A stretch of 64,000 nt of DNA from a virus (Duplodnaviria > Caudoviricetes). Of the stretch, positions 1-64,000 are shown in pieces; positions within the stretch are counted from its first letter, which is position 1, and the number at the start of each line of letters is the position of its first letter. The position numbers and the translations under genes were made by a program. The notes beneath the pieces were generated by a model. That model made no database searches, had not been told where the DNA came from, and was given only the letters and a program-made list of their open reading frames with translations. The stretch spans positions 123,244 to 187,243 of the IMG/VR virus record IMGVR_UViG_3300033067_001757. One strand, written 5' to 3'.

Positions 1-8
1 CAAAACCT

Positions 9-569
9 TTATTTAATTATAAGTCCTCTACCAACAAGATAATCAAACCATTCTTGTAATTTTTCATTAACCTTATCTTCAGCATCATGATCTCTCTTTT
101 CGATGTATAATTTGTCAGCGGCTAAAGACATTTTATATTTTGTATCATCTATATTGTGAGTAAGAATAGTAAAATACATTCTATTCTTTTGACCATCAAA
201 ATCTCTTTTATCTGTAGGTACCTTATCATCACCAAACACTTCAAGTCTATCAGGATCTTTTTCTTTAAGAAACTGATTAACTGCTGCTATTACAGTATAA
301 ATGATTTTCATTAAGTGACTGAGTGGAACTGTCTTATGCTTTTTAGTATTATTATCACTATATGAATATCCAACGTTATACACTTTACGAGAGGCTTTTT
401 CAAACTTTATCTGTACCTTGTCACCGTCTATATCATCAAAATAAGCTACAAAATCAAATACTTTCGGTATAAATTCAAATTCGGTTTGAAGAGGTTGATA
501 CCTTTCTCCTATCTCGGTAATAATTTTGCCATATCTCTGTTTGGAGATTTCTAAATTCCATATTGCCAT
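9..569 (-). CDS. hypothetical phage protein
   Basis: 186-aa ORF with a host-type promoter just upstream; no recognised motif. Confidence 0.75.
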   Translation of the reverse strand: MAIWNLEISKQRYGKIITEIGERYQPLQTEFEFIPKVFDFVAYFDDIDGDKVQIKFEKASRKVYNVGYSYSDNNTKKHKTVPLSHLMKIIYTVIAAVNQFLKEKDPDRLEVFGDDKVPTDKRDFDGQKNRMYFTILTHNIDDTKYKMSLAADKLYIEKRDHDAEDKVNEKLQEWFDYLVGRGLIIK

Positions 570-577
570 AAGTTCTA

Positions 578-609
578 CAAATATATGACAAGTTCTCTAA
601 ACTACCAAA
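578..609 (-). promoter_or_regulatory. Bacteroidota primary-sigma promoter (TTTG-N20-TATATTTG)
   Basis: Minus strand: TTTG at 609-606, 20-nt spacer, TATATTTG at 585-578; matches the -33/-7 consensus TTTG/TAnnTTTG. Confidence 0.55.
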
Positions 610-1052
610 TCCTTTTTAAAAAAATGGCCAGATATGTTATTATTATATGAGTTATCAGATTCAAGTACTCGGTGAAGTATCTGATATTTTATCTCAAAAT
701 AGGTGAGCTGCTTTTTTGAGAATGCTATTTCGAGTATCTCTCGTTTGAATAAAGAAGGTCCTAAAGACTTGACTTCCTCTTTGAGAACTGGTTCGCTTGA
801 ATAATATGTTTTCCAGTCACTCTCCTTTACTACCTTTTTCTTGGAAAGTTTCTTCCCAGGCTTCTTGAGAGCAGCCTGAGCTTCAAGTTCTTTCTTACCA
901 AGTTTGATGTTTCGTGTCGAATGAATATTCTTCTTACCAATGTAGAACTTACCATCGGGACTATCTAACGATGTAATCTTATACACAAAACCTATTGCAC
1001 CTTCTGGGAACTGATCAATATGATCTACAATGGATCCGCTGTAATGCCACAT
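597..1052 (-). CDS. GIY-YIG superfamily nuclease
   Basis: GFVYKIT...FYIGKK motif, ESDWKTYYSS, FKREIL, YNNNI, as in short GIY-YIG proteins of T4-like phages. Confidence 0.75.
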   Translation of the reverse strand: MWHYSGSIVDHIDQFPEGAIGFVYKITSLDSPDGKFYIGKKNIHSTRNIKLGKKELEAQAALKKPGKKLSKKKVVKESDWKTYYSSEPVLKEEVKSLGPSLFKREILEIAFSKKQLTYFEIKYQILHRVLESDNSYNNNISGHFFKKDLVV

Positions 1053-1080
1053 AAACTTTATTTCTAATAAATATCAGAGA

Positions 1081-1368
1081 CTACATGTCCCAGCGAATAA
1101 GGAAATTACTATCGGTATCCTGAGAGAGTGGAATTGGTTGAGAGAACTTAGCAATAGCCAGTAGTTCTTGTGCATCATTATAGAGACCTACGGTGGTAAC
1201 ATAAGGAGTAAATTCTGAACCTGTTACGAATTCTTTTACCTGACCGTTACTACCTGAATAAATAGCAGATTTATTGTACGTATAATTAAACTCATATTCT
1301 TTGACAGAACATTTTATATTCTGCTCATAAAGAACCTGTTCGTTTTGAAAGCTTATAGTGAAGTCCAT
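1081..1368 (-). CDS. virion structural protein, C-terminal half of a split baseplate/fibre-junction protein
   Basis: PYVTTVGLYNDAQELLAIAKFSQPIP aligns with the C-terminus of the 4779-5816 product (TYPTTIGLYNNMNELLAIAKLSKPLP). Confidence 0.7.
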   Translation of the reverse strand: MDFTISFQNEQVLYEQNIKCSVKEYEFNYTYNKSAIYSGSNGQVKEFVTGSEFTPYVTTVGLYNDAQELLAIAKFSQPIPLSQDTDSNFLIRWDM

Positions 1369-3254
1369 TATTGTTTTGATGTATTTAGGAATTCAATCAT
1401 CTGGAATATCGTATTACTACCACTTACATATTTAAGCGTAAAATCAGATCCAGATGTATGTATACCACCCCAAGGGAAATTTGTTACATTGATACTGGCA
1501 CTTACCCACGTTCCTGTATTTGAATTTACAAAACTCTGAGATGATCCTGAATATGTAAATGACCAGGCACCGCTTCCGGTATCACACCAAACGATTGACA
1601 TTGAAACATTGTTTGAACCGGAAATAAACAAAGGATTCTCAAATCTAAAATACATCTCCCTGCTACCACTACCGACTAAATCAAACTTACGGGCATACCG
1701 ACCATAAATACTTGAACTTACACCTACTCTATAAGCACCTAACGATGTAAAACTAGCGCTGATCTGAGTCATATTTAACTCGTAATTCTTCGGTACGTAA
1801 TATCCAAAATCGTTATAATAAAGATTGTTATTTCCGAGCGAAGTATAATTAGCTCCTAATGAACCGGTAGCATATGTGTAAATCGCAGTTACCCGGGCTT
1901 GATTAAAGTATCCATTTATAAAGCGCTTATTGATAGTCCACTCTTTAAAATCGATACTTTCACTTCCAGCAAGTACACTTGCTGTCATGTTATTATAACC
2001 AGTTACATCTGCCGGCGCTAATAAAACTCCATAACTCGCTGTTGGGAATCTTTCTTCATCTGCATAATCGATTACATCCCTGAAAACCAATAATGCCCTG
2101 TTTGATATGTATGCATTTTTTGGTCCGGCATATAATCTAAATAAGTTTGCAGCTCGGTTACCAAGAGAAGTGGCCCACGGTTGAGGGAAATTAAACATAC
2201 CGAGCCCACCTGCTATCGCATTTATAACAATCAACCAACTTTGTTGATTTGGTGCATATCCACTCGAAATATCTGTATCTCTATCTCCATACTCAGCACG
2301 ACTTCTGAAATAATAATGTGGAGTATTTGCTATTTTCTTATTTCGATTATAATATATAGTTTGCCCATCAAAAGTATAATCATGACCAAGATTACCTTGT
2401 TTGATAAAAGACCTCGGATATAATCCGGAAACATGTTCACTGTCACCTGCATCATTACCTATATTTAGCATCAATCTCAAAGATGATGTAGCTTGAGTCA
2501 AATATTTTGACGCAGATGCCCATGACCGTTTTCTATAATCCTCCCAATCACTTCCACTAATAGTAAAAGATGATATTACGGGAGTACCTTTATATGGATC
2601 TTCGTCGCCGGTTGTACCTTCTGCTATTTGCCAATACAAAAACTTATCTTTTACAGATTGTGAATATGCTGCAAATTCAGCAGTTAAGTCTTGTAAAAAT
2701 CCAATAAAATGATTCATATAATACGAAGATGTGTAAACAGGCCATGGTCCATTTATACTACTACCTGTTGTATTAAATGTTCCAGAACCCGATAATACCC
2801 AATTCGGAGAATTCTGACCAACGTAAAACTCTAATCCAAAATAAATACTTGCAGATGTAAATACTGCAATTCTGTTTCTCAAATATGTCCAGTTATACGA
2901 ACCTGAAACAGATGATACATCGCTCCAGTTAACTGTTAAATGAAACCCTGACAAAATCAGACCGTTGTTTATAAACTGATTTATATTTGTAGATGGCATT
3001 GTACCAAATCCCCAACTTCCTAATACATTCGGATCGAAAGATGGAATTACCTGGTTCCATGTAGGCATATGACTATGACTTATATTTGGTTTTACCTGAA
3101 CGTAAGAATATAAACTCGATGTATTCAGTACCCTATTTGAATAAGGTATAACCAAATCTACACTCGTAGCACTAGATGATGCTACCAATTGACCAACTGA
3201 TACTGATGAAGATATATCAGAAAAAGTAAATAGACTACCCGATCTTCTCATCAA
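1368..3254 (-). CDS. virion-associated glycoside hydrolase (clan GH-A, beta-galactosidase/agarase-like barrel) with C-terminal beta-sandwich
   Basis: VNWSDV..SGSYNW, GQNSPNWV, WPVY, IAEGTTGDE motifs; located in the tail module. Confidence 0.6.
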   Translation of the reverse strand: MMRRSGSLFTFSDISSSVSVGQLVASSSATSVDLVIPYSNRVLNTSSLYSYVQVKPNISHSHMPTWNQVIPSFDPNVLGSWGFGTMPSTNINQFINNGLILSGFHLTVNWSDVSSVSGSYNWTYLRNRIAVFTSASIYFGLEFYVGQNSPNWVLSGSGTFNTTGSSINGPWPVYTSSYYMNHFIGFLQDLTAEFAAYSQSVKDKFLYWQIAEGTTGDEDPYKGTPVISSFTISGSDWEDYRKRSWASASKYLTQATSSLRLMLNIGNDAGDSEHVSGLYPRSFIKQGNLGHDYTFDGQTIYYNRNKKIANTPHYYFRSRAEYGDRDTDISSGYAPNQQSWLIVINAIAGGLGMFNFPQPWATSLGNRAANLFRLYAGPKNAYISNRALLVFRDVIDYADEERFPTASYGVLLAPADVTGYNNMTASVLAGSESIDFKEWTINKRFINGYFNQARVTAIYTYATGSLGANYTSLGNNNLYYNDFGYYVPKNYELNMTQISASFTSLGAYRVGVSSSIYGRYARKFDLVGSGSREMYFRFENPLFISGSNNVSMSIVWCDTGSGAWSFTYSGSSQSFVNSNTGTWVSASINVTNFPWGGIHTSGSDFTLKYVSGSNTIFQMIEFLNTSKQ

Positions 3255-4125
3255 TTAGTTTATATAGTTCTTGTACGGCTTTGAATAAAAGACCAATACT
3301 ATTACTATTGTCCAGAACATTGTGATCCTTGGTAGCGATATATTCATGTGTATCATCTGCTATGATACCAATCTTAAATTGCCCCTGATGCTTCTTGTAA
3401 TTATAACTGACAACATTAAGATTGTTAATGATATCAAGTGCGCTTGATGAAAATGGTAGAATGTTTTCTTTAAATTGTCTGGCTGATAGTTCATAAAAAG
3501 CCTGTGCTCTTACATCTCCGGTAAATGATCCTGAACCACTCACATTGAACGCCACGTTGTTTGACGAACCGCTTAGTACCAATACTACACCAGTCGGATA
3601 TGTAGTCACAGATGTTGAACTACTGATAATCTGATATCCATTGGCCGTACTCGCCGATATCTGGGCCAGTGTAACAAATTCATTAGATGATATCGCATTA
3701 TTACCTGCAACTCTACCATTGAATGAACTGCTTCCAGATATAAGTAATGAAGCACTTATTATTTGATTACCTGTAAATATATTTGACCCTGTACTTGCGA
3801 ATGAAGCCGAGCTCACCAGATAGCTTGCAGTAAAAGAATTATAGTTGGATATTTGAGTTAAACTGGAAGTATTGAAGTAAGAGGCTGTTACTGCCAGATT
3901 TGCAGACGATGCACTTATCGCATATGAACTTGTAGTACTTCTGGAAGCTGATACAGCATAACTCGCACTATAAGCATATGATGATGATATTAAAGATTGA
4001 CTAACAAAAGCACCTAATCCGTTAAGCACATCATTCAGATGGCTTCCAGATATTGATTTGTTACTATTTTGAATGATATATATGTTTATATCATCTATGA
4101 CTTCCTGTAATGTAATGTATGACAT
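3235..4125 (-). CDS. tail fibre/spike protein with C-terminal peptidase S74 intramolecular chaperone
   Basis: Ser/Ala-rich shaft, then SARQFKENI...IGIIADD...LLFKAVQEL. Confidence 0.8.
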   Translation of the reverse strand: MSYITLQEVIDDINIYIIQNSNKSISGSHLNDVLNGLGAFVSQSLISSSYAYSASYAVSASRSTTSSYAISASSANLAVTASYFNTSSLTQISNYNSFTASYLVSSASFASTGSNIFTGNQIISASLLISGSSSFNGRVAGNNAISSNEFVTLAQISASTANGYQIISSSTSVTTYPTGVVLVLSGSSNNVAFNVSGSGSFTGDVRAQAFYELSARQFKENILPFSSSALDIINNLNVVSYNYKKHQGQFKIGIIADDTHEYIATKDHNVLDNSNSIGLLFKAVQELYKLIDEKIG

Positions 4126-4141
4126 TTAAAAAATATTGTGC

Positions 4142-4777
4142 TTATGAAAATGAGTCACCGAATGAATCACCAAAATCTCCTTGTTGAATGAAATTATTTC
4201 CAAATATATTTTGATAAAACTGGCTTGTTATTACCACCAAACCCTGACTATAAAATATGTTTCCAACAAAATTATATGGTTCAGTAAAACGATCTACCAG
4301 GTTACCTTTACTATCGTCAATAATATCATACAATGACGACGATATGTTGAAGGTCCCTTTCTTAATAGCGTTGCCGTATATTCTTTTAGGAATCGAAACG
4401 ACCTTTATAGTCTCCCCCGAACCGGTAGGAAAATACTTGCTCATATCATTCCACTTTCTATTATCATCATATGAACCAGATGCCCGGTAAACGGATGCTG
4501 ATTCATAATTGTTACTTCTTAGTAAAGTGCTGTTATCAATAAATGATCCACTGAACTCCTGATAGAACATGTGATTGATCGTATTGAAAACAAGCTTGCT
4601 GTACTGATTGTTTTCTTGTGCATCATTATCAGGATCAAATAAAGATTGGTCTCTAACCCCGGTATATACAAAAATATTATTCGTTGACAAAGAACCAGAG
4701 TCAAAAGACCAATGCTTATTAGCTGTATACGGTAGAACAAATACGTCTGATTTATTTATTCTTTTAAATGCAGACAT
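4142..4777 (-). CDS. virion structural protein, N-terminal half of a split baseplate/fibre-junction protein
   Basis: SIPKRIYGNAIKKGTF, DDSKGNL and GNIFYSQGLVVIT resemble the middle of the 4779-5816 product; ends in FGDSFGDSFS. Confidence 0.7.
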   Translation of the reverse strand: MSAFKRINKSDVFVLPYTANKHWSFDSGSLSTNNIFVYTGVRDQSLFDPDNDAQENNQYSKLVFNTINHMFYQEFSGSFIDNSTLLRSNNYESASVYRASGSYDDNRKWNDMSKYFPTGSGETIKVVSIPKRIYGNAIKKGTFNISSSLYDIIDDSKGNLVDRFTEPYNFVGNIFYSQGLVVITSQFYQNIFGNNFIQQGDFGDSFGDSFS

Positions 4778-4778
4778 A

Positions 4779-5816
4779 TTAGAATTCCAGTTTTACCCTA
4801 AGCGTTAAAGTTTTTGTGTAGTCTTTCGGTAAAGGTTTACTCAGTTTAGCAATGGCCAACAATTCATTCATGTTATTATACAATCCGATAGTTGTAGGAT
4901 ACGTCTGAGGATTATTAATCAATGTTGCGTGAAGTAAATTTCCGTTATCATCAATTATAGATGGATTGGTTGTATGATTCAACTGACCATATTTAACATG
5001 TACATCAAAGAATTTTGCAGTTACTGTCTCTTCGCTTTTCAATGAAAGACTACCGCTCTTTTGCAACGCTGAAAATAATATCTTATTATTCAAACTTACT
5101 GTAGAAGTATATAACGGACTCGCAGTTTCATCTAAAGACATGCTGATACCACCATTTGCATATGTAAACGCTAATGCTCGTGGATTTAGGATAATCGTAC
5201 CGAGATCAGGATAAACATAGCCGTATGAACCGCTGTTTGTCTGTATCGAACTGGTATTGTAACTATGCCCGTTTGAGCCGCTCACAAGATTAAAGTATCT
5301 GTTACCATTAATATAATTGGTAACTGTTGAATCACCACTATCGTCGGTCAAATAAATGCTTGCCGAATTATTGACAAGCTTCATATTCAGAGAACCCAAA
5401 TTAAGACTTTCTTTATACCTGCTTCTATTGAAATTAATAACAAAAATATCTTTAGAATCACCGTTATTACCACCGAAATTAAACACACTACCCTCATCAC
5501 CGTAAATCATATTCCTGTACTGGCCGTATATATCCCTGGTAGGAGTATTTTCTTCGAGATGACCGTTAAATGGTGCAGAACCAGAGCCTGATATGTGACC
5601 GTATGCAATACCGAACTGAACTTCAGAACCACTGGTATCGTAGATACCATTGTAAACCTGTAGATAGAAATCTCCACTAACTTCTGCTTCTTGTAAGGAA
5701 GAAGAATTGAAACTGCTGCTATTTAGAGTATAAACACCACCTGTGAATGTCGGTGATACTAAAGTTTCCGAACTTATAATTACATCACTATTTGGATCAA
5801 AAGGTATAAAAGACAT
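4779..5816 (-). CDS. baseplate/tail-fibre attachment structural protein
   Basis: C-terminal TTIGLYN..ELLAIAK resembles the tail-collar fibre N-terminal fold; context in baseplate module. Confidence 0.65.
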   Translation of the reverse strand: MSFIPFDPNSDVIISSETLVSPTFTGGVYTLNSSSFNSSSLQEAEVSGDFYLQVYNGIYDTSGSEVQFGIAYGHISGSGSAPFNGHLEENTPTRDIYGQYRNMIYGDEGSVFNFGGNNGDSKDIFVINFNRSRYKESLNLGSLNMKLVNNSASIYLTDDSGDSTVTNYINGNRYFNLVSGSNGHSYNTSSIQTNSGSYGYVYPDLGTIILNPRALAFTYANGGISMSLDETASPLYTSTVSLNNKILFSALQKSGSLSLKSEETVTAKFFDVHVKYGQLNHTTNPSIIDDNGNLLHATLINNPQTYPTTIGLYNNMNELLAIAKLSKPLPKDYTKTLTLRVKLEF

Positions 5817-5823
5817 TCTTAAA

Positions 5824-6471
5824 TTAGTTTTTTGTTACGATTAATGGAATTGATATACGAGCTCCGCTGTCTCTTCCTTGAACAACTATAGTTGTGCTTA
5901 ATTGGGTTAAAGTTGAACCAAACAATGTATCGATAGTTGTACCAGTCAATGTGAAAGATGTTCCTGTCTGTGTTTTACTCACCGATGTACCGGAAGTAAA
6001 ATTCGTCGGTGTACTTGAATCCGGTTCATTGATTCCGATGCCTGTAAATGTAGAAAGTATTCTCGCATCACCAACCATTACTGTATATCCTCTCGGTTCG
6101 TATGTTGATACTGATCCCAAATAATTTAATGTCTGTGGTGTAATTACAATAGAAGCACCTTGCTTCAATGTTATTGACGCAAAACCAACATTGATTACCG
6201 GCATTTTACTCGTACCTCTTGAAAGCGTTACAAGCTTATATTTCATCACCTGAGTTTCATCGGGGTATGCTTCCGATAATGGTTGGGCTTCTATGGCCTC
6301 ACCAAAGAAAGCGGAACCTGACGGGTGATCTGGTCGGTATAATGTATAATCAACCTCATCATCTGCCAAGGCAAACTGTGTTATTGCAAAATCACCTGTT
6401 GCCAGGCGTTCTCTTCCTTTCTTTGTTAATATCGCGTCGATGGTTACTAAACCTTGTGACAAAAAGCCCAT
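5824..6471 (-). CDS. conserved virion structural (baseplate) protein
   Basis: DAILTKKGRERLA..FAITQFALADDEVDY N-terminus, similar to tail-collar fibre N-termini. Confidence 0.65.
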   Translation of the reverse strand: MGFLSQGLVTIDAILTKKGRERLATGDFAITQFALADDEVDYTLYRPDHPSGSAFFGEAIEAQPLSEAYPDETQVMKYKLVTLSRGTSKMPVINVGFASITLKQGASIVITPQTLNYLGSVSTYEPRGYTVMVGDARILSTFTGIGINEPDSSTPTNFTSGTSVSKTQTGTSFTLTGTTIDTLFGSTLTQLSTTIVVQGRDSGARISIPLIVTKN

Positions 6472-6512
6472 AGTGTATAATTTGTATATATAAATATTAG
6501 CTGATGGTACTT

Positions 6513-9500
6513 TTAATTAATCACCAGTACCGGCGACAGCAGTTTAGATTTCAGAGGCCCTACAATATCTGGTATTCGTTGTCTGATATCTAAGTCCAGG
6601 TTATAAGGAATAAGCTCACCTGATGAGGTCTTACCTTCTCGTTTATTGAAATTTAACATGACGCTGGTCTCGTCTGGTACTTTTCTTAATACTGCGAATC
6701 TGCTTGTTGAAAAATCGGCAGAATTTATCTGTTGATTTAACACCACACTCAAAGGTGTCGTAACTACTGGTATTGAACTCACTGAAGTGATAACCGGATC
6801 AACAATCTGAACTATTTCATAGAAAGTAGCATTGAGAGTAAAGAATGTACCAAACCTCACCAAATCACCTACTTGAAACGAAAAATCATAATCAATCTCA
6901 CTATAGTTTGATGATACGGATGATCCGGATGATGAAAAAATAGTATTGTTGTAAAAAAGTGAAGCTGAGTTATTAAATATCAAAGTTTTATTATCGGTAT
7001 TGAGTGAAAAGATTGCCGGTGACGTTGTGATAACATCGTATGTAATCGGTACAATCGTTGAGTTTATTTTATCATACACTTCAAAATATCCATCAGAAGG
7101 AATTGCGATACGTATATCATCACATTTTGCAAACGTCAGATCAATATCCAGGAAATACAATTTTAATCTAACTTCATCACCTTGCTGCAAGCTTATCTGA
7201 TAATTATTTAAAACACATTTTACTGATAACGCGGCTTCAGACCAGGTAGGATCACCGGTTCTGCTATCGAACCATACGAAGCTTTCAGCAGCATTAACCC
7301 AGCAAGGATGATTAGGTATTGATACAATTTGAAATGTTGTTTTAGCAAGATAATTCCATGCGGAACCGTTCTTCTTTTCTAAAACTCCAACAACCTTAAA
7401 CGATGAACCTCCATTATCAGGATTAGGTGCTTTAAATGTAAATGGAAGACTTACATTTATATTATAAGTTGATTGACGAGGTGCTGTAAAAGCAATAAAA
7501 TTATCAACACCGTCTTCAGCTCTTACGATACTACTTGTAAAATCTGTAGTTATATAACCATCGGACGTATTCGTTGTAAAAGGTAGAAATCTATCCATAG
7601 AATACCATGCGGCACCATTTGGATTCTCGGTCATATTAGAAGTCGAGCCATTGTATCCTACTACAGGGCCGGAGAAAGAGAATGGTATTTGTGTTGGATA
7701 ATACCAATTAGAAGGTACACCATTAGACAAAGCAAAAGATGTCAATGACTGCAACGTATTATTTAAATACCAATGTCCGGTTGTCTCTAAACTCACATCC
7801 TCGTTTCCAACAGTTTCCCATCTGAGTGATGATGTCGATATTGCTTTAAATCCGAGGCTTCCTGTTATAAAAAAACGAGGATTCAAATAATCAAATTGCA
7901 TGGTCTCATTTATCTCCCGGTAAATAATTGGTGTAAATGAATAACCGCCTACAAATATGTTCTGAACACCGTTCAGGTTATGCTGATTAGTAGGATTTAA
8001 AGGATCCAGTAAAGAAACAGCAGTATCCGTCGATGATTTAAACGTATTCTGCACTTCAAACAAGTTGGCATTGGCCTTTGTGAGTGCAATGACGGAACCT
8101 GACTGATTGATAAGATACTTGATATTAACCCACGACTTATCGTAAATATTCAGATTCTTTTCATTCACTTCACTAACCCACGCAAACTTCTCAACATTGA
8201 AATCAATAGCAGCATTTTTACCATATGAGTAGTCACCCGGAGTATAGAAATTATACAGTTTGCTGGTACTCTTAGAACCATCATATCTTGGTCGCAGATA
8301 ACTCTGTAAAGAATAATTTGAATCTTGCGTATCAGTTTCACCGACAATAGATGGATTATTTACATCAATCTTTTGAAACTTTAATGATTTACGTGAACCG
8401 CTTACCACATTTATAACAGGGTTGAAATCAGAACGAACGAACTTTTCATAATCACCTGCATAAGGAGACAACTGATTATAAGGATTTACATTTTTATCAA
8501 TGAAATCATTCTTATAATCTATAATGGAACCCGATAGTTCACCAGTGAAGAAATCAGAACCGTTACCATAACTGCTTGTATAAACACTGTCCGATGTTAA
8601 AGTATAACCACCTATTGACGCGGTATAATTATGATAATCTTCAACTGTAGTTACAGTATTCTTAACTTTAGGTCTCTCTAAAATAGGAGATTTTATCGTT
8701 AATCCGGTTAACAAGTTTGAACGAGCTGGTACATAATCCTTTATCATCTTGAATAAAGAGTTATTAAAGAAATTCACTACCCTGATATAGTCTCTGTAAT
8801 TTGTTTTGTCGGTATACTTGTTACGGTATTCTTTATTCAGGTTTGAAAGACCTGTATATGAATCATTAAAATCTTCGGATGGATCACCGATAAGATCATC
8901 GATATTGATGGTTTCACCATATTCCGCGATAACATCTTTATTCACTTCGTTCTGTGGTGAAAAAGATGCATCAATGAGATGAATATCTTTTGTTAGCTCG
9001 ACTTCAGGCTTATCTTCCAGGCATAAGAACGGAGATAAAACACTGCCGGTAATAACATTATCAACAATCCTCACTTTCTCTGTTACAGGATTTGAATAAA
9101 CAGCATTAGGAGTATTTGTATAGTAGAACTCCGTGAAAGGCTCATAATTGATCTTGTCTGGAAAATTATACAGGCTGGCGCTGTTTATAGAAATAACATA
9201 CGAGGAACTAAAACTAGATGAATCACCGTATAAAACAGTACCGTATATACCATATCCGTAACCCAGCATATTGGTAAATGAACCCGATGAAAAGTGAATA
9301 TTATGATCGGGATGTACCGATGATAACGCTCCGGTAGGATAATGGTTGTACGTTAATAAATTATTACCCAATGGAAACCTCGCAGCTAGATCATTATAGG
9401 CCGAACCACTATCATTACCCTGAATAGATTCAGGATTTAATATGTGACTGTTAAAAGCTGATTCGGATAATGGTGCAGACCAATATCTGAATTCCTGCAG

Positions 9501-11846
9501 ATGGCCTGAGAAACCATTAGAACCTGTACCACCGAGATATAAATTCTTAATACTCGATGATGTACCATAATCACCCCAAGCGTAGTTATACGATGAGCTT
9601 ACAGATCCTGAAACATACAAACTTGCTGAAGCCTGGTGACCAATACGACCACTTATTTCATTCTTTACAAATACATCATAGTACTGTTCTTCAGAATAAT
9701 GTGCTGATAATTTACTGTATCTTCTACGTAACATAACGTTCCACCAATCTGTATCACCTTGTGAACCTGTTACAAACAGTGGTAACGATACCGAAGATGA
9801 AATATAGCCAGCAGAACCAGATAAACTGAAAATAACATTACCGTAAGGTAACTGATTTACAGGTGCATAATTTATAGTTATACCAAAAGATGGCTGGTTA
9901 CTACCACTGGCTATAACCGAAAGAATAGAAGAACTATAGTTTGTTGTAAATTTATCAGGTTTAAATCGGAATTCTATTGTATCAGGTACAACATCAAATA
10001 CACCGTATTTATATGCATTTTGTGTAAGTGGTGCCCATGGTAATTTTATGTAAGAACTACCACTATTGTACAATGCATAAGTAAAACGATCAAAATTATA
10101 CTCAATGGTCTCAGATGATTTATCTGCACCACCATATTCATTCACGTCGAGTATCGTTGAAGGAATACCGAAAGCTGTAATAAGAGATTTCAGGCCCCGC
10201 GTAGTACCCTTGGATTTTAAAAGATAAGGAGCGTTATGATATATTCTTTTTAATATCTCTTTATAATTGTCTTCTCCTGATATCTGTAACGATGAAGTGA
10301 CCAACGTTTCATAAGAAGATGTTACCGGATTATAACTACCTGAGCTATCAGTTCCTAAAAAATAACGATAAATATCATCATTACTTTTAGAGTTATAAAC
10401 CTTGATACCCATGTTCTGTAGAGCATAGAAAACTACATCCTTGGATATGCCGGTATTTAGATTGTTCTTATTCTTATAAAGATCGTTGATAGATTTTATG
10501 TAAACCCATATATTGTCAAAAAACTGCCCCACCATATTAAGGAAGGTCAGGTAAGGTTGATTATTGGAATCTACTGCAATAAATTCTGGCACAGATAAAA
10601 CAAGAATATCTTGATTCTGTTGATCAAATAAACTCGCTGTTGAGATTTGTCCACCATAGTTGTTTGAATTGTAATCATCGGTACCTAACCAGGTTGTAGC
10701 TTCGGTAGATGCGATTGGGTAAAGAGAATAAGGAAGTGATCCGGATTTGGGCCATGCAGTACTTTCAGAAGCGTAGTACAAATAATTATCGTAACCATCA
10801 AAGTTTTGAATGATATCATTGATACTATTCTGTAAAGTAAAAATGCTGGAACTTACGTTTCTGGCAATATTATAATTAGTAACAGATTGAATTGATTCTA
10901 TATCACTTTGATAAGATTCAATCAATGAAAGTTTATACTTAAAGTTTAAAAGTCTCTCCTTTGCCGATGAGTAATGTACAAAATTATTATAGTCGGTATA
11001 ATCGATGTTTACTGATACAGAACGATCATTAATCTTGTTTAGAAGCTTCTGATAAGTAGCTACATCATTATTAGCCAACAATCCGTCTATAGTAATATAA
11101 TCGGAAGTTCTTATAGAATTATGGTCCTCTTCTATATCAAAATTAGCACCCTTTAAAAACTTGGGTTTAACCTCTTGTATTTCGGGGAATATGTCAACTG
11201 AGTAGATATATGATTCTGATAATTCCTCAACTATCCAGCAAGTATTCTTTAAATCGAATTCGGATGGTAGTGGTTTATATAACTTAATAAGAATAGAATA
11301 AGGATCAGTATTTTTATCCAAAACTACTTTTACAGCGTTTACCTGCTTATTGTCACCAAAATTTAAAAGGAAATCTTTATAATATGGAGATGACTGAAAT
11401 TCATAAATGAAATTCAAAGTACCTGTTTCAATATCACTGTTTGATAAGACATTACTCGAAAGTCTCAGTTCAGTTCTATCAGAAGAAATTTCCTTAATAA
11501 AGAATGGTCTGTCTTTTAAATCAGTTATCTTCTTCCTGTAGAAATTATATTCGATATTATATTTACCAACAGTATAACCCAAGGATTCGATATAAGCACC
11601 CGGGTTCAATTCTACGACATCAGTCAATGACTTATCATTAGCACCCTTGCTACCAGGTACTTTGAAATCGACCATTTTATAATCAGAAAATATAAGGTCG
11701 CCGTTCTCAGTATAAAGATGAGCTTCAATAAAGTCACCAGCTTCACCAAAATTTCTAATGAAATCTTTCGACGCTATAAGTGATTGATCTAAAGTATCAA
11801 ATTTCTTAAACTCCTTATCTGTTATTCTTTCTACTGATAATACCAT
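6513..11846 (-). CDS. large baseplate wedge protein (T4 gp7 / P2 gpI-like, with LamG-like region)
   Basis: 1777 aa; LKSKGTTRGLKSLITAFGIP (KGT motif); FSGHLQEFRYW LamG-like motif; downstream of gp25 and gp6 homologues. Confidence 0.65.
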   Translation of the reverse strand: MVLSVERITDKEFKKFDTLDQSLIASKDFIRNFGEAGDFIEAHLYTENGDLIFSDYKMVDFKVPGSKGANDKSLTDVVELNPGAYIESLGYTVGKYNIEYNFYRKKITDLKDRPFFIKEISSDRTELRLSSNVLSNSDIETGTLNFIYEFQSSPYYKDFLLNFGDNKQVNAVKVVLDKNTDPYSILIKLYKPLPSEFDLKNTCWIVEELSESYIYSVDIFPEIQEVKPKFLKGANFDIEEDHNSIRTSDYITIDGLLANNDVATYQKLLNKINDRSVSVNIDYTDYNNFVHYSSAKERLLNFKYKLSLIESYQSDIESIQSVTNYNIARNVSSSIFTLQNSINDIIQNFDGYDNYLYYASESTAWPKSGSLPYSLYPIASTEATTWLGTDDYNSNNYGGQISTASLFDQQNQDILVLSVPEFIAVDSNNQPYLTFLNMVGQFFDNIWVYIKSINDLYKNKNNLNTGISKDVVFYALQNMGIKVYNSKSNDDIYRYFLGTDSSGSYNPVTSSYETLVTSSLQISGEDNYKEILKRIYHNAPYLLKSKGTTRGLKSLITAFGIPSTILDVNEYGGADKSSETIEYNFDRFTYALYNSGSSYIKLPWAPLTQNAYKYGVFDVVPDTIEFRFKPDKFTTNYSSSILSVIASGSNQPSFGITINYAPVNQLPYGNVIFSLSGSAGYISSSVSLPLFVTGSQGDTDWWNVMLRRRYSKLSAHYSEEQYYDVFVKNEISGRIGHQASASLYVSGSVSSSYNYAWGDYGTSSSIKNLYLGGTGSNGFSGHLQEFRYWSAPLSESAFNSHILNPESIQGNDSGSAYNDLAARFPLGNNLLTYNHYPTGALSSVHPDHNIHFSSGSFTNMLGYGYGIYGTVLYGDSSSFSSSYVISINSASLYNFPDKINYEPFTEFYYTNTPNAVYSNPVTEKVRIVDNVITGSVLSPFLCLEDKPEVELTKDIHLIDASFSPQNEVNKDVIAEYGETINIDDLIGDPSEDFNDSYTGLSNLNKEYRNKYTDKTNYRDYIRVVNFFNNSLFKMIKDYVPARSNLLTGLTIKSPILERPKVKNTVTTVEDYHNYTASIGGYTLTSDSVYTSSYGNGSDFFTGELSGSIIDYKNDFIDKNVNPYNQLSPYAGDYEKFVRSDFNPVINVVSGSRKSLKFQKIDVNNPSIVGETDTQDSNYSLQSYLRPRYDGSKSTSKLYNFYTPGDYSYGKNAAIDFNVEKFAWVSEVNEKNLNIYDKSWVNIKYLINQSGSVIALTKANANLFEVQNTFKSSTDTAVSLLDPLNPTNQHNLNGVQNIFVGGYSFTPIIYREINETMQFDYLNPRFFITGSLGFKAISTSSLRWETVGNEDVSLETTGHWYLNNTLQSLTSFALSNGVPSNWYYPTQIPFSFSGPVVGYNGSTSNMTENPNGAAWYSMDRFLPFTTNTSDGYITTDFTSSIVRAEDGVDNFIAFTAPRQSTYNINVSLPFTFKAPNPDNGGSSFKVVGVLEKKNGSAWNYLAKTTFQIVSIPNHPCWVNAAESFVWFDSRTGDPTWSEAALSVKCVLNNYQISLQQGDEVRLKLYFLDIDLTFAKCDDIRIAIPSDGYFEVYDKINSTIVPITYDVITTSPAIFSLNTDNKTLIFNNSASLFYNNTIFSSSGSSVSSNYSEIDYDFSFQVGDLVRFGTFFTLNATFYEIVQIVDPVITSVSSIPVVTTPLSVVLNQQINSADFSTSRFAVLRKVPDETSVMLNFNKREGKTSSGELIPYNLDLDIRQRIPDIVGPLKSKLLSPVLVIN

Positions 11847-12175
11847 TATATTGACCCTTGTGTCAGGGTGAAGATTTGATTTTTTAATGAAACATTTTCT
11901 AACCTTAAATCTGATATCTCATCTTGTAAATCGGTAAAAGAGATACCTATATATTCCGAACTTTTGTTTATCAACTCAAGATGTGAATTACTACCTGAAA
12001 GTGGTATAACATAAAATAATTCCTCATAATCATCAAAAAAAGAGGATACGGTCGATTCCGGTTTCTCAGCTATTATACTATCTTTTGGAACGAGTTGATT
12101 GAACTCAGTATCCACAACATTTTTGAATGATGTGCGACCAAATATTTTACGTTGTATCAGTGCTTTCTCCGACAT
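11846..12175 (-). CDS. hypothetical structural-module protein with C-terminal coiled coil
   Basis: 109-aa ORF, start/stop overlapping its neighbours. Confidence 0.7.
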   Translation of the reverse strand: MSEKALIQRKIFGRTSFKNVVDTEFNQLVPKDSIIAEKPESTVSSFFDDYEELFYVIPLSGSNSHLELINKSSEYIGISFTDLQDEISDLRLENVSLKNQIFTLTQGSI

Positions 12176-13275
12176 TACTGTTTCACTTTAAAGAAATACT
12201 GATCATCAAAAATAATTGATGAACCGCTGATGATTGTTTTAATAAGTATTTTATAATACCTCTCAGGTTCAAGTCCTTTCATATAAACATCAAAATAATT
12301 ACTAGTAGAATCTGCACTGATCTTTGTATAAACAGTATCAAAATCTATAACGGGTAAATTATTTTTAGCATCCTGTATAGAAAAATAAGATGCACTTGGT
12401 AGATACTTCGTAACTGTATACAATGAGGAGGTGGAAAATGATCTTACCGGAAACTGTTCTCTCACATTTAACCTGAATCTGTATACCTCAGTATCATTAA
12501 AATCTTCCTTATTATTCGAAATAGAAACTCTGATATCCTGGTTTGTAATTGGAGTTCCTGATGCAGTTGAAATGTTGTAAACGGAATCATCCCATCTGAA
12601 TTCTAACACTGGTGGGTAAATCGTATTGGTATCTCTGGAAAAATATGCCAGTTTATATGCATAGTCTTCATCAAATTCCATTGATCCAGAGTTTCTCAAT
12701 ATGAATCCGTTGTTTGTAAGAGAACCTGACAGCATGGCCAAAACAGCACTTGTGACATCCAACGAAATATCTTTCTCAGTGTAAACACCGAATGATTGAG
12801 TTGCTACATAATTTGAATACCAATTCCCACCACCAGGGTTACCAGATGTTGAAATAGCTATTACATTCGCCGGGAATGAACCCGTCATCCAGGCATTTGA
12901 ATTATTAGCGTTCCGATAGGTCCAGCTTACTCCGTCAATAGTGATAGGATAATTTAAATACCGCCCGGTACCCATATCCCAACTCTGATATAAAGGATTA
13001 GCAATAACAGTATAATCGGTCGGTAAATCGGATGCATCGGCTAAAAATATTCTAAGGAATGCTTTAAACTGATTAGATCTCACAACACTTGATGAAACAT
13101 AGTGTAGGTCTGTGTCTGAAAACTTTATTAGAGAACGCGCTACAGTCGATTCATTTGAAAACAACGCACTGGCTTGTTTGGAAAGTTCAAGTATAGGATC
13201 CATCCCGGTATTGGCAGTCGGTGTTTCTGAGTAAATTGTGGCATCTTGTGATGCAAATATTTTATATACAGGCAT
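12175..13275 (-). CDS. DNRLRE/CBM96-like domain virion protein
   Basis: QDATIYS..PTANTG, RSLIKF, LDVTSAV, NNGFIL, FSRDT..PPVLE motifs. Confidence 0.6.
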   Translation of the reverse strand: MPVYKIFASQDATIYSETPTANTGMDPILELSKQASALFSNESTVARSLIKFSDTDLHYVSSSVVRSNQFKAFLRIFLADASDLPTDYTVIANPLYQSWDMGTGRYLNYPITIDGVSWTYRNANNSNAWMTGSFPANVIAISTSGNPGGGNWYSNYVATQSFGVYTEKDISLDVTSAVLAMLSGSLTNNGFILRNSGSMEFDEDYAYKLAYFSRDTNTIYPPVLEFRWDDSVYNISTASGTPITNQDIRVSISNNKEDFNDTEVYRFRLNVREQFPVRSFSTSSLYTVTKYLPSASYFSIQDAKNNLPVIDFDTVYTKISADSTSNYFDVYMKGLEPERYYKILIKTIISGSSIIFDDQYFFKVKQ

Positions 13276-13285
13276 TGATTTTATT

Positions 13286-15160
13286 TTAGTATGTCACAAT
13301 CCTTCCTTGGATATCGTTGTTAGGAAATCTCACTTCAAAACAAGCAGGGTCAATACTGTTGTAAATTACACCCGACCTGGTAGCACCATCAATATCGTAA
13401 GCAAAATCACTGTAACCAGACTCAGCACCGTATTTGTTAATGATCTTCACTTTATTCACACTCTGAACACCTTTAATTTTACCGATGATATTATATATTT
13501 CTGAAAGAATAATACGCTGCCCTATCTGCCAGTTATCGATTTTAAAATGATCTTTAACAGCATCAAGACATAACGACAATACTTCCCTGGAGTTAAATGC
13601 TGGTAAAACTATGATCTCAAAATTGACACCAATGTTGATATAAAAAGCGTTTTTAATATTGATTGCATCATTGGATATACGATAGTATTTTATATAGGTT
13701 TTTATATTTTCCTTTATAGCCAAAGATGCATTTGTAAGCCTTTTGTTGACATCATATGACAAAACATATAAGCTCAAGGCTAATGGATTATTGTCAATGA
13801 ATCCGCTGTTATTTGATGCTATATCTTGTGTTATATAAGCCTTTGCCACAGTACCGAACTTTGCCGGCATAGACAGAACCCTGATAACATGGTCTTCAGG
13901 TGTAACACTTCTCATTTGAGTTGGAAAACTTGCAACGATCTTATTCCTCAAATCCTCAATACTATCACCGTCTCCACCACCAGATGATGGTTTCTCATTA
14001 TTGAATATTACTGTGTTCTTAATGTAATCCAATAAACCCTGATTCAATACACTCGGTGTTATTGATACAGTATTTACATTATACTCATATGGTTGAGAAA
14101 TATCATTCGAAGGAACATTTGTTTCAACACCACCGCCTGATAAATATCTAATGGTTAGTGTTGTGTTTGACGGTGCAATACCATAATCTTTTGTATACAG
14201 AAAATTAGAAGGATCATACGCCTTATTCATCTTCGATATGCTATCAACGATTCCCATACCAACGTTATCTGAATTGGGAATAATAACCTCATCCGGATCA
14301 GTAACGACACCAGAACCAAATTCCAGGTTCAATTTATCAACAGCATCAAACCTTGCAACAAATCTTCTTTGTACCTTCTGTAAACGAAGTATGTATGGTG
14401 TATCATTGTTGTAACGACTTAAAAAAGGATCATTAAGATGGTTATTGTGTACTTCTTCAAATATGGTACTCTGGGCCAGATATGGTACTTCATACCATTT
14501 GTTTCCATCACTATCTACGACATCGAGAATTTGAATTATCTTATTGTCCTGTAACGTTATCGAACTGAATTTCTTAGCATCTCCGAAAGTGAAATCTTCT
14601 GATTTTATTGTACCGGCAACAGCTTTAACCGTCTTCTTTAAAAGATAATACTCTGGTTGATCACCATTAATAGAATAAACAGAAATATCAGTGGGGTCTG
14701 CAGAAGAGGAAAAACTAAAATCAACCAGGTTCTGAGTAACAAAGATCACATTCGAATTTGTCTTTGATTTTATTTTAGCTTCCTTCTCTACGATAAGACA
14801 ATAACTATAATCAGGTGTTGATACGCTGGCGCTGATAAGTGCAGGTATTTGCTGATATACATCGATGTCCACCACTGCTGTTGAAGTAACTTTAGGGAAA
14901 TAACCATGAGCGTATGCCTCAGCTAATAAATTATTTTTCTCTTGAGCATATGCACTAAAATTCTCTTGTATATTCTTGTCGAGATAAAATGAGAGGTTAT
15001 CACCTACTGCGGCTACATGTTCCATGAACATAGTACCGGGATCAGCTTCACCAAAATCGTTATACGTAGTGGGAAAATATGTTTTTGTATACTCCCGTAA
15101 CATAGACATGAATCCTGTAAAATCCCTCGATAAATATTTTATTTCTCTTTTATTTGTCAT
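13286..15160 (-). CDS. gp6: baseplate wedge subunit (T4 gp6 / baseplate J-like)
   Basis: RDF..YFP..YNDF.EADPG.MF.E..A..GD.LSFY, LEFGSG, GGGD.DSIEDLR, QMRSVT.ED. Confidence 0.85.
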   Translation of the reverse strand: MTNKREIKYLSRDFTGFMSMLREYTKTYFPTTYNDFGEADPGTMFMEHVAAVGDNLSFYLDKNIQENFSAYAQEKNNLLAEAYAHGYFPKVTSTAVVDIDVYQQIPALISASVSTPDYSYCLIVEKEAKIKSKTNSNVIFVTQNLVDFSFSSSADPTDISVYSINGDQPEYYLLKKTVKAVAGTIKSEDFTFGDAKKFSSITLQDNKIIQILDVVDSDGNKWYEVPYLAQSTIFEEVHNNHLNDPFLSRYNNDTPYILRLQKVQRRFVARFDAVDKLNLEFGSGVVTDPDEVIIPNSDNVGMGIVDSISKMNKAYDPSNFLYTKDYGIAPSNTTLTIRYLSGGGVETNVPSNDISQPYEYNVNTVSITPSVLNQGLLDYIKNTVIFNNEKPSSGGGDGDSIEDLRNKIVASFPTQMRSVTPEDHVIRVLSMPAKFGTVAKAYITQDIASNNSGFIDNNPLALSLYVLSYDVNKRLTNASLAIKENIKTYIKYYRISNDAINIKNAFYINIGVNFEIIVLPAFNSREVLSLCLDAVKDHFKIDNWQIGQRIILSEIYNIIGKIKGVQSVNKVKIINKYGAESGYSDFAYDIDGATRSGVIYNSIDPACFEVRFPNNDIQGRIVTY

Positions 15161-15163
15161 TTA

Positions 15164-15565
15164 TTATACGAATTGGATTGTTACGGTGTCTTCTTTTTTG
15201 TTTATTGAATATGCAAGCTGTAAATTGATGGTATGACGATCATCATCTGTTAAAATATCAAGCGTTGATATTTCAATCTGCGGAATATACCTTCTAATTC
15301 TATCACTGATAATATCTTTTAGTTGCTCTACCGATGTCATCTGTTCAAACAATGAACGTTTCAAATCGGCACCGAATTCAGGATTAAATGGTCTTTCTCC
15401 ACGATTGGTTAAAAGGAAATTTATAAGATTCGATTTAACCTGGTCCATGGTAGTATATGTGGAATTAAAAACATTCGTCCCACTAAATGGTAATGAAATT
15501 CCGATACCGATGTTCGGCTTTAAATCATCAACCTTTATCTTATACTCTTGCCGGTTACGAAACAT
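15164..15565 (-). CDS. gp25: baseplate wedge subunit / sheath initiator (GPW/gp25 family)
   Basis: NLINFLLTNRGERPFNPEFGADL..LFE motif. Confidence 0.9.
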   Translation of the reverse strand: MFRNRQEYKIKVDDLKPNIGIGISLPFSGTNVFNSTYTTMDQVKSNLINFLLTNRGERPFNPEFGADLKRSLFEQMTSVEQLKDIISDRIRRYIPQIEISTLDILTDDDRHTINLQLAYSINKKEDTVTIQFV

Positions 15566-15978
15566 TATTCTCTTTCCAGTATTGCTTTATAAATATCTGA
15601 TGACATATCGATATCAAATGGAACGTCTAAATTTTCAGGTAAAGTCCCATTCAAAGGATCAACGGTGCCGATAGGTCTAACTACAGCTTTATGAGTATAT
15701 GTACTTGAATCATGTTCATTTACTCTACTCTTCCTTATCGCATTAAAATCAACAGAAGGAGCCTGTTCTTTGATTACACGCTTCTCAGCTTTGTTAATGA
15801 ATGTGTCTGATTGCGTAGGTGATAACCCTTCGGTAATCACTTTAGCCAACAGCAATTTTATCTCCCTAAGATCCTTTTTCAGCAATCCTGGTAATACTTC
15901 TTTAAGTGATTCTTTCACTTGTGTTTGAACGATTTCTTTAATCAGTTCTTTGAATAGACTTAATTCTTGAGATGTCAT
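15565..15978 (-). CDS. hypothetical protein
   Basis: 137-aa ORF preceded by the ATATTTAT motif. Confidence 0.7.
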   Translation of the reverse strand: MTSQELSLFKELIKEIVQTQVKESLKEVLPGLLKKDLREIKLLLAKVITEGLSPTQSDTFINKAEKRVIKEQAPSVDFNAIRKSRVNEHDSSTYTHKAVVRPIGTVDPLNGTLPENLDVPFDIDMSSDIYKAILERE

Positions 15979-15999
15979 GTTGTGTATATAAATATTAGA

Positions 16000-16905
16000 T
16001 TAAGATGTTTTATTCAGTATCGATTTCAACTCATCTATCAATTGTATAGATGTTGAAACTATACTCGGTGCGGTTTGTTGTACTAGTTGGTTGGTTATCT
16101 TTTCGTATGCCCGGCCAATAAGTTTTCGAGTGTCAAACTTTTCAACTTTCAATAAATAGCTTTTACCATCTTCAGAAAAGAAGTCCTCAGATACTGAATC
16201 ATTTCCAGCGGATAGTAGATCCTGACTGATCATACTTTGTGCTTCGCTGTCTGAAATATTATTTCCGCTATTGCTTTCATCAGCGACTTTAACCTGCACT
16301 CTGAGATTATCAAAGCGACTGATTAATGATGCTAATGATGCTTGATTGGATGCCAATTGGGTATCAACAATCTTAGCATATTGGGTAAGCATATCCTTTA
16401 AGAATACAATCTTGATACCTTTCTTGAAAACTTCAAACGCAGCTTTGGTGACAGGGTTAGTTGAGATCAAAACTTCCTGGATATCCAATACCTTTCTTAG
16501 AACTTTAATCGTTTCGTTGATTGTGTTCAGGGTATTTACACTGGATTGTAACAGATGTAAAGTAGTTGTTACCGAATCAATGTTTGATTGAATACGTTGC
16601 TGTTGCAGGCTTAATACGTTAATGTCTTCGGGTTTTACCGTGATGACTATATTGCTTCCAATAAGCTCTATTTTAGCCTTATTATCGCTTGATTTGGCGA
16701 TATTATCAACCAGTTTGGTGATCTTAGTCTCAATATTGGTAGTAACGATATTAATCCGGGACAAAACCTTCTTAAGGGACGCTCCTATAGGATTTTGTAG
16801 TGTAGAGGTCACATTATCCGAAATATTGGTAACAACAGATGCTGGAGCATCATTGGTGCTCGATAAAGTGTTTTTTAAGCTATTTACGGTGTCCTGGGTC
16901 AACAT
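16000..16905 (-). CDS. hypothetical helical virion protein
   Basis: 301-aa ORF, coiled-coil-like, within the baseplate operon. Confidence 0.65.
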   Translation of the reverse strand: MLTQDTVNSLKNTLSSTNDAPASVVTNISDNVTSTLQNPIGASLKKVLSRINIVTTNIETKITKLVDNIAKSSDNKAKIELIGSNIVITVKPEDINVLSLQQQRIQSNIDSVTTTLHLLQSSVNTLNTINETIKVLRKVLDIQEVLISTNPVTKAAFEVFKKGIKIVFLKDMLTQYAKIVDTQLASNQASLASLISRFDNLRVQVKVADESNSGNNISDSEAQSMISQDLLSAGNDSVSEDFFSEDGKSYLLKVEKFDTRKLIGRAYEKITNQLVQQTAPSIVSTSIQLIDELKSILNKTS

Positions 16906-17360
16906 TACAATGAAAAAGTTACCTCTGATTTTATTTTACGAACATTCTTCTGGATATTACTGATATCTAAGCCTAATTTTTGTGCTGCAGCAATGATCAT
17001 AGGAAGATCAACTACACCAACACCCACTCCCACGGAACCACCAAGAGTTGATGAAAAAGATGACAGCGCAGTTAAAATTTGATTGAGGACATCTTCAGTA
17101 GATTGCCCTTTCGCGATTGGTTGTATATCACCTTTACTTGATAAACCAAGTTCAATTCTTGGAGAGTTTAGAATGAATACATTATCCTTAGTATTATTAC
17201 CTTTAGTTCCTACGTTTATGTGAAAACTACCACCGGTAGAAAAACCGATAGTCTTATTGGCCATAACATATACACCATCATTTTTAGCGTTTAACACCAA
17301 ACGATCAGATGATAATATTACCTGGTTAGAATTAAACTTATTGAAATCTATAAAAGACAT
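16905..17360 (-). CDS. baseplate spike protein (gp5 C-terminal beta-helix-like)
   Basis: QVILSSDRLVLNAK..., INSPRIELG-like motif, PIAKG; directly follows the hub gene. Confidence 0.55.
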   Translation of the reverse strand: MSFIDFNKFNSNQVILSSDRLVLNAKNDGVYVMANKTIGFSTGGSFHINVGTKGNNTKDNVFILNSPRIELGLSSKGDIQPIAKGQSTEDVLNQILTALSSFSSTLGGSVGVGVGVVDLPMIIAAAQKLGLDISNIQKNVRKIKSEVTFSL

Positions 17361-19001
17361 TTATACAATCAGTTTAATCGCTTTTTCATAACCTGCAGAT
17401 TTAGCTAATATTGATTTCTCAGTTGGTGTTGAACCCCACCAGGATTTAATATAAAGTTTTGCAAACTCTTCCGATGTTTCTATTTTAGAGAATCCTTTTC
17501 TTGTTAAAGCATCTGACATAAAAAGAATACCGTCGTGTTCACTCGCAAACGCGGCAAATGCCCTAACTCTCACTGAATCCTTTAATATATACTGTCCTAC
17601 AAAAGAAATATTATTGGTACCCTTACCCCATCTTGCACCATCTGTTTGAACACCATAATGGTTATAGTGACCACCAGTTATAAATCCACCACGAGCCTGC
17701 TCATTTATTGCAACTGCTAATACGCTTCTCGCTACGCTTAAATTGAACTTACCCTGTTTATACAACTCTGTAACAATACTTACATAGTCAGTAATTGATA
17801 TTTTAGTTTGCTGATATGAAATAATCTGTAAATCTTTGTACTTACCATTTGCAATACTCTTTTTTATATCGTCCATTTTTGCGTAAATTTTACCGGAACT
17901 ATCCGTATTTGTTGATGTTGTTATATTAAATTCTGAATTGAGTCTGTCGGTTGGATTATCTTCACCTATCAACACAACGTCTTCCGTTTCTTTGAAAAAT
18001 TGATTCTCATTATCTGGGAGAAAGTCAATCTCTTCATTGATACTGGATGAACCAGTAACAGGATTGACGTTAGATGTTTGATATGTAACAGGTGCCGCGT
18101 CAACTATTTGTTCAGAAGAGAAATCTTCAACGATAGAAATTTTATCGTTCTTCGGTTCTACATATTTCGATTTAGGTTTAGCATTAACCTGCTGATGATA
18201 TGAATCAAAATTATTATTACCGGGAATGAAATTTATACTCTGTCCGGATAACATGTATAATGATGATCCATCTTTGTCTATGTCCTCAAATACTGGCAAC
18301 CATGCATCATCGGTGGTAACTTTCTGACCATTACGAATAATAAGCAATGGGTTGTTGTCAGCGCCGTCCCACGGTGTTTTCATTGTAGAATTGGATGATC
18401 CCATTCTTATCGAGTTACCTGTACGACCTTCGATTGTTCTGTCGCCGGGAGAATGAATAAGCTTCCGAACCTGGCCAGTTTCTTTAAACCTTATACCTGT
18501 AGCTGAAGCATTTTTATCACCGGAATTATTGATAACACCTTGCTGAGAATTCTGGTACGATTCGCGTTTCGCGAATTGCGAATTGTTGAACGTGTGATCA
18601 GGTACAGCGTTATGTTCAGGTGAATCCCAGGTAGAAACAATATCATCGTAGTAATACGAAATCTTATAATTCGATTTTGGATCCTGATTCTGATAACTGG
18701 ATGCCGGTACGATTCTCACCATCTCGTTTACAACAGGGAAAAATCTATCGTTAGACTTCAACGGTCTGGCTATTACCGGTGGCCCAGCTTGTAACATGTT
18801 GTTTAGAACTACCCGGCACTCAATCGTTCCAATAGCTTCATATCCACCATAACGGTCAAAACGCTCTTTATCACTGTCATCATATAACACAAATTCTACC
18901 CTGGCAACAAAGCTTTCTTTAAAATTTGGTTGGGATGGTGAGTAATTACCTGCTCTATGCGAAACAATTGCCTGCGTTCCGGTTTTTATTGATGTTTCCA
19001 A
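17361..19001 (-). CDS. baseplate hub/central spike protein with C-terminal lysozyme-fold (glucosaminidase-like) domain
   Basis: OB-fold-like FPVVNEMV, GDRTIEGRTGNSIRMGS, C-terminal AINEQ..NHYGVQ..FAAFAS. Confidence 0.6.
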   Translation of the reverse strand: METSIKTGTQAIVSHRAGNYSPSQPNFKESFVARVEFVLYDDSDKERFDRYGGYEAIGTIECRVVLNNMLQAGPPVIARPLKSNDRFFPVVNEMVRIVPASSYQNQDPKSNYKISYYYDDIVSTWDSPEHNAVPDHTFNNSQFAKRESYQNSQQGVINNSGDKNASATGIRFKETGQVRKLIHSPGDRTIEGRTGNSIRMGSSNSTMKTPWDGADNNPLLIIRNGQKVTTDDAWLPVFEDIDKDGSSLYMLSGQSINFIPGNNNFDSYHQQVNAKPKSKYVEPKNDKISIVEDFSSEQIVDAAPVTYQTSNVNPVTGSSSINEEIDFLPDNENQFFKETEDVVLIGEDNPTDRLNSEFNITTSTNTDSSGKIYAKMDDIKKSIANGKYKDLQIISYQQTKISITDYVSIVTELYKQGKFNLSVARSVLAVAINEQARGGFITGGHYNHYGVQTDGARWGKGTNNISFVGQYILKDSVRVRAFAAFASEHDGILFMSDALTRKGFSKIETSEEFAKLYIKSWWGSTPTEKSILAKSAGYEKAIKLIV

Positions 19002-19379
19002 TTAAGCTACTCCAATTGCTTTACCTGTTATCGCTGCATTTTCTGCAGAAAGTTGTTCTGATAATTTGAGAAGCTGATCACGCTCATCATCTGTCATATT
19101 GGTATCACCGGTTTCTTTACCGCGATCTAAACCTTTCTGGATGATTCCGACCATATCGATCAATAGTTTATCATTTTTGATACCGGATTCTACATATGAA
19201 TGAACAAGTGGAGTAACCCTCAAACCATCATTGAGATTACCTGGTTGTATCAAGTTTCTGAGCTGCTCTATCATAGAGTTAAGCTGGGTCTCTTTGTTCT
19301 TGGTTCTTTCATAAATTTCCTTCAGTAGATCACTGTATTTCTTATTCCCAAAAACCTTTGTATCGAAATCGGTAGCCAT
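19002..19379 (-). CDS. conserved hypothetical phage protein
   Basis: 125-aa helical ORF preceded by ATATTTAT. Confidence 0.7.
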   Translation of the reverse strand: MATDFDTKVFGNKKYSDLLKEIYERTKNKETQLNSMIEQLRNLIQPGNLNDGLRVTPLVHSYVESGIKNDKLLIDMVGIIQKGLDRGKETGDTNMTDDERDQLLKLSEQLSAENAAITGKAIGVA

Positions 19380-19391
19380 ATATATTCATTT

Positions 19392-20171
19392 CTAATAAAT
19401 ATCAATATCCTCGGTTATCAAAGCACCGTTTAGATAGTAAACCTTCAATTGTTGTTTAAAGACATCTTTAAAGACCTTAATGACCCTGGTGATATTAGGA
19501 GTGGTTTGATTAGTGATCTCGCGTAGAATGAGATATATGTGCTGTTTATTAAGAATATCCAAACTCTCTCTCTTACTGAATATGTTCAGTATAGCGTGAA
19601 CGATCTCCTGGTCTTTTTCCAATGGAAATAACTCGAGAATATTTTTAGTTATGTATCCACAAAAAGCTTCTACAAAATCAAATAGTTCAGCATCATCACC
19701 TGAATGTAAGATGTCAGAATAGACTTTTTTATCTTCATCCACATCGTCCAGAGGTGCTTTAGACTTAAGAGTCTTATAGTTTTTATTGTTATACTGAATG
19801 AGGTAACGCTTGGCTACGGTGCCAAAATACGAGTATGCTGCTCCTTTTTCCTGATCGTAGTTGTGTAGTTTCTCCAATAGAAAAACGTTCACTTCATGAT
19901 TCAGATCAAGTAAATTGATCCCTTCCGTGTAGTAAAACTTGAAAGTATTTATCAGATTCTCAGCCAGCTTAAAGAAGCTATGTTTGATTTTAGTTTCAAA
20001 CAATATATTTCTACGGTCGATACAATCGCAAGTCTGGAACTCTACGATGGCGTCTTCTGTATCCTGATTAAAATAATTTCTACTCTGTTTTCTCTTGCGT
20101 TGTCTTAGTTTACCTGATTTGGTATAAATGTCTAGGTCGAGTACGGGTGTTTCTTTTTTCTTTCTTGGCAT
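19392..20171 (-). CDS. phage RNA polymerase sigma-like factor (T4 gp55-like, putative late sigma)
   Basis: YFNQDTEDAIVEF, KLAENLI, LEKLHNYD..KGAAYSYFGTVAKRYLI (sigma region 2-like); start taken at MPRKKK. Confidence 0.6.
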   Translation of the reverse strand: MPRKKKETPVLDLDIYTKSGKLRQRKRKQSRNYFNQDTEDAIVEFQTCDCIDRRNILFETKIKHSFFKLAENLINTFKFYYTEGINLLDLNHEVNVFLLEKLHNYDQEKGAAYSYFGTVAKRYLIQYNNKNYKTLKSKAPLDDVDEDKKVYSDILHSGDDAELFDFVEAFCGYITKNILELFPLEKDQEIVHAILNIFSKRESLDILNKQHIYLILREITNQTTPNITRVIKVFKDVFKQQLKVYYLNGALITEDIDIY

Positions 20172-20297
20172 TGATCCTTTCTTGTGATTCTTAAAATTGT
20201 GCTGTGTGTCATTTGCTTGTCTGTTGTATCTTCGTATTATTATCGAGATGCACACTTATAATGTGCTGAAAAACAATCTTATAATTCTTCTGTTGGT

Positions 20298-20606
20298 CTA
20301 TTTTGCAGCTTTTGCTGCACTCTTGTCCTGGTTGTAATTAATTGCATATCCGCTGAGTATTAATTGGATGTCGTTCATTTTCTTGAAATAAACTCCAATC
20401 TCATCGTCACTTTCGAAACCTGCACGTACTTTAGGATCCTTTAAAATCTCATCGCTTTCCTTGATGTACGTTGTGATCCTAGTTATGTAATCATCCTTAA
20501 ATAGGATATCGTCTTCGTAGATTTCAACCTTTCTTAAAAGGTTTCTGATGATAAAGCCAGCCACTGCCAGCGCTGTGAATAGTACTGCTATAATTATAAT
20601 TTCCAT
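20298..20606 (-). CDS. membrane-anchored coiled-coil protein
   Basis: N-terminal hydrophobic helix IIIIAVLFTALAVAGFII. Confidence 0.7.
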   Translation of the reverse strand: MEIIIIAVLFTALAVAGFIIRNLLRKVEIYEDDILFKDDYITRITTYIKESDEILKDPKVRAGFESDDEIGVYFKKMNDIQLILSGYAINYNQDKSAAKAAK

Positions 20607-20607
20607 A

Positions 20608-21384
20608 TTATACTGATAAGAATTTTTTTAGGAGTTTATTTGATGATTTGGGCTTAACTGAAGCCCCTTCATTCAGTGGTTGTCTATCATTTTTAGGAAC
20701 ATCGGGTATAATTCTCTTTATATTCTGTTGAATAGGCTTTTTTAGCAGGTCTCCTTCGATTCTAGCGGCCATAAGGTCTCCCTGGTGGATTATGTAGGGA
20801 AGATTGCTACGCAGCTTGTATTCCTCTGAGAATGCTACATAATACCCCTTATTCCCTTCTTCGTATAAACCATCGTGCAATTTGATACCCAAATATTCGT
20901 TTTCGGTCAGATTGATACCGAGTGACTGCAAGATGAACAGACTACGGTCCTGTATCTTCATAAAACTGAGTAATGGGTTACTCTTGAACTTCTCTCCGCG
21001 GTTCTTCTTGTGCCATTCCGAATCCTGGTCAATATACATCTCATGTTCTTCTGATCCGAACTTACCGAGATCGTGGTTTATGGCTACCATAGCAAGTTCT
21101 TCATCTGTAAAATCGATTATAGCACCCATTTCAGACCATATATCCTTCACTTTGAAGGAACACTCATACACTTTTAAGATGTGAAAAATATAGCCTCCTA
21201 AAAATGCTGAATGATATGATGTTTTTGATGACGCCGGCATCATTGCTATCCTTTGTGCATACTTATCGTAAAAAGTATAAATCTTACACCATCTATTAGT
21301 ATCGTCGTGAGTATCCGGTATAAAGTTTTTTAATATTTGCAAAAACTTCGTCCAATTTTCTTCTATCAGTTCCGCTGTCAACAT
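20608..21384 (-). CDS. HD-domain phosphohydrolase (YhaM-like)
   Basis: PASS..YHSAF.GG...H, HDLGK, HDG, IIHQGD. Confidence 0.85.
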   Translation of the reverse strand: MLTAELIEENWTKFLQILKNFIPDTHDDTNRWCKIYTFYDKYAQRIAMMPASSKTSYHSAFLGGYIFHILKVYECSFKVKDIWSEMGAIIDFTDEELAMVAINHDLGKFGSEEHEMYIDQDSEWHKKNRGEKFKSNPLLSFMKIQDRSLFILQSLGINLTENEYLGIKLHDGLYEEGNKGYYVAFSEEYKLRSNLPYIIHQGDLMAARIEGDLLKKPIQQNIKRIIPDVPKNDRQPLNEGASVKPKSSNKLLKKFLSV

Positions 21385-21390
21385 TTGTTA

Positions 21391-22275
21391 TTATTTTTTA
21401 GTTCGATGTATTACGGCAAGTTTTTCTATTCTTTCCATCATATTGCTATTTTTTTGCTTTAGTATATTATTACAGTATGATTTTAAATCCTCTATGTGAT
21501 ACAAAGAATGTTTGTATATAAAGATTCTCCCTTTAGTTGTATATCTTTTTTTCTTACAACAGGCAGTAATTTGAGATGGATGAATTCCCAAATATTTACC
21601 AGCGTCAACAGCCGACTTCCACTCTTGTAAAATTTCACCAGTATTAGAAAGCATCAACACTGAAATAGATCGATCATTTTGTATATTAATATGTCCTTTT
21701 TTAGAATTTATTTCTCGTTCAATCATTCTATCTGAACAGTGTTTTTTAATATCATCAATAAGATTGAAATCTTTCTTATATAGCCATATAAAACCACCAC
21801 CCGTCTTACTTCGATTAGAACAACTTTGATAAATACTAGCACTACTAATATTTAAACTTCTGGTCGCTTCTCTTATACCATCCCAATGTTTTATTACTTT
21901 ACCGACAGTAGAAATTTGTACGATTGCTATAGAATTTTTCCTTGCTATAGACTTTAAGGTTTTTGAATCATGTGAACCATTGCTACCGGGATACCGTATG
22001 TTCATCATTTTTATATCGCAATCTGTATATAATTCCCAATAAAGTATTTCGTAATCATTTAAAGTTTTTTGATCTACATCATGAGGTAATTGATGTATGA
22101 TATCAAATGAATGATTAGAAGCTCCGTGTTCAACTAAACTATTAAACAAAAACTTTTGTCGTTTACACCTCAACGTTGAGTACAAGTAAAATCGTCTTGA
22201 TATATCAGTACTTTGTCCAATATATACTTTACCTGTAGGAGAAGTTACTTTATAAATACCTGTTATTTTAGGCAC
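21391..22275 (-). mobile_element. free-standing GIY-YIG homing endonuclease with two NUMOD1-like DNA-binding repeats
   Basis: TGIYKVT..KVYIGQS..RR; IKHWDGIREA...I...C....TGGGFIW and LQEWKSAVDA...ITACC; GTG start. Confidence 0.85.
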
Positions 22276-22366
22276 CTATAAAACTTTCTTTTCTTAGAGA
22301 TGATATAAAAGCATTGATATTGTCAGAGAACTTATTCCAGTTCCCTTTAATAAGGTCTTCAGTCAT
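22268..22366 (-). pseudogene. orphaned 32-codon duplicate of the HD-hydrolase N-terminus
   Basis: MTEDLIKGNWNKFSDNINAFISS aligns with MLTAELIEENWTKFLQILKNFIP; its stop overlaps the endonuclease start. Confidence 0.65.
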
Positions 22367-22369
22367 ATT

Positions 22370-22730
22370 GGATTAAATATTAAATTATTACTATATAATA
22401 GTATTAACTTTTACTATAAATTTATAATTAAGTATTACTATATTATTAAATTAATTTATTATATATAAAATATTAAATACTATAAAAATAAATTAATATT
22501 ATAATATATTTAGTAAATTAGTTATATAAGTATTTACTATTAATATTATATATTCAGTACTATATTATAGCCATCGCCCGTACCGGGCACCTACTATATT
22601 TATTGTTAAGGACAATGCAAAATTAAGTAAAATATAGATAACTTCCAAATTTATTTTTAATTAAGTTATATACTTCTACAAAATAAATTTTATTAATTCA
22701 AAATTAAGTTCTACATTTGCAATTCAAATA
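22370..22730. other. extremely AT-rich divergent intergenic region
   Basis: Almost only A/T except one GC palindrome, GCCCG-TAC-CGGGC (22576-22588); separates the minus- and plus-strand blocks. Confidence 0.7.
22712..22719 (+). promoter_or_regulatory. Bacteroidota -7 promoter element TACATTTG
   Basis: Exact TAnnTTTG, preceded by AAGTTC as at 26038 and 31362; no clear -33 TTTG. Confidence 0.5.
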
Positions 22731-22737
22731 ACATAAT

Positions 22738-23349
22738 ATTTCAGACTTTCTTATAGATCTTACTGGTCCCCGTAACGGGGAATTACCTAGTTTATCCCGG
22801 AAGAAAAAGAAGTCCATTAAAAAGAGCTCCGTAACGGAGCAAGGTAATGGAAAGCTTACATCCAAGGATATTCAGAATTCTCTTAAACTCAGATTTACTA
22901 ATCACAAATATGTGATCAGTAATGCTTTTATATTTCCCGGAGGGTGGGAGTCAGATTTCTTTTCAGTATCCGATGCCGGATACCTTTACGAAATAGAGAT
23001 CAAGGTATCTAAGAGTGATTTTAATGATGACTTTAAAAAGAAGTCTAAGCATACTTTGCTGGAATCTGCTGAGCAGGAACATAATGAATTGAGGCCGAAT
23101 AAATTTTTTTATGCTGTACCGAGGGGTCTTTTACCCAGTTTCTCGATACCGACTTATGCGGGACTGATTGAAGTGAATAACAGGAATGAGCAGGCAGTGG
23201 TGATTAAAGAAGCTCCGTTCATTCATCAGACGAAGCTCTTGGAAAAATATAAAACGAAACTCTTGGATAAGTTCTGCTGGCGCTATAACGATTTATTGAT
23301 GCGTCACTATGAAGACCAGGACCTTGAATTTGAAGGTGAAGGAAAATAA
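22738..23349 (+). CDS. PD-(D/E)XK nuclease, MmcB-like
   Basis: WESD...YEIEIKVSKSDF..D, NKFFYAVP, AGLIEV; frame is open from 22732, with a probable ATT start at 22738 (track start is GTG 22912). Confidence 0.7.
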   Translation: MSDFLIDLTGPRNGELPSLSRKKKKSIKKSSVTEQGNGKLTSKDIQNSLKLRFTNHKYVISNAFIFPGGWESDFFSVSDAGYLYEIEIKVSKSDFNDDFKKKSKHTLLESAEQEHNELRPNKFFYAVPRGLLPSFSIPTYAGLIEVNNRNEQAVVIKEAPFIHQTKLLEKYKTKLLDKFCWRYNDLLMRHYEDQDLEFEGEGK

Positions 23350-23822
23350 TGAAACGAATACTCCAGGAAGAAACAAAGTTTTACCGGAAGCTCAACTACT
23401 CAGACTTTCGTTACGGAATGAGAGAAGCAATTGCTTTTGCTTTGGTTCCGGATGGTAATAGTGATTTGGTTGAGTATTATGGGATGGTGCAGACGGATCC
23501 TACAAACGGCTTACATAAACCTCACTGGATATACATTTTGGTCAATCCGTCAACACCTGGTATATGTAAGATTGGATACACGACACTCACTGTTTACGAA
23601 CGCGTGAGACAAATAAATTCCGCTACTGGGGTCATAATGCCGTGGTATCCGGTATTTATCTACAAGTGTCCGAATGGAAAAATGTTGGAGCGTGATATAC
23701 ATCAGTACCTGGAAAATATCGGACTGAGGATAAATGAAAAGCGCGAAGGATTTAGTATTCAGTCAACCGAGGCTATCAAGATAGTAGAAGAATTAGGAAA
23801 GAAATATAAGTATAGTACCTAG
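23349..23822 (+). CDS. T5orf172 / GIY-YIG domain protein
   Basis: WIYILVN...KIGYT...ERV.QI..TGV..P, LE..IH, REGF. Confidence 0.8.
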   Translation: MKRILQEETKFYRKLNYSDFRYGMREAIAFALVPDGNSDLVEYYGMVQTDPTNGLHKPHWIYILVNPSTPGICKIGYTTLTVYERVRQINSATGVIMPWYPVFIYKCPNGKMLERDIHQYLENIGLRINEKREGFSIQSTEAIKIVEELGKKYKYST

Positions 23823-23864
23823 ATACAATAAAATGCTTTTATAATACATAAACACTATAATCAA

Positions 23865-24278
23865 ATGAGTAAACTCAAAAAAGTAATCTTCGAATACGAA
23901 GACAAAACATTATCAGCATCTGACGTTCAGGCCGAGAAATGGCAGCAGAATTTTACAGAAATGCTTGGCTGGGCCGATTGTGAGAACAACAATAAGTTTG
24001 TCAGTAATCCGGTAGCATTTGAAGTTGGCGAGGTTTCGGATAGCAGCGCCGCGACTGCAATTGAAATTGAGGAGCTGAAAGAAAAATATATTGCTACTAT
24101 CGAAAAGTTGCAAGAAGATATTATAGATCAGATTGAAAAATATGAAGCGCTCCAAAAGAAATTCGATGCATTGGTACAGGAGACAGCCATTATACCACAA
24201 CAACCAATCCCTGCTGAACCTATAAAGTTATCAGCGACACCGGTACCGGAAAAATTGCCTGCAGCTAAAAAGAAGTAG
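23865..24278 (+). CDS. hypothetical coiled-coil protein
   Basis: 137-aa ORF. Confidence 0.7.
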   Translation: MSKLKKVIFEYEDKTLSASDVQAEKWQQNFTEMLGWADCENNNKFVSNPVAFEVGEVSDSSAATAIEIEELKEKYIATIEKLQEDIIDQIEKYEALQKKFDALVQETAIIPQQPIPAEPIKLSATPVPEKLPAAKKK

Positions 24279-24312
24279 ACAAATCAACTCAAAACAAAAC
24301 AAAATAAAGGTC

Positions 24313-25032
24313 ATGAAAACAGGATACAAAGGTACCGATGAGAATATGTATTGTCGCGGTGCCAAATACGAAATCGGAGTTGATTACAGGAAACCTGAAA
24401 AAGAAAATCCAAGATGCTGTACAGCGGATGGATTTCATTATTGTAACAAACTGGTTGATGTATTTTCCAGAAAGAGTAATAACGGTAAGAACAGGTTCTT
24501 TGAAATAGAGGTACTTGGAAACTTTACAGATTCAAATAGTGAATCTATAACCACGGCTTTCAGAATAATACGCGAACTTTCTAAAGAAGAGATTATTAAA
24601 CATATTATAGAAGATAATCTCATGTTGAGCACAGTAAGGAAGTTACAAAATAATAATCCTTACGCTATTGTTGCCGGCAGCGTTTCACTATACCTGCAGG
24701 GTATTAAACTAAAAAGATTTTCTGAATCCAAAGCGTCTGATATTGATGTTATTCTTCCTTTCTTTTCTCTGTTTGAAGGAAGTCAGACCGAAAGCAATTT
24801 CGAACGAACTAAACCATCTGACAACGACTTTGACTGTGTAGTAACTGTGGATAGTTGTAAGATTGATATTATAATTAATCCTAAAGAACCATACTCAATA
24901 GTGGAACATGATGGGTTTAATTATAAGGTTGCTCGGATTGAAGAGACGCTGAAAGCTAAACTGAATTACTCGGCTAAGGGTGGTGAAAAGCATAAAAATG
25001 ACATCATGGAGATGCTGGGTATAAAAAAATAA
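24313..25032 (+). CDS. two-domain protein: Cys/His-containing N-terminal domain plus Pol-beta-type nucleotidyltransferase
   Basis: YKG.D..M.CRG..YE.G...C...GFHYC; then AGSVSL..G...DIDV...KIDI. Confidence 0.6.
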   Translation: MKTGYKGTDENMYCRGAKYEIGVDYRKPEKENPRCCTADGFHYCNKLVDVFSRKSNNGKNRFFEIEVLGNFTDSNSESITTAFRIIRELSKEEIIKHIIEDNLMLSTVRKLQNNNPYAIVAGSVSLYLQGIKLKRFSESKASDIDVILPFFSLFEGSQTESNFERTKPSDNDFDCVVTVDSCKIDIIINPKEPYSIVEHDGFNYKVARIEETLKAKLNYSAKGGEKHKNDIMEMLGIKK

Positions 25033-25048
25033 AAATACAATATAATCT

Positions 25049-25978
25049 ATGAAACTCCAGGCAATATCAGTCTGCGTAAACTATTCCGATTTCTTCATAC
25101 ATAGTGTCTTAGAAAATAAGAAGCTGTTTGACAAGTGGGTGGTAGTCACAGATAAAAATGATATAAATACAGAACAGCTATGTAAAGATCATGGTCTTGT
25201 TTGTGTCAAGACTGACGTATTTTATACCCGTGGCATATTCAATAAGTTTGCCGGGATTAATGAAGGTCTGGTAGAAATAGACAATGATGCATGGGTATTG
25301 TTTCTCGATGCCGATATGGTGTTACACGAACAGACAAGAAGGGTATTAGATTCTTTAAACCTGGATGAGACTTTTATCTATGGAATGGATAGACTCAACT
25401 GTGATGGTATACAGAGATGGAATGAATTTAAACAGAGCCCTGGGATACTCAAAGATTATTGGTTATTACATTCAGCAGGTTTAGAATTTGGTGCCAGACT
25501 TGTACATCTGTACGGATACGAAAAAGGTGATGGTAAGTTTGCGGGGTGGGGTCCTTTAGGATTCTTTCAATTGGCTCACAGATCTCAATTTGAATCATAT
25601 CCAGAAAATAGTTTAGGCGCGGATCATTGTGATTTACTATTCACCAGGCACTGGCCCCGGGATAAAAGAATGTTGATACCGGAGTTGTATGCTATTCATC
25701 TTGAAAGTGAGAATGCCTATAAAGGTATCAACTGGCGTGGAAGAAAATCAGCACCATTTGTTGAGCCTGTCATCATACCTGTTGAAGAATCGGTCGTAGA
25801 AGAAATATCTCAAGATGAATCGGTACCGTCTACTGTGGTAAACGAAATACCACCCGTTATAAAAAAAAAGTTTGCCAGGAGACAAGTTTGTAGATGGTTC
25901 AAATTGATAGTAAGATTTTTCAAATATTGGTTTTACACCATTACCGGATGGTTTACCATTCATCCACCGAAATATTAA
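25049..25978 (+). CDS. GT-A fold glycosyltransferase (GT2-like)
   Basis: SVCVNYSDF, NK..GINEG, VLFLDAD (DxD), GFFQL. Confidence 0.75.
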   Translation: MKLQAISVCVNYSDFFIHSVLENKKLFDKWVVVTDKNDINTEQLCKDHGLVCVKTDVFYTRGIFNKFAGINEGLVEIDNDAWVLFLDADMVLHEQTRRVLDSLNLDETFIYGMDRLNCDGIQRWNEFKQSPGILKDYWLLHSAGLEFGARLVHLYGYEKGDGKFAGWGPLGFFQLAHRSQFESYPENSLGADHCDLLFTRHWPRDKRMLIPELYAIHLESENAYKGINWRGRKSAPFVEPVIIPVEESVVEEISQDESVPSTVVNEIPPVIKKKFARRQVCRWFKLIVRFFKYWFYTITGWFTIHPPKY

Positions 25979-26021
25979 AAATAAAAGTTATGACATTTGA
26001 TATTGAAGGATTTAAAATAAA

Positions 26022-26053
26022 TTTGGAGAACTTATTTAAGTTCTATAATTTTG
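26022..26053 (+). promoter_or_regulatory. Bacteroidota primary-sigma promoter (TTTG-N20-TAATTTTG)
   Basis: Consensus -33 and -7 elements with a 20-nt spacer, upstream of 26074. Confidence 0.6.
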
Positions 26054-26073
26054 TTGTATAATAAATAAAGGTT

Positions 26074-26559
26074 ATGGTAATAGCTGTTACGGGACACCGC
26101 CCGGACAAACTTGGTCGTGAGTACAACATGAAAGGTCCTTACTCAGAGTATATCTCTAACGAATTCGATAAGATAATAGAGGCTTATAAACCGGAAGCCG
26201 GTATATCCGGAATGGCCTTGGGAGTTGACACCTTGTGGGCCATATCTTGCCTCTACCACAATATTCCTCTTATAGCAGCGGTACCATTCGAAGGTCAGGA
26301 ATCAGCCTGGCCAAAGAGTTCCCAGAGGGTTTACAGACAGATATTAGATCATAATGAAACCCAAGTAGTGTATGTATGCGAACCAGGTTATGAAGCGTGG
26401 AAAATGCAGCGACGCAATGTTTGGATGATCGATCATGGTGATATATTGGTGGCTGTATGGGATGGTTCGTCCGGTGGTACCGGGAATTGTGTAAAAGCTG
26501 CAGAGAAAGTCAAAAAGGAGATCATCCGTATTGATCCAAGGTTAGCGGTTAAATATTAA
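26074..26559 (+). CDS. SLOG family protein (YspA/DUF1273-like)
   Basis: IAVTGHRP, SGMALGVD, RN.WM.D..D.LVAVWDG.SGGT. Confidence 0.85.
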   Translation: MVIAVTGHRPDKLGREYNMKGPYSEYISNEFDKIIEAYKPEAGISGMALGVDTLWAISCLYHNIPLIAAVPFEGQESAWPKSSQRVYRQILDHNETQVVYVCEPGYEAWKMQRRNVWMIDHGDILVAVWDGSSGGTGNCVKAAEKVKKEIIRIDPRLAVKY

Positions 26560-26579
26560 ATAAAACACAAATAAAGGTC

Positions 26580-27398
26580 ATGAACAAACTCGATAAACAA
26601 GATTTATCCTTCGCGGTATCACGTCTTCCATCCGAACTGAAAAAGATAATGAAGCTACCAGAATGGCAAAATGCCATCTACGTTGGTGGTGGATACATCC
26701 GAGCTGTGGTATCTGGAGAAAAGATCAATGACATTGACATCTTTGTTAAGAGTAAGAAGGATGGAGAGTTACTGGCTTTGAAGCTTGCTGATATCAATAA
26801 GGTCAAAGTGCATACATCAGACAATGCTTTTACTGTAAAGACCAGACCGATAGCCATCCAGATCATTCACCGCTGGGTCTTCGATAAACCAGAAGACGTT
26901 GCAAACAGCTTTGACTTTACTATATGCTGCGGAGTAATATACTTCAATAATAATCAATGGAACTCATTCACCGATGAACGATTCTACCAGGATCTCGCTG
27001 GTAAGCGTTTGGTCTACCGTCAGCCAATAAGAAATGAAGATAATGGTGGATCACTGCTCAGGGTCCTGAAATACTACCAGAGAGGCTACCGCATTCCTCT
27101 CGATTCACTCGGTGCTGTTATAGCCCGACTCTTGAAAGATATCAAACCAGAAGCAGTAAACATGACGTGTGAATCTGATGTAGCCAGGGTGATCACAGGA
27201 TTACTCCGTGTAGTCGATCCGCTTGTCGATCCGACCCATGAAGCTCATCTGCCGGCGCAGGATGTAACGATGAGTAGTGAAGAAGACCTGCAGCTTCTTG
27301 AAGAAGAAATAGTACCGGAACATATCAAAAAAGCTCTGGCTCACTCTAAAACAGAGAATGAAATTGTGTATCGAGAACGTAATGAAATCGCAGAATAA
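26580..27398 (+). CDS. tRNA nucleotidyltransferase / poly(A) polymerase-like protein
   Basis: VGGG.IR, DIDIF, FDFTIC, LR..KY..RGY. Confidence 0.75.
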   Translation: MNKLDKQDLSFAVSRLPSELKKIMKLPEWQNAIYVGGGYIRAVVSGEKINDIDIFVKSKKDGELLALKLADINKVKVHTSDNAFTVKTRPIAIQIIHRWVFDKPEDVANSFDFTICCGVIYFNNNQWNSFTDERFYQDLAGKRLVYRQPIRNEDNGGSLLRVLKYYQRGYRIPLDSLGAVIARLLKDIKPEAVNMTCESDVARVITGLLRVVDPLVDPTHEAHLPAQDVTMSSEEDLQLLEEEIVPEHIKKALAHSKTENEIVYRERNEIAE

Positions 27399-27421
27399 AC
27401 AATAAAAACAAAATAAAGGTT

Positions 27422-28273
27422 ATGATCAAAGACGTATTCGTTTTAAGTAAGAATGCATGGCATTCAAAACTCATGAAGTACATATGGAATTTAAACTACA
27501 GAGACTTCTCTCACATGTGTCCGTATTTCTGGCTTAGTGTGTTTAATGTTATTGCGTTTGTTCCGGTATTTATAGGGAAGAGTGTGATAGGTAAAATATT
27601 TACATATTCTCGTTCCCGGTTTGGCGATTATTTGGAGAAAAAAGAAAAACAATGGGCTCTGGATTATATTGAAAAATTGAAAAATGATCCAAAAGAACTT
27701 GTAAAATTATCCAGATTATCAACTAAGAAATACAACGATATTTTGTATTATAGGAATTTAAATTTCAGTTCACTTGGAAGTAATTTTTGGAAAGAACTTT
27801 ATCGTCTAAGAGATTCGTATAATGATGAATTGAGTGAAAAATATGAGATAAAATCTTATCGTAAGGAAGAAAAAAGTCTGACCAATAAAGAACGAATCAA
27901 TAAACTACTAAAAGTTGTTAAGCCTATATCAAAGGCCATCCTTTACATAATATCTGCAGCAGGTTTGTTCGGTGTAGGTATGTTACTAATGTATCTTTTT
28001 ATTTTACTCGCAGGAATACCTGGTTCAGATTGGTTGAATTTTGCAACCGTAATCGGATATTGTATAGTTGCAATAATATGTTTTTTACTTCTTTGCGGTG
28101 GAATCTATCTCATTAAAGAACATATCAATGAAAATATTAAGAATGGTTTCGTTACATTCTTTTCTACAATAGCGCAATCAATTGGATGGTTAGTTAAAAA
28201 AATAATCGGCGCTGTATCATTCCTGGTAATGATGCTTAAAGATAGCTGCCCGGCTATAAATTGGAAAGATTAA
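27422..28273 (+). CDS. membrane protein
   Basis: CPYFW motif and several hydrophobic helices. Confidence 0.7.
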   Translation: MIKDVFVLSKNAWHSKLMKYIWNLNYRDFSHMCPYFWLSVFNVIAFVPVFIGKSVIGKIFTYSRSRFGDYLEKKEKQWALDYIEKLKNDPKELVKLSRLSTKKYNDILYYRNLNFSSLGSNFWKELYRLRDSYNDELSEKYEIKSYRKEEKSLTNKERINKLLKVVKPISKAILYIISAAGLFGVGMLLMYLFILLAGIPGSDWLNFATVIGYCIVAIICFLLLCGGIYLIKEHINENIKNGFVTFFSTIAQSIGWLVKKIIGAVSFLVMMLKDSCPAINWKD

Positions 28274-28278
28274 ATTTT

Positions 28279-28479
28279 ATGACACTAAACAGTATAGCAG
28301 AATGGTACTTTATCTTAGGTATCATCACAACAATTATCGGAGTATACCGTGGCCTGAGAAATAAACAGACAGTAGAACCAGATGAACTCACTGTATTCAG
28401 TTGGTTTATTCTATGGTGGATATGGTTACCCTGGCTCGGGTACCGGTTGTTTGTGACTAAAATTTTAAAGAAAGCTTGA
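28279..28479 (+). CDS. small membrane protein
   Basis: Two hydrophobic helices. Confidence 0.6.
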   Translation: MTLNSIAEWYFILGIITTIIGVYRGLRNKQTVEPDELTVFSWFILWWIWLPWLGYRLFVTKILKKA

Positions 28480-28480
28480 T

Positions 28481-28768
28481 ATGAAAAAGTACTTAGCTTA
28501 TCGCGATGTTGACCCTGAAGGTGACGCCTGGTCTGAAAACAGTTTCCTGTTTCAAAACGAAGAAGATGTTGCAAACTTCTTTAAAGAAGATAATCCGGAC
28601 CTGATTGACATTTATACAGACGAGGATGACCGGCAAATATTCAATTTTGAAGTTACAAAAAGTAACAGTGGACGAATAAGCTGTGTATCATTCAATACTC
28701 AGTATGCAGGTGAGGTAATGATTGTTGAAATGTATGGAGGGTATTTGATAAAACGAATTAATTTATGA
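28481..28768 (+). CDS. hypothetical acidic protein
   Basis: ORF tightly packed with neighbours. Confidence 0.65.
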   Translation: MKKYLAYRDVDPEGDAWSENSFLFQNEEDVANFFKEDNPDLIDIYTDEDDRQIFNFEVTKSNSGRISCVSFNTQYAGEVMIVEMYGGYLIKRINL

Positions 28769-29094
28769 GCACAGTAACAGTAAACGGACGAACATTCGTG
28801 CATAACGGAAGTATTTCAATATCCAATGGAAAGATTATCGTTAATGGTAAAGATGTCACACCGGAATCTAAAAATATAAACATCATTGTAAACGGGAATA
28901 TTGATCACATAAAGGTTGATAGTTGTGATCATGTAACTGTTACCGGCAACGCAGAAAGCGTTGAAACAATGAGTGGTGACATCAATATCAACGGTGATGT
29001 GAATGGATTTGTAAAATCTATGTCCGGAGATATAAAATGTGGTCATGTATCCGGTAAAGTTTCTACAATGTCTGGAGACATAAAGAATAAATAA
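28765..29094 (+). CDS. DUF4097-like beta-strand repeat protein
   Basis: Repeated V.TMSGDI units. Confidence 0.7.
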   Translation: MSTVTVNGRTFVHNGSISISNGKIIVNGKDVTPESKNINIIVNGNIDHIKVDSCDHVTVTGNAESVETMSGDININGDVNGFVKSMSGDIKCGHVSGKVSTMSGDIKNK

Positions 29095-29095
29095 T

Positions 29096-29458
29096 ATGAC
29101 GTTCAACTCAATAATAAGTTACTTACCATCAAGCCGGGATAGAACATACGTTACGATAGATCAAATCGAGGAAGAGTTTCCAGATTTCATCGACAAAATA
29201 GAAGAAATTTATACCGATTCAGATTATAGTTCAGTTTCTAAGAATATCGCCAAAGGAGTATGTAGTCAGCTTGAAATATGGGAGAATATATCCTGGAAAC
29301 AGTTCGATATGATCATGAATATGTATAAGACTCCACCGAGAAGGAATAAAAGAGGTTCAAGTTCTAATAGATCGTTTGGGTGGGATTTCCCTACTGGCAA
29401 TGAAAAAATGGAAGATTATGTTCATTTCGGTATAAACTTTAAAGGATTGAGTATATAA
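29096..29458 (+). CDS. hypothetical protein
   Basis: 120-aa ORF. Confidence 0.65.
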   Translation: MTFNSIISYLPSSRDRTYVTIDQIEEEFPDFIDKIEEIYTDSDYSSVSKNIAKGVCSQLEIWENISWKQFDMIMNMYKTPPRRNKRGSSSNRSFGWDFPTGNEKMEDYVHFGINFKGLSI

Positions 29459-29469
29459 TCGACCTGATT

Positions 29470-29640
29470 ATGAGCAGAAAAGATGATGTTTTCTTTAGTT
29501 TTCCATCAATAATATTCACAAAATGTACCAATACGCTCACAAAAGAGGCTAAAAAGACCTTCAAATGTGAGTGGGATAAGTACTATACCGTAACATTTGC
29601 CTGGCTGTTTTGGGCCTATACAATAGAATATACACCGTAA
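29470..29640 (+). CDS. small hypothetical protein (56 aa, not in ORF track)
   Basis: MSRKDDVFFSFPSII...FAWLFWAYTIEYTP fills the gap between neighbours. Confidence 0.55.
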   Translation: MSRKDDVFFSFPSIIFTKCTNTLTKEAKKTFKCEWDKYYTVTFAWLFWAYTIEYTP

Positions 29641-29650
29641 AACTTTTAAT

Positions 29651-29887
29651 ATGTCACCAATATTTTTTTATTTTCTCGGATTTATAATTTCTTATGTCTC
29701 AGGTAAGCTATTAAGAAATTACACTAAAGAAAACGAATGGGAAGATGTACGTATGACGCTTTTATTAGCAATATTCAGTTGGGTAGGATTTATATGTATT
29801 TTACTAGCATCGATCGCGATACTGTTACAACCTGTATTAAAAAAGTTCCGCATTAAATATTCAGATAAACCACCAAAATGGTTATGA
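29651..29887 (+). CDS. small membrane protein
   Basis: Two hydrophobic helices, C-terminal KPPKWL. Confidence 0.65.
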   Translation: MSPIFFYFLGFIISYVSGKLLRNYTKENEWEDVRMTLLLAIFSWVGFICILLASIAILLQPVLKKFRIKYSDKPPKWL

Positions 29888-30297
29888 CCAACGCCCACCT
29901 ATTTCTCGATGATGTTCGTATGCCAATTGATGTAGAGAAGTACATTAATCCGGTAGAATTAAGACCACTTTACCGGTTAAAGCCGTGGATTATAGTAAGA
30001 AACTATCGGGAATTTACTGAATATATAAAAAAGAATGGTCTACCAGGTACTATTTCATTTGACCACGACCTGGGCGAAGATGAGGCTGAAAGTATGGTTT
30101 CTGAAGGTATATCCAAGAGAAAGGCCCGGGAACACAAGAAAACAGTTAAATCCGGATACGATTGTGCTAAGTGGCTTGTAGATTATGTTATTGAGAACGA
30201 ATTAATACTACCAGACATCTTATGTCATAGTATGAATCCGGTAGGTAAGGAAAATATCCTGATGTTATTTGAAAATTATAAACGATTTATGATATGA
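29878..30297 (+). CDS. cyclic-phosphate-processing receiver (cREC) domain protein
   Basis: LFLDDVR, ISFDHDLG, GYDCAKWL, HSMNPVG. Confidence 0.8.
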   Translation: MVMTNAHLFLDDVRMPIDVEKYINPVELRPLYRLKPWIIVRNYREFTEYIKKNGLPGTISFDHDLGEDEAESMVSEGISKRKAREHKKTVKSGYDCAKWLVDYVIENELILPDILCHSMNPVGKENILMLFENYKRFMI

Positions 30298-30326
30298 CTG
30301 TCCGTTTTTAAGATCCAATACCCAGG

Positions 30327-30357
30327 AGCCCGGTGGAACATTCCATCCGGGTTTTTT
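30327..30357 (+). terminator. intrinsic terminator between convergent genes
   Basis: CCCGG-TGGAA / TTCCA-T-CCGGG stem followed by T6. Confidence 0.75.
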
Positions 30358-30358
30358 A

Positions 30359-30742
30359 CTACCACGCCCTGCAGGACCAGTATCTTGCTTTAGTACGCGG
30401 TCCCGGATCTTTACAGTTATGTCTGGCCCTGAATGAAGCTCTTCGTTCCGGGTTGTTCTTTTTAATATTCATTCCCTTCTGACCAAAGTTGACTTTTACA
30501 ACTTTACCAGTAGCAGGGTTCTTTACATATACCTTAAACTTTTTTACATCACCCTGCATACGTTTACCTAATTGTACAGTATGTCCCTGGTATTCAGCTT
30601 CCAACAATGACGGATCAGTAATTTCTTTTAATTGTTGCTTATACTCCTTTATAAACTCGGTGAACTCTTGTATGTCATAAATATTTTCAAGATCATATTC
30701 ATCGATACCGTCATCCTTTTTGTTCGAACATTGGCTACTCAT
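30359..30742 (-). CDS. conserved basic phage protein (KKFKVYVK..VNFG..SFRARH.C..KARYWSC family)
   Basis: Motif set recalled from T4-like and cyanophage genomes; start at MSSQC follows ATATTTAT. Confidence 0.75.
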   Translation of the reverse strand: MSSQCSNKKDDGIDEYDLENIYDIQEFTEFIKEYKQQLKEITDPSLLEAEYQGHTVQLGKRMQGDVKKFKVYVKNPATGKVVKVNFGQKGMNIKKNNPERRASFRARHNCKDPGPRTKARYWSCRAW

Positions 30743-31342
30743 ATTAATATTTTGTATATAAATATGGCTGGTGTCCGTTACGGACTTTAGTTGTATATAC
30801 AAATATCTATTAGACTGGTATGATCTGCAGGGTTTTCTTCTACACTAATTTTGCCGGACAGAATTTTTTCTGAAAACAGAATTTCCATTCAGAGAACTTC
30901 TGTACACGAATTTACCCCATTTTAAGCCCCATACGGGCCTGTTTTTGTTTATTGATATGAATGTACCGGAGCTTTGCTTTGCGGTCAATGGTGCCGGGAT
31001 AACGCTTAAATGGACACAATGTCCATATTATTGTCCAGGTACGGTGATGGAAATATCTGTCATTAAGTCGTTACTTTAGGGTTAATGAATGAATAAGCCG
31101 TCATTATCTAACTTATTGATATATACGTATATATTGAAGGGTTACCGTGGAACGGGCGGTGAAGTGTAAACGAACCTGCCCACTCCCCTACCTGGTTAAA
31201 GTTTTGTTAAGGTACAATAATTAACACTTTTTTTAGAAATAAAATAGTAAAGAAAAATTTTAACATTTCATTTGAAAATAATTTATTATAGAACTTTTGA
31301 GATACCTAGTAAGATTTCATTAACAAATTTTTAACAGTTAAC

Positions 31343-31375
31343 TTTGTTCGGCTATCAAATAAAGTTCTACATTGC
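31343..31375 (+). promoter_or_regulatory. host-type early promoter (TTTG-N21-TACATTGC)
   Basis: -33 TTTG and near-consensus -7 element preceded by AAGTTC; heads the plus-strand early region. Confidence 0.55.
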
Positions 31376-31396
31376 ACTATCAAATTTTATTAACCG

Positions 31397-31426
31397 TTCT
31401 GCATCTCACAACAATAAGATGCAGGA
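31397..31426 (+). promoter_or_regulatory. 5' UTR hairpin with CACAACAAUA loop
   Basis: 10-bp stem TTCTGCATCT/AGATGCAGGA; loop matches the three downstream hairpins. Confidence 0.75.
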
Positions 31427-31441
31427 CACAAAACAAAAGTT

Positions 31442-32023
31442 ATGAAACAGGAAATTAAAGTTAGGTTGGTAGGTAAAAATGTAAAGCAGCATACCATAAC
31501 TAACGAAGGTTCAGTAAGTGTAAACAGGCAGGTTACTGATATTGCAGTTCTGCTTTGTTTAGATGCAACCCAATTTGAAAAGCTGCCAAAAGTTGAGGTT
31601 GTTTACAATGGTGTAACACATTCTTTCAACATGGTGAAAGATGCCGCAAAATTATCTTTCACTTTGTTGCTCGAAATTGGTAAGGTATTGTTTTCTAATG
31701 TTACCACTTTTGAAGGTCGTACGGAACAAAGCAGTAACCCTATTGCATTAGCAATACTTGTACCTTTTAAGTACAAGGAAAAAACCGTGTCATATGAAGC
31801 ATACACTAAAGCCATTAGTGTAAAGTTTTCCGGTCTCAAAACATTGGTTAAACACGAGCAAAACAAAGCAGCTTTTTTAGATACTGCTTTTAATGCTACT
31901 GTTTCTATTGCCAAAATTGCGAATAGCGAATATTCAAAAATCGCTAAAGGTGCAAAGGAAATTGCCGCTAAAGGTTATGCTGCTGCCATTGCTGCAAACC
32001 GTTTGCCCGTTGCTACTGCTTAA
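31442..32023 (+). CDS. orphan basic protein, candidate RNA-binding regulator
   Basis: 193 aa, Lys/Ala-rich C-terminus, first gene after the early promoter, flanked by conserved-loop hairpins; the function is inference. Confidence 0.75.
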   Translation: MKQEIKVRLVGKNVKQHTITNEGSVSVNRQVTDIAVLLCLDATQFEKLPKVEVVYNGVTHSFNMVKDAAKLSFTLLLEIGKVLFSNVTTFEGRTEQSSNPIALAILVPFKYKEKTVSYEAYTKAISVKFSGLKTLVKHEQNKAAFLDTAFNATVSIAKIANSEYSKIAKGAKEIAAKGYAAAIAANRLPVATA

Positions 32024-32031
32024 TTTTTGAT

Positions 32032-32206
32032 AGGGTTACAATACAACAATTTTGCAGCCCTTAATTAGTTATTAGTTAGCGTTTATTGTGAGTATGGTTT
32101 GAACTTGTGCAATACAACAATTTTGCAGCAAGTTGTTAAACGCTCTTTTACATAGTTTGTTTATAGTCTAATTTAAGATGCCGCAATACAACAATTTTGC
32201 AATGGC
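32032..32206 (+). repeat. three-copy hairpin array, core CAATACAACAATTTTGCA
   Basis: Exact 18-mers at 32039, 32110 and 32184, each closed by a different outer stem. Confidence 0.9.
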
Positions 32207-32224
32207 TTTATACTGTTTACATTG

Positions 32225-33225
32225 TACATATCTTTTACAAAAATTAAAGGTAAAGTACACTAAAAAATGTTTATAGTAAACTCGAAAGTAAACGATAACA
32301 AACAGGTATGTACTAAATTTGTGCAGCTATCTTTTTTGAATAGCGGGAGCAATACATTAAAACAATTATGTACCCGTGAAAAAAATTTAAACTACTGCGT
32401 AAACTAAACTTCCGTTCCTTCATGTTTCTACATGGTGTATCATATAACGGATTGATGTTTACAAAGTGATAAGGTTTAAATCGTGTGTATCCCAGTACGC
32501 ACATTCATAAAACATTAGCTTAATCAATAACAGCACAAACGTACATAAGGCCATCGTGATACTGTTGATCAGGTAAGAGGTATGTCTATACCCAGCCAGG
32601 GATACGTGTGTACATTCGTGTGCCCATACTCCCACTTGTGCTACCTGGAACGGTCATAAAGCATCTACCTTAAATGGTTGGTTTTGTAGTTTGATGCTTA
32701 CACGTTTACATGAAAACTACACCAAAGCGGGTACGCATACGCTGAGGATACCGGATGAGTCCGGATAATATATGCCCATGAACGAATTGTTATACTTAGC
32801 ATTCGCATGGATCAAAACTATAAGTAAGTACATTCACTACCGGAACCATGTACAGTACACCAGGTTAACCGGTTCAACGTCCGCGGCATCATGTGCTTCG
32901 GCGCTTTTGTTATATCCCAACATAAATGACAACCATCGTTAAGCAGTATAATTCACAGGCAATTGCGTAAGCCCTGTACTTAAAATCGTAAGTCTTAGCA
33001 CATACAGTCATACTCGGGATCAATGGGCAACGACGTAGCTATCCCCCTCACGGGTTTGGTTAGGAGCTTCGTATGGCTCCCCCATTGCGGCAGGTAAGGT
33101 AAACATGTGTAAACCGGTAACCAACCCGTTACATGCATAAGCCCTTACCAAATCAACCGGTTGCGTAATACCTGTCCCTTCATAGACAGTTAGATAGACT
33201 CGCAGTCTGTCCCGGTTGCTAACTA
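32225..33225 (+). ncRNA. candidate large structured non-coding RNA (about 1 kb, boundaries approximate)
   Basis: No credible ORF; many nested and long-range helices with G-U pairs, UUCG loops and an H-type pseudoknot. Confidence 0.6.
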
Positions 33226-33237
33226 AAAATTAAGGTT

Positions 33238-33360
33238 ATGCGACATCTAAAACTGTACAGGCAAATCAGGTTATGGGAACTGAAGATAACTAAAATGAGT
33301 TCTCTGCATAAGGTAATGTGGAAAGCTGAATGGTTTAAGCACAGGCAAGCGATACAGTAA
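33238..33360 (+). CDS. 40-aa basic peptide (not in ORF track)
   Basis: TAAGGTT-ATG start; MRHLKLYRQIRLWELKITKMSSLHKVMWKAEWFKHRQAIQ. Confidence 0.55.
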   Translation: MRHLKLYRQIRLWELKITKMSSLHKVMWKAEWFKHRQAIQ

Positions 33361-33445
33361 GTTATCTTCCTTTCAGACGTACATACATATCAAAACAACA
33401 TTCACGGGCTTAAATCGCCTTAAAATCGCTAAATCAATAAAGGTC

Positions 33446-33568
33446 ATGTACATTCTCATAGTTCCGGTACTGGCAGCCATTAAGATTATACTTGTTATCC
33501 TGCAGAATCCAAAGGTAGATTTGGAATCAGGTAATTATGATGTTCTGCCAAGTAATATACCGGTGTAA
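33446..33568 (+). CDS. 40-aa membrane peptide (not in ORF track)
   Basis: AATAAAGGTC-ATG start; MYILIVPVLAAIKIILVILQNPK... Confidence 0.6.
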   Translation: MYILIVPVLAAIKIILVILQNPKVDLESGNYDVLPSNIPV

Positions 33569-33588
33569 TCAAAAAACAAATAAAGGTC

Positions 33589-33594
33589 ATGTAA
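33589..33594 (+). promoter_or_regulatory. start-stop (ATG-TAA) minigene
   Basis: Perfect AATAAAGGTC start motif, then ATG TAA overlapping the terminator stem. Confidence 0.6.
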
Positions 33595-33626
33595 GGAATG
33601 TTGGCTTAGGTTGGCATTCCTTTTTT
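33593..33626 (+). terminator. intrinsic terminator
   Basis: AAGGAATGTTGGC-TTAG-GTTGGCATTCCTT followed by a T tract. Confidence 0.75.
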
Positions 33627-33679
33627 ACTTCACATTCAATCACTTCAATAAAACGCCCGTATCCGGGTAAAGAAAGGTC

Positions 33680-33943
33680 ATGGAAAGAGCAATTGTAATC
33701 CCGATGCCAACAGTACTTGGCAAGATAGACTTAAACGCAATCAACCAGCGTGAGCAACAGGCTAAGAAGGCCAAACGTGTGTTCATTAATGAATCTCGTG
33801 AGAAGGCTGAGGAATTTAATGAAACCTTGGACCGAAAGAAGAAACAGGAAAACCTTCACAAAGACCTGCAAAGAGCTTTCTCACGCAGACCTGGTGCCAC
33901 TGTTACAGATGATCATGGCCATCTGGTGATCAAATTAAGTTAA
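33680..33943 (+). CDS. hypothetical protein
   Basis: 87 aa, VLGKIDL motif, AAAGGTC-ATG start. Confidence 0.7.
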   Translation: MERAIVIPMPTVLGKIDLNAINQREQQAKKAKRVFINESREKAEEFNETLDRKKKQENLHKDLQRAFSRRPGATVTDDHGHLVIKLS

Positions 33944-34064
33944 ATGCCCTACAGGGCACTTTTCCACTCGGTCCCGGTACTACTCGTAACTGATATAGGC
34001 CGGGGCTATTCTATTAAACGTCCGTTACGGACAATTAAAACGCCCTTATAGGGCAATTAAGATC

Positions 34065-34475
34065 ATGGAAACAGGTACAGTATTAAACCAGCAAGAGTTA
34101 TTCCTACTCGTTAAACAGGAAGCTGAGAACTTAAAAGTACATGCTACACAGGAAGAGCTGTCTAATTTGAGTTTTGATAAATTGGGTCCTTTAAACGCTG
34201 ATGCATGTGTATACGGATTGATGACTGGTTGTTGTTACAGTACAAGAGCTACTGAACTTATAAACTTATGCTGCGAAAGAGTTATAAGTGATGATTCTGG
34301 TGTAAGCAGCAGCAGAGTATTGAATAGATCACCAAAGACATCAATCAGAACGTCATACTGGTCACCAATAGAAGTTTACATTGCTCAGGAAGGACAGTTG
34401 ATTAGTAACAACAAATCCCTCATATCCTTTCTTAAGTCCGAAACAGATACTCTAACCTTTAACGAAGCTATATGA
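34065..34475 (+). CDS. hypothetical protein
   Basis: 136 aa, CVYG.MTG.C motif. Confidence 0.7.
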   Translation: METGTVLNQQELFLLVKQEAENLKVHATQEELSNLSFDKLGPLNADACVYGLMTGCCYSTRATELINLCCERVISDDSGVSSSRVLNRSPKTSIRTSYWSPIEVYIAQEGQLISNNKSLISFLKSETDTLTFNEAI

Positions 34476-34627
34476 ACCACATCACACTCCTTCAGGCACA
34501 AAACAGGATCAACTACTTAAACGGTATAATCTCCATTCTTGGTACCCGGTTGGCTCATAAATACGTATTGGAACTTGACAACCTGGTTGCATACATCGAA
34601 ACACTTAACTGGGAGCTTGGCTATTGA
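34472..34627 (+). CDS. small hypothetical protein (51 aa, not in ORF track)
   Basis: ATGA overlap with the previous gene. Confidence 0.5.
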   Translation: MNHITLLQAQNRINYLNGIISILGTRLAHKYVLELDNLVAYIETLNWELGY

Positions 34628-34667
34628 AGAAATCCGGTCAGTATTCGAAGCAAACCGTAGGATGGTT

Positions 34668-34698
34668 GAGGGCATTAGCTTTCAGCCCTCTTGTTTTT
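34668..34698 (+). terminator. probable intrinsic terminator
   Basis: GAGGGC...GCCCTC followed by TTGTTTTT. Confidence 0.5.
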
Positions 34699-35112
34699 CG
34701 GTAAAAAAGCATTAATGAAGCGTTTTGGTATTAACATTTCATTAGCACTGTTTTATTTGTTAATATATATCCAATTTTTATGGATTTATTTGGTGGTTTG
34801 CACGGGAGGGGCAGCTTCCCTCCCATCCGGTCGGTCGCACCCTACGGGGTATGTTATGATTTGTAGACCTGTTATTCCATAAATGTTATTTGTATATACA
34901 AATGTTTCCCACTTTTTACCACAAAATCCCACATAGGTATGGTTTATAGTATGTTTGTATATACAAATATAATAGTTCTTCAACATTTCGTACACACTCG
35001 TTAGCATCGTTCCAACAAGTTCAGAATAATATTTGTTTAGCCCCGGCTCCCGATGCTCCGGGACATATCACCTTATTACACTCACCTTTTAAATACCCGT
35101 AATGGGATTTCA

Positions 35113-35316
35113 ATGAATCACTTTGAACATAAAATGTATACTTCCCTTCGCAGTCAGGGTATTGAACAGGAAATTGCCGCTAAGTCATCTTCTTTATTGT
35201 TGGCAGTATTGGCAAATGTTGCTATGATCAGGGAAGATGGGAAGCCTTGTGTGTTTATTGGTATCTCGGATGTAGATATTGAAAAGATAATTAAGGCTTT
35301 ACAATCTTTAAAATAA
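35113..35316 (+). CDS. hypothetical protein
   Basis: Start taken at MNHFE. Confidence 0.5.
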   Translation: MNHFEHKMYTSLRSQGIEQEIAAKSSSLLLAVLANVAMIREDGKPCVFIGISDVDIEKIIKALQSLK

Positions 35317-35323
35317 TCTCAGT

Positions 35324-35656
35324 ATGCAAGAGATACATTCATATGATTGCAGTAAGCAATGTACAGGATTATACATTGATGTGAACGGAACAGGCAGAGA
35401 ATACAATGTATTACTTTTAGTACAGGCTTATTCCAAACGTAGCCGGAAAGGAAAGATTGTTGTATCTACCAAACCATTCCCGGATTGTATTAAAGTAAAA
35501 CGTGAAGATTGGGAAAGAGATATAAAGCATTATAATATCGTTGATTGGAATAATTATATCTGGCCGGTTTTTAATACTGCTCATATCACTCTTGCTTTTA
35601 CCAGGTTTAAAAATAAGAAATTGTATATCCGTGTAATTCCTAATACTAAATCGTAA
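35324..35656 (+). CDS. hypothetical protein
   Basis: 110-aa ORF. Confidence 0.6.
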   Translation: MQEIHSYDCSKQCTGLYIDVNGTGREYNVLLLVQAYSKRSRKGKIVVSTKPFPDCIKVKREDWERDIKHYNIVDWNNYIWPVFNTAHITLAFTRFKNKKLYIRVIPNTKS

Positions 35657-36039
35657 TGAATATGCAAATCATAACTCTTTCCAATGGTAAACGTGTTGCT
35701 AACTTCAGCAGCCCACATCCTTTTGTTTTTACAGATGGTAGTATTTTACCAGGTGTATCAGAACGAGATGCTTTGTGGTATGCTGTTACCTTTATAGAAG
35801 ACGATCTTGGTAATGGTGATATCAAACTTACATTTGATATTACAGATGCTATATGGAATCTTATGATCAGATGGAATGAAGCGTGGGGAGCTAAAGAAGT
35901 CGATGTTGTATTCTGTCCTTTACCGATGATCATCGCTTTACATAATTGGGGATACAATGTCCGTAACAGTCCTTTCAGATGTATCCGTATTGAAGATCGT
36001 ATTAATAAACTCGTTTCAATTGATAAACAAACACTTTAA
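35656..36039 (+). CDS. conserved hypothetical phage protein
   Basis: LSNG.RV.NFSSPHPF.F.DG. Confidence 0.7.
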   Translation: MNMQIITLSNGKRVANFSSPHPFVFTDGSILPGVSERDALWYAVTFIEDDLGNGDIKLTFDITDAIWNLMIRWNEAWGAKEVDVVFCPLPMIIALHNWGYNVRNSPFRCIRIEDRINKLVSIDKQTL

Positions 36040-36051
36040 ATCATTATTGTT

Positions 36052-36297
36052 ATGAAAGCTCTTGCCTGTTTTGGAAAAATAATATCTCCTTACTTTGCGT
36101 CTCACAATACACCGGAACAGATATTGTATTGGTTTCAGATTAACTTTTATTCATGTTTATCTGTCAATGAACCTTCCAGTTGTACCTTTGAGTTAGATGA
36201 GAGTAAAGAATATATTCTCATATATGGTGATGAGGATCATATTGAGATAAATATGATGAATATTGTCGCGGTTGACCTTGATTTAAATCCTTATTAA
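36052..36297 (+). CDS. hypothetical protein
   Basis: 81-aa ORF. Confidence 0.55.
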   Translation: MKALACFGKIISPYFASHNTPEQILYWFQINFYSCLSVNEPSSCTFELDESKEYILIYGDEDHIEINMMNIVAVDLDLNPY

Positions 36298-36320
36298 ACA
36301 AACATTTTAAAATAAATACA

Positions 36321-36608
36321 ATGACACAAGAACGAATCAATAAGTATTTCCAATCTTCACTGGGCCAACAGTTGGATATTCTTTATTCAACATCTGATGA
36401 CAGAGTATTCATCCGTTATCACGAAGAAGCTGTAAAGCATACAGAAGGTTTACTCGATCACGGAACAGCACCGCTGGTAGACAAGACTATTGAAACCTGG
36501 TATCCCGAAGAAGATGATGAAGAAAACGAAAGGAACCTCATGAGAGAAGAGTCTAAGCGCAGGACCTTAACCGAAGATGAAAGGATTATTTATAATATTT
36601 TCGATTAA
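36321..36608 (+). CDS. hypothetical protein
   Basis: 95-aa ORF. Confidence 0.65.
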   Translation: MTQERINKYFQSSLGQQLDILYSTSDDRVFIRYHEEAVKHTEGLLDHGTAPLVDKTIETWYPEEDDEENERNLMREESKRRTLTEDERIIYNIFD

Positions 36609-36625
36609 CAAATAAAATAAAGTTT

Positions 36626-37363
36626 ATGACACAACCAACAATGTTAACATTTAACAACAACGCTGAATTAAAATCAGAGCTATTATCAAAATTGAAACAT
36701 CATCAGGAACTTGATACCTTCATACAAGGTACATGGTTAACTGATGAGAAGGTTGAAGGTAACGGATATAAAGGATGCTTCTATGGCTGTACTATGCAAA
36801 CATCCGAAAATCCTATTGGTAAATTTTCAGAGAAGTATCAGATTGATTTATGGTATTGTCATCTGACGGAAAAATTATTTGAGAATTTACCAGATGGTAT
36901 GTATCAGAAGTTTCCATATGAAAGTATTGATATACTACCGGTAGGATTTGACTTCAACATTTTGAAATCGAAGTTTCATAAAGCTGTATTATTGAAACAA
37001 TTGGATTGGATAGAAGATGTTCCTGTTAGAGAATGTTTAATATATACTTCAAAATTATTTGATGTTCCATATAATGAAATAGATAATTCAGCAGCAAGGT
37101 CAGCAACAGAGTCAGCAGCAAGGTCAGCAGCAAGGTTAGCAGCATGGTCAGCAAGGTCAGCAGCAAGGTCAGCAGCATGGTCAGCAGCATGGTCAGCAGA
37201 GTCAGCAGCATGGTCAGCAGCATGGTCAGCAGCATGGTCAGCAGAGTCAGCAGCATGGTCAGCAGAGTCAGCAAAGTCAGCAGAGTCAGCAAAGTCAGCA
37301 AAAACCAATCATTATATCTGTCTGAAAGAAACATTGTTCTCACTATTACAAGAATGCTCATAA
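36626..37363 (+). CDS. phage protein with SAA(R/W/E) helical repeats
   Basis: QG.W...KGC..GC N-terminal domain, then the repeat tract. Confidence 0.75.
   Translation: MTQPTMLTFNNNAELKSELLSKLKHHQELDTFIQGTWLTDEKVEGNGYKGCFYGCTMQTSENPIGKFSEKYQIDLWYCHLTEKLFENLPDGMYQKFPYESIDILPVGFDFNILKSKFHKAVLLKQLDWIEDVPVRECLIYTSKLFDVPYNEIDNSAARSATESAARSAARLAAWSARSAARSAAWSAAWSAESAAWSAAWSAAWSAESAAWSAESAKSAESAKSAKTNHYICLKETLFSLLQECS
37088..37303 (+). repeat. mixed 12/9-bp coding tandem repeat (TCAGCAGCAnnn / TCAGCAnnn)
   Basis: Directly visible. Confidence 0.9.
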
Positions 37364-37411
37364 CTATTATGAAAATTGTCTACCTAAGATATACAAGTTG
37401 AAGGTTGACAT

Positions 37412-37463
37412 AGGAGAGTAAGTACAGTCATCTAAACTGTGGGCTGCTCTCCTTTAATTTTTT
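37412..37463 (+). terminator. probable intrinsic terminator
   Basis: AGGAGAGTA...TGCTCTCCT stem with inner ACAGT/ACTGT helix, T-rich tail. Confidence 0.55.
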
Positions 37464-37475
37464 AAACAATCAGTC

Positions 37476-37850
37476 ATGGACAAGCATATTAAATACTTCT
37501 TACGTGGATATCTCAGGGACAAATGTCTGTGGGTACACCATAAAGGTTTCATAAATGAGTATAATAAATATTCAGGAGAACCCATTGAACGAGGTTTCGC
37601 TATCAAGGTTGAAGACTACAATAACAAGCGTGGTATCATTCATATCAGATGTTGTGCTGGTCATATTAATGCAGGTCGCCCGTTCATCGATATCAAATGT
37701 AACCAGTCTACATTCGTTCAGAGTGTACAGAATATGTTCACCAGGTTGTTTGCCCGGACAGATATCAATCTTGATTACGATCAGTTGCTTATTGATCTTG
37801 TAAATGAATGGACTGTGAGTTACCCTAAAAGAGAGTATGCTTTTTCTTAA
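37476..37850 (+). CDS. hypothetical protein
   Basis: 124-aa ORF. Confidence 0.6.
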   Translation: MDKHIKYFLRGYLRDKCLWVHHKGFINEYNKYSGEPIERGFAIKVEDYNNKRGIIHIRCCAGHINAGRPFIDIKCNQSTFVQSVQNMFTRLFARTDINLDYDQLLIDLVNEWTVSYPKREYAFS

Positions 37851-37864
37851 TATTTAAACAATCA

Positions 37865-38527
37865 ATGATGATAACAATAGATAAACGTTACACAATACAA
37901 TATTCAAAGGCAGGTGTAAGACAATTTGCTGACTTTAATTATTCTAAGGATGTCTTTGTATCACATTCATTTCACCCTTCTTGGGTGAAACAGGATGAGA
38001 TTCCTTCTTTTGAAGGAATAGAACATATTGAAGATTTTCTTAGAATAATTAAAGAATGGTCTGATGGTAATCAGGCAGAGATTATTTTAATAAATGATAA
38101 TCCACCAAATTATAAGTCTCAGGATGTTATACGGAAATGTGAAATAGAATTCAGAGATTATTTTAATAGCCTTTGTTTAAAGGTATTTACATCTGAAATA
38201 TTGCCTATTTTAAAAAGAAAGAGATGGAAAATCGGTGAATCATGGATGGGTAGAAATGTATTAATTAGAAAAACTAAGGGTGAATGGGACAATGTAGATA
38301 ACAATGACAAAAATTCTATTCTTATAGACTGTATTTGCAATAGGTTTTTGAACACCGTATTAAATTTAGATATAAAGCTTAATTTTAGAAATGAATATCG
38401 TTATACATCTGGAGACAGTTTTCCCATGTTTATTGGTTGGATTGAAGAAGAAGAGCTTATTAAGCTGAACATATTTTTAAAAAATAAAGACCTCTTGCCG
38501 TCCGGTGCTGACAGCGTCACCGTATAA
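37865..38527 (+). CDS. hypothetical protein
   Basis: 220-aa ORF. Confidence 0.65.
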   Translation: MMITIDKRYTIQYSKAGVRQFADFNYSKDVFVSHSFHPSWVKQDEIPSFEGIEHIEDFLRIIKEWSDGNQAEIILINDNPPNYKSQDVIRKCEIEFRDYFNSLCLKVFTSEILPILKRKRWKIGESWMGRNVLIRKTKGEWDNVDNNDKNSILIDCICNRFLNTVLNLDIKLNFRNEYRYTSGDSFPMFIGWIEEEELIKLNIFLKNKDLLPSGADSVTV

Positions 38528-38653
38528 ATCATACCTCTATCACAATCTCGGGTATCTTTAAAATGTTGTTAAAAAGTTCTTGTTCTATAAAACAGTTTGT
38601 ATATTTATATATTCAATATTAATCTTTTAATTATAAAAAACAAAATCAAAAAA

Positions 38654-39376
38654 ATGAAACAGTTAATTGCCTTACTATTACTTAGCACTGTATTATTCAG
38701 TAGCTGCCAGAAATCTACAATCAATCCATCAGCAACATCGGTATCTGTGGAGAACTTACAGACACTTTCCATCGATGATGGCCTTCTTTATCATTTTAAA
38801 CTTAATGGTGACCTTTCGGATTATTCCGGTAACAACTATAACGCCGGTCTCCAAAAGGGCAATGAGCGGTATGTAACAGGTCATGAAGGGGATACTGCTA
38901 TAAAAGGAATGAAGTTCGTTAAGAATATGGTACTGATGGCACCCAATCATTTTACCTTTCAGAAGACGGATAGCTTCTCTGTAAGTCTTTGGTATAAAGT
39001 TGGTGCAATAGGTAACTCAGGCAGGTTGCTATCTACAGAAGCACCGGAAGGCAACTTCAGAATAGTCATGTCGCTTGACGGGAAGCCTGTGGTTGGCTTT
39101 GCCGGCTTCTCCCTTAGTGATACTACCACCGCTAAAAAGCAATGGGTGAACCTGGTGTATACATATAACAATCATGTCGGAGCACTTTATCATAATGGAA
39201 TACTTGTAGCCTCTGGTATCGGTACAGACAATGAAGCATTGAGTTACGGATCTTTACTCGGCCTCGGTGTAAAGTCTGACATAGCTTACGATCGGTTCAT
39301 TGGAACTATGCAGGATATAAGAATATATAACAGGGCTATTACAGGTGATGAAATTACTTACTTGGCAACGCATTGA
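38654..39376 (+). CDS. lipoprotein with LamG/concanavalin A-like domain
   Basis: Signal MKQLIALLLLSTVLFSS-C (lipobox); FSVSLW, W.NLVYTY, F.G.MQDIRIYNRA. Confidence 0.8.
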   Translation: MKQLIALLLLSTVLFSSCQKSTINPSATSVSVENLQTLSIDDGLLYHFKLNGDLSDYSGNNYNAGLQKGNERYVTGHEGDTAIKGMKFVKNMVLMAPNHFTFQKTDSFSVSLWYKVGAIGNSGRLLSTEAPEGNFRIVMSLDGKPVVGFAGFSLSDTTTAKKQWVNLVYTYNNHVGALYHNGILVASGIGTDNEALSYGSLLGLGVKSDIAYDRFIGTMQDIRIYNRAITGDEITYLATH

Positions 39377-39401
39377 TTTTTGTTTCGGGTTATAAGGGAT
39401 G

Positions 39402-39435
39402 AAGTCTCGGTGACGTATGTTGCCGGGGCTTTTTT
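39402..39435 (+). terminator. intrinsic terminator
   Basis: AAGTCTCGGTGAC-GTAT-GTTGCCGGGGCTT followed by a T tract. Confidence 0.7.
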
Positions 39436-39452
39436 ATATAAAAAATTATGTT

Positions 39453-39632
39453 ATGGATAATTTACCAGACTTATTCGTCACACCTGTAAAAGAAAAGAAA
39501 GTGCGGAATGGTATTACTGCATATCAATACAGAAATGGTACCATAAGTATCGACGGACATAAGTATTTAATGTACTCAATGACTGAAGCGGTTAACTTAT
39601 ATAGAAAACAATTTCCTCACAGACAAAAATAA
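39453..39632 (+). CDS. small hypothetical protein
   Basis: Start taken at MDNLP. Confidence 0.6.
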   Translation: MDNLPDLFVTPVKEKKVRNGITAYQYRNGTISIDGHKYLMYSMTEAVNLYRKQFPHRQK

Positions 39633-39636
39633 AAAA

Positions 39637-39960
39637 ATGACAAAGATTGAAGAAGCAAGTATAATTACTCAGAATAATCTGATGCGGGACATCATACAGA
39701 ATTACAGTTCTATTATGTACTATGTTGAACAAGGTGGTCAGAAGCTGAGAGAAAATCTTTCAACCAAAAAGATCGATCCGAACATTCCTGATAAGATGGT
39801 TCCTGTCATATTCACCAAAGAGGTATTTGATAAGATGCTTGATTTTGCATATACTATTCAGGATAAAAGGAAGTGGGAACAGTTGGGTGGTATATGTAAA
39901 GATGTTATAACGGAGAACGAAATTAAAATTGACATACTCAAACAATTACAAAAGCAATAA
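39637..39960 (+). CDS. hypothetical protein
   Basis: 107-aa ORF. Confidence 0.65.
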   Translation: MTKIEEASIITQNNLMRDIIQNYSSIMYYVEQGGQKLRENLSTKKIDPNIPDKMVPVIFTKEVFDKMLDFAYTIQDKRKWEQLGGICKDVITENEIKIDILKQLQKQ

Positions 39961-39962
39961 CC

Positions 39963-40457
39963 GTGTCAACAAAAGTAAACAATCCGGTAACGATAGATAC
40001 CACCGATGGTAAAAAGCTTTGTGTTAAAGGAAAGCTTGTACTGATCAGGAATGTAGTATCGGCAACTGTACATGTAAAGCCTGATGGTAAAGGATATGTT
40101 CCGATTATCATCTCGCAGACTGAAAACATTAATGAGGATGAAATAGTTTATCATCCTGAATATGGTATTGGTAAATCCTTTTACAGTAAGGATAATTCAT
40201 TAATACTTATATCGTATAAAGAGGTTACACTACATAAATCTTTTAGTAATCAGTCGAAAATATTAGTAATACCTAATCAGTTTTATATATCTACGATAAT
40301 TCGTATTGAAGACGGTACCTTTAAAGACGGTGATAGTATCTGGGTTGAAGTTAGACCGGACAGAGTAGAAGGAACAACGCATTATGCAATGGGTTCATTC
40401 AATTGGGAAGTAGCAATCAACGATGTGAACAAGGTTAGCTTGTATGATGTACAGTGA
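39963..40457 (+). CDS. hypothetical protein
   Basis: 164-aa ORF, GTG start. Confidence 0.6.
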   Translation: MSTKVNNPVTIDTTDGKKLCVKGKLVLIRNVVSATVHVKPDGKGYVPIIISQTENINEDEIVYHPEYGIGKSFYSKDNSLILISYKEVTLHKSFSNQSKILVIPNQFYISTIIRIEDGTFKDGDSIWVEVRPDRVEGTTHYAMGSFNWEVAINDVNKVSLYDVQ

Positions 40458-40493
40458 AGATTTATATTAATAACAAACAAAACAATAAAGGTT

Positions 40494-41018
40494 ATGTCAT
40501 TAGAACGTGATTTTATTGCTTGGTGTAAGAACCAGCATGATGTTGTATGTAATCAGAAGTACAACAAGACACTTCCATATTCTTTTCACCTGGACTGTGT
40601 ACGAGATCAGTATTGGAAATTCAGGCATTTGATTGGTGGTCATGAAGTCAATAGAATATTTGTGGAGCAAGCTGTATACGGACACGATTTATACGAAGAT
40701 GCCAGGATTACATTTAACGAAGTGAAGGATTTGGTTGGGGAAGAAGTCGCTGAGATCATATACCTCTGTACAGAAATGCGTGGTCGTACAAGAGCAGCAA
40801 GAAAGAATGATCAGTTCTATATTGAGTTGAAGGAGAACAAGCTGGCTGTCTTTGTCAAGCTCTGTGATATCATTGCGAACGTTAAGTTCTCTTTGCTTAC
40901 AAACTCTTCAATGTACAACAAGTATAAGGCTGAGTATGTAAAGGTGTATGATCATCTGTTTACAGAAGAGTACAAAGAGATGTTTGACTATCTTGAAGCG
41001 CTGTTAAAAATTAATTGA
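40494..41018 (+). CDS. HD-domain hydrolase, RelA/SpoT hydrolase (small alarmone hydrolase/Mesh1)-like
   Basis: H...Q.Y..PY..HL, HD..ED, VKL.D..AN. Confidence 0.8.
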   Translation: MSLERDFIAWCKNQHDVVCNQKYNKTLPYSFHLDCVRDQYWKFRHLIGGHEVNRIFVEQAVYGHDLYEDARITFNEVKDLVGEEVAEIIYLCTEMRGRTRAARKNDQFYIELKENKLAVFVKLCDIIANVKFSLLTNSSMYNKYKAEYVKVYDHLFTEEYKEMFDYLEALLKIN

Positions 41019-41019
41019 T

Positions 41020-41265
41020 ATGAAACCATCTCCCCGCGACTACACCAATCTTACAGCAATATGCCTGTCGCTTAATTTAATACCGTATTCCCGGTACTTA
41101 GGTTCTCGTGAAGGTATCTATTCATTCAAAGGTTTACATGCTCCTGTTGACCTCTCTGCGTGTGCAGAGGACGAGGTATCAATATTGAAGACTGCGTTGG
41201 AACAATTGTCTGAAAGATGCGACGATTTCACTCACGACGCTATCGAACGTAGCTTATTTGATTAA
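41020..41265 (+). CDS. hypothetical protein
   Basis: 81-aa ORF. Confidence 0.6.
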   Translation: MKPSPRDYTNLTAICLSLNLIPYSRYLGSREGIYSFKGLHAPVDLSACAEDEVSILKTALEQLSERCDDFTHDAIERSLFD

Positions 41266-41286
41266 TCAAACATAAAAATAAAGGTC

Positions 41287-41625
41287 ATGAAAACAACTCC
41301 TGTTCAAGTTGAACTACAGATTCTCCGTGAGGAGATATTAGCCAATGAATATTTTCATCGTCAGTGTCCTATCAGCAGAGCACTGGCCCGTGCTGGTTAT
41401 CCCGATCTACAAGATACCGGATTACATATCGTAGATAGTTACAGTAACATGGTATGTAGTTACAAAGATATAGAATATAAACAGTTAACAGCGACTGTAG
41501 TAGGTATGTACATATGTAAAGATCCTAAAAGATATAAAGCCACTGCGGAAGACATTCCATTCATCCAGGCACCCAGAGACTTTACTGCTACTATAACTTT
41601 AAATCTACCATCATGCGCAAATTAG
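41287..41625 (+). CDS. hypothetical protein (CPI..AL motif)
   Basis: AATAAAGGTC-ATG start. Confidence 0.7.
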   Translation: MKTTPVQVELQILREEILANEYFHRQCPISRALARAGYPDLQDTGLHIVDSYSNMVCSYKDIEYKQLTATVVGMYICKDPKRYKATAEDIPFIQAPRDFTATITLNLPSCAN

Positions 41626-41771
41626 TTGAACTCATCCCAGACTGGCTTTGTCTGATCATTGCCTTGTGCTTCGGCGAATCTGCCGAGTATGGTCTGCTCG
41701 ACATTGAATTTGAATAGCACTATTTTTTGATTTAGTTTTAATAGTTTCGTAACCCGATTTAAAATATAATT

Positions 41772-42044
41772 ATGGACAACAAGAATAACGAACTGAAAGA
41801 ATGGGATGTTGTAGCTAAATGGGAGCTTAATCACGATAAAGGTATCGCTAAGTTCTCCATCCTGTATGGTGCAGGCAATGTTATCTCAGCCAGCTTTAAG
41901 CAAGGCTTATACTTTGGTGAGGATGGTGTACTATTAGCACCAGAAGAGTTAGATCACATTCTATGGTTTATGTCAAAGATGACTGCAGTACCGTCTGACG
42001 GAGAACAATTAAGTAGATATGACGAACAAAAAAGTAATCAGTGA
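41772..42044 (+). CDS. hypothetical protein
   Basis: 90-aa ORF. Confidence 0.55.
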   Translation: MDNKNNELKEWDVVAKWELNHDKGIAKFSILYGAGNVISASFKQGLYFGEDGVLLAPEELDHILWFMSKMTAVPSDGEQLSRYDEQKSNQ

Positions 42045-42501
42045 CAGAATTGACAGTGCTCTGGATTGGATTAACAAACATCATATAAAAATATCTGACA
42101 TAAAGTTTCAGGAGTATGTTGATTATACAAATAAGAATTTATATGAGATTGAAAATTTAGTCAGCCAAATAAACAAAGATGGATATGTTTGGTCATCTGA
42201 TTTACCTATGTTTTTCACAACTACTTTTGATGACATCAGCAATGGTATAGTCCTTGATAAAATATCTGTATATAAACAAAGGGTTGAGATATCTTATAAA
42301 TATACTCATGTGGGGAATCATCCTTACGAAGTAGTTTCCGACAGGTATCATGTAATTTATAAAAATGATGTGAGAGATGTTACCGATGAAATACTTGGAA
42401 ATGAGTTGATGGAATTGTTAGAAAGCGGAGTCATGGTAACCGAGTGTGGAGTGATTGGTTTATCATACGATGCTGTTAAAAACTATATTGAAAAATTATA
42501 A
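42019..42501 (+). CDS. hypothetical protein
   Basis: 160-aa ORF. Confidence 0.6.
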   Translation: MTNKKVISDRIDSALDWINKHHIKISDIKFQEYVDYTNKNLYEIENLVSQINKDGYVWSSDLPMFFTTTFDDISNGIVLDKISVYKQRVEISYKYTHVGNHPYEVVSDRYHVIYKNDVRDVTDEILGNELMELLESGVMVTECGVIGLSYDAVKNYIEKL

Positions 42502-42512
42502 ACATCATAATC

Positions 42513-42785
42513 ATGCCAAATCAAACAAGTGAAAAGAACGCTGAGCTTATAAAGCAACACGCTTCAAAGGAACAGTACTATTATTCTTTCAAACATTACA
42601 ATTCATTTTATCAGATAATGTACCTTGTTCCGGTTATCAATGTTATTGACGTACCACAATGGAGTAAGATAAAAAATATCAGTGCTTCACCACAGGGCTA
42701 TCTTGTAACAGTGATAATCTTTGAAGATGAGTATCTGTATGATATAAACATTTTGTTGAAACATCCGATCATCACAATAAAATAA
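42513..42785 (+). CDS. hypothetical protein
   Basis: 90-aa ORF. Confidence 0.6.
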   Translation: MPNQTSEKNAELIKQHASKEQYYYSFKHYNSFYQIMYLVPVINVIDVPQWSKIKNISASPQGYLVTVIIFEDEYLYDINILLKHPIITIK

Positions 42786-42789
42786 TCAT

Positions 42790-42969
42790 ATGAACGAAAC
42801 AAATTTCACTCGTCAGAAGCTGGATGAGTTTAAACGAATATACAACCAGGCTGTCACTGACAAGAAAGAACAGTTCTTGTTTGAAGGACATGAAGTTCTT
42901 GTATCATATGCGAAGTATATGATTGAATACCTGGATGGACAGTTTGGTATTAAACCTGAAAATAATTGA
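42790..42969 (+). CDS. small phage protein (59 aa, not in ORF track)
   Basis: Y..AV...KEQF.FEG.E.LV.YAKYMIEYL; fills the gap between neighbours. Confidence 0.65.
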   Translation: MNETNFTRQKLDEFKRIYNQAVTDKKEQFLFEGHEVLVSYAKYMIEYLDGQFGIKPENN

Positions 42970-42972
42970 GAG

Positions 42973-43413
42973 ATGAAAAAGAACGAAGTGATTAAAGAAC
43001 TCTGCAGGATATGTACCGGTATAGCAGATCAACGAAATGATCATTCATTACCACACGATTGTTTCTGTGGTGATCTTGACAATGATAATACTTTTCAGTT
43101 CAGCCAGTGGTATCTGAATTTCATTGATGAAGCTGTCGATGAGAAGATTGAACGTGAGAAACATTTTGATAAACCTAAGTTTACTATCAGGTTTATGATG
43201 GTTGAAACTTGTGTCCATGCATCGACATTCAGAGAAGCTTTGATTGTGGGATATGCCTGGGCCATCAAAAATGGACACGATCAATGGATTAAAAGTGTTA
43301 CTGATGAACATGGTAATATTATCACCAATATTCAACCCGACATTACGTATACTATAAATGAAAAACTTGTATCAAATGAACAACTTCAAAAGTCTCCTCA
43401 AAGAACTCGATAA
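42973..43413 (+). CDS. hypothetical protein
   Basis: 146-aa ORF. Confidence 0.6.
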   Translation: MKKNEVIKELCRICTGIADQRNDHSLPHDCFCGDLDNDNTFQFSQWYLNFIDEAVDEKIEREKHFDKPKFTIRFMMVETCVHASTFREALIVGYAWAIKNGHDQWIKSVTDEHGNIITNIQPDITYTINEKLVSNEQLQKSPQRTR

Positions 43414-43693
43414 GATATGTAATCTACCGGTAACCGCTAAAGTACTCAGCCGGGTAAACTATAGAGATCATCTGGAATCACATCACTATTATGAAACCAC
43501 CAAGACTTCTAAACAGGATGCTGTAAAAGATGATGATTACTTTTTCTCATTCATGATACGAGATAGATATTGCGTAATTTACCAGACAATGACGATGCAC
43601 ATTGAACAGGAATGGATAGAAAAGGAAGCTAAGTCTACCGAAACAGCAGTACGCAGAGCGGTGAAAGAATTCTATAAACGATACAATAAATAA
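43358..43693 (+). CDS. hypothetical protein
   Basis: 111-aa ORF. Confidence 0.6.
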   Translation: MKNLYQMNNFKSLLKELDKICNLPVTAKVLSRVNYRDHLESHHYYETTKTSKQDAVKDDDYFFSFMIRDRYCVIYQTMTMHIEQEWIEKEAKSTETAVRRAVKEFYKRYNK

Positions 43694-43698
43694 AGGTC

Positions 43699-44076
43699 AT
43701 GAAAAAATTCCACGGCATTGATGCCAGTAAACAAATCTCATTGTTCGAATACGGTATGCTCGTAAGAGAGCTTCATAAGGGAGAGTATGATATTATCTAT
43801 GGTATTGGTAAAGGTAAGCATGATAATTTCATCACATTCAGCAGAGCTACATACTGGGAAAAGGATGTGGTAGAACTGATTAATGAATCGTGGTTTGATA
43901 AGAAATTGTTCTTTGATTTTCTAGGTCAGTCAGAACAACAATGGCTTAACAGTACTATGGCTATGAAATTATGGGATATTAAGACGTATTACGGGCCTGA
44001 AAATATTTTTGGTACTATCTACTGGACTGAGACGAAAGAGTGGGCTGCAAGGATTACAAAGACTAAATTGAACTAA
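43699..44076 (+). CDS. hypothetical protein
   Basis: Motif start; G.D...SLFEYG, YYG.ENIFG. Confidence 0.7.
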   Translation: MKKFHGIDASKQISLFEYGMLVRELHKGEYDIIYGIGKGKHDNFITFSRATYWEKDVVELINESWFDKKLFFDFLGQSEQQWLNSTMAMKLWDIKTYYGPENIFGTIYWTETKEWAARITKTKLN

Positions 44077-44078
44077 TC

Positions 44079-44390
44079 ATGGAAACATTAGAGATTGAAA
44101 CATTCCCGATGACCATACTGGAATATCTTGAACATAACGATGAACAAGATGATTACGAAGTGATAGACTTCACAGATGACTTCTTACTGGCCCGGGAACA
44201 CTATGGTCATAAGGCTCACTTCATCTACCGTGTAGATGATGAATGTAATATGGTCTTTGACTTCGATCTGATATCACATGTTGCTTCTGTATATCAGCCG
44301 GCGTTTGAACGTATGCTGAAACGTAACAGATGTAAGCCGGTGCTTGTAGATACACCGACTGAGTACTACGAGAAGATTGTAAAATATTAA
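44079..44390 (+). CDS. hypothetical acidic protein
   Basis: 103-aa ORF. Confidence 0.6.
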   Translation: METLEIETFPMTILEYLEHNDEQDDYEVIDFTDDFLLAREHYGHKAHFIYRVDDECNMVFDFDLISHVASVYQPAFERMLKRNRCKPVLVDTPTEYYEKIVKY

Positions 44391-44407
44391 ACCATTAAAT
44401 AAAGGTC

Positions 44408-44848
44408 ATGACTAAATACTTCAAAGGCTTCGTAAGAAGCTACATCGCTACTGCGCTGTGGTCGTCCAGTGATACTAAAACAGATGAAGACGGTGATGAA
44501 TATTATGATGAATTAGATAGCATGGTCGCTAATGATCAGGCTACTATTTCGTATAGTATGGCCAAACAATGCGTTCAGGATTGCGAACGCTTTATTATTC
44601 TGATACGTAAGTACTTCAAGAAAGAAGAAGCCGATTACATTCTTAACAGAGAAGCATCTGATCTCGATTATCTGGCACCACATGAGTTCTGGTTGACGAG
44701 ATGTGAGCATGGAAGTGGTTTTTGGGATGGTGACTGGGACAATACAGATCTTGGAGACTTCGGTGATGATCTTACCTGGATATGTAAGAATGAGTTTAAA
44801 AATGTTGATCTCTATGTTGGAGATGATGGTAGAATTTATTCCATGTAA
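44408..44848 (+). CDS. conserved phage protein (ALWS / H.FWLTR..HG.GFWD family)
   Basis: Motifs visible; motif start. Confidence 0.75.
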   Translation: MTKYFKGFVRSYIATALWSSSDTKTDEDGDEYYDELDSMVANDQATISYSMAKQCVQDCERFIILIRKYFKKEEADYILNREASDLDYLAPHEFWLTRCEHGSGFWDGDWDNTDLGDFGDDLTWICKNEFKNVDLYVGDDGRIYSM

Positions 44849-44859
44849 AAATAAAGGTC

Positions 44860-45186
44860 ATGACAAAAGAAACTATCGAAGACATCTACAATGGTGATCC
44901 GGTAAAAGCCTGTCGTATGGCGCTGAGACAAACAGTCAAACTACCAAGTGAAGATAGGCTTGAAGCAATCAACAAACTGTTACATGGGTATGGTACTGAA
45001 GCGATACGAGGTAACTGGCAGAATGGTTACTGGTGTGATATTGTTGCCTGTTATGTGAATGTCGGAGATACTTATGGTACTACTGTTATTCAGGTACGAG
45101 GTGACTATGGTAATGGTTCTACGTTCAGAGTATGTAGTTATGGTGATTGGGTTGAACGTAACAGTAAGAAGTACGGTATATATTAA
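44860..45186 (+). CDS. conserved phage protein (Y.N.GDTY..T family)
   Basis: Motif start; GYG.E.I, YVNVGDTY, SYGDWVE. Confidence 0.75.
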   Translation: MTKETIEDIYNGDPVKACRMALRQTVKLPSEDRLEAINKLLHGYGTEAIRGNWQNGYWCDIVACYVNVGDTYGTTVIQVRGDYGNGSTFRVCSYGDWVERNSKKYGIY

Positions 45187-45202
45187 TATTAAAATTGAGG
45201 TC

Positions 45203-45379
45203 ATGAAATACAAAGCTTCATCTGCTATAAGCAGATATAAAGGATATGTATGTTACTATCCTATTATCAAATTCTTTAGCCCGGCTGTCAGTGATTGTTA
45301 CTGGCTAAACACTCAGTGTACATCGAGGTACTCAGCGTTGAAGAAGGCCAATGAATACATAAAAAATATTGGTGTATGA
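45203..45379 (+). CDS. small hypothetical protein
   Basis: GAGGTC-ATG start at MKYKAS. Confidence 0.6.
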   Translation: MKYKASSAISRYKGYVCYYPIIKFFSPAVSDCYWLNTQCTSRYSALKKANEYIKNIGV

Positions 45380-46065
45380 AAATGCTCCGCACATATAAAG
45401 ATGAGGTATATTCTGATCTCACTTACTTCACATTATCACCAGAGTATGCAGACATACTGGTACGAGATGAAAGACCATCAGACTTCTTCTCCGCTATTGA
45501 TAAAGTCACTCGACATAGAAAAGCAAGTCATACTTATAAGACAAAGGATTACTTATTCACTATGATTGTTAGTGAGTGTAAATGTGACGATCCAGATGTA
45601 CCATTGTTTAACATAATTGCGTGGGAAGATGTAACACCACAACGTTCGAGAGAACAGTTTAATATGGGAAGTACTTTTTCTATCATAAAGTCTCCCGGAG
45701 TTGAATTTGTGTATGGTGAGACCGAGTTGAATACTGGTATAGAAACTGTATACAACACCATCAAAAAGATATACAAAGAAAGGAACTGGAACAATGAACT
45801 TGTAACCAGCTTTGATGATCTGAAAGAAGGACACAAGTATGCATTGTTTAATAAGCAGTTTGGTGTTACCAATAACGTGTGGATTGTATCCGAAGACTTC
45901 ACCGGATTATCTCGGAAGATTGTTTACTACCAGTACGCGGAGCGAGGTAGGAAACGAATATTAAAGAGTGCTATGATTGCAATGTTTGCAGCGGATAAGG
46001 ATCCCGATGTGATGGCTATGTGGCATACTGATTTCAAAGACTATATCATTCATCAAATAAAATAA
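45376..46065 (+). CDS. hypothetical protein
   Basis: 229-aa ORF. Confidence 0.65.
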   Translation: MKMLRTYKDEVYSDLTYFTLSPEYADILVRDERPSDFFSAIDKVTRHRKASHTYKTKDYLFTMIVSECKCDDPDVPLFNIIAWEDVTPQRSREQFNMGSTFSIIKSPGVEFVYGETELNTGIETVYNTIKKIYKERNWNNELVTSFDDLKEGHKYALFNKQFGVTNNVWIVSEDFTGLSRKIVYYQYAERGRKRILKSAMIAMFAADKDPDVMAMWHTDFKDYIIHQIK

Positions 46066-46070
46066 AGGTT

Positions 46071-46367
46071 ATGTCAAACATGTTAAGAGCTGGTGAAACA
46101 CTGATATCATTATCACCTTCAATGAAAAGAAATGTTAGTAATTATGCTTTACACGGTGGTGGTATTTACAGGATGAATACAGTAGGTGCTTCATATTATT
46201 CATTTACACCTTACAAAGATGATAAAGGTAAATCGGATTTCTGTGGTGGTCATGATTGGTTACATACCGCACTCGATACTCATTTTGCATACGTATACGA
46301 TATGAGTAAGAATAAATTCTATACAGCAGAACAATTTAAAAAACTACACAAGCATGAAACAAACTAA
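46071..46367 (+). CDS. hypothetical protein
   Basis: Motif start. Confidence 0.65.
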   Translation: MSNMLRAGETLISLSPSMKRNVSNYALHGGGIYRMNTVGASYYSFTPYKDDKGKSDFCGGHDWLHTALDTHFAYVYDMSKNKFYTAEQFKKLHKHETN

Positions 46368-47175
46368 GTTCCTCCCATACTCAAAGATCGTTAAGAAAGT
46401 ACTTCCCGATGACTGGAGATCATACTCAGGTAACGTTCATCGCATATCTGATACAGTTCTGACGTATGTTGAGTATAATTTCCTACCAGGTACCGGATGG
46501 TATAACGACGTCAAAATCTCACTCGATGGTCATTATACATTCTTTGTTAATCTAGCCAATTTTGATTGGAGAATATACAAGTCATCTGATTATGGTAGCT
46601 TGACCTGGGTTACTAAAGTAGACTTCACCGGCTTAATGAAACCATCTGACTTTCCTAAAGATGAGAGAAAAATATTGGAACACTTCATTGCTTGTAAGGT
46701 ATTGAGTACATACTTCTATGATAGAAATCATGTGAATAGCAGAGGTGCCAATATTATCCCGGCACCCAATGAAGATGATGACCATAAAAATAATCTACTG
46801 GTAGACAACCGTGGCTACATATGGTGTGATAGTAAGCCTGAAGAACTGAGCTTACCTGAACAGATAGCGCTTCATGAGATGATTGGTTATGAACCAAAAG
46901 AATATGAAGTTGAGGTTAAGTGGAAGGATAGGAAATGTCTTGATCTTGAGTATGTTGATCACCCATACATCAGGGATAAAGAATATCATATACCGGTTAA
47001 AGTTAACGGAGTTGATGCTGAGATTATACACTACATAAACTTTGCAAAACAATACAGAAATGCTTTAATGTATAAAAAGAAACTGTACTGTGAGAACTCC
47101 ACTGGTACAGGCTTTAAAGATTATGTAAAGTGCTTACCAACCGCAATGAAACATTATGCAAACTTTCCAATATAA
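46354..47175 (+). CDS. hypothetical protein
   Basis: 273-aa ORF. Confidence 0.65.
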   Translation: MKQTKFLPYSKIVKKVLPDDWRSYSGNVHRISDTVLTYVEYNFLPGTGWYNDVKISLDGHYTFFVNLANFDWRIYKSSDYGSLTWVTKVDFTGLMKPSDFPKDERKILEHFIACKVLSTYFYDRNHVNSRGANIIPAPNEDDDHKNNLLVDNRGYIWCDSKPEELSLPEQIALHEMIGYEPKEYEVEVKWKDRKCLDLEYVDHPYIRDKEYHIPVKVNGVDAEIIHYINFAKQYRNALMYKKKLYCENSTGTGFKDYVKCLPTAMKHYANFPI

Positions 47176-47179
47176 AATT

Positions 47180-47380
47180 ATGAACCCTCTCATCTCCTAC
47201 TTAAGCCTTCGGCTCTTCGGTATCAAACAGACAAAAGGATCTGACTGCAGGCCAACAGGAATTAACCGTACTATGGTTGATCAGGACTACCTCTTGCGCT
47301 TCCGCAAAAACGACCTGCATGAGATATCAGGACGAACGATTGTAACTGGACTTAATAACAATAAACAAGTAAAAGTTTAA
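47180..47380 (+). CDS. small hypothetical protein
   Basis: Start taken at MNPLIS. Confidence 0.5.
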   Translation: MNPLISYLSLRLFGIKQTKGSDCRPTGINRTMVDQDYLLRFRKNDLHEISGRTIVTGLNNNKQVKV

Positions 47381-47395
47381 AATCAAAATACATAT

Positions 47396-48820
47396 ATGAA
47401 AAAGAAACAATTATTAACGAAACTGACTCCTGAACAGGAAGCTCAGATACCTGTATGGATAAAGAAATATTCAGACCCTGTATTTAAAGGTGATTATTAT
47501 AAGAACTTCAAGTTCGAGAATGCTGAGAAATTAATAGACTGGCAGTATAAGAAAGCAGGCTTTGATAAACCTGTTGTACTAATCGCCCGCAGTCCATATG
47601 AAGCTCAGTTGATGTTTAACTTCATAAAGAACTACTATCCTCTGAATATAATCAAGGCAATATTTGATAGTAAAAATGGAAGAACACCTGAAATATCATC
47701 TGTTGTAGAACCGGAAACGGTTGAAAGTGATAAGCTTTACTCACAGCTTTACTCACAGCTTGACTCACAGCTTTACTCACAGCTTTGCTCACAGCTTGAC
47801 TCACAGCTTTGCTCACAGCTTGACTCACAGCTTTACTCACAGCTTTGCTCACAGCTTCGCTCACAGCTTGACTCACAGCTTTACTCACAGCTTTACTCAC
47901 AGCTTCGCTCACAGCTTCGCTCACAGCTTGACTCACAGCTTTACTCACAGCTTGACTCACAGCTTTACTCACAGCTTTGCTCACAGCTTTACTCACAGCT
48001 TGACTCACAGCTTTGCTCACAGCTTTACTCACAGCTTTGCTCACAGCTTGACTCACAGCTTTACTCACAGCTTTACTCACAGCTTGACTCACAGCTTTAC
48101 TCACAGCTTGACTCACAGGGTGATAAAAAGATGTATGAGTATAATTCAACGTATTTATTTACGTCTGATATATATTCTAATGTATTATTAGCATGGTGGG
48201 ATTATATGTTTTCAATATTAAAACTTGATGCTGATATACATGAAGACTTTATTGAGTGGAGAGACTTGTTTGTAAATAGTGGAGTATATCAAGGTATATA
48301 TTCTCAGATGGTTTGTATTATTTCTAAGTACCCGGTTGCTATCCATCGCAATTCATCAGGTCTTTTACATAATCCCAACGGCTCCGCTGTTGAATGGGAA
48401 GATAGTTGGCAGAATCATTTCATCAATGGTCGTAGTCTACCTGAGTGGATATGGCAGAAAGCTGCTAATAATGAGATCACTAAAGAGATATTTATTAAAG
48501 AAACAAACTCTGATATTAAAGGTGGTATATATGAAGTACTTGGTCAACAGAAAATGATGGAACTACTTGGTGCTAAAGAGATAGATACCAGAAGTATCGT
48601 TCATAAGAATGGAGATATTGAAACAATTACATTACTGAAAACAAAGGAAAAGTTTGCTGAGATAGATAATCAACCGTTTGCTTGGGTAAAAATGACATGC
48701 CCATCAACTGGTACGCAATACCTGCAAGGAGTAGAACCACATCATAAAAATGCGTTGGATGCGATTGCGTCATTATCAATGTTTACATCAGAAGAATATT
48801 CATTTACGCATCGTTCATAA
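47396..48820 (+). CDS. DUF6745-like protein with SQLx repeat tract
   Basis: KLTPEQEA N-terminus, 31 SQLx repeats, LH...G.A..W, CPSTG..Y...V.P C-terminus. Confidence 0.75.
   Translation: MKKKQLLTKLTPEQEAQIPVWIKKYSDPVFKGDYYKNFKFENAEKLIDWQYKKAGFDKPVVLIARSPYEAQLMFNFIKNYYPLNIIKAIFDSKNGRTPEISSVVEPETVESDKLYSQLYSQLDSQLYSQLCSQLDSQLCSQLDSQLYSQLCSQLRSQLDSQLYSQLYSQLRSQLRSQLDSQLYSQLDSQLYSQLCSQLYSQLDSQLCSQLYSQLCSQLDSQLYSQLYSQLDSQLYSQLDSQGDKKMYEYNSTYLFTSDIYSNVLLAWWDYMFSILKLDADIHEDFIEWRDLFVNSGVYQGIYSQMVCIISKYPVAIHRNSSGLLHNPNGSAVEWEDSWQNHFINGRSLPEWIWQKAANNEITKEIFIKETNSDIKGGIYEVLGQQKMMELLGAKEIDTRSIVHKNGDIETITLLKTKEKFAEIDNQPFAWVKMTCPSTGTQYLQGVEPHHKNALDAIASLSMFTSEEYSFTHRS
47741..48118 (+). repeat. 31.5 x 12-bp coding tandem repeat TCACAGCTT(TA/GA/TG/CG)C
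   Basis: Directly visible; only 2 of 12 positions vary. Confidence 0.95.
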
Positions 48821-48838
48821 ATATAAAAAACAAATACA

Positions 48839-49216
48839 ATGTCAAAGAAAACAAGTCAGATTATTGGACATCAGGGTGATGTTCAATTCAAAACAATTCA
48901 GTCGGTACCAAAAGGTGCAACCCCCATCTCAAACAAACCCATAGCTTACGGAGAACATAGTGGTCATCAGCATGTTCTTACAGGTGACGTACAGATGTTT
49001 GAGTATGAAGGTCGTATTATTACAGCAGTAGGTGGTGATGGAGCCAGACTACAGCACGTACATGAGAGTAATTTCTCAGACAAGTTGTGGACTACAACAA
49101 AGGAGTTACCAAAAGCCGATCATGGTAGCCATTTCTTACCGGAAGGAGTTTATGAATTCTATATTCAAAACTCATACAATCCATACAATAAGTTGATGGA
49201 ACAGGTAATTGATTAG
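48839..49216 (+). CDS. His-rich cupin-like partner of DUF6745-like proteins
   Basis: HQGDV, GE.SGH.H, H....LPEG.Y. Confidence 0.7.
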   Translation: MSKKTSQIIGHQGDVQFKTIQSVPKGATPISNKPIAYGEHSGHQHVLTGDVQMFEYEGRIITAVGGDGARLQHVHESNFSDKLWTTTKELPKADHGSHFLPEGVYEFYIQNSYNPYNKLMEQVID

Positions 49217-49228
49217 TCCTTGAAAACT

Positions 49229-49262
49229 AAAAGCCTCTGCTGTAAATGGTGGAGGCTTTTTT
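49229..49262 (+). terminator. intrinsic terminator
   Basis: AAAAGCCTCTGCTG-TAAA-TGGTGGAGGCTTTTTT. Confidence 0.8.
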
Positions 49263-49276
49263 AAAACATTGTATTT

Positions 49277-49585
49277 ATGAAACAAGCATTTGTAATTATG
49301 ACGGATACGATCTGTCAAGGTAATATCATCGGTTGTTGGGCAGAAGATGCAACAGGTAAAAGAGTACCATCCACGTATGACACAGAAGTTGCTGCATGGA
49401 AAGAAGATGGAAAGATCATATACGATGCTGAAGCTGGATCAAATGATGTATGGTCTGTATATCTCAGGATGGATATGACTATAGAAGAAGATAATCCATT
49501 ACGATGCATCGCTGACTTCGAGACTGTTGAGCAGGCTTTGATATTTGAGAAGCTGGTTAGGTTACTCTTAAAACTTGACGTATGA
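49277..49585 (+). CDS. hypothetical protein
   Basis: 102-aa ORF. Confidence 0.6.
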   Translation: MKQAFVIMTDTICQGNIIGCWAEDATGKRVPSTYDTEVAAWKEDGKIIYDAEAGSNDVWSVYLRMDMTIEEDNPLRCIADFETVEQALIFEKLVRLLLKLDV

Positions 49586-49878
49586 GCATACCACACAAAA
49601 AGAGAACACTGCGGGTAACATCAACAAACGGAATCTTAACGGTTGATAAGCAAACCGGACAAGTTATGCGATGTGATATGTATCTTAAAGGTGACGATTA
49701 TATAACTAAGATCACCAGGTTCCATTTAAGTGAATATAAACAAACATATCAAACTTCTGTACCGGATACACTTGATATTCTCGATCTCGGTTACTGGAAT
49801 ATAGACAAGAGTTATGAAGAACCGGCATATGAATGGAGACAGGATTTAAAAATATTACAAGCAGGAGGTGAAGTATGA
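49582..49878 (+). CDS. hypothetical protein
   Basis: DILDLGYW motif. Confidence 0.65.
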   Translation: MSIPHKKRTLRVTSTNGILTVDKQTGQVMRCDMYLKGDDYITKITRFHLSEYKQTYQTSVPDTLDILDLGYWNIDKSYEEPAYEWRQDLKILQAGGEV

Positions 49879-49968
49879 AAGGATTAGATGTTGTATGGAA
49901 ACGATTCCTTGAAGATGATATCAAGTTAACACCCGGTCAGAATGGTTAACTATTAAACAATAAAGTCT

Positions 49969-50280
49969 ATGGAAAAAGGTAAATATAAAGCGATACTATT
50001 CGCACCAGATGGTGATTACACCACATACTTTCGCGACAGAGATACCATTGAAGATGTCTGGAAGGAGATCGAAAATATGGGTAGCAGATGGGTATTTTAT
50101 CCTATCTGTTGTGTAGGTACAGATAAAACGATTGTAGATGTGCCTTACGGCGGTTTTGAATATCTGAAAGGTAAACGTATCAAAACAGTAAAGAAGATCA
50201 TTGCTGAGCACTGTGATGAACTTTGTGAGGCATTGAATGCCGGTAATCCTGTTTACCATATTCTTCCACAAATAATATAA
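49969..50280 (+). CDS. hypothetical protein
   Basis: GSRW.FYP motif. Confidence 0.65.
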   Translation: MEKGKYKAILFAPDGDYTTYFRDRDTIEDVWKEIENMGSRWVFYPICCVGTDKTIVDVPYGGFEYLKGKRIKTVKKIIAEHCDELCEALNAGNPVYHILPQII

Positions 50281-50285
50281 CAACC

Positions 50286-50567
50286 ATGAAAGTCATACAA
50301 CATCTAACACTACCAACCGCCAACCGGGGCCAAAAGGAGTTCATTATATCTCAGACTGATAAAGGGTTCTTCGCTCATGAACTCGGTGACCTTACACAAT
50401 GGGCCAAAGTATTTGGTGGTAATGAACAGACAGCACATAGACTGAATCCTAACCGCAGAATCGGTAATCAGTATATACGTAGCCGGCGACCACGACCATT
50501 CAAGTCAATTGAACAAGCTATCAGTAGCATACATCAACACGCTAATAAATCAGTACAATATTTTTAA
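50286..50567 (+). CDS. hypothetical protein
   Basis: 93-aa ORF. Confidence 0.6.
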   Translation: MKVIQHLTLPTANRGQKEFIISQTDKGFFAHELGDLTQWAKVFGGNEQTAHRLNPNRRIGNQYIRSRRPRPFKSIEQAISSIHQHANKSVQYF

Positions 50568-50584
50568 TCAATAAAATAAAGGTC

Positions 50585-51325
50585 ATGATAGAAGCATATA
50601 AAACACTCAGATACAAAGGTCATACTATTAAAATAATAGCAGATGACTGTCCGGAATCACCAAGAGAATGGGATAATCTTGGTACCATGATTTGCTTTCA
50701 TAGCAGATACGATCTCGGTGATAGTAAAGAAAGCAAACATTATAACGATTCGGAAGACTTCTTTGCAGAATTAGCCGGTGTAGATTACCATGAATTTTAT
50801 AACAAGTACGATAAAGGATTTGCAATACCTGGTAGTTCAAAGGATGTTTATAAAGAAGTGATGAATAAATTATCCAAGCTGGCTCACGAAAGGAATATTA
50901 TTCTTCCAATATATCTCTATGACCATTCCGGTATTACTATGAGTACTGGCAGGTTCTCATGTCCTTGGGACAGTGGTCAGGTTGGATGGATATATGTTTC
51001 CAAAGAAGATGTCAGGAAGGAATACAAGTGGAAGAATCTTACCAAAGAAAGAATCGCTACCATTGAAAAATATCTCGAAGGTGAGGTTGAAACATATGAT
51101 CAGTTTCTTACAGGTGAAGTATACGGATGGAAGGTTGTGGAAACAGGTGAATCTGTTTGGGGATATTATGGTGATGAAGGTATTGAAGATGCTATCAGCG
51201 AGGCCAAGAGTTCAATTGATTGGGAAGTCAAGAATAGCATCAAGAAACATACCGAACAATTGAAGAACTGGATAAGGAATAAGGTTCCTGTGGCTTATAG
51301 GAAACCTTTAGAACTGGTTGTATAA
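50585..51325 (+). CDS. conserved phage protein (SPREWDNLG / YLYDHSG / WDSGQVG family)
   Basis: Motifs visible; motif start. Confidence 0.8.
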   Translation: MIEAYKTLRYKGHTIKIIADDCPESPREWDNLGTMICFHSRYDLGDSKESKHYNDSEDFFAELAGVDYHEFYNKYDKGFAIPGSSKDVYKEVMNKLSKLAHERNIILPIYLYDHSGITMSTGRFSCPWDSGQVGWIYVSKEDVRKEYKWKNLTKERIATIEKYLEGEVETYDQFLTGEVYGWKVVETGESVWGYYGDEGIEDAISEAKSSIDWEVKNSIKKHTEQLKNWIRNKVPVAYRKPLELVV

Positions 51326-51335
51326 ATTAATAATC

Positions 51336-51509
51336 ATGAACAATCCAACAGCAGAAAAGATGGATGTTATTATCAACGTCCAGATGCTTCAAGAAAAGAT
51401 ATATGGTCAGGTTGAGGACTTTGAAATACTGAATTCATATGACGTTGAAGAACTTAGGAAAATAGTAGACGACCTCTTACCTTTATACAATAAAAAAGTA
51501 ACACAATGA
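51336..51509 (+). CDS. small hypothetical protein
   Basis: Start taken at MNNPT. Confidence 0.55.
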   Translation: MNNPTAEKMDVIINVQMLQEKIYGQVEDFEILNSYDVEELRKIVDDLLPLYNKKVTQ

Positions 51510-51907
51510 CAGACTATCAGAAACAAGCAAATGATTTCCTTGAACAGACAGGAACAACACTATCATTCAAGTTCTCAGGCCATGATTATCATTTCGAGGA
51601 TGATAAAGAAATGCGGGACACTTGGATAGTTACAATCAGACGTGGTAAGAAACGTTGGGTAGTAAAGTTTGGACAATCTATATCTGATACTGGTAAACAA
51701 CCTACCGCGTATGATATACTCACATGCCTGGAAAAATATGACGTTGGTTCTTTTGAAAACTTCTGCGGTGAATTTGGTTACGACTCGCAGCCACTGTCGA
51801 GTTATCCGAAAGTCATGAAGATTTATAAGGGTGTACAGCGGGAGTATCAAAAGCTTATTGATATGTACACTGAGGATGAGATGGATTTATTAAGAGAAAT
51901 ACAATAA
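51506..51907 (+). CDS. conserved phage protein (P.AYD.L.CL / FE.FC.EFGY family)
   Basis: Motifs visible. Confidence 0.75.
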   Translation: MTDYQKQANDFLEQTGTTLSFKFSGHDYHFEDDKEMRDTWIVTIRRGKKRWVVKFGQSISDTGKQPTAYDILTCLEKYDVGSFENFCGEFGYDSQPLSSYPKVMKIYKGVQREYQKLIDMYTEDEMDLLREIQ

Positions 51908-51911
51908 CAAA

Positions 51912-52286
51912 ATGAAAAACTTCATAATCACCTGGGACAATACGAGATGGTATGATCTGACAAACCATCAGCAGCTCACTCTTACATACTTACTTGGCCG
52001 GCTTAGTTTAGAAAGCATGTATGATGAACCGATTAAAGTAGATATTGTCGGTAATAAAGCAGAAGAATGGGTAGCGATCAGATTGTTTGGAGTTAATCTC
52101 AATTTGGTTAAAGATTATATGAATAGCTATCTACTCAAGTATGATATTAATCCTATCGGTAACGGTCCTGACAGTGCTATAATAACTGAACAGTATTCAG
52201 GCGTATTGATATGGAATAAAGAAATAGTTCTCAGGCCAGAAGTAGTTCAGTCAATCGGATTATATAAAGTAAAAAAGAAATCATAA
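51912..52286 (+). CDS. hypothetical protein
   Basis: 124-aa ORF. Confidence 0.6.
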   Translation: MKNFIITWDNTRWYDLTNHQQLTLTYLLGRLSLESMYDEPIKVDIVGNKAEEWVAIRLFGVNLNLVKDYMNSYLLKYDINPIGNGPDSAIITEQYSGVLIWNKEIVLRPEVVQSIGLYKVKKKS

Positions 52287-52432
52287 TGAAAGCAGTATAT
52301 ATTTATCCGGAAGACATTGGAGTATCCACTGAGTACAACGACAGATGGATCAATTTCATAATGAAGTTTGGATACACAACTGGTACTCCCTGGAGCTGTG
52401 TGTTACTAACATCAATAGAAATAGAAAACTAA
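52286..52432 (+). CDS. small hypothetical protein (48 aa, not in ORF track)
   Basis: TAATG overlaps at both ends. Confidence 0.5.
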   Translation: MKAVYIYPEDIGVSTEYNDRWINFIMKFGYTTGTPWSCVLLTSIEIEN

Positions 52433-52632
52433 TGAACACCATATTCAATCTCCCAGTATCCCAGGCCGTTGCTATCCTAAACACACTTAGCCGGGAAGAC
52501 TTAATCGACATACTCTCTAAAAACGATTCTAACGGCATTTACAGCGACTCAGATTCTATACGGGAGTTTGGGTCACCTGCAACCAGAGAGGAGCTTATTG
52601 AGGCTTTCTGGAGGCAATGGGATGGAGAATAA
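52432..52632 (+). CDS. small hypothetical protein (ND.NG.Y.D family)
   Basis: Start taken at MNTIF. Confidence 0.6.
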   Translation: MNTIFNLPVSQAVAILNTLSREDLIDILSKNDSNGIYSDSDSIREFGSPATREELIEAFWRQWDGE

Positions 52633-52665
52633 TATTAAACAATAAAACAAAATAAAATCAAGGTT

Positions 52666-52974
52666 ATGAAATTCACGTATCACGATACAGATGCTATACG
52701 CACATCGTATCTAAAACAAATCAAACAGTTTATACAAGAGTATAGACATCTGTTTCCATTTACTCGAACAGAACATTCTCATCTCTTAAATTTTGAAACA
52801 AGTAAAGGTGGTGTAGTGACCATTGATACATGGGGAGTTGAGACAGATAATTGCGATGATGGTTTCGAAGAGTTAGACATAGTTGATCTGGAATACATCA
52901 TTGAGAATGTATTCGAACCAGCAGCCATAGAATCAGATAAGACTATGGCCAGGTCACGTTCAGAAAACTTTTAA
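52666..52974 (+). CDS. hypothetical acidic protein
   Basis: AAGGTT-ATG start. Confidence 0.65.
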   Translation: MKFTYHDTDAIRTSYLKQIKQFIQEYRHLFPFTRTEHSHLLNFETSKGGVVTIDTWGVETDNCDDGFEELDIVDLEYIIENVFEPAAIESDKTMARSRSENF

Positions 52975-52998
52975 CAATCACAACATAAAATAGAGGTC

Positions 52999-53256
52999 AT
53001 GAAAAATGTAATCAATGCTCAGTTCGTATCTGTTTGGGATGATGGAGTTGAAATCAAAACATCGTGCAGATATTGCAAGTCTTCCAACACCGCGTTTGAT
53101 ATAGAGATTGCCGATATCAACGGAGTTGAAATACTTCAGGAACAGTATGTAGAACTGCCAGACGGTACTCAGATACACGACTTCAATACAGAAGAAGATG
53201 ATGAGTTATCTGCATCAGATATCGACGAGCTTAAAAGAATATTCAACAATAAATAA
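52999..53256 (+). CDS. hypothetical acidic protein
   Basis: A.FVSVWD.G motif. Confidence 0.65.
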   Translation: MKNVINAQFVSVWDDGVEIKTSCRYCKSSNTAFDIEIADINGVEILQEQYVELPDGTQIHDFNTEEDDELSASDIDELKRIFNNK

Positions 53257-53261
53257 AGGTT

Positions 53262-53711
53262 ATGAAACTTTCAAAGAAACCAACCGGATGGTTGATGGTC
53301 AAAGCGTTCACTGGTTCCGAATGGGATTCAGTTGACTTTATGTTGCTGGATATTAGCAGTAAAACATTCAATAACTATCTCAGGGAGATGATTGATAAAG
53401 CCGAAGCATTCAAAGATGATATGTCATTCTATTGTTTATCACATTGGAGTGACAATGCTGACTGGTATATCTTCTCATATGAGGAAGACGGTTATGTAGA
53501 AACACCCAAACTGGAGGATGGCTGGAGTTATGTTGACTTAACAGTAGACGAGTTGAATAAATTAAAAAGGCCAGAACAGTGGATGAGAGGGGGTCTTATT
53601 AAAACATTTTCTAATGGTGATATTCAATTCACTACAAATGGTAAACATACCGATGAAGAATTCTGGTCTGAACGTATTCCAATGGAACAAATATTAAATG
53701 ATATACCATGA
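53262..53711 (+). CDS. hypothetical protein
   Basis: Motif start; SEWD, GKHT.EEFW. Confidence 0.7.
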   Translation: MKLSKKPTGWLMVKAFTGSEWDSVDFMLLDISSKTFNNYLREMIDKAEAFKDDMSFYCLSHWSDNADWYIFSYEEDGYVETPKLEDGWSYVDLTVDELNKLKRPEQWMRGGLIKTFSNGDIQFTTNGKHTDEEFWSERIPMEQILNDIP

Positions 53712-54163
53712 AAACAAGATATAAAGTCTGGCTCCACTTAGAAGAAATTACCACAGACGATGATGGTAATGAAGACTTTAAAACGAGAGACGATCTGATT
53801 CTCCCAATGGACGTAGCTGAAGAAGATAATCTGGAAGATGCCGAGAGAGTGATGAAAGATATCTATGATAAATATTATCCTGAACCAGACGGGCCATACA
53901 TCCAGTTAGTAGAAGACTTCGGTAATAAGCTGACAAGCGATTTGGATAAGAAATACTTTTCGAATGTGAAGTATTACCGCGACAACGAAGACGATACTGA
54001 TGTTCACTATACAGTTGAATTATTCAGTAATGGATGTCTCAATTACAGCAATCTGATCTACAGATTGGCATACAGTTGTAAGGATACTAAATCAAACATT
54101 CACAATATTGTTCAGCAGTATATTGTAGACAACGGTAATGATGAGTATCAAAATGATTTCTGA
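53708..54163 (+). CDS. hypothetical acidic protein
   Basis: 151-aa ORF. Confidence 0.65.
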   Translation: MKTRYKVWLHLEEITTDDDGNEDFKTRDDLILPMDVAEEDNLEDAERVMKDIYDKYYPEPDGPYIQLVEDFGNKLTSDLDKKYFSNVKYYRDNEDDTDVHYTVELFSNGCLNYSNLIYRLAYSCKDTKSNIHNIVQQYIVDNGNDEYQNDF

Positions 54164-54187
54164 TCACAATTAAAAACAATAAAGGTT

Positions 54188-54394
54188 ATGTACTACTACG
54201 AAATACACGTATTCTACGCAAGGAATACCGGCTACTCATTCGGAATAGAATCTCCTGAACAGTTAGATGAAGAAGAGGCTATTGAATTAGCAGTCAAACA
54301 AAACAAGTTCTCGGAGGAAGGAGATGAAACTATTGTCGACTATGTAGATGAGATATCCGAAGACATATATCGGAGCAATTTTAGTAACGATTAA
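54188..54394 (+). CDS. small acidic protein
   Basis: Motif start. Confidence 0.65.
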   Translation: MYYYEIHVFYARNTGYSFGIESPEQLDEEEAIELAVKQNKFSEEGDETIVDYVDEISEDIYRSNFSND

Positions 54395-54408
54395 AAACAA
54401 TAAAGGTC

Positions 54409-54714
54409 ATGACAATAGAACAGCACCAACAAGCACAGCTTGAAGGATGGGATGTATTCCACACAGGTCAACAAGACGCTGTACATAATTTATACGAACT
54501 ACAACGGGTAGATGAACTCGGAATATTTGCAGACGATACTCTTGCAATTCTTCATGTAGCGTCTTTGGCCCATAATGATCCTTCATCTTTACATGCCGAT
54601 GCCATCCGATTCTTAGCAAAAAACTCACCCAATGAAGTGGATGGTATTATGAGGAGTATATATGGTAGTAAGCAGACGGATGATCTTCTTAAAAAATTAA
54701 ACATACAATTATGA
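54409..54714 (+). CDS. hypothetical protein
   Basis: Motif start; A..EGW..F, LQR.DE. Confidence 0.65.
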   Translation: MTIEQHQQAQLEGWDVFHTGQQDAVHNLYELQRVDELGIFADDTLAILHVASLAHNDPSSLHADAIRFLAKNSPNEVDGIMRSIYGSKQTDDLLKKLNIQL

Positions 54715-54992
54715 CACCGAACGCCTCTCTGCTAATATCAGATGCCCATGGTATCTATATTCCGTATTACTTCGCCACCCATTTTAAATGGGATGTTCCA
54801 CCCGATCTTCAGGAAGATTTTGACATACTTCGAAGCGGCACTGATAACGAAGAATATTGGGAAGCCTGGGAGAACATCCTCGATAACTTCACACCACTCG
54901 ATGATGAAGGTCGGAAGTTTATTCTATATCAGAATGGTGATGTGTGGGCTATACCTGAAGATGAGTATGAATTGATTCCTGAAAATTATTAA
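54711..54992 (+). CDS. conserved small acidic phage protein
   Basis: D.HGIYIP..F, YWEAW..ILD, LYQ.GD.W. Confidence 0.7.
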   Translation: MTPNASLLISDAHGIYIPYYFATHFKWDVPPDLQEDFDILRSGTDNEEYWEAWENILDNFTPLDDEGRKFILYQNGDVWAIPEDEYELIPENY

Positions 54993-55011
54993 AACAAAAA
55001 CATAAAAGATT

Positions 55012-55497
55012 ATGAACAGTATTATCTATAAAGATATTGAGTATCCTGTTAAAAATTTAACCGTAAGATATGCACCGACATCAAATGAGTATCCTTACGA
55101 CCAGAATAGTCATTGTTATCCTATCGCTCCGGAAAGCCTGTTCGATGCAATGTGTGGAGATGATGAAACATTGAAAGGAGATGATGAAGAAGAAATTGAT
55201 TCATTCATTCATTATTATGTTGATGATAATATTTTCTATAATAAGTCAGATCAGGAGATTGCATTGGAGTATTTAGATGAGCCATACATATTAGTAACAG
55301 ATGTAATAGGAGATGAAGATATTAAAGATGTAGCATCAACACTGAAAGTTGAAGTAACATACGATCTCATATTATATGTTATGTCTGAATATGAATCCGT
55401 TCAGAGAAATGATCCAACCGGCAATATTCCAATATGGATTGAGGATGCAATTTATAACTATCAAACATTAAATAAACACAACAATGAAAACAAGTAA
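55012..55497 (+). CDS. acidic hypothetical protein
   Basis: 161 aa; paralogue of the frameshifted gene at 62552. Confidence 0.65.
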   Translation: MNSIIYKDIEYPVKNLTVRYAPTSNEYPYDQNSHCYPIAPESLFDAMCGDDETLKGDDEEEIDSFIHYYVDDNIFYNKSDQEIALEYLDEPYILVTDVIGDEDIKDVASTLKVEVTYDLILYVMSEYESVQRNDPTGNIPIWIEDAIYNYQTLNKHNNENK

Positions 55498-55780
55498 AGA
55501 ATACTGGGATGAATATATAATATTAAAATCTCAGGTAATAAACGACATCGTTGAATACTGCCGGTATATGAAACCTGGAGAGCGTATTCCTTTTTTAGAA
55601 CACGGTCTTTCATTATCATGTGATCCGGATGTATATGCATATGGTTTAGTAATATCTGAAGACGGAGATGTAGGAATTGATATTGTTGATGGAGACGGAT
55701 GGTGGTCAATATACACAGACTCTCTTGAGATAGTTGACCTCATATCAATATACGAGGAATGTTTATCATCTAAAAAATAA
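55484..55780 (+). CDS. acidic hypothetical protein
   Basis: 98-aa ORF. Confidence 0.6.
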   Translation: MKTSKEYWDEYIILKSQVINDIVEYCRYMKPGERIPFLEHGLSLSCDPDVYAYGLVISEDGDVGIDIVDGDGWWSIYTDSLEIVDLISIYEECLSSKK

Positions 55781-55986
55781 TGACAATGAAACCAAGAATA
55801 TTAATTGAAGTACGAGGTGGTATCATAACATTTATCCTTTCTAATACGGACAACATAGAGATTGTAATTCTCGATCACGACTGGGAAGAAAGTCAAATTT
55901 ATAGTTATAAACCAGATAGCATAATGACTGATGAAGGACTTGATGATTATATTAAAAGAGAATTAAAAGAGGAGGATAAACAATGA
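55780..55986 (+). CDS. small hypothetical protein (I.V.GG family)
   Basis: 68-aa ORF. Confidence 0.6.
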   Translation: MTMKPRILIEVRGGIITFILSNTDNIEIVILDHDWEESQIYSYKPDSIMTDEGLDDYIKRELKEEDKQ

Positions 55987-56174
55987 AAGCAGTATTAGTT
56001 TACTGGTCTCCCATAACGAGAGTTGTGGTACCAGACGATGCGACTGAGAAAGAAATAATAGAATCAGCTCAATCTAATCTCCAACATCTGCTTGATAGAT
56101 GTTTACATGAAAACGTTGAGAAGATAGTTCCTGATACCGAATGTCCTTACGACACGGAGTTTGATAAAGAATAA
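55983..56174 (+). CDS. small hypothetical protein
   Basis: 63-aa ORF. Confidence 0.6.
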   Translation: MKAVLVYWSPITRVVVPDDATEKEIIESAQSNLQHLLDRCLHENVEKIVPDTECPYDTEFDKE

Positions 56175-56185
56175 AACATTTTATA

Positions 56186-56437
56186 ATGGAAAACTTCAAA
56201 AAAGAGTTCAGAGATTTAGAAATGAAAGTCATGCGTTCTCTGAGAGATACCATCGAGAAAAGCTCATCTGAATCGAAACATATGAATACGAAGGCTATTA
56301 AGGTTAACGTTTTTGATTACACCGAATTATGCATCGTTGATGATAGACTAACTTTTTTAGATGATTATGGTCTACACTATTCTATTTATGCAGAAGCTTC
56401 TTTGGAAGATCTTATTGACATTCTAAATTCTATATAA
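56186..56437 (+). CDS. hypothetical protein
   Basis: 83-aa ORF. Confidence 0.6.
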   Translation: MENFKKEFRDLEMKVMRSLRDTIEKSSSESKHMNTKAIKVNVFDYTELCIVDDRLTFLDDYGLHYSIYAEASLEDLIDILNSI

Positions 56438-56446
56438 TATACAACT

Positions 56447-56614
56447 ATGCCACTATACGAATGTTACGTTTCATTTACATATGAAGCAGACTCTCCTGAT
56501 GAAGCAGCAAAAATGTTCCTCACAAATATACCAATGGCAACTTGGTATGTAGGTGTCAGAGATACCGAAACGGGTGAACAGTTTACAGTCGACACGGATA
56601 CAAGCGACGTTTAA
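56447..56614 (+). CDS. small acidic protein (55 aa, not in ORF track)
   Basis: MPLYECYVSFTYEADSPDEAAK... Confidence 0.55.
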   Translation: MPLYECYVSFTYEADSPDEAAKMFLTNIPMATWYVGVRDTETGEQFTVDTDTSDV

Positions 56615-56638
56615 GCAAAATAAAAAACACTCAGCACA

Positions 56639-56992
56639 ATGACAAATCTTCTCGAACCAGCCATCCGTCATGTACTCAGAAACCATCCTCAGAGCCTTGT
56701 GGTGAGGTTGGAATCTCGTGGTAATCCAGATCATAATCAAAATCCATACGAAGCTATCTCGCCACCTCTAACGCGTCCGTGTGATACATTCGCAGATGCG
56801 GTAGAATATTGCAGGAACTATATAGGCACATATAACCTGGGTGGTGGTAACTGGAATGGTGGACAGATATACCATCCGACCAAAGGACTCATAGCTTATG
56901 TGAGTTATAATGGTAGGGTATGGAAAAGTATTACCGGCGAGTGGGAACCGGGTCAGGAAGAGATCACTGACCTTGATACAAATGACTATTAA
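56639..56992 (+). CDS. conserved phage protein (GNPD..Q / LGGGNW.GG / SYNGRVW family)
   Basis: Motifs visible. Confidence 0.75.
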   Translation: MTNLLEPAIRHVLRNHPQSLVVRLESRGNPDHNQNPYEAISPPLTRPCDTFADAVEYCRNYIGTYNLGGGNWNGGQIYHPTKGLIAYVSYNGRVWKSITGEWEPGQEEITDLDTNDY

Positions 56993-57004
56993 AATATACA
57001 TACA

Positions 57005-57190
57005 ATGACCAGAGAAGAATTATTGGATAAGCTTTGTTATTATGACATACGAAATCCTTATTGCCCGTTCGATGAGGAAGAACTTTTGGAACGAAAGAAA
57101 GATGTTAATAATAACGGACCTTGCTATTGCGATAACTGTTTCTATGGTCGTACACCACTTGCAGAAGAACTATTAAAATATATACAATGA
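57005..57190 (+). CDS. small Cys-rich protein
   Basis: C.CDNCFYGR. Confidence 0.65.
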   Translation: MTREELLDKLCYYDIRNPYCPFDEEELLERKKDVNNNGPCYCDNCFYGRTPLAEELLKYIQ

Positions 57191-57408
57191 AACAATACAC
57201 AATACCAATCGTGTGGCAAACTTGGAAAACATTTGAAGTAGATGCCAATAATTTACAGGAAGCTGTTCAAAAAGCGCTTAGTCAGTTTTTTTCAGAACCA
57301 TGTTCTGATGGTAATTATCTGGAAGATTCTTTTGAAATAGATGGAATCATTGAAGATAACTATCCAGATGAAGAATACGATTTAAACAAAGCAATACAAT
57401 TAACATGA
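57187..57408 (+). CDS. small acidic protein
   Basis: 73-aa ORF. Confidence 0.65.
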   Translation: MKQYTIPIVWQTWKTFEVDANNLQEAVQKALSQFFSEPCSDGNYLEDSFEIDGIIEDNYPDEEYDLNKAIQLT

Positions 57409-57626
57409 AACCATACGAATTTGATAAGATCGATTTCCCTATGCTGAAAGAACAGAAGATACATTTACTTGAAGTGATAGATATTGTAGAGAAGAGTAAT
57501 GTTGTATCACAGGATCAATATGACTCACTCACAGGTATCCTTCATCTCATAGACAGCATCCGGGACTACGCAGTAGACGAGCTTGGATATGACGAGAATG
57601 AAGTATTCAATTTAACTGAAGAATAA
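57405..57626 (+). CDS. small acidic protein
   Basis: 73-aa ORF. Confidence 0.65.
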   Translation: MKPYEFDKIDFPMLKEQKIHLLEVIDIVEKSNVVSQDQYDSLTGILHLIDSIRDYAVDELGYDENEVFNLTEE

Positions 57627-57640
57627 AAAACAATCATACA

Positions 57641-57820
57641 ATGCAAAACATAATAACATACGGACAGTATATCATCAGCATATCAGGATATGGTCTCGCT
57701 ATATACTATTATTTAGCGTACAAGCAGCAGAGCAAAGAAAGTGAACATCATCTTAAACTTGCAAACCTGATGCAGAAAATGTATAACAGGTTAAAGAACC
57801 GTACAAAAGTATTACCATGA
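57641..57820 (+). CDS. small membrane-anchored protein (59 aa, not in ORF track)
   Basis: Fills the gap; ATGA overlap with the next gene. Confidence 0.5.
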   Translation: MQNIITYGQYIISISGYGLAIYYYLAYKQQSKESEHHLKLANLMQKMYNRLKNRTKVLP

Positions 57821-58059
57821 AAAAGAAACAACTGTATATCGCACAAGTAAATCTTGCTGTAGTAATAGAAGAAGGTCAAGCTGTTGAAGACGCAGTACAC
57901 GCCATGCTATCTGAGAATCTTGAGATGAGTGGTGCTCTACTGGATTGGGGATATGTTGGAGATCGTATATCGTTGTATAAGATCAACGATGACTTCGATG
58001 AATCTCAATATGGTGAAGGTGACTTCCTGGAACATGTAACAGATAATTTTGAAATATGA
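57817..58059 (+). CDS. small acidic protein
   Basis: 80-aa ORF. Confidence 0.6.
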   Translation: MKKKQLYIAQVNLAVVIEEGQAVEDAVHAMLSENLEMSGALLDWGYVGDRISLYKINDDFDESQYGEGDFLEHVTDNFEI

Positions 58060-58358
58060 AAAAGAAAAAAGGTAATTACATCACTGAGATACTTTGTCAT
58101 GATGTGTCTTGGTGGGTTGACGTTGATTCAGTTACTGAACTGGATGATTGTTCTATTGAGCATATCGAACAATGTATTACAGACGGCTGTAGGCAAGGTG
58201 ATCTGAATGTATCTTATGGAAAGAACATGCAGAAAGAAGCAACTGGATGGTGGTATATTATTAACTGGAAAGACATTGCTCTTGAGTTGAGAAACACTTA
58301 TCAAAATGGAGCTATTGAGACAGCGGTCAGACGCTTTGATGATGAGTGGACGTTTTAA
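58056..58358 (+). CDS. hypothetical protein
   Basis: 100-aa ORF. Confidence 0.6.
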   Translation: MKKKKGNYITEILCHDVSWWVDVDSVTELDDCSIEHIEQCITDGCRQGDLNVSYGKNMQKEATGWWYIINWKDIALELRNTYQNGAIETAVRRFDDEWTF

Positions 58359-58376
58359 TCATTCAAAATAAAGGTC

Positions 58377-58790
58377 ATGAAAACAAAGTTTAAGATCGTC
58401 ATCTATGATGAGATATATTACTGGTCAGATGATATCAAAAAAGTATGCTCCAATATCTTTACGGTATACTTGTATGATAAGTCTGTGATAACGCATTGCT
58501 GTGAGATCACTCCGTCATATGAGTTACATCCTCTATATTACGTACCAGTATTCAAAAATGGTGAATGTTGTAATCATCCGGACAACATGGATTGGGTGGA
58601 GATTATCGACAGAGAGTTTATTAATGAACAGATAATCTATGTCCATTGCAGCGATGTGGAAAGGAATACCAGCGGTAAAAATATAAACATCTCCTATCTG
58701 AATAAATCTGTTAAGAACAGAGATAGCGACAGGTATCAGGATGTATTAACTGAGGCGTGTGACTATCTTAATTGTAATCATGTTTACTGA
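58377..58790 (+). CDS. hypothetical protein
   Basis: Motif start; THCCEITPSY. Confidence 0.7.
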   Translation: MKTKFKIVIYDEIYYWSDDIKKVCSNIFTVYLYDKSVITHCCEITPSYELHPLYYVPVFKNGECCNHPDNMDWVEIIDREFINEQIIYVHCSDVERNTSGKNINISYLNKSVKNRDSDRYQDVLTEACDYLNCNHVY

Positions 58791-58836
58791 GTAGCCTCTT
58801 GTGCTTCAGTAAAAACAAACATATTGAATTAATCAT

Positions 58837-58861
58837 AGCCGTGTTTCCGATACGGCTTTTT
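58837..58861 (+). terminator. intrinsic terminator
   Basis: AGCCGTGT-TTCCG-ATACGGCT followed by TTTT. Confidence 0.65.
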
Positions 58862-58900
58862 ATATTTACATTACAAAAACTTTAAAAACAAATAAAGGTT

Positions 58901-59428
58901 ATGTCAAACAGAAATTACAACCTCTCACTCACAGCCAAAGCTGAATGGGGTGGACAGGAAATAGAATTATCATTCGATCCATACAACGACTGTACAGATA
59001 TGGATGGACTTAGGGAATTGGCTGTTGATGAGTTTGATCCTCTTGAACCCGAAGATGAAGATGGTGAACCCACGGTTCCGGATGCAGATGATATCAATAT
59101 AACCATCACCGACTACGACGAGGTACCATCCTCATATGCGAATGAAAAGGATGTGTGGGACTTCGCTGAAGCATTTGCTGAATGTGAGCAAACGATAGAA
59201 GTGGTTGAAGCTGCTTTATATTGTGGGGTGTCTGCAGATGATATAGACGAAGCGTATCAGGGTGAGTATTCCAGTGATGAAGATTTTGCGCAGGAAACAG
59301 CCGAATCATTAGGAGCAATAGACAAAGATGCCAAATGGCCAATGAACTGTATCGACTGGGAGTATGCTGCTAAGGAACTGATGTATGATTACTCAGATCA
59401 TAACGGACATTATTTTAGGAACTTTTAA
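58901..59428 (+). CDS. ardA: ArdA-like antirestriction (DNA mimic) protein
   Basis: Very acidic; I.DYD, YQGEY.S.EDFA.E, IDWE..A.EL..DY, G..FR. Confidence 0.75.
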   Translation: MSNRNYNLSLTAKAEWGGQEIELSFDPYNDCTDMDGLRELAVDEFDPLEPEDEDGEPTVPDADDINITITDYDEVPSSYANEKDVWDFAEAFAECEQTIEVVEAALYCGVSADDIDEAYQGEYSSDEDFAQETAESLGAIDKDAKWPMNCIDWEYAAKELMYDYSDHNGHYFRNF

Positions 59429-59438
59429 ACAAATCATA

Positions 59439-60026
59439 ATGGAACAGACAAAATTCATAACAAAAGAAGAAGCGCTGAAAGATTCTAACAGCAATATCAA
59501 CCAGGACATCAAACGTAAGTTTGTAGATCGCGAGGTGATGGCTTGTGTGACTTCACTAGTCGAGTATGTACTCAGCAAAAGTCAGGAAGGAGACAGAGAT
59601 GCTCCATTCAGTATTGATGATGTGGAGAATTATTATACTTATCCAGAATATCATGGAGATTACACAGACTTTGATGGTGGTACAGAGGAAGAAAGAGATG
59701 CTGAGATTGAACGGTTAAAAGAATTATCAGAAAAAGAAAAGCTCGATGAATTTGGTGCAAGAGTAGACTTGATAGAAAATGATATTGCTGAACTGGAAGC
59801 ACTCGACAACGAGCCACAAGAAGTCTTTGAATGGTGGTTGGTGACTGACCGGTTCTATGAGAAGCTAAAGGCCCAAGGTGAGGTTGTAATAGACGATGGA
59901 TGGCTACATTACTATGGCAGATGCTGCAGCGGCCAGGCTATATTGCTTGATCATAACATCAGTGTCATAGCAGCCGATATGGGTATCTTGGATGGACAAG
60001 AACATAGCTGGGCTGACCGTAAATAA
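59439..60026 (+). CDS. conserved acidic phage protein (E.FEWW.V / GR...GQAI..D family)
   Basis: Start taken at MEQTK. Confidence 0.7.
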   Translation: MEQTKFITKEEALKDSNSNINQDIKRKFVDREVMACVTSLVEYVLSKSQEGDRDAPFSIDDVENYYTYPEYHGDYTDFDGGTEEERDAEIERLKELSEKEKLDEFGARVDLIENDIAELEALDNEPQEVFEWWLVTDRFYEKLKAQGEVVIDDGWLHYYGRCCSGQAILLDHNISVIAADMGILDGQEHSWADRK

Positions 60027-60046
60027 TCACATTAAAGCTATATAAA

Positions 60047-60448
60047 ATGAAAACGAAAATAGAACTGTTACAAGAAACAAATCCTGATCTAATACTATGC
60101 TTCAAGATAGGTCGCGGTGGAAGATTTAATAACGCAGGTCATTTATCATTCTATGGAGAGAATAAGATTAGTGAACCGATGTTCACCGATCCATTATTTC
60201 TTAATGAAGATGAGACAGAATATGTTGATAGCAATGGTAGGGAAGTCGGTTTGAGATTGGATAATGATGGTACCGGCATAATTGATATTGACGGCGATTA
60301 CGATACCACTTACGCAATACATGTTGCTGATTTGACAGAGAAGGAATTCGATGTAATCAAACAAAGAGGGAAAGGCTTCTTTGGATTATCAATGGATCAG
60401 TTTGATGCTATTGATTATTTTGAAGAAGAAGTAGATGAAGAAGAATAG
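60047..60448 (+). CDS. conserved acidic phage protein
   Basis: IGRGGRF.N.GH, DGDYDT.Y. Confidence 0.7.
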   Translation: MKTKIELLQETNPDLILCFKIGRGGRFNNAGHLSFYGENKISEPMFTDPLFLNEDETEYVDSNGREVGLRLDNDGTGIIDIDGDYDTTYAIHVADLTEKEFDVIKQRGKGFFGLSMDQFDAIDYFEEEVDEEE

Positions 60449-60531
60449 GGTAAGATTGCTCCTACCCTATATTGAAAGCAAATCACAATGTGAATTGAGA
60501 GCGCAATATAACTAAAAAACAAATAAAGGTC

Positions 60532-60771
60532 ATGAGTAAAAAAGAATTAATTGGTAAGATCTTCGTGATCAACCATACCAAATCAAGCAACGTGACGGCT
60601 ATGAAGCCTTATCCGATCATCGGTTGTACAACGATAAAAGAAGCCAACCGTGTAAACAAAATCCTCAACAGTCAGAGTCCAAACAGTAAATTTGAGGTAT
60701 CTACGATCAGTTGTTTCGAAGCTTTAAGTCCACAGACATTGGGTAAGCTGATAGCTGATCAGGTCTTTTAA
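60532..60771 (+). CDS. hypothetical protein
   Basis: Motif start. Confidence 0.65.
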   Translation: MSKKELIGKIFVINHTKSSNVTAMKPYPIIGCTTIKEANRVNKILNSQSPNSKFEVSTISCFEALSPQTLGKLIADQVF

Positions 60772-60784
60772 AATATTAAAACAT

Positions 60785-61078
60785 ATGGAAACGAAATACA
60801 CAGACGGTACCTGGTATGCTAAACAGTACACACATGATTGGTATGTAGCATCTGATTCAGGTAGAAGTAATGACATAGCACTTGTCAGAGGTTCAGATGA
60901 AGAAGCCAAACACAATGCTTTGCTTATAGCAACGGCTAAAAATATGTATGAGACACTCGACGAATCTACTAATAGAATCCAGTATTGTCTTAATATATAT
61001 GATCTACCACCGGAAGTAGAAGAAATTCTCAATCGTGAACTTATCGCTATGACGCGAGCAATGCCAAATTTTGATTAA
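60785..61078 (+). CDS. hypothetical protein (T.G.W / NA.LIA family)
   Basis: Common phage accessory motif. Confidence 0.65.
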   Translation: METKYTDGTWYAKQYTHDWYVASDSGRSNDIALVRGSDEEAKHNALLIATAKNMYETLDESTNRIQYCLNIYDLPPEVEEILNRELIAMTRAMPNFD

Positions 61079-61096
61079 CAATTAAAACATACAACA

Positions 61097-61456
61097 ATGA
61101 GCACACTAACAAAAGAAAACAAGATAGCAATTCTTGAAGCATTATTAGCCACTGTACAACTTGATCATCCTGAGTTTCAGGAAGAAAATAGTACCACATG
61201 GGACATGATCGAGAGTGGAAAATTATTTATTCAGGAACTTGAATCAGACGATGATATCGAAGCATTTGGATTCGCTATATGTGATGTCATAGATTATGCT
61301 GAGAATAATCTATTTGATAGCCCCATAGAAATAACCAGAGAAGAAGCAATTCAAATACTCGATCGTATGCGGTGCAAGGCTGATATATCAATTGGTGTAT
61401 CATGGGAAACACTGGAGTATTTTATAAGAGAGTTTCTGGAAAACAAGAATGGTTAA
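61097..61456 (+). CDS. acidic hypothetical protein
   Basis: 119-aa ORF. Confidence 0.65.
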   Translation: MSTLTKENKIAILEALLATVQLDHPEFQEENSTTWDMIESGKLFIQELESDDDIEAFGFAICDVIDYAENNLFDSPIEITREEAIQILDRMRCKADISIGVSWETLEYFIREFLENKNG

Positions 61457-61530
61457 CAAAAAATTAACACAGATACAGAGAGCTTATTATACAAGTTCTC
61501 TAATTTCGTACACAACATAAAATAAAGGTC

Positions 61531-61785
61531 ATGAAAAATAAACATATCGTTCTTATAGAACGTAAAACAGATTTCGATTCTCCTGTCATCGCAGCGATCA
61601 CTACAGGCCCCGGACAAACAGAAAGAATTACAACAGCGCTATCAGAACACTTTGATTGTGGTGTTACAAAGCTGAAAGTGAAGATAGACAAGTCATCACA
61701 AATGGGTAATGGTTCTTTTGAAATGGAAGATGATGACAACTACCCACCAATAGAATTCGACATCTATCCGATATGGATTTACTAA
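61531..61785 (+). CDS. hypothetical protein
   Basis: Motif start. Confidence 0.65.
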   Translation: MKNKHIVLIERKTDFDSPVIAAITTGPGQTERITTALSEHFDCGVTKLKVKIDKSSQMGNGSFEMEDDDNYPPIEFDIYPIWIY

Positions 61786-61816
61786 ATAAGTTTTGGGTTA
61801 ATAATAATTGATACAC

Positions 61817-61852
61817 ACCGGTGCCGGTTTCGTCCGGCTGCTGGTCTTTTTT
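61817..61852 (+). terminator. intrinsic terminator
   Basis: ACCGGT-GCCGG-TTTCGT-CCGGC-T-GCTGGT-C followed by T6. Confidence 0.7.
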
Positions 61853-61881
61853 AATTTATGACAGTTTAAAAAACATTTTAT

Positions 61882-62256
61882 ATGAAAGTTTGGTTGATAC
61901 AAGAAGAACAAGTTTCTCCCGAAGATGGTCCTCTTTACTGGACAAACCGTAATGGTTGGATAGATGCGCAGGATGAGGCTGATACATTCTCAGATGAAGC
62001 GCAGAAACATACACAATTACCCATCGGTGGAATATGGGTAAAAGAAAATCGTCAATGGTCCGTTGTAAAAAAAGATGCTATTGAATCTATGTTGATAGAT
62101 ATGTGGGCGTCTATAGGTATGGGCATACCTGAAAACTATGAAGACCTCGTGCAGGATTGTTACGAAGATGTCTGTTCATGTGCTGATCCCGAAAACTGGC
62201 ACAGTGGAGATGTCGCTATCGCATTCAGGAGATGGATTGAAGATCAAACTAAATAA
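61882..62256 (+). CDS. hypothetical protein
   Basis: 124-aa ORF. Confidence 0.65.
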   Translation: MKVWLIQEEQVSPEDGPLYWTNRNGWIDAQDEADTFSDEAQKHTQLPIGGIWVKENRQWSVVKKDAIESMLIDMWASIGMGIPENYEDLVQDCYEDVCSCADPENWHSGDVAIAFRRWIEDQTK

Positions 62257-62263
62257 ACATACA

Positions 62264-62476
62264 ATGAACCGTAACTGGATAGCGAGATACTATAATTGGG
62301 CAGATGATATCATCGGAGAAGCAAAAGATGATATTAAGATCAGAGAACAACAATTAAGACAAGACATGATGCTGATTACATCAGAAAGAGACCTACTACG
62401 TATACAGATAGATTCACGCAGGAGTATCATCAGAACACTCGAATCATATATGTCAAGCCCTCTTGTAATTCCATAA
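62264..62476 (+). CDS. small hypothetical protein
   Basis: Start taken at MNRNW. Confidence 0.5.
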   Translation: MNRNWIARYYNWADDIIGEAKDDIKIREQQLRQDMMLITSERDLLRIQIDSRRSIIRTLESYMSSPLVIP

Positions 62477-62551
62477 AAATGATGTCCCTGAGAATAATAA
62501 TTGGATGAAAGCAAGTCAGCATAATGTAAAACAACGCTAAAAAGTTCACAG

Positions 62552-62813
62552 ATGAATACGAACACGACGATTCAATACGATGGGATATCCTACCCCCTGC
62601 AGGCAGTTTAAAGAATTAAACAACCGGGAATATCTCATATGTCCAGATTCATTAGCCAGCGCTATCTTTGATGATGAAAAAGGATGGTTCCGTGATAACC
62701 AGGCCCTCGAAATTAACGATAAGATACTGTATACGGTACCGGACGATATTATCGGGGAAGATTTTAAAACCTTAATGCTTTACATAGTAAATGATACAGA
62801 AGCGGAAGCCTAA
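62552..62813 (+). pseudogene. paralogue of 55012-55497 with a +1 frameshift in a C5 run
   Basis: MNTNTTIQYDGISYP in one frame continues as CRQF..YLICPDSL..EINDKILYTVPDDI in the +1 frame. Confidence 0.55.
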
Positions 62814-63171
62814 TGCAAAACTGGAAGAACAATATAAGAAGTGTGGGTCCCGTTGTATATATTGTACAACAGAGTTCCCGTTCGAAGATATCACAATCGA
62901 TCATTTCCTGGCCATAGAACTTGGTGGAAAGAACATGAAGAATAAGGTTTTCAGTTGCCAGAAGTGTAATACCCTTAAAGGTCATAAAACGATAGATGAG
63001 TTCAGAGAAAATAGTTTTGTTAAAATAAATCACATACTATACCTTGTGGCTCATAAACAAAACTGGCACATAAGTGTCAAACAATTAGAAAAGATCCGTC
63101 GTCTTGTATCCATATTGAAAACCACCAGGAGAATAATAGAGAACAACTATAAGCCTGAATACGTCTTGTAG
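62791..63171 (+). CDS. HNH endonuclease
   Basis: C.YC...TIDH...GG.N..N...SC.KCN..KG. Confidence 0.85.
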   Translation: MIQKRKPNAKLEEQYKKCGSRCIYCTTEFPFEDITIDHFLAIELGGKNMKNKVFSCQKCNTLKGHKTIDEFRENSFVKINHILYLVAHKQNWHISVKQLEKIRRLVSILKTTRRIIENNYKPEYVL

Positions 63172-63263
63172 ACAGTTGCTAATTCTTATCCAATATTTAT
63201 TTATATGAATGTGTCAGAATGTTATAACCCCCTTATAACCGTTCGTATTTAAATATTATTGAA

Positions 63264-63767
63264 ATGAAAAACATTTGGGTTTTAATGATAAGCCTGATAT
63301 TGTCAGTATCAGGTAAGTCGCAGTCGACATCTTGTATTTATGTAAATGGTATTGGTGGCTATAGTACCAAAGGGAACATCGTGGGTATATCTGTAGGGTA
63401 CTACCGAGGATATCTCATTGAGTTCTCTGGTTATGCCAATCCTAATTCACTGGGAGCAAATCGTGATGACACAAAGAGTCCGTTCTTATTGATGGTAAGA
63501 GGTGGGTATGGATTGAAGTTAACAGACTCGTGGACTGTAGCTACATTAGCCGGAGTTTGCAGATATTATATTCAGGTAGTAGATTATAACGATATTCATC
63601 ATGATCTGATATGGCAAAAGAAACTGTTACCAGTATTCTCACCAAGGATAATGTACACCTTACCAGAAGATAATATTAGGTGTTTCAAAGCATATGTCGG
63701 TGTAACCTGTATGAAGTATTCACCAGCAATAGAGATCGGATTCACAATAGACTTAGATCCGAATTAA
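63264..63767 (+). CDS. secreted protein, outer-membrane beta-barrel-like
   Basis: Signal peptide MKNIWVLMISLILSVSGKSQ; alternating Gly/aromatic strands. Confidence 0.55.
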   Translation: MKNIWVLMISLILSVSGKSQSTSCIYVNGIGGYSTKGNIVGISVGYYRGYLIEFSGYANPNSLGANRDDTKSPFLLMVRGGYGLKLTDSWTVATLAGVCRYYIQVVDYNDIHHDLIWQKKLLPVFSPRIMYTLPEDNIRCFKAYVGVTCMKYSPAIEIGFTIDLDPN

Positions 63768-63829
63768 ACAAACAATAAAGGTCATGCGTGTTATCTTCTT
63801 GCTGCGGTTAATTAAAAAGAAACTTAAAT

Positions 63830-64000
63830 ATGAAAGTATTAATAACACACGAAGAAAGTCAAACGGTAATGGAAGCATTTTTGAACGCTGGACACGATGC
63901 GTATAGTTGCGACCTATTGCCAACAAGTGGAAAATATCCCGAAAGGCATTTACAAATGGATTGCTTTGAAGCCATAAAATTAATTGAGCCTGATTTTTTA
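63830..64000 (+). CDS. phage DNA cytosine-methyltransferase-like protein (5' part, runs off the window)
   Basis: MKVLITHEESQTVMEAF..GHDAYSCDL....G..PE.H.Q.D. Confidence 0.65.
   Translation, partial: MKVLITHEESQTVMEAFLNAGHDAYSCDLLPTSGKYPERHLQMDCFEAIKLIEPDFL

Follow-up and report, generated by a model that had tools for sequence, protein, structure and literature searches.

Six hairpins displaying one 10-nt loop around an orphan phage gene: candidate recognition sites for a trans-acting factor

The locus lies in the window, a 64,000-nt stretch that belongs to a single 187-kb phage genome, its host being of Bacteroidota type. Between 31396 and 32376, and all on the + strand, six hairpins carry a near-identical A-rich 10-nt loop on unrelated stems, the first of them (H1) in the 5' UTR of the orphan gene ORF193 and the other five (H2-H6) within 350 nt 3' of the stop codon of that gene. 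The features of the locus are as follows.

31339-31375, + strand: candidate promoter elements, the -7-like boxes TAACTTTG (31339-31346) and AAGTTC-TACATTGC (31362-31375), with no canonical -33/-7 pair
31396-31427, + strand: H1, the 5'-UTR hairpin; 11-bp stem with one G-U; loop CACAACAAUA at 31407-31416; 3' end 14 nt upstream of the AUG
31442-32023, + strand: ORF193, 193 aa, rich in A, K and V, pI 9.6, net charge about +10
32032-32061, + strand: H2, AGGGUU-a-CAA / UUG-c-AGCCCU; loop UACAACAAUU at 32042-32051; pair probability 0.89
32102-32134, + strand: H3, AACUUG-UGCAA / UUGCA-g-CAAGUU; loop UACAACAAUU at 32113-32122; pair probability 0.90
32141-32152, + strand: boxA-like word CGCTCTTTTACA, between H3 and H4
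32180-32206, + strand: H4, the weakest member, GCC-GCAA / UUGC-aau-GGC; loop UACAACAAUU at 32187-32196; pair probability 0.08
32229-32252, + strand: H5, UAUCUUU / AAAGGUA with one G-U; loop UACAAAAAUU at 32236-32245; pair probability 0.84
32344-32376, + strand: H6, CGGG-agcaa-UACAU / AUGUA-CCCG; loop UAAAACAAUU at 32358-32367; pair probability 0.72
32377-33445, + strand: ORF-free stretch that follows the hairpin array without a break; candidate for a structured RNA or for a long 3' part of the transcript carrying ORF193
33593-33622, + strand: first terminator-like hairpin 3' of the unit from the terminator scan, 13 bp followed by a U-tract

An earlier, sequence-only reading of this DNA had described four hairpins sharing the loop, and these four are confirmed, but the count was too low: H5 and H6, which hold the loop in the same register as H1-H4, had been missed. 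The UTR stem that it reported, TTCTGCATCT/AGATGCAGGA around the loop CACAACAATA (31397-31426), is found in place as the inner part of H1 and extends to 11 bp. The three copies of CAATACAACAATTTTGCA that it listed, at 32039, 32110 and 32184, are exact and are the only three in the 187-kb genome, and the outer stems AGGGTT/AGCCCT, AACTTG/CAAGTT and GCC/GGC around them are as it described. These copies belong to direct repeats of 18-20 nt in H2-H4, exact and spaced 71 and 74 bp apart (~7 helical turns), with which H1, H5 and H6 have the loop in common and not the repeat. In DNA letters H5 reads tatcttt TACAAAAATT aaaggta, and an outer UGUAC/GUACA lengthens it to 32223-32259; H6 has the inner part tacat TAAAACAATT atgta at 32353-32372 inside its outer CGGG/CCCG. 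The loop consensus over the six hairpins is YAMAAMAAUW, with no G in any loop, and six positions are invariant across six different stems in the pattern A-x-AA-x-AA-U.

Compensatory changes on both sides are seen at 5/5 proximal stem pairs when the six hairpins of this one genome are compared, and 93.3% of the cells in the proximal stems are paired, against 61% in shuffled sequences and 27-60% when the partner is slid; none of 500 shuffles reached the observed value. The three G-U wobbles are valid on the + strand only. On that strand the segment 32024-32400 folds at -76.1 kcal/mol with all five hairpins H2-H6 formed, whereas the - strand of the same segment folds at -65.4 kcal/mol (z +0.2). 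In a partition function computed over 31380-33640, five stems pair at probabilities of 0.72-0.99, with loops unpaired at 0.86-0.98, and the sixth, H4, is barely populated. Folded alone, H1 reaches -15.5 kcal/mol (z -5.6, 0/200 shuffles), and in the full-transcript ensemble it pairs at 0.99 with its loop unpaired at 0.96; folding leaves the A-rich initiation region of ORF193 unpaired even though H1 abuts it. H2, H3 and H4 folded alone are individually no better than shuffles (z -1.9, -0.8 and -0.6). The cores of H2-H4 are identical over 18-20 nt while their 30-nt flanks agree at just 7-16 of 30 positions, a pattern that we count as apparent purifying selection.

The loop and its closing stem also single out this locus within the genome. 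YAMAAMAATW has 38 matches, and all six at the locus are closed by 3-11 bp, compared with closure by at least 3 bp in 2 of the 32 elsewhere. Allowing up to two mismatches from TACAACAATT and requiring closure by at least 5 bp gives eight 10-mers genome-wide against 3.6 in shuffles, four of which cluster on one strand inside 1 kb, the others being scattered. A model built from the H2-H4 repeats only returned H6 (32351-32374) as its best non-training match at 20.6 bits, the next at 13.7, and did not recover H1 (31396-31427) or H5 (32229-32252); a covariance model run over the 187-kb genome found no further member, its next matches scoring 18.7 bits against 26-31 for members. The hairpin family is limited to a single transcription unit.

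A conserved loop on covarying stems is the usual signature of a recognition site displayed by structure, and the claim of an RNA-type signature made from the sequence alone is borne out by loop conservation, stem covariation and + strand specificity. The hairpins are very probably real and selected to display one loop on interchangeable stems, and they probably act as RNA. The covariation evidence comes from within one genome because no related locus turned up in the viral, metagenome or genome collections, so that an expectation of homologous loci carrying the gene with its hairpins found no counterpart there. The exact 18-mer core and the ORF193 protein gave no match in viral contigs, and blastn of the locus against a phage collection gave none. 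A paired 12-mer pattern retrieved 53 loci from metagenome contigs, all unrelated tandem repeats, which were discarded; the 17-mer core gave 98 single, taxonomically scattered matches and no array in 185,579 species genomes. Neither the 80 loci that carry a member of the neighbouring 147-aa gene family nor the one locus of the downstream 136-aa gene showed similarity to the hairpin region, and five larger records of the nearest relatives were without the DNA of this region or the ORF193 protein. Synteny with those relatives ends at ~23.8 kb of the window. The locus sits in a hypervariable early/accessory block that is missing from them.

ORF193 is a real gene with a basic product, as had been proposed: its coding score is 0.352 in the ORF193 frame, whereas the other two frames score -0.36 and -0.51, its codon bias ranks 8th of 283 genes, which suggests that the product is probably abundant, and its 193 residues include 22 Lys and 4 Arg. 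The earlier statement that it belongs to no recognisable family also stands, with no match in Pfam (E up to 10), PHROG, PADLOC or PDB sequences and no homologue among 5.8 billion clustered and 1.84 billion representative proteins. Two matches among the representative proteins (E 3e-11 and 2e-4) were short stretches of 21% or 52% identity multiplied by tandem Ig-like/Calx-beta repeats and were rejected as homology. An AlphaFold2 single-sequence model was unusable (pLDDT 42), and leads from a protein atlas all fell below 0.9, with viral hypotheticals at 0.89. The T4 translational repressor RegA was likewise set aside, since its atlas score of 0.81 is at chance level and Translat_reg (PF01818) is absent from ORF193 and from the whole phage genome. 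The domain, homologue and structure searches returned nothing that ties ORF193 to RNA binding.

We propose that the hairpins are most likely repeated sites for one trans-acting factor. The loops have no repeated complementary sequence within the transcript and their variants are C to A, and for these reasons recognition by a protein fits better than pairing with one RNA; we lean towards a protein ligand on this basis. A weak promoter near 31340-31375 would give a single transcript that takes in ORF193, the hairpin array and, downstream of it, a ~1-kb structured non-coding RNA, and the factor would be sequence-specific and act on that one transcript. The simplest candidate would be the basic, apparently abundant product of ORF193 itself, an assignment that we regard as possible but hold at well below even odds. 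Bound to H1, it might limit its own translation in the manner of T4 gp43 and the MS2 coat protein; bound cooperatively to H2-H6, it might seed a ribonucleoprotein on the RNA that follows or be loaded onto the transcribing polymerase as at nut sites. The high codon bias of ORF193 counts against this, being unlike that of a low-copy regulator such as lambda N. For the explanation as a whole, in which the same-loop hairpins are factor sites on one transcript and ORF193 is the preferred ligand, we put the probability at roughly 0.4.

The ORF-free structured RNA begins where the array ends, a connection that the earlier reading had not drawn, and the hairpins may therefore serve that RNA instead of a protein. 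It has a GC content of 42-47%, compared with 36.7% for the genome, and gave no coding signal; across 32200-33460 no frame opens under reassignment of any single stop codon. Folding of 32290-33250 gives z -3.3 on the + strand against -0.6 on the - strand. Because H5 and H6 grade into this structure, abutting the GC-richer region and nesting in its predicted helices, and with neither a promoter nor a terminator found by matrix and terminator scans between the two, the array may belong to the structured RNA and not to ORF193. The hairpins would then be the 5' domain of a large RNA whose A-rich loops make tertiary or intermolecular RNA-RNA contacts, in the manner of the ornate multimeric RNAs associated with phages; ORF193 would simply precede them in the transcript, and H1 would stabilise the 5' end or offer one more docking site. 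GOLLD, ROOL and OLE are RNA-only homo-oligomers according to PMC12286853, a precedent on the side of this explanation. Against it, Rfam 15 covariance models gave no match over the window at gathering score and, with E relaxed to 10 over 30800-34200, chance-level eukaryotic or unrelated matches only; searches found no relatives that would confirm a conserved RNA. The loops, moreover, have no repeated Watson-Crick partner, the one 7-9-nt complementary site (32785) being mostly paired, and H1 lies 600 nt upstream with a coding region in between. We consider this account unlikely.

A host factor, such as the 30S subunit, S1 or another RNA-binding protein, might instead bind the loops and be titrated or recruited by them, the array acting as a decoy, sponge or standby site, because the loops mimic the phage's start sites, reading YACAACAAU followed by U or A and not by G. 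Four ORFs have ACAACA-AUG as their first start where about 0.06 would be expected from start-region composition; these four ACAACAAUG ORFs include the prohead protease, and a Y precedes the motif in three. Start regions across the phage genome are A-rich and without Shine-Dalgarno sequences, and initiation in Bacteroidia is promoted by upstream adenines, notably A-3 and A-6 (PMC6847099; PMC13000457). The invariant A-x-AA-x-AA-U has a period of three. That period, however, is based on just two substitutions, and a closed loop of 10 nt hardly resembles a ribosome-binding region, which spans 30 nt. RbpB, the sole Bacteroides RNA-binding protein with a reported motif (GUAGGAUA), gave no match, and genes for Hfq and RegA are absent from the phage. 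Bacteroides is reported in PMC13370968 to be without Hfq and CsrA, which also counts against a host ligand; in our Hfq search control (six controls matched, five over the cut-off) a match was nevertheless obtained in Bacteroides thetaiotaomicron, contrary to that report. On balance a host ligand appears quite improbable.

Ordinary transcription or processing signals account less well for the elements. They might be tandem promoters for the downstream RNA, terminator or pause hairpins, or RNase sites splitting the ORF193 mRNA from the non-coding RNA, and H2 does begin 9 nt past the stop codon, the usual place for a terminator; U-tracts are absent after all six hairpins, though, and the terminator scan returned nothing before 33593. 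The phage's own promoters are TTTG-N20-TAnnTTTG, of the Bacteroidota sigma-A type. The repeat core holds CAATTTTG, one base from the TAnnTTTG -7 box, and TTTG or TTTA lies 16-17 nt upstream in 3/3 repeats, but the resulting TTTG/TTTA-N16-17-CAATTTTG has the wrong spacing and lacks the TA, and the promoter matrix gives no match above 12 bits over 30000-34500 against 26-50 bits in its training set. The same scan undercuts the host-type promoter that had been assigned to ORF193, at which a -7 box TAACTTTG is present with no -33 TTTG. Promoters, terminators and RNase III sites have no need of a terminal loop conserved over 10 nt on stems that covary, and we judge explanations of this kind to have little chance of being right. 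Scans of the surroundings gave no tRNA or tmRNA in the window, and an apparent inverted repeat of 23 nt on either side of the unit (30907/33406, 74% complementary) was dismissed as chance level.

It is very improbable that the elements act as DNA, whether as iterons or operators that serve a replication origin, partition site or repressor, the last possibly ORF193, or as ssDNA priming hairpins. Exact direct repeats at spacings of 71 and 74 bp in AT-rich non-coding DNA (30% GC) beside a gene for a basic, A- and K-rich protein would suit such a role, but double-stranded binding does not explain six differing inverted repeats with compensatory changes and one-strand wobbles, H1, H5 and H6 have only the loop in common, and no GC-skew switch occurs at the site. 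Least credible is an anti-defence RNA decoy that mimics a host RNA (a type III antitoxin repeat or, as an RNA anti-CRISPR, a CRISPR repeat) to sequester a defence protein, for which a tandem structured phage repeat beside a small basic protein in a variable block speaks, and against which stand the scattered, array-free matches of the 17-mer core in species genomes, the lack of PADLOC or Pfam matches for ORF193 (ToxN-like families included) and a conserved part of 18-20 nt per ~72-nt unit, unlike antitoxin repeats.

Returning to ORF193 as the ligand, its most developed form would be a self-contained phage ribonucleoprotein module in which ORF193 reads YAMAAMAAUW, one copy throttles its own translation, and the five-copy array with its boxA-like element coats or assembles the ~1-kb RNA, or takes RNA polymerase across it and on to the early genes that follow. 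We regard this version as rather unlikely. If true, no protein-RNA recognition code or N-like antitermination system would have been described earlier for phages of the Bacteroidota, which do without Shine-Dalgarno sequences. Little is charted of how Bacteroidota and their phages exert post-transcriptional control, these bacteria being reported to ignore Shine-Dalgarno sequences and to be without Hfq and CsrA, and a 10-nt loop displayed on any stem together with a 193-aa candidate partner would make a directly testable RNA-recognition system for them. The pair could yield a new orthogonal hairpin tag and offers a way into the neighbouring ORF-free structured RNA of 1 kb, which has no known function or family. 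Even with a host factor as the ligand, or with loops that engage in RNA-RNA contacts, the array would amount to a new RNA motif.

Several known systems share parts of this arrangement. A tandem structured RNA repeat beside the gene for a basic ~170-190-aa protein recalls type III toxin-antitoxin loci (ToxIN, CptIN, TenpIN), but in ToxIN-type loci the repeats lie ahead of the toxin gene and are near-exact over their full 36-45 nt, whereas here they are found after the gene and conservation is limited to the hairpin core; PADLOC and Pfam gave no ToxN/AbiQ-family match for ORF193. Searched as a possible CRISPR repeat, the 17-mer core formed no arrays among prokaryote genome contigs. The CsrB/RsmZ and CrcZ sponges likewise show one short motif repeatedly in the tandem hairpin loops of a non-coding RNA, GGA loops for CsrA in the former and A-rich CA motifs for Hfq/Crc in the latter. 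We take the invariant A-x-AA-x-AA to resemble the AAnAAnAA CA motif, which the loops match at 7/8 positions, in a phage with no Hfq of its own. The present loops differ from those of CsrA/CsrB in lacking GGA, ORF193 is without a Pfam match, and PMC13370968 reports Bacteroides to be without CsrA; unlike in the sponges, one copy also stands in the UTR of the adjacent gene.

With lambda N and its nut sites the locus shares a first gene of an early unit with a hairpin in its own 5' UTR, as nutL lies before N, further A-rich-loop hairpins downstream ahead of a structured RNA and terminator, and the boxA-like word within the array, which presumably resembles the lambda nut and rrn boxA and whose core GCTCTTTnACA occurs once in the 187-kb genome. 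Because that word lies inside the array, a reading as lambda-N-like antitermination may still apply. Lambda boxB, however, has a 5-bp stem and a 5-nt GNRA-like loop about 8 nt past boxA; here all loops are 10 nt, the boxA-like word falls 6 nt past H3 and 27 nt before H4, and there are six hairpins against one per operon, so that none of them has the combination of an approximately 5-bp stem, a 5-nt GNRA-like loop and a boxA within about 10 nt upstream. ORF193 is twice the size of N, has 4 Arg only and is highly codon-biased, and Pfam (E up to 10) does not place it among N-family proteins with an N-terminal arginine-rich motif. In the lambda system, reading through downstream terminators depends on N and Nus factors, and the first terminator-like site here is the one at 33593-33622. 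The parallels to lambda N/boxB and CsrA/CsrB that had been drawn beforehand would serve as functional analogies only, none of the defining sequence features of either family being present.

In the T4 gp43 (DNA polymerase) and MS2/PP7 coat protein-replicase operators, a phage protein reads a hairpin loop at or just before a start codon and represses translation. Each of those operators is one site lying across the initiation region and is read by a protein of known family, in contrast to the five more copies 3' of the gene, the 10-nt loop and the orphan protein found here. The likeness to them lies in H1, which ends 14 nt ahead of the ORF193 AUG, and the phage has, as a further likeness to T4, a T4-type prohead protease.

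Around ORF193, a gene for an orphan basic protein of 193 amino acids, the sequence-only reading had described four hairpins sharing one 10-nt loop. Each of its listed features is present where it was placed, but the count was too low: searching for copies of the loop enclosed by paired flanks adds H5 and H6, in the same loop register as the other members, making six hairpins with the loop consensus YAMAAMAAUW (window positions).

31396-31427, plus strand: H1, in the 5' UTR of ORF193, stem extending to 11 bp (-15.5 kcal/mol, z -5.6)
31442-32023, plus strand: ORF193
32032-32061, 32102-32134 and 32180-32206, plus strand: H2, H3 and H4, three exact repeats after the stop codon
32141-32152, plus strand: boxA-like word CGCTCTTTTACA, between H3 and H4
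32229-32252, plus strand: H5, loop UACAAAAAUU
32353-32372, plus strand: H6, outer helix extending to 32344-32376, loop UAAAACAAUU

In a loop-anchored alignment, A2, A4, A5, A7, A8 and U9 are invariant across the six, with variation confined to positions 1 (Y), 3 (M), 6 (M) and 10 (W); CAATACAACAATTTTGCA occurs three times genome-wide, always in this locus. The genome holds 38 matches to YAMAAMAATW, and all six at the locus are closed by 3-11 pairs, whereas only 2 of the 32 elsewhere reach three pairs, the chance rate. In a test independent of this post-hoc consensus, 10-mers with at most two mismatches to TACAACAATT and closed by at least five pairs numbered eight genome-wide, compared with 3.6 in block shuffles; four of the eight cluster inside 1 kb of a single strand, and the remainder are scattered. 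Across the proximal five pairs of the six hairpins 93.3% of cells are paired, against 61% for shuffled and 27-60% for slid partners, with double-sided changes in every pair (5/5) and covariation that none of 500 shuffles reached. A six-hairpin covariance model retrieved no further member from the genome (training 26-31 bits, next best 18.7), and a model trained only on the three exact repeats, and dominated by their stem sequence, ranked H6 as the top other match (20.6 bits vs 13.7) and missed H1 and H5 in the genome search. Because the 18-20 core bases of the repeats are identical while their flanks diverge, agreeing at 7-16 of 30 positions, the core is held by selection or gene conversion and not by recent duplication. 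The six plus-strand hairpins form a locus-restricted family selected to display one loop, and evidence internal to this one genome establishes the family solidly.

The plus strand of 32024-32400 folds at -76.1 kcal/mol into a structure containing all five downstream hairpins, compared with -65.4 kcal/mol (z +0.2) for the minus strand, and H1, H2 and H5 each carry one wobble pair whose counterpart on the opposite strand is an A-C mismatch. When the partition function is computed for 31380-33640, the putative transcript, five stems are 0.72-0.99 paired and their loops 0.86-0.98 unpaired; H4 is weak (pair probability 0.08). Since plus-strand folding, strand-specific wobbles and stem pairing coincide, and since six different inverted repeats around the loops would be unnecessary for recognition as double-stranded DNA, we conclude that the hairpins are plus-strand RNA; action as single-stranded DNA is formally possible. 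Several other identities were rejected. The repeats are not promoters, given their TTTG/TTTA-N16-17-CAATTTTG spacing, and on a matrix trained on this phage's promoters, where those promoters score 26-50, no position in 30000-34500 exceeds 12 bits. None of the hairpins is followed by the U-tract of an intrinsic terminator (the first terminator-like site is at 33593-33622), and none matches an Rfam family, tRNA or tmRNA. The core was absent from the viral and metagenome contigs searched, which rejects a widespread element, and scattered single matches among 185,579 species genomes dismiss a CRISPR or host repeat.

The in-frame coding score of ORF193 (0.352; -0.36 and -0.51 out of frame) ranks 8 of 283 ORFs, among structural genes, so that ORF193 is a real gene whose product is probably made in quantity. 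The protein (pI 9.6; 22 Lys, 4 Arg) had been assigned to no recognised family, which negative family and homologue searches bear out; two long repetitive protein matches were artefacts of repeat multiplication, and structure prediction returned no usable model. A host-type promoter had also been proposed, and the 639-nt gap upstream contains partial matches only, with no -33 element accompanying the -7-like box and no matrix score above 12 bits.

31339-31346: -7-like box TAACTTTG, without -33 element
31362-31375: AAGTTC-TACATTGC, partial promoter match

The 187,243-bp IMG/VR record (CheckV completeness 100%, GC 36.7%), of which the window covers bases 123244-187243, encodes a T4-type prohead protease and a baseplate wedge protein. 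Shine-Dalgarno-like words precede only 7% of its ORF starts, whose upstream regions are A-rich; TAnnTTTG boxes are over-represented in non-coding DNA (27% of boxes within 9.6% of the genome), and TTTG-N20-TAnnTTTG occurs at 13-22 sites. These are hallmarks of a Bacteroidota-type host (PMC6847099; also established knowledge), which the phage probably infects. Its canonical promoters, [A]GTTCTCTAA...TTTGG-N20-(AAGTTCTA)TAnnTTTG, share more than the host consensus, and AGTTCT/AGAACT half-sites that flank the -33 element and abut the -7 box look like an operator for some regulator of phage or host origin. The copies lie almost entirely on the minus strand of the first 124 kb, with two only in the window's plus-strand early block.

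Window 26010-26063, plus strand; window 22649, minus strand: examples of canonical promoters
Genome 8550, 43596, 77457, 83057 (-): further examples of canonical promoters

In four relatives compared over window 22900-46000, the structural module order is kept up to about 23.8 kb (baseplate protein 62-67% identity); beyond it they share none of the plus-strand early genes, which places the hairpin locus in a hypervariable early/accessory block. ORF193 is missing from the five phage relatives examined, one of them complete. To the left of the locus lie a cREC_REC (cyclic-phosphate processing receiver) domain protein (window 29878-30297, plus strand, E 1e-20) and a 147-aa phrog_7595 protein (window 30359-30802, minus strand) with more than 590 IMG/VR relatives; among 80 loci compared around the latter, none resembles the hairpin locus.

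Downstream, 32024-33445 carries no coding signal, and stop-codon reassignment rescues no frame. GC climbs to 42-47% from about 32400, and 32290-33250 is significantly structured on the plus strand (z -3.3) and not on the minus strand (z -0.6). The ORF-free stretch 32377-33445, with which the hairpin array is continuous, matches nothing in Rfam and makes a candidate for a new large structured RNA. Copies of a AAAGGTCATG start motif recur at window 33435-33454, 33578-33597, 33669-33688 and 34059-34074, one of them an ATG-TAA minigene that leads into the terminator-like hairpin (13 bp) of 33593-33622. The first nine bases of the loop, YACAACAAU, followed by G, are also the start context of three ORFs, and the prohead protease start, AACAACAAUG, is a fourth ACAACA-AUG case (about 0.06 expected from start-region composition); loops and Y-bearing starts have these nine bases in common, with AUG in the starts and AUU or AUA in the loops.

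Window 61097 and 55484: ACAACA-AUG starts
Genome 22519 and 110364, minus strand: ACAACA-AUG starts

We infer that the hairpins are sites for one trans-acting factor, a protein being favored over a base-pairing RNA because loop positions 3 and 6 change from C to A and no repeated complement to the loops occurs in the putative transcript. The neighboring basic protein is the simplest candidate, at a probability of about one in three. With ORF193 as the proposed partner, H1 would act as its translational operator, and H2-H6 would form an array for assembly or loading on the long 3' RNA. As a sub-variant of this mechanism, the hairpins may serve in antitermination of the N/nut type, a reading kept live by the position of H1 and by the boxA-like word, which occurs once in the 187-kb genome (as GCTCTTTnACA) and which we take to resemble the boxA elements of rrn leaders and lambda nut sites. 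Lambda nevertheless differs in loop size and copy number, and in the size and codon bias of the protein. RNA-only architecture, a host-factor decoy, processing signals, DNA sites and an anti-defence decoy are the rival explanations.

Proteins that read a constant loop presented on variable stems are already well known from MS2, T4 gp43, lambda N and CsrB, and the locus matches none of these by any defining feature tested. Its hairpin family has no relatives and lies next to a 1-kb structured RNA of no assigned class, and little is known of RNA biology in the phylum of the phage's host.

Follow-up and report, generated by a model that had tools for sequence, protein, structure and literature searches.

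A block of co-directional genes between 31.4 and 64 kb of the window is strongly promoter-poor and terminator-rich relative to its own phage genome, and its head carries a basic orphan protein gene set among hairpins with a common loop. Of the readings weighed here, processive antitermination loaded at this head ranks first, at a probability of about 0.3, with unrecognised promoters and leaky terminators as serious rivals. The window is the whole stretch of 64,000 nucleotides that was analysed, positions 123,244 to 187,243 of IMG/VR record IMGVR_UViG_3300033067_001757, a 187-kb genome record and thus a tailed phage (Caudoviricetes) of at least that size. The nearest relatives, at 49% major-capsid identity, have none of the block in common with it, and the block is read here from a single genome.

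The gene block and its terminators

The plus-strand arm begins at 22912 and continues past the contig end. Between 31442 and 61882 it holds about 79 plus-strand ORFs with a median length of about 100 aa, in agreement with an earlier note that had counted roughly 80 genes, all on this strand; the minus-strand ORFs within the block are short, overlapping artefacts. The stretch from 31.4 to 64 kb is a dense co-directional array of small accessory genes, probably for early or middle host takeover, including an ArdA-like gene that is the first gene past terminator T6 and lies 27 kb from the head. Methyltransferases are encoded at the contig end.

58901 to 59428, plus strand: ArdA-like anti-restriction gene (PHROG anti-restriction, E 1.5e-8; Pfam ArdA, 26.6 bits, just under the cut-off of 27)

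Seven intrinsic terminators interrupt the array.

33595 to 33626, plus strand: T1, 13-bp stem and UUUUUU, dG -15.1, z -3.5
33589 to 33626, plus strand: ATG-TAA start-stop fused to T1
34658 to 34698, plus strand: T2, dG -17.8
37413 to 37463, plus strand: T3, dG -16.3, after gene 36626-37363
39404 to 39435, plus strand: T4, dG -14.9; likely next start the in-frame ATG at 39453
49233 to 49262, plus strand: T5, dG -12.5
58838 to 58861, plus strand: T6, dG -9.1
61817 to 61851, plus strand: T7, dG -17.2

Each combines a GC-containing hairpin (dG -9 to -18 kcal/mol, stem of 9-14 bp) with a U-tract of 5-6 T on the sense strand of an intergenic gap, the tracts of T2 and T3 being interrupted. A scan of 33.2-64 kb returned 8 sense terminator-like sites against 1.5 +/- 1.2 (maximum 5) in 40 dinucleotide shuffles, an approximately 5-fold excess, and seven of the eight are T1-T7, all of which the earlier note had named. 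Strong sense intergenic terminators number 7 in the 31 kb of the block and 5 in the 142-kb minus arm, making them about 6.5 times denser in the block. The next start codon had been placed some 12-55 nt behind six of the seven; the measured distance from the T-tract is 12-53 nt, except that the ORF closest to T2, of 55 aa, is doubtful and the next solid gene there lies 355 nt away. The gaps that hold the terminators are themselves only 40-112 nt long.

Scarcity of promoters in the block

Two position weight matrices (PWMs) were built from the phage genome itself, which outside the block uses Bacteroidota sigma-A-type promoters together with its own class of late promoters. With the sigma-A-type matrix 16 canonical sites score 20.7-30.8 and the genome-wide runner-up 16.5, while the late-type matrix finds about 25 sites at or above 14.3, located 0-25 nt ahead of start codons (21 training sites, 14.3-22.3). 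The genome outside the block contains about 40 promoters in 154 kb, or about one per 4 kb, from which about 8 would be expected in the 32.6 kb from 31.4 to 64 kb. That stretch holds a single late-type promoter, at 38601, and none of the sigma-A type (-33 TTTG/-7 TAnnTTTG, 19-21 nt spacer), for which the best score in the block is 12.8; the earlier statement that no such promoter is visible behind the terminators therefore holds. Isolated -7 boxes (TAnnTTTG) are no more frequent than chance predicts, and a -33/-7 promoter with its UTR would not fit into the post-terminator gaps of 12-53 nt. Among the 45 gaps of the block, enrichment was seen for one motif only, the start-codon context AATAAAGGTYATG, which follows the predicted start of transcription at canonical promoters by no more than about 10-25 nt and is thus a 5'-UTR signal rather than a promoter. 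Taken together, few promoters and many strong terminators suggest that most of the array would be transcribed by elongation complexes passing through the terminators without re-initiation, and the distal genes plausibly need terminator read-through.

The strongest competing explanation, possible although on balance doubtful, is that promoters of a third class transcribe the block and that the terminators are ordinary unit ends. Such promoters might be read by the host polymerase with a phage factor or a phage sigma-like protein, and might overlap the T-tracts or sit within upstream genes. A weak Sigma70_r2-like ORF is present on the minus strand at 19392-20255, and if it encodes such a protein, promoter types beyond the two modelled classes may exist. 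The head promoter of the block is itself non-canonical (see below), which points to plus-arm signals that the matrices score poorly, and prompt expression is expected to be needed for the methyltransferases encoded at the contig end and for the ArdA-like gene behind T6. Past T3-T7, runs of T that give way to A-rich sequence bear a faint likeness to the core of the late promoters. However, the post-terminator sequences score low on both matrices (at most 12.8 for sigma-A, and not among the top-scoring late-matrix matches listed, hence roughly below 10), and the shortness of the terminator gaps, the chance frequency of TAnnTTTG boxes and the enrichment of the start-codon context alone all argue against this class.

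We consider it unlikely that the terminators are merely leaky, grading expression and insulating modules with no dedicated factor, and that the head encodes, independently of them, an autoregulated RNA-binding protein. Phage transcriptomes often show partial terminator read-through, with 132 terminators mapped in phage 201phi2-1 (PMC11512511), and T4 middle RNA arises by extension of early transcripts (PMC2988021). Such attenuation is also consistent with the weakness of T6, with the broken U-tracts of T2 and T3, and with the minus arm, where several sense terminators likewise have no promoter 2-4 kb downstream. However, seven canonical terminators in series, even if only moderately efficient, would leave very little distal expression, and the minus arm, with its promoters every 4 kb or so, has many fewer strong sense terminators.

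The first 8 kb

The earlier note had treated the block as a single 30-kb operon. The co-directional array stands, but the block is not one clean unit: by its sequence signals the first 8 kb appears to be a mosaic, in which a late promoter-gene-terminator cassette, closed by T4, follows late-like palindromes located after T2.

33653 to 34053, plus strand: cluster of small GC-rich hairpins with 4-7 bp stems, 3-5 nt loops and no U-tracts, for example GUCCGUUACGGAC
34886 to 34970, no strand assigned: two palindromic late-promoter-like elements, TTTGTATATACAAAT, in a 170-nt gap ahead of gene 35053
38601 to 38616, plus strand: late-type promoter ATATTTATATATTCAA, PWM 14.6, 38 nt ahead of gene 38654
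38654 to 39376, plus strand: Laminin_G_3 or virion-structural-like gene (PF13385, E 1.5e-17)

In one of the palindromes the -7 box, TATGTTTG at 34950, is perfect; the minus-strand reading of these elements scores 13.0. The gene at 36626-37363 has a C-terminus like tail-fibre PHROGs. The really promoter-free run would accordingly extend over about 39.45-64 kb, since the first 8 kb seems to hold late-expressed cassettes. These late-type elements at 34.9 and 38.6 kb weaken the single-operon picture, as does the distance of the ArdA-like gene, which is expected to be expressed quickly; from a sole promoter 27 kb away it would be transcribed late, a point that also counts against antitermination loaded at the head.

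The small hairpins occupy the gaps directly after T1, ahead of gene 34065. Those of the CCGUWACGG type occupy intergenic positions at the two plus-arm heads and nowhere else (22576, 22770, 22829, 30775, 30926, 33656, 33946, 34022 and 34042); their stem extensions covary, and they are boxB-like in size and unlinked to any protein.

The head of the block

31315 to 31376, plus strand: putative head promoter(s) in an AT-rich tract, TTTC-N20-TAACTTTG (-7 at 31339) and TTTG-N21-TACATTGC (-7 at 31369)
31396 to 31430, plus strand: hairpin H0 in the 5' UTR, 11-bp stem, loop CACAACAAUA, about 12 nt ahead of the ORF start
31442 to 32023, plus strand: orphan ORF 31442 (P0001), 193 aa, Lys-rich, pI 9.6
32032 to 32061, 32102 to 32134 and 32180 to 32206, plus strand: hairpins H1-H3, each with the exact 18-mer CAATACAACAATTTTGCA and loop UACAACAAUU
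32207 to 33237, plus strand: ORF-free leader of about 1 kb, GTACA/TACAT-rich, GC up to 45% in 32701-33237
32878 to 32912, plus strand: terminator-like hairpin with UUUUGUU inside the leader, weak (dG -10.7, z -1.2)
33238 to 33360 and 33446 to 33568, plus strand: two 40-aa mini-ORFs with the phage's start-codon motif

A promoter at the head had been proposed, and putative -33/-7-like elements are indeed present; they are not of the canonical Bacteroidota type, as the PWM score of 11.4 falls under the canonical range (at least 20.7). This tract and the second head of the plus arm, near 22.7 kb (22700-22735), have a 19-nt block, AAATWAAGTTCTACATT...TCAAAT, in common, and at the second head the -7 box is perfect. 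The 5' UTR of ORF 31442 would be about 90 nt long, compared with 14-20 nt for the other promoters of the phage.

H0 to H3 have the loop YACAACAAUW in common, differ in their stems, flank ORF 31442 and are unique in the 187-kb genome, bearing out the array described earlier. H0 is exceptionally stable (dG -15.5, z -5.6; none of 200 shuffles equally stable). H1-H3 are weak when taken singly (dG -8.3, -10.5 and -5.8; z -0.8 to -2.0), and the same 10-nt loop appears in every minimum-free-energy fold on outer stems that differ (GGGUU/AGCCC, CUUG/CAAG and GCC/GGC). No YACAACAAUW hairpin lies downstream of the internal late-type promoters.

ORF 31442 has no PHROG or Pfam match even at E<=10, and no homologue among 5.8e9 or 1.8e9 proteins; two weak matches were rejected as repeat artefacts. 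Its predicted fold (pLDDT 42) is not usable, secondary structure is predicted, and the translation lacks an arginine-rich motif, the 4 Arg among its 193 residues forming no cluster.

The region 32030-33225, which had been read as a structured RNA, is ORF-free under every stop-codon reassignment but gave no thermodynamic, Rfam or comparative signal of structure. Whole-region folding gave z = -1.55 on the plus and -0.83 on the minus strand, sliding 150-nt windows stayed near z 0 across 32.2-33.1 kb, Rfam returned no match, whether at the gathering threshold or at E<=5, and no similar sequence was found in phage sequences, IMG/VR or the relatives' records. Thus, of the earlier antitermination model, the promoter-poor, terminator-rich block and the protein-plus-hairpin module at its head survive, and the structured 1.2-kb RNA component does not.

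A possible mechanism and its relation to known systems

In the preferred reading, antitermination loaded at the head, RNA polymerase would start near 31350-31380 and transcribe H0, ORF 31442 and H1-H3. We infer that the ORF 31442 protein might recognise the common loop: bound to H0, beside its own start codon, it would autoregulate, and bound to H1-H3 it would be tethered to the elongating complex, like N at nut sites, and might thereby act on RNA polymerase. The terminators of the array would also stop transcription begun at improper places. Against this reading stand the lack of any family or homologue for ORF 31442 and of an arginine-rich motif in it, the weakness of H1-H3, the absence of their loop behind the internal late-type promoters, the terminator-like hairpin in an otherwise signal-free leader and the non-canonical head promoter.

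The order H0-ORF 31442-H1-H3 mirrors the pL-nutL-N and pR-cro-nutR-tR1 layouts of lambda, in which promoter-proximal hairpins likewise stand on either side of a small early gene and precede the first terminator. N represses its own translation via nutL, and H0, next to the start of ORF 31442, would be the counterpart. The components themselves differ: lambda N is disordered, about 107 aa long and has an arginine-rich motif, whereas the ORF 31442 product is Lys-rich with predicted secondary structure; boxB has a 5-bp stem and a GNRA-like pentaloop, whereas H0-H3 have 10-nt loops on interrupted stems of 7-11 bp. No boxA-like element was identified at the phage head, and membership of the N/nut family was rejected for want of the Arg motif, a boxB-type loop or boxA.

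Operons with many internal terminators and a head-encoded antitermination system are known (PMC8191782, PMC8955417). Terminators called from sequence need not function in vivo (PMC8955417), a point against the preferred reading. The conAn system of pLS20 has a similar layout, in which the gene for a protein of 170-190 aa and, directly behind it, a non-coding region head an operon of about 30 kb whose genes are co-directional and which contains many intrinsic terminators but no promoters inside it (PMC8191782, PMC8955417). Its protein, ConAn1, carries the pXO2-34 processivity domain PF17362; ORF 31442 matched nothing in Pfam, whether scanned at E<=0.01 or at E<=10. Its RNA, conAn2, spans 260-600 bp, in which a GC-rich tract and defined stem-loops are found, whereas the phage has 1.2 kb of ORF-free sequence with three loop-sharing hairpins and no further structure signal. 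The conAn systems belong to Gram-positive conjugative plasmids, so that host phylum and replicon type also differ from this Bacteroidota-type phage. The position that the lambda and pLS20 systems take is occupied here by an unusual candidate protein-plus-RNA-hairpin module.

Other precedents are more distant. HK022 put and Bacillus EAR are also cis-acting leader RNAs ahead of terminators in long operons (PMC9378689, PMC8191782), but they are compact and well folded, and an RNA-only antiterminator was rejected for the phage leader on its lack of an Rfam family and of a folding signal. The NusG paralogues UpxY of Bacteroides and LoaP of Bacillus act in operon-specific antitermination via the 5' leaders of long operons, in Bacteroidota as well (PMC7819879, PMC12691694). 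This class was rejected, as scanning the whole record with PF02357 revealed no NusG N-terminal domain, the best match (13 bits, E 0.02) containing 3 internal stops. In T4, a large myovirus, delayed-early genes downstream are expressed by extending early transcripts past termination sites, with a phage factor (ComC-alpha) suspected but unproven (PMC2988021). The T4 barriers are thought to be Rho-dependent and its early and middle promoters number dozens, whereas the phage block has canonical intrinsic terminators and almost no promoters. That the phage has a new type of antitermination, in which a basic orphan protein recognises YACAACAAUW hairpins by their loop, one of them at its own ribosome-binding region and three shortly behind the gene, and accompanies host RNA polymerase across 30 kb and seven or more intrinsic terminators, sequence-unrelated to N, Q, put, EAR, ConAn and the NusG paralogues, is a decidedly improbable extension of the preferred reading.

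Least probable of all is antitermination by a factor other than ORF 31442 and its hairpins. RNA polymerase is modified globally by Xp10 p7 and P23-45 gp39, and a factor encoded elsewhere could do the same here, or one could be recruited by the CCGUWACGG-type hairpins, whose covariation, confinement to plus-arm heads and boxB-like size would suit such a role; no candidate factor was found, several of these hairpins lie upstream of, and so outside, the presumed transcript, and the palindromes might just as well serve as DNA-binding sites or stabilise RNA. A wider control of termination is hinted at by promoter-proximal terminators in the minus arm, where the promoter at 83033 is followed by a terminator at 82993 and that at 17403 by one at 17286.

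Promoters and terminators of the block

Relative to its own genome, the block, an array of some 80 small plus-strand genes at about 31.4-64 kb of the window, is promoter-poor and terminator-rich, as follows from the inverse counts of the two signals inside and outside it, and this is the strongest result of the analysis. The promoters fall into two classes derived from this genome itself. The sigma-A type, ATTTGG-N19-20-TAnnTTTGC, has 16 sites in the genome, which score 20.7-30.8 as training sites of a two-block matrix, the next best match genome-wide reaching 16.5; these textbook Bacteroidota promoters support a predicted Bacteroidota host. The late type, with the consensus tGATATTTATATA(TA)CAA, occurs in about 25 copies, in sense orientation on the minus arm and 0-25 nt upstream of the start codons of structural and other genes, a spacing which implies that late mRNAs would be leaderless or have a very short leader.

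Promoters of the two classes (window coordinates unless marked as record)
Record 8.5-83 kb, minus strand: sigma-A-type promoters, two-block matrix
585, minus strand: sigma-A-type promoter, two-block matrix
22625, minus strand: sigma-A-type promoter, two-block matrix
26046, plus strand: sigma-A-type promoter, two-block matrix
6497, minus strand: late-type site, late matrix
15995, minus strand: late-type site, late matrix
30765, minus strand: late-type site, late matrix
30806, minus strand: late-type site, late matrix
38601, plus strand: late-type site, late matrix

Outside the block the two classes supply about 40 promoters in 154 kb, roughly one per 4 kb, with few terminators. The earlier note saw no Bacteroidota promoter between six of the seven terminators and the next start codon, and this is borne out, as 31.4-64 kb contains no sigma-A site (best score 12.8) and a single late-type promoter (38601, score 14.6).

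All seven intrinsic terminators proposed for the block proved real, each lying in an intergenic gap (T1-T7, at 33595, 34658, 37413, 39404, 49233, 58838, and 61817). Our own finder, run over 33.2-64 kb, returned eight sense hairpin-plus-T-tract sites, seven of them T1-T7, against 1.5 ± 1.2 (maximum 5) in 40 dinucleotide shuffles. The block has seven strong sense intergenic terminators in 31 kb, one every 4-5 kb, and the 142-kb minus arm has five, so that their density is about 6.5-fold lower on the arm with frequent promoters. The short gaps described after these terminators were also found, with a start codon 12-53 nt past the T-tract, except at T2, where only a doubtful 55-aa ORF is close. 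The stretch 31442-61882 contains about 79 plus-strand ORFs; their median length is near 100 aa, and few belong to any family.

Block genes with a family match
36626, plus strand: tail-fibre-like C-terminus
38654, plus strand: Laminin_G_3 protein
47396, plus strand: DUF6745
58901, plus strand: ArdA-like anti-restriction protein

The first bases of the T1 5′ arm are shared with an ATG-TAA start-stop that follows a full start motif (33589-33626), and a ribosome parked there could block the T1 hairpin. A general coupling of ribosomes to terminators was considered and dropped, as only T1 and T5 lie within a ribosome footprint of a stop codon.

The first 8 kb and the promoter-free run

The block had been presented as a single 30-kb operon. 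This does not hold for its first 8 kb, which are a mosaic with late-type elements: a pair of late-like palindromes and a perfect −7 box (34886-34970) lie in the 170-nt gap after T2, the genes before T3 include the tail-fibre-like protein, and the good late promoter at 38601, the Laminin_G_3 gene and T4 form a promoter-gene-terminator cassette. What is truly free of promoters is the 25 kb from 39.45 to 64 kb, with about 60 genes and T5-T7.

The only motif enriched in the gaps of the block is a start-codon context, AATAAAGGTYATG, which is present on the minus arm too. At genes with a canonical promoter upstream, its distance past the predicted start is about 10-25 nt (43572/43546, 67041/67017, 79567/79550). 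Because it sits within 5′ UTRs, downstream of predicted transcription starts, we rejected it as a promoter and read it as a putative 5′-UTR or translation signal. The context AATAAAGGT(C/T)ATG marks 23 gene starts on the plus arm, about 19 of which lie within 33-64 kb (for example 33446, 40494, 43699, and 58901), and 12 on the minus arm at record 16-80 kb; the late structural region is without it. Its TAA is often the stop of the upstream gene, giving TAA-N5-ATG, and the motif is too near the ATG for normal Shine-Dalgarno geometry.

The head of the block

At the head, the start of the block, the proposed promoter near 31.3 kb is not canonical (score 11.4). A promoter here is nevertheless plausible, because the sequence block AAATWAAGTTCTACATT...TCAAAT is common to this site and the plus-arm head near 22.7 kb, where the −7 box is perfect. 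It is followed by a strong hairpin, H0 (31396-31430; dG −15.5, z −5.6), by ORF 31442 and by three weaker hairpins, H1-H3 (32032-32206; dG −8.3, −10.5, and −5.8). In all four minimum-free-energy folds the stems differ but the 10-nt loop, YACAACAAUW, is the same; neither the 18-mer of H1-H3 nor this loop-in-hairpin arrangement occurs elsewhere in the genome. The conserved asymmetric centre and the variable yet complementary arms argue for stem-loops that would be read by their loop, rather than for a dimeric DNA operator or DNA iterons. H1-H3 were also rejected as a CRISPR-like array, as conservation covers only 18-20 nt, and as tandem promoters, as TTTG and box stand 16-17 nt apart, where promoters of this phage have 19-20, and the PWM score is about 9. 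A scan of IMG/VR with the exact 18-mer gave no match, and a separate scan for two spaced 12-mers matched only Asn/Thr-rich repeat genes. Three spaced loops gave at least 120 matches in a metagenome scan; all 40 inspected were leucine-rich or other tandem repeats, and blastn found none of the 120 similar to the head region.

ORF 31442 encodes 193 aa with a pI of 9.6 and is an orphan across all searches. It had no match in PHROGs or Pfam even at E ≤ 10, a word-index search of 5.8 billion proteins returned only the query, and an IMG/VR back-translation search had no match. Exhaustive HMMER against 1.8 billion representatives returned the query and two repeat-protein artefacts (Calx-beta and Ig-like proteins, about 21% identity). 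The single-sequence AlphaFold model has a pLDDT of 42, so no fold search was worthwhile; ESM Atlas features were all below 0.9 and unnamed, a “translation repressor” feature at 0.81 being at chance level.

The region that follows, the leader (32207-33237), is ORF-free under every stop-codon reassignment, GTACA-rich, and 45% GC in its 3′ half. The earlier note had called it a structured RNA, and on this single sequence that half of the model is unsupported. Sliding-window z is about 0 over 32.2-33.1 kb, the whole-region fold has z = −1.55 on the plus and −0.83 on the minus strand, and local signals are confined to 32750-32899 (z −2.3) and 33100-33249 (z −2.9), with a terminator-like hairpin at 32878. 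No Rfam family matched at gathering score or E ≤ 5 and the leader contains no tRNA; blastn gave no match in INPHARED phages, in 80 loci around a neighboring conserved gene or in one locus with gene 34065, and in the five largest records from the nearest capsid relatives all matches were short and at chance level, and none involved the leader. End-to-end pairing of 32059-32080 with 33218-33235 was set aside as at chance level for a 3.4-kb region.

How the block may be transcribed

We rank first, at a probability of about 0.3, active antitermination loaded at the head, an architecture-based hypothesis drawn from a single uncultivated genome. The inverse promoter and terminator densities would fit it, the head is an unusual protein-plus-hairpin module, and known operons pair many internal terminators with a head-encoded antitermination system (PMC8191782, PMC8955417). 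Hidden promoters driving the block come second and are doubtful: the head is itself non-canonical and a weak sigma-like ORF is present, but the gaps are very short and have no motif in common. Timing also bears on them. T6 is followed directly by the ArdA-like gene, which lies 27 kb from the head; at about 50 nt/s (PMC2988021) polymerase would need roughly 9 min or more to reach it. Such a delay is hard to square with an immediate anti-restriction role and keeps hidden promoters in play. Passive attenuation or leakage through the terminators ranks third and is unlikely; such leakage is widespread among phages (PMC11512511, PMC2988021), yet after seven canonical terminators in a row almost no distal expression would be left, and the minus arm, where promoters are frequent, has few strong sense terminators. 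Antitermination by other elements, including small CCGUWACGG-type hairpins, is the least probable of the four; the only intergenic copies of these hairpins are around the two plus-arm heads.

Positions of the small GC-rich hairpins or palindromes (core CCGTWACGG or GCCC-N3-5-GGGC; stem extensions covary)
22576, 22770, 22829, 30775, 30926, 33656, 33946, 34022, 34042

Among known systems the locus is closest in layout to conAn of pLS20, where a protein gene followed by a non-coding region stands at the start of a 32-kb terminator-filled operon. The PF17362 domain of ConAn1 is absent from ORF 31442, however, which places the locus outside the conAn system. Hairpin placement resembles lambda N/nut, but the defining features of N and boxB are lacking, and a search of the record found no NusG paralogue. 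If functional, the head would represent processive antitermination in a new form.

To our knowledge, the transcription organization of large Bacteroidota phages is almost uncharted, and this genome offers an internally controlled contrast between a promoter-rich, terminator-poor arm and a nearly promoter-free, terminator-rich one. Active read-through would make this the first phage antitermination system known from Bacteroidota, with new components, and the hairpin-loop motif would offer a ready point of entry for biochemical work; internal promoters would instead constitute a third promoter class for these phages.

Other features of the genome

The window is record 123244-187243, the final 64 kb of a 187,243-bp IMG/VR phage record that a simple gene call divides into two arms. 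The minus arm (record 3.4-145.5 kb) carries tRNA arrays, DNA polymerase, ribonucleotide reductase, major head, portal, terminase, and tail genes; the plus arm runs from window position 22912 past the contig end and for 3.4 kb more at the record start. At the two record ends (63830-64000 / record 1-600), a methyltransferase-like ORF is left incomplete where the contig stops and a DPPY-motif methylase begins near record position 145. The ends do not meet seamlessly or in frame, so that the record is probably not quite complete despite a 100% completeness estimate. Its nearest IMG/VR relatives have only about 49% major-capsid identity, and a complete 173-kb relative, different in layout, has no protein in common with the block. 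Profile searches of the record matched neither Terminase_6C nor, in a search without a positive control, single-subunit RNA polymerase families.

Within the 636-bp divergent inter-arm region, an extremely AT-rich 200-bp tract packed with short repeats (22370-22560) is a candidate replication origin. The two plus-strand blocks are separated by a single minus-strand gene, phrog_7595-like (30359-30742), which has its own tandem late promoters; its true start is probably the ATG near 30742 rather than the listed TTG at 30802. Among the structural genes, a 287-aa ORF (19392-20255, minus strand) with a weak Sigma70 region-2 match (19.6-22.1 bits, cut-off 24) is a possible late sigma factor. Many sigma-A-type promoters carry AGAACTT/AAGTTCT half-sites or full palindromes (for example GAGAACT-N5-AGTTCTC) in or beside the spacer, which look like putative operators of a phage regulator. 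On the record minus strand outside the window, three canonical promoters are followed by an intrinsic terminator at a spacing of 40-190 nt (83033 to 82993, 17403 to 17286, and 30133 to 29941), which suggests attenuation or antitermination control elsewhere in the phage.

Follow-up and report, generated by a model that had tools for sequence, protein, structure and literature searches.

A conserved structured RNA with a shared 3' module and alternative 5' domains in the longest gene-free tract of a large phage genome

To our knowledge, non-coding RNAs of bacteria and phages that approach 1 kb and carry dense conserved structure are very rare, with GOLLD, ROOL and OLE as the main examples. Each of these three revealed an unexpected RNA architecture. 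OLE is a large structured RNA that forms a ribonucleoprotein with dedicated, genomically linked proteins (OapA and others). [quoted passage not shown] ROOL measures about 580-660 nt, is often found near tRNA islands, and no split into a universal 3' and a variable 5' part has been reported for it. It is a large, ornate RNA of phages and prophages (RF03087), with many helices and pseudoknots and no known protein partner or function (PMC12286853).

The locus described here lies in an IMG/VR virus record of 187,243 bp, rated complete, whose bases 123244-187243 form the window analyzed, a stretch of 64,000 nucleotides to which all positions refer unless otherwise stated. The genes are tightly packed. 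A structural block at 1-22275 runs leftward, and after it comes a long block of rightward genes, mostly small, many of which open with the start motif AATAAAGGTYATG (32 copies in the genome). An initial annotation, made from the letters of the sequence, had proposed a new large structured non-coding RNA at 32225-33225. The proposal is supported by covariation, by the exclusion of coding and by the lack of any match in Rfam 15, but its limits had to be moved: the conserved element extends from about 32140 to 33088 and measures approximately 950 nt (about 1060 nt if two upstream hairpins with conserved loops are included). Table 1 collects the features of the locus.

Table 1. Features of the RNA locus and its surroundings (positions in the window)
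Feature	Position	Strand	Basis
Promoter-like TTTG ... TA(C/A)ATTGC pair upstream of the cassette gene	31344..31377	+	by eye
5' UTR hairpin CTGCATCT / AGATGCAG, loop CACAACAATA	31397..31426	+	sequence
Orphan 193-aa gene, co-inherited with the type A 5' domain	31442..32023	+	ORF
Two hairpins with loop TACAACAATT and unlike stems	32033-32060 and 32102-32134 (within 32033..32134)	+	
Start of the near-invariant type A block, including the third TACAACAATT-loop hairpin (32180-32206)	32140..32206	+	
Domain 1, type A, closed by AUGGCUUU/AAGGCCAU	32202..32554	+	consensus fold, helix table
Domain 1 contents: nested arm; hairpins	32384-32482; 32411-32451, 32420-32435, 32483-32502		
Domain 2, closed by GUGAUACUGU/ACGGUCAU and UCAGGUA/UACCUGG; hairpins 32579-32592, 32608-32623	32556..32657	+	
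Most conserved core of the type A RNA, ~140 nt	32640..32778	+	
Domain 3, row of hairpins: 32685-32721, 32722-32747, 32751-32764, 32776-32810, 32839-32873	32667..32873	+	
Universal 3' module	32877..33088	+	all nine lineages
Lineage-specific insert, 130 nt, two hairpins, between module and next start site	33089-33218	+	alignments
Downstream small ORFs, 40 aa each	33238-33360 and 33446-33568	+	ORF list
ATG-TAA minigene	33589-33594	+	ORF list
First plus-strand intrinsic terminator downstream	33593-33622	+	terminator scan

No family catalogued in Rfam matches the RNA. At gathering scores, cmscan with Rfam 15 gave no hits in the window, and a more sensitive scan of 29400-34200 (E up to 10) returned four chance-level hits, GOLLD not among them. 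Six relatives scanned against Rfam were also without hits. The initial annotation had been unable to match the region to a tmRNA, an RNase P RNA or an intron; Rfam gave no match and ARAGORN no tmRNA; the Rfam models of group I and group II introns, RNase P RNA, tmRNA, 6S RNA and self-cleaving ribozymes were all unmatched. A hammerhead was considered at 32742-32770 (CUGAGGA ... hairpin ... AUAA) and discarded, the GAAA of the hammerhead core being absent. [quoted passage not shown] Like ROOL, the RNA is large, ornate and phage-borne, but the RF03087 model found no match either. Because the covariance-model match fails, and the adjacency to tRNA genes that is a GOLLD trait fails too, it is a member of neither family, and GOLLD and ROOL are its closest analogues. 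OLE (RF01071), a bacterial RNA of extremophilic Firmicutes that is not phage-encoded, gave no model match; with its linked proteins it offers a model for the link proposed below between 5' domain and upstream gene, although the orphan proteins found here have no detected homology to any family.

Protein coding in this stretch is excluded. The region had been described as the longest non-coding stretch of the genome, and over the whole 187,243 bp the longest tract without an ORF of at least 80 aa is indeed 32024-33679 (1656 nt), the next-longest ones being tRNA islands. It had also been called ORF-free; in the six frames of 32000-33500 no ORF of 64 aa or more is open (no open frame exceeds 63 codons). 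Stop-codon recoding was tried as an explanation and rejected, since reading TGA or TAG as sense still opens no long frame. In the alignment of homologues, gap length is not divisible by three in 42 of 44 runs, and of seven internal ORFs tested (about 30-63 aa) not one is open in all three relatives. The conclusion stands on the frames, the gap lengths and the loss of ORFs in relatives.

Relatives of the locus were scarce in reference collections. With the stretch as query, blastn gave zero matches among 50,697 phage records and 72,556 plasmids, and two of three IMG/VR scans with flanking proteins found nothing, while the third led to a locus (L002) with a 43% homologue that is non-syntenic and has no gene-free tract. 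IMG/VR scans with two invariant 20-25-mers and a scan of GTDB genomes with one invariant 20-mer found none. All motifs reported in a published search of IMG/VR for structured RNAs were 29-151 nt long, and none was accepted from fewer than three IMG/VR regions (PMC10690425); because the element has only one IMG/VR record, it would have escaped that survey. In a search of sequencing runs, 20 runs from 13 studies contained all or part of the stretch. Their sources are mostly wastewater, river or digester samples, where the small word shares with the stretch in some of the runs X10-X20 carry no weight for habitat. About nine of the 20, from several studies, are recorded or guessed as RNA libraries. 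Four runs were compared with 31000-35000; segments of these 4 kb left uncovered in RNA runs X17 and X18 carry no information. Contigs from RNA libraries were found in three runs (1049 nt, 222 nt and 178 nt); these runs were chosen for containing the stretch, DNA carry-over is possible, and strand, ends and level are not readable from contigs. The longest of them, from run X9, is a diverged copy of 31977-33034.

A 20-mer from the conserved core led to one metagenome contig (L003), and the other loci were reached through homologues of two downstream small proteins, traced to their contigs. In this way eight further distinct lineages were obtained from wastewater, digester and river assemblies, nine in total with the window, and every one of the eight has a gene-free tract of 1.1-1.7 kb in the same place. 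They fall into type A (the window, L003, L010 and L011), type B (L004, L012, L014 and L022) and a distant clade (L031-36). Type A relatives match the window up to exactly 33088, beginning at about 32140 or farther to the left (L003, whose homology begins at 32139, at 87% identity, L011 at 83% and L010 at 77%), and all homologies stop at 33088. Identity in the downstream coding DNA of these relatives is 74-83% (for L003, 74.5% vs 87% in the RNA), so that the nucleotide identity of the RNA to its relatives equals or exceeds that of adjacent coding DNA.

The comparison of lineages revealed a modular build. The 3' module of about 210 nt, which ends in a three-way junction, is present in nine of nine lineages, whereas the 5' 700-850 nt exist in at least three mutually unalignable forms. 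Type B loci share with the window only the last 70-210 nt; their preceding 850 nt or so are unlike type A and 80-95% alike among themselves. A similarity between the 5' domains of types A and B was sought by sequence and by profile, and none was found (best nhmmer E 0.26). The distant clade carries the 3' module (nhmmer E 2e-31), and has the last ~500 nt of type B at 78%; its 5' part, about 800 nt long, resembles neither type and is a third form. Beyond the cassette, identity between the genomes is 80-96%, and the boundaries of exchange lie at about 31391 on the left and 32877-32897 on the right. In L003 a 5' part of type A is followed by a 3' module with 99% identity to the one in the type B locus L004, which indicates recombination within the 3' module. 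The RNA and its 3' module are single copy in their own genome. The helices GGTAAGG/CCTTACC and CAACCGG/CCGGTTG of the initial annotation (33093-33218) have their segments in place, but they fall outside the conserved element, in the lineage-specific insert; this insert is present in runs X2 and X18 and absent in L003, L004, L010-L014, L022 and L031, where a start motif directly follows the module.

Evidence that the structure is under selection came from the alignments more than from the single sequence. Folded alone, 32140-33088 gave a z of -2.53 on the plus strand (none of 20 shuffles as good) and of -0.31 on the minus strand, against -1.85 for a coding control of the same length; the plus strand is thus better than shuffles, yet only modestly. 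The consensus of the four type A sequences contains 232 pairs in about 39 helices, with 97.1% of cells paired. Thirty-nine pairs are changed on both sides, compared with 15.3±2.9 in 500 shuffles (0/500 reached this number) and with at most 8 when partners were slid by 1-3 columns; with nine lineages, at most four per 5' type, one inherited change may count several times, and many helices are invariant. As RNAalifold seeks covariation, column-shuffled alignments and coding DNA from the same genomes served as controls; its raw compensatory counts are not diagnostic, diverged coding DNA giving 17-26. For the plus strand of the type A RNA, the energy z was -8.1 and compensatory pairs numbered 35 vs 9.0±3.0 in shuffled alignments (maximum 14), while the adjacent coding control (z -3.2; 17 vs 13.8±3.7) was not enriched. 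The corresponding values were -13.8 and 18 vs 5.6±2.0 for type B, and -5.8 and 16 vs 6.1±2.4 for the 3' half of type B plus L031. Covariation, which the initial annotation had named as decisive, is therefore significant in each of three alignments: that of type A, that of type B, and the one joining type B to the distant clade.

Individual changes illustrate the same behavior. In L010 whole arms are replaced and the pairing is kept. In the X9 contig, 16 of the 39 listed substitutions (41 in all) form eight double changes that keep pairs, among them C32412T+G32450A, C32413T+G32449A, C32421T+G32434A, A32422G+T32433C, G32424A+C32431T, T32357C+A32368G and G32580A+C32591T. None of these 39 listed differences lies within 32592-32854, and divergence reaches about 11% in 32283-32591. 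Few long-range helices join the domains, and none is both long and covarying; for this reason the element could be several adjacent RNAs or a structured UTR instead of a single particle.

The RNA is quite likely the plus strand. Every comparison of strands by energy or shuffling favored it, with z values of -8.1 vs -6.3 (plus vs minus) in the type A alignment, -5.8 vs -3.5 in alignment A7 and -3.7 vs -2.0 in alignment A6. In several well-supported hairpins plus-strand G-U runs become Watson-Crick in relatives; in hairpin 32608-32623, three consecutive plus-strand G-U pairs do so in L010, which fits the plus strand only. One-sided changes in helices pass mostly through G-U, and L012 has an A-U to G-U change within the CAAUGGG helix. 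Counts of G-U vs A-C in predicted helices were ambiguous on strand. In addition, the adjoining genes and the next terminator are all on the plus strand.

With respect to anatomy, all complementary segments named by the initial annotation are present at the coordinates it gave. TATGTAC..TTTGTGC with GCACAAA.GTACATA belongs to the consensus structure, though invariant. Compensatory changes lend strong support to the nested arm ATTTAAACT/GGTTTAAAT, inside which lie GTAAAC/GTTTAC and TCCGTT/AACGGA, and within domain 1 helices 7, 19, 20 and 21 have 2-4 compensatory pairs each. CAGGTA/TACCTG is kept through a change of U-G to C-G. A pseudoknot had been proposed: its stem GTAGTTT/AAACTAC (hairpin 32685-32721) has two compensatory pairs in L011, and its other stem, AAGCATC/GATGCTT, is invariant and has an alternative partner, AGAUGC, at 32176-32181. 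Two helices were contradicted. For the long-range helix GTACCCGT/GCGGGTAC, one strand is taken up locally by the hairpin GCGGG...CCCGU, where a U-A pair covaries to C-G, and L010 alters the distal strand of the long-range helix without compensation. The hairpin GTGC-TTCG-GCGC reads GTTG-TTCG-GCGC in relatives, and CGGCG pairs instead with CG(U)CCG.

At the start of the near-invariant type A block (32140-32206), columns 143-226 of alignment A2 (four lineages) hardly vary. In the most conserved core, about 97 consecutive bases are invariant between the window and L003. In domain 3, helix 28 has two compensatory pairs and helix 31 five, its CCAUG/CAUGG turning into CCCUG/CAGGG with the inner stem replaced. 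Three elements make up the 3' module: helix CG(U)CCG/CGGCG, which encloses a variable loop; AUCCC/GGGAU, with a variable insert inside; and the terminal three-way junction. In the latter, CAAUGGG/CCCAUUG, already seen by the initial annotation and kept in nine of nine lineages, encloses a variable hairpin that covaries and the hairpin GGAGCU-UCGUAU-GGCUCC. In L031 GGAGC/GCUCC of this hairpin is changed to GAGAAC/GUUCUC and the loop is invariant.

The gene upstream of the RNA changes in step with the 5' domain: its product has 193 aa in type A, 229-249 aa in type B and, in the distant clade, 197 aa. The 193-, 229- and 197-aa proteins were compared, and no homology was detected among them or to a known family. 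For the 193-aa protein, Pfam and PHROG gave no match, a search among 5.8 billion proteins found no homologue but itself, and the ESM Atlas offered only sub-threshold leads at chance level (a T4 RegA-type translation repressor, 0.81; a closterovirus coat protein, 0.84). Its AlphaFold2 model (pLDDT 42) was unusable. The terminator scan detected no terminator between this gene and the RNA. In type B the upstream stop codon is followed at once by the structured region; in type A RNA hairpins come first. Given the lack of a terminator and the covarying RNA-type hairpins that occupy the interval, the RNA appears to be co-transcribed with the upstream orphan gene, and it is probably not a stand-alone gene. 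The promoter-like pair of Table 1 occurs at the matching place in L022 (2259-2291), is common to the type B loci and lies in sequence about 81% conserved with relatives; judged from sequence, it is a candidate for the place where the RNA-bearing transcript starts. The idea that TTTTACATA is a recurring promoter motif was discarded, as this sequence has no repeat in the genome.

Four hairpins with a common YACAACAAUW loop belong to the type A cassette. The first is the 5' UTR hairpin, which precedes the 193-aa gene inside the swapped cassette and whose loop reads CACAACAAUA; ACAACAAT occurs there at 31408 and in three downstream copies. The other three, with UACAACAAUU loops, lie 3' of the gene, and the exact repeats of CAATACAACAATTTTGCA are at 32039 and 32110. 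Their stems differ from one another and covary between phages, which identifies them as RNA hairpins and not as promoters: the TTTG of the three CAATACAACAATTTTGCA copies, tried as promoters, sits in a stem that covaries in relatives with the loop kept. In L011 the stems of the hairpin at 32102-32134 are changed on both sides at six pairs and keep the loop. Type B has no repeated loop hairpins. The A/C-rich YACAACAAUW loops and a conserved CA-rich run in type B resemble the unstructured A/C-rich translation leaders of the phage itself.

As for the surroundings, ARAGORN found neither tRNA nor tmRNA in the 64-kb window. A cREC_REC gene is located at 29878-30294, and neighboring genes in relatives have a precomputed Gad2 annotation. 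Annotation of the neighbors found no replication genes adjoining the RNA locus, and neither GC skew nor base composition is disturbed locally at 32-33 kb. Downstream, the AATAAAGGTYATG start motif recurs at 33436 and at 33579, and 40-aa ORFs are called at the same place in relatives. The annotation context is consistent with a host-takeover or counter-defence region.

Several explanations can be weighed against these observations, and we lean, with restrained confidence, towards a stable folded RNA, or RNA-protein particle, derived from an early transcript and having a co-inherited protein partner and a 3' junction of common function. This reading is favored because the structured region follows the upstream stop with no terminator between, the 5' domain and the gene are inherited together, and the module is kept whatever gene follows. 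Transcription would start at the promoter-like site near 31344-31377 and proceed rightwards through the upstream gene and the RNA, and the transcript would then act as the folded RNA or particle. The variable 5' domain may work with the co-inherited protein, a partnership suggested by co-inheritance alone; in type A the four YACAACAAUW hairpin loops may be binding sites of the 193-aa protein. A common function would come from the shared 3' junction, probably that of defining the end, so that the 3' end might be defined or protected just before the start of the next gene. The main rival, less probable in our judgment though a serious one, is that the element acts in cis as a structured portion of an early polycistronic mRNA, either as a long 3' UTR or between cistrons, and is not an independently acting RNA; its targets would be the upstream orphan gene and the small genes starting about 20 nt past the module, whose stability, processing or translation it would control. 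The start of the structure right after the upstream stop (type B) or after RNA hairpins (type A), the interval free of terminators up to the one at 33593, the abutment of the 3' module on the start motif of the next gene in most relatives, and the inheritance of gene and 5' domain as one cassette all agree with such a role. Nevertheless, some 950 nt and 39 helices far exceed what known cis-regulators of bacteria and phages need, the next gene varies in relatives (40, 52, 56, 65 or 143 aa) around an unchanged module, and the lineage of the window tolerates 130 nt between module and next start. Moreover, the ~140-nt core suggests a function of the RNA's own because it is nearly invariant.

A replication origin primed by RNA, or another site acting at the DNA level, in which the folded transcript would control primer formation, appears improbable. 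Structured pre-primer RNAs are established, such as ColE1 RNA II, and T4 oriF and oriG are R-loop origins; the locus resembles these in being a structured, non-coding element in the main non-coding tract of its replicon, here the largest of the genome, and it is single copy. However, those transcripts are much smaller and simpler and are tied to an adjacent origin, and we know of none in which a whole domain is exchanged together with a protein gene. Here no origin features were found: apart from the three loop hairpins, general inspection noted neither iterons nor repeated sites for protein binding, skew and composition are level, replication genes do not adjoin, and an origin would not be expected to exchange its 5' 700-850 nt freely along with a protein gene. 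Still less credible, to the point that we give it hardly any weight, is a non-functional spacer, a decayed gene or a set of unannotated small proteins whose helices stem from chance and alignment-guided prediction. The 17-26 "compensatory" pairs that RNAalifold reports in diverged coding DNA and the modest single-sequence z speak for such a view, but in three alignments the compensatory pairs exceed every shuffled or slid control and in the coding control they do not, conservation is at least that of neighboring genes, whole arms are replaced with pairing kept, internal ORFs are unconserved and gaps are not multiples of three.

Returning to the folded RNA or particle with a protein partner, its early, accessory setting and neighbors of counter-defence type point to host takeover or counter-defence rather than to virion structure. 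A more speculative version, which we put forward tentatively and consider unlikely as it stands, is a new kind of modular phage ribonucleoprotein cassette: a universal 3' RNA junction joined to exchangeable units, each of a 5' RNA domain plus an orphan protein, that recombine between related phages and set the specificity. Such a unit might do so, for instance, by acting as decoy or sponge towards an RNA-binding or defence factor of the host, and a higher-order RNA particle might form, by analogy with the RNA-only homo-oligomeric nanocages of GOLLD and ROOL.

The largest "empty" tract of such a phage is thus not empty. The element would add another class of large RNA, borne by a clade of uncultured large phages found in wastewater and digesters, with an unusually clear modular design in which one shared 3' junction is combined with at least three unrelated 5' domains, each with its own orphan gene. 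The linkage between 5' domain and orphan gene is a concrete handle on protein partner and function, of a kind that the known ornate RNAs largely lack.

The motif AATAAAGGT(C/T)ATG is a translation start motif used throughout this phage. In the whole genome it directly adjoins the start codon of 32 genes (window examples in the table below), and its distance to the ATG is too short for a classical Shine-Dalgarno sequence. The canonical form of this motif also precedes an ORF of 40 aa just past the RNA, which occupies the same position in the window and in several relatives, and which is probably a real conserved micro-protein.

It should be mentioned that AATAAAGGTYATGTAA, in which the start motif is immediately followed by ATG TAA, recurs alongside an AACCGG...CCGGTT hairpin in three relatives with type B RNA (L022, L014 and L004) and in L031, of a distant clade. 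In these four lineages the minigene and its hairpin form an insert of about 110 nt in a loop of the 3' module of the RNA, and a similar ATG-TAA minigene is joined to a terminator in the window. Together, minigene and hairpin resemble a small hairpin cassette that is mobile or recombines.

A second stretch poor in ORFs, about 640 nt long, separates the cassette gene from a leftward gene of 147 aa upstream; this stretch shows about 81% conservation with relatives and is probably a divergent promoter region. A cREC_REC (PF20274) gene is located 1.8 kb upstream of the cassette. In relatives, a gene a few kb upstream carries a precomputed Gad2 (PF26128) annotation, and a Pfam scan of its window counterpart gave no match. 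The remaining long ORF-free tracts of the genome are explained by a cluster of 17 tRNA genes outside the window.

Coordinates of the features described (window positions unless a contig or genome is named)
Feature	Position	Remark
Start motif, examples	24303, 26064, 33436, 33579	among 32 genome sites
40-aa ORF	33446-33568	
40-aa ORF, relatives	L007:1469-1591, L011:1844-1966, L015:2386-2508, L026:4751-4873	
Minigene-hairpin insert	L022:3927-4040; also L014, L004, L031	columns 225-345 of A7 (type B 3' half plus L031)
ATG-TAA minigene	33579-33622	terminator 33593-33622
ORF-poor tract	30803-31441	
147-aa gene	30359-30802	phrog_7595, leftward
cREC_REC gene	29878-30294	
cREC_REC/Gad2 neighbourhood, relatives	L004:126-854, L012:1-462, L022:1-182 and 7433-7750	
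Counterpart of Gad2-annotated gene	26580-27398	
tRNA gene cluster	16992-29896 of whole genome (G000)	minus strand
YACAACAAUW-loop hairpins	31397-31426, 32033-32060, 32102-32134, 32180-32206	
CA-rich run	L022 ~3540-3570	type B
Non-phage bases	L003:1-28	adapter remnant
178-nt contig of X18	33052-33229	

Regarding the sources, the public metagenome contig L003 (ERZ650308 NODE_10926) starts with an Illumina adapter remnant, CTTTCCCTACACGACGCTCTTCCGATCT. Near-identical pieces of the RNA region were found in two metatranscriptomes, run X18 from mosquito and the marine run X20, which is very small (2 million letters); in X18, a 178-nt contig spans part of the region. The presence of this region of a wastewater phage in both runs could reflect either cross-contamination or a wider habitat.

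The orphan gene of 193 aa is flanked by four hairpins in all, with the common loop YACAACAAUW; their stems are unlike one another and covary. Type B RNAs lack these hairpins and present a conserved, single-stranded CA-rich run, GGAACAACCAACAAAAAUAAAACAAAC. Both elements may be sites for an RNA-binding protein.

Follow-up and report, generated by a model that had tools for sequence, protein, structure and literature searches.

A start codon running straight into a stop codon at an intrinsic terminator of T4-like phages: possible ribosome-sensing attenuator or scar of module shuffling

Why a phage would place a complete translation start signal directly in front of a stop codon, and that stop codon on the foot of a transcription terminator, is the question raised by a short intergenic site in the window analyzed here. 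The window is a stretch of 64,000 nucleotides and makes up the final 64 kb of an IMG/VR virus record 187 kb long. A start codon followed by a stop makes no product, and any role of such a start-stop must therefore come from ribosome occupancy. That the unit is an orphan, complete copy of the phage's start cassette with an immediate stop is well supported, as is its position, wedged between a conserved 40-codon membrane-peptide gene and the plus-strand intrinsic terminator of that gene. What the unit is for, if anything, has to be argued from its anatomy, its start context, and its fate in related phages.

The site and its neighborhood

How the site is built can be read directly. An exact copy of the canonical start motif of the phage, AATAAAGGTC, lies on the plus strand at 33579-33588, and directly 3' of it stands the start-stop minigene ATG TAA (33589-33594; ATG at 33589-33591, TAA at 33592-33594), exactly as the original prediction had read it. 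The 13-bp stem claimed with it, containing four G-U pairs and opening on the last two bases of the stop codon, is likewise confirmed by the sequence. Both a terminator scan and folding report this hairpin at 33593-33622 (5' arm, 33593-33605; loop TTAG, 33606-33609; 3' arm, 33610-33622), such that the last two bases of the TAA are the first bases of the 5' arm. From the outside inward, the stem consists of eight Watson-Crick pairs, four consecutive G-U pairs, and a closing C-G pair. A run of six Ts (33621-33626), the first two of which are the last two bases of the stem, completes the terminator and is invariant in all relatives.

The hairpin is far more stable than expected from its composition, folding at -15 kcal/mol in RNAfold compared to -6.2 +/- 2.3 kcal/mol for shuffled sequences, none of which (0 of 200) folded as well. 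The complementary strand reaches only -7.5 kcal/mol with eight pairs, as the G-U pairs become C-A mismatches there, and we conclude that the hairpin is an RNA element of the plus strand. A wider fold around the terminator is no better than shuffles (z = -1.1). Moreover, folding of 33540-33635 yields the terminator hairpin only, with no antiterminator helix of the trp type. No sense codon follows the ATG, and hence the one-codon open reading frame (ORF) contains no regulatory (sensing) codons.

The site sits in a gene-poor, ORFan-rich stretch. In order, the stretch carries a 193-aa gene, approximately 1.4 kb without ORFs that is a putative large noncoding RNA, two 40-codon ORFs, the start-stop with its hairpin, and an 87-aa gene, and no Pfam or PHROG family of known function was matched by the genes from the 193-aa through the 87-aa gene. 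The first 40-codon ORF (33238-33360; AAGGTTATG start) directly follows the noncoding RNA region. The second (33446-33568, plus strand; from the ORF list) has an exact start motif at its start and encodes a small hydrophobic peptide of the membrane type without a Pfam or PHROG family match. Conservation of this peptide extends to eight related haplotypes and a distant relative (L249), and therefore the ORF is probably translated. Its TAA ends 20 nt before the ATG of the start-stop and 24 nt before the stem, and the A-rich spacer that leads from this stop to the motif (33569-33578) is hypervariable in relatives, where it is replaced, shortened, or deleted.

On the other side of the intrinsic terminator (-15 kcal/mol plus T-run), which thereby sits between the 40-codon ORF and the 87-aa gene, the T-run is followed by a variable spacer (33627-33679). 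The spacer contains a small CCCG-tetraloop-CGGG hairpin (33655-33668), and at its end another motif-like start context (33673-33679) serves the 87-aa gene. That gene (33680-33943, plus strand) has no assigned function, is the first gene behind the terminator, and served as the query with which relatives were found. An overlapping 53-codon ORF (33537-33698) was rejected as a gene, as its frame is broken in relatives by a 1-nt indel in the stop codon and by spacers of 41, 43, 53, and 60 nt.

Several other features of the neighborhood were observed. Small G+C-rich stem-loops with 4 to 6 bp and loops of 3 to 4 nt are found at 30773-30785, 34018-34032, and 34041-34055 in addition to the one at 33655-33668, and the types CCCG/CGGG, GTCCG/CGGAC, and GCCC/GGGC recur in intergenic spacers of the window and of its relatives. 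In the distant relative L249, one small G+C-rich stem-loop occupies the place of the big terminator. Matches to the Bacteroidota -7 element, TAnnTTTG, precede the 193-aa gene (31339), the start of the noncoding RNA region (32314), and the gene at 35053 (34950). Finally, a wastewater metatranscriptome contig of 1,049 nt, which corresponds to the noncoding RNA region of a related strain and may be DNA carry-over, is approximately 95% identical to 31977-33034. The RNA-library contigs compared with the window did not span the start-stop.

What kind of host the phage infects is indicated by two features. The baseplate wedge protein is 44 to 45% identical to that of Flavobacterium phage vB_FspM_immuto and that of one Microcystis phage, and gene starts genome-wide have A-rich upstream regions that lack Shine-Dalgarno sequences. 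In Bacteroidota, which do without Shine-Dalgarno sequences, starts are defined by an A-rich, unstructured context, and stray AUGs near starts are avoided (PMC6847099). Based on the baseplate match and on starts typical of Bacteroidota, a host of the Flavobacterium type is probable.

The start motif across the genome

Whether the start-stop looks like a genuine start was judged against the other starts of the phage. The motif AATAAAGGTC occurs 14 times in the window, always on the plus strand, where 0.26 copies are expected. In the whole genome there are 26 copies of AAAGGTCATG, or approximately 36 if the T variant is included, nearly all of them directly before real ORFs. An upstream ORF ends 5 to 35 nt before the start at 23 of 40 motif-type starts, and thus the motif is the usual signal at cistron junctions. 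When scored with a position weight matrix built from 228 long ORFs, the context of the start-stop reaches 7.4 bits, at approximately the 93rd percentile of real gene starts.

The juxtaposition might have arisen by chance, since ATG-stop pairs are common and number 430 in the 187-kb genome. This pair, however, follows an exact 10-nt motif, is conserved in relatives, and has the top start context of all 430, with the runner-up scoring 4.5. Moreover, among 24 intergenic terminator-like hairpins, only that of the start-stop has a strong start within 14 nt of its foot, and the upstream stop lies 14 to 46 nt from the stem at the other plus-strand terminators of the window. We give coincidence next to no credence, and chance alone is excluded as the origin of the arrangement. 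We note that the terminator at 39402 (39399-39431) is overlapped by a four-codon ORF, ATG AAG TCT CGG TGA, the start context of which is in the 2nd percentile and which probably is there by chance.

Two further clusters of the motif were seen on the minus strand outside the window. At 76240-76300 of the genome, an exact motif right after a terminator-like hairpin leads a 5-codon mini-ORF, with 7 nt between its stop and the ATG of a real gene, and this mini-ORF may be an upstream ORF that loads ribosomes. At 51435-51500, three copies are packed into 60 nt; an 11-codon mini-ORF follows the first, no ATG follows the second, and a 78-aa gene begins at the third.

Alternatively, the motif might be read by RNA polymerase, as a compact promoter for leaderless transcripts that begin at the A of the ATG, and the orphan copy together with its hairpin would then be a gene for a hairpin RNA of approximately 40 nt. 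The motif always abuts an ATG, and its AATAAA part ends 5 nt before that codon, a spacing compatible with a -10-like element. The motif is unlike the TAnnTTTG element of Bacteroidota, however, and it is found 5 to 35 nt behind upstream stops inside long same-strand arrays. The GGTC between the AATAAA part and the ATG is as conserved as the A-rich part, the genome has a different repeated promoter-like motif, and most transcripts of F. johnsoniae are leadered (PMC6847099). Thus, we consider a promoter very improbable. A repeated motif around TATAAATA, in the context tgtaTATAAATAtca, was found 44 times on the plus strand and 16 times on the minus strand of the whole genome (e.g., at 30757-30775 of the window). 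Many of its copies lie amid minus-strand genes, and it probably is a promoter-like signal of the minus-strand (late) genes, read on the other strand.

Conservation and mosaicism in relatives

How the site has fared in related phages was determined in nine haplotypes. Searching with the 87-aa protein gave eight proteins that are 75 to 100% identical, with seven relatives at 75 to 89%, and a protein search with the 40-aa peptide gave one match. The contigs of the seven relatives and the one found through the peptide constitute eight further haplotypes, and the set compared here is the window plus L230, L232, L236, L240, L241, L242, L248, and L257. Contigs from three other studies (river, digester, and wastewater) are identical at the site but represent near-identical strains and contribute little further information.

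At the base of the terminator, all nine haplotypes retain a start codon together with a stop, in three forms. The window, L230, L232, and L242 have ATG TAA. In L236, L240, L248, and L257, one A is lost to give ATG TAG, and the last two bases of the stop still open the stem. L241 reads ATG TAC GGG TAA, followed by an unrelated 11-bp hairpin (-17 kcal/mol) with the stop inside its 5' arm. The stop immediately follows the ATG in eight of the nine, and the start with its immediate or near-immediate stop has outlasted a change of stop codon, a replacement of the hairpin, and replacements of the spacers. Conservation of ATG-TAA in related phages, a check proposed with the original prediction, is thus borne out for the start and the stop, though the exact ATG TAA is present in only four of nine haplotypes and a distant relative is without the element. 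A full gene at this start in related phages, which the original prediction had named as evidence against its reading, is absent from all nine haplotypes and from the distant relative.

The conservation is sharply bounded. Mean pairwise identity is 0.82 for the small gene and 0.63 for the upstream spacer, rises to 0.94 for GGTC-ATG-stop and 0.96 for the hairpin plus T-run, and is 0.75 for the downstream spacer and 0.83 for the start of the 87-aa gene. The ATG therefore lies within the most conserved block, 45 nt at 0.94 to 0.96 identity compared to 0.82 in flanking coding DNA. Because only three changes are seen in this block, retention of the ATG cannot be separated statistically from hitchhiking with the hairpin. 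The distance from the stop of the small gene to the ATG varies from 9 nt in L248, where the stop abuts the motif, up to 20 nt. The only piece common to all nine haplotypes is the 9-mer GGTCATGTA, the left flank of which is replaced in L236, L240, and L248 and the right flank in L241. Start contexts in the relatives fall between the 57th and 93rd percentiles of real starts except in L240, where the motif has lost its A-rich part and the score is at the 6th percentile.

Pairing survives each of the two substitutions seen in the hairpin, one being U.G to U-A in L230 and L236 and the other C-G to U.G in L257. The primary sequence is conserved as well, including the loop and the G-U run, at 0.96 compared to 0.82 to 0.83 in flanking coding DNA. 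A simple terminator would not usually be conserved to this degree, which may point to recognition of the sequence itself. Perhaps, then, the motif with its AUG, or the hairpin, is bound or cut by an RNA-binding factor of the phage. This factor could be a translational repressor, a nuclease, or an antiterminator, for which the orphan copy would serve as a decoy or loading site. A second unit of the same design would fit such recognition. It is found in L232 (2911-2960), L236 (2990-3040), and L242 (2556-2605), at the left edge of an insertion of approximately 125 nt in the large noncoding RNA, and consists of the motif (T or C variant) plus ATG TAA with an AACCGG/CCGGTT hairpin 6 nt later. The insertion is absent from the window, L230, and L248, and L232 and L236, at a local divergence of approximately 13%, do not conserve the second start-stop to a significant degree. 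No candidate protein was found, however; the genome encodes no homologue of the RegA-type repressor (PF01818), and no Rfam family matched at 29000-36000. Moreover, L241 had its hairpin swapped for an unrelated one while the start and the stop stayed. We regard a binding or processing site as unlikely.

The region around the site is hyperplastic. Spacer versions, and the genes between the noncoding RNA and the small gene, vary among haplotypes, and the swapped modules break at the T-run and at start motifs. The spacer after the T-run exists in several versions, bounded by the T-run and the start motif of the next gene, and AAGGTCATG stands on both sides of the terminator module (33583-33591 and 33674-33682). 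Other copies of the motif are orphaned or decayed, including those of the 5- and 11-codon mini-ORFs in the genome and one without an ATG in L232. The position of the 40-codon ORF at 33238-33360 appears to be a swappable slot; the ORF is also present in L230, and L232, L236, L240, and L248 carry other small genes there.

The start-stop thus could be a scar of module shuffling, created when the terminator module was inserted or a gene body was lost, such that an orphan motif and ATG run into a stop. The motif and the terminator stem-loops would be recombination anchors, the hairpin an ordinary terminator of the small gene, and the start-stop useless. The breaks at the T-run and start motifs, the repeated AAGGTCATG, the orphan copies together with the second start-stop, the decayed motif of L240, and the absence of the whole module from the distant relative all agree with a scar, and comparable shuffling by composite terminator/promoter cassettes occurs in T4-type phages (PMC2839356, PMC4122927). 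These PeSL cassettes also resemble the site in having a conserved stem-loop within a hyperplastic, ORFan-rich stretch of a T4-like phage, and they may share with it indels and replacements that end at short regulatory repeats (PMC2839356, PMC4122927). They differ in that the repeated element here is a translation start motif rather than a promoter, and a promoter scan finds no sigma-70-type early promoter, as in the PeSL composite, at 33300-33700. A scar must also account for the stop that comes within 1 to 3 codons in two independent hairpin contexts, for which a base-composition estimate gives a rough chance of 0.01 to 0.05, and for the survival of the ATG, the loss of which would be the easier fix if an orphan start were harmful. 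Start and stop persist in nine of nine haplotypes despite independent replacement of both flanks and of the hairpin, and the supposed full gene is in no relative. We take a scar, which includes the remnant of a deleted gene offered as the alternative in the original prediction, to be a serious possibility, nearly as likely as the action of ribosomes considered below.

How widely the element is distributed was addressed by searches of several kinds. A profile search of 1.84 billion representative proteins added one cluster only, the more distant relative (L249 to L254), in which both the small gene (43 codons here) and the downstream gene are found. These genes are separated by T-rich sequence and a weak hairpin of 4 bp that lies 3 nt past the stop, with no start motif and no start-stop. 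Thus, a device at this position is dispensable for the gene order, and the element is either a lineage-specific gain or was lost. Cultured phages gave no match, by megablast of 32000-36000 or by tblastn of the 87-aa protein. In IMG/VR, the 87-aa gene found no relatives, a 136-aa gene found only one unrelated high-GC contig, and the cREC_REC gene found 80 loci, none with the region or the motif. A 16-mer of the motif plus ATGTAA matched 58 times in IMG/VR, always as chance in-frame coding sequence, and a pattern search for the small gene found nothing there. The hairpin pattern likewise found nothing in IMG/VR and only already known contigs among JGI/ENA metagenome contigs. The region is absent from contigs of the closest structural relatives (62 to 67% baseplate identity), where one 15-nt match is coding and due to chance, and no donor copy of either hairpin (the common one or that of L241) is present in the genome or the loci. 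The element belongs to a single small clade of uncultured T4-like phages, and all the members seen retain it; both statements are well supported.

Ribosome occupancy at the terminator foot

How might a start-stop influence the terminator on which it stands? The reading we rank first, plausible though short of probable, is that the 5' arm of the hairpin is masked by ribosomes that re-initiate once past the small gene and that read-through results. Since the motif usually comes 5 to 35 nt after the stop of the preceding ORF, a ribosome that has just completed the 40-codon gene would be expected to re-initiate 20 nt further on, at the start-stop. By geometry, when the ATG is in the P site, the stop in the A site overlaps the first bases of the stem, and a ribosome parked there would cover most of the 5' arm. 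Were the ribosome to arrive early, before the 3' arm and the U-run had been made, the hairpin could not close and transcription would continue into the 87-aa gene and beyond. Were translation lagging or absent, the hairpin would fold and the transcript would end. The stop of the small gene itself, 24 nt from the stem, would be too far away to interfere, whereas that of the start-stop overlaps the stem.

Structure at a start site hinders initiation by impeding 30S binding, and the folded hairpin, which begins 4 nt after the first base of the ATG, should block a fresh 30S subunit. The site thus would act only during transcription, through a ribosome that had loaded onto the RNA before the hairpin formed. 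In effect, the device would be a terminator that leaks, and the leak would depend on how closely ribosomes follow the polymerase. With neither sensing codons nor an antiterminator helix, it would work by direct occlusion and not as a switch of the trp type.

Earlier work supplies a physical basis. Moving a stop codon from 28 to 5 bp before the terminator tR2 reduced termination from approximately 90% to less than 10%, an effect that needs coupled translation, and a ribosome protects approximately 10 nt beyond its A site (PMC4824070). In E. coli, ribosomes bind at start-stops, with a mild effect on expression (10.1101/520783).

Other observations count against coupling between ribosome and terminator. 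The motif of L240 is decayed (6th percentile), the time window is short at approximately 35 nt of transcription, folding gives no alternative antiterminator structure, and later terminators are without such a device. Tight coupling of transcription and translation is not known from this host group. A functional device must account for L240 and for the distant relative. Thus, the translation-sensing attenuator of the original prediction survives in part; the geometry fits and the start-stop is kept in nine of nine haplotypes, but the context in L240 is poor and the distant relative is without the element. That the site gates all downstream genes, as was also proposed, is unsupported, because four more terminators (34658, 39402, 49231, and 58837) and the promoter-like TAnnTTTG box at 34950 lie downstream. 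A bypass like that of T4 gene 60, from the ATG of the start-stop to the ATG 91 nt on, was also considered and is unlikely, since no nascent peptide would exist, L241 has exchanged the hairpin, and a separate start context precedes the downstream gene.

Start-stop sites are known from E. coli, where they were found by Ribo-RET (Meydan et al.; 10.1101/520783), and the phage site is like them in joining a start with working context to an immediate stop. The same layout is seen in the viral and plant AUG-stop upstream ORFs cited there (10.1101/520783). The E. coli sites lie inside genes, are Shine-Dalgarno-like, and modulate translation of the host ORF by approximately 16% (10.1101/520783), whereas the phage site is intergenic, lacks a Shine-Dalgarno sequence, comes directly behind an ORF, and is fused to a terminator, with its ribosome binding being putative. 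We found no description in the literature of a start-stop fused to a terminator.

In attenuation of the pyrBI type, a translating ribosome directly prevents the attenuator hairpin, and the mechanism dispenses with an antiterminator helix. The phage site showed neither a U-rich pause nor a nucleotide-sensing feature. The same layout of ribosome and hairpin was studied by Li et al. in 2016, in whose system a ribosome within a few nucleotides of the 5' arm blocks folding and termination depends on the closeness of translation (PMC4824070). There and in pyrBI, the ribosome is on a normal or 44-codon ORF, whereas here it would be on a separate one-codon ORF, and the real ORF ends 24 nt short. The trp, his, leu, and ilv attenuators also combine a short ORF with an intrinsic terminator ahead of downstream genes and read out the position of the ribosome. 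The phage site has neither their regulatory codons nor their alternative helices (1:2, 2:3, and 3:4), and thus it would not sense a particular amino acid. The bar minigenes of lambda, too, are very short ORFs that act by engaging the translation machinery; they need a sense codon and act via peptidyl-tRNA drop-off. The phage unit, in contrast, is single, lacks a Shine-Dalgarno sequence, is one codon long, and has no sense codon after the ATG in eight of nine haplotypes.

If functional, the site would combine two known kinds of element, start-stops and ribosome-mediated attenuation, in a codon-free minimal form. We speculate, tentatively, that it may be the smallest ribosome-sensing attenuator. 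A productless one-codon ORF would relay the ribosome from an upstream minigene onto the foot of a terminator, read-through into the early gene block of the phage would report nothing but the pace of translation relative to transcription in a host without Shine-Dalgarno sequences, and with the second unit the arrangement would be a recurring device of the clade.

What the site means depends on which account holds. If it is a scar, it would be a clear example of a start motif and terminator stem-loops serving as joints for gene shuffling in T4-like phages. If ribosomes do mask the terminator, early-gene transcription would be tied to the translational capacity of the host with six coding bases. 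Start-stops, tested so far only inside E. coli genes, would be extended to the control of transcription and to non-Shine-Dalgarno hosts, and the site would offer a compact part for studying transcription-translation coupling in Bacteroidota.
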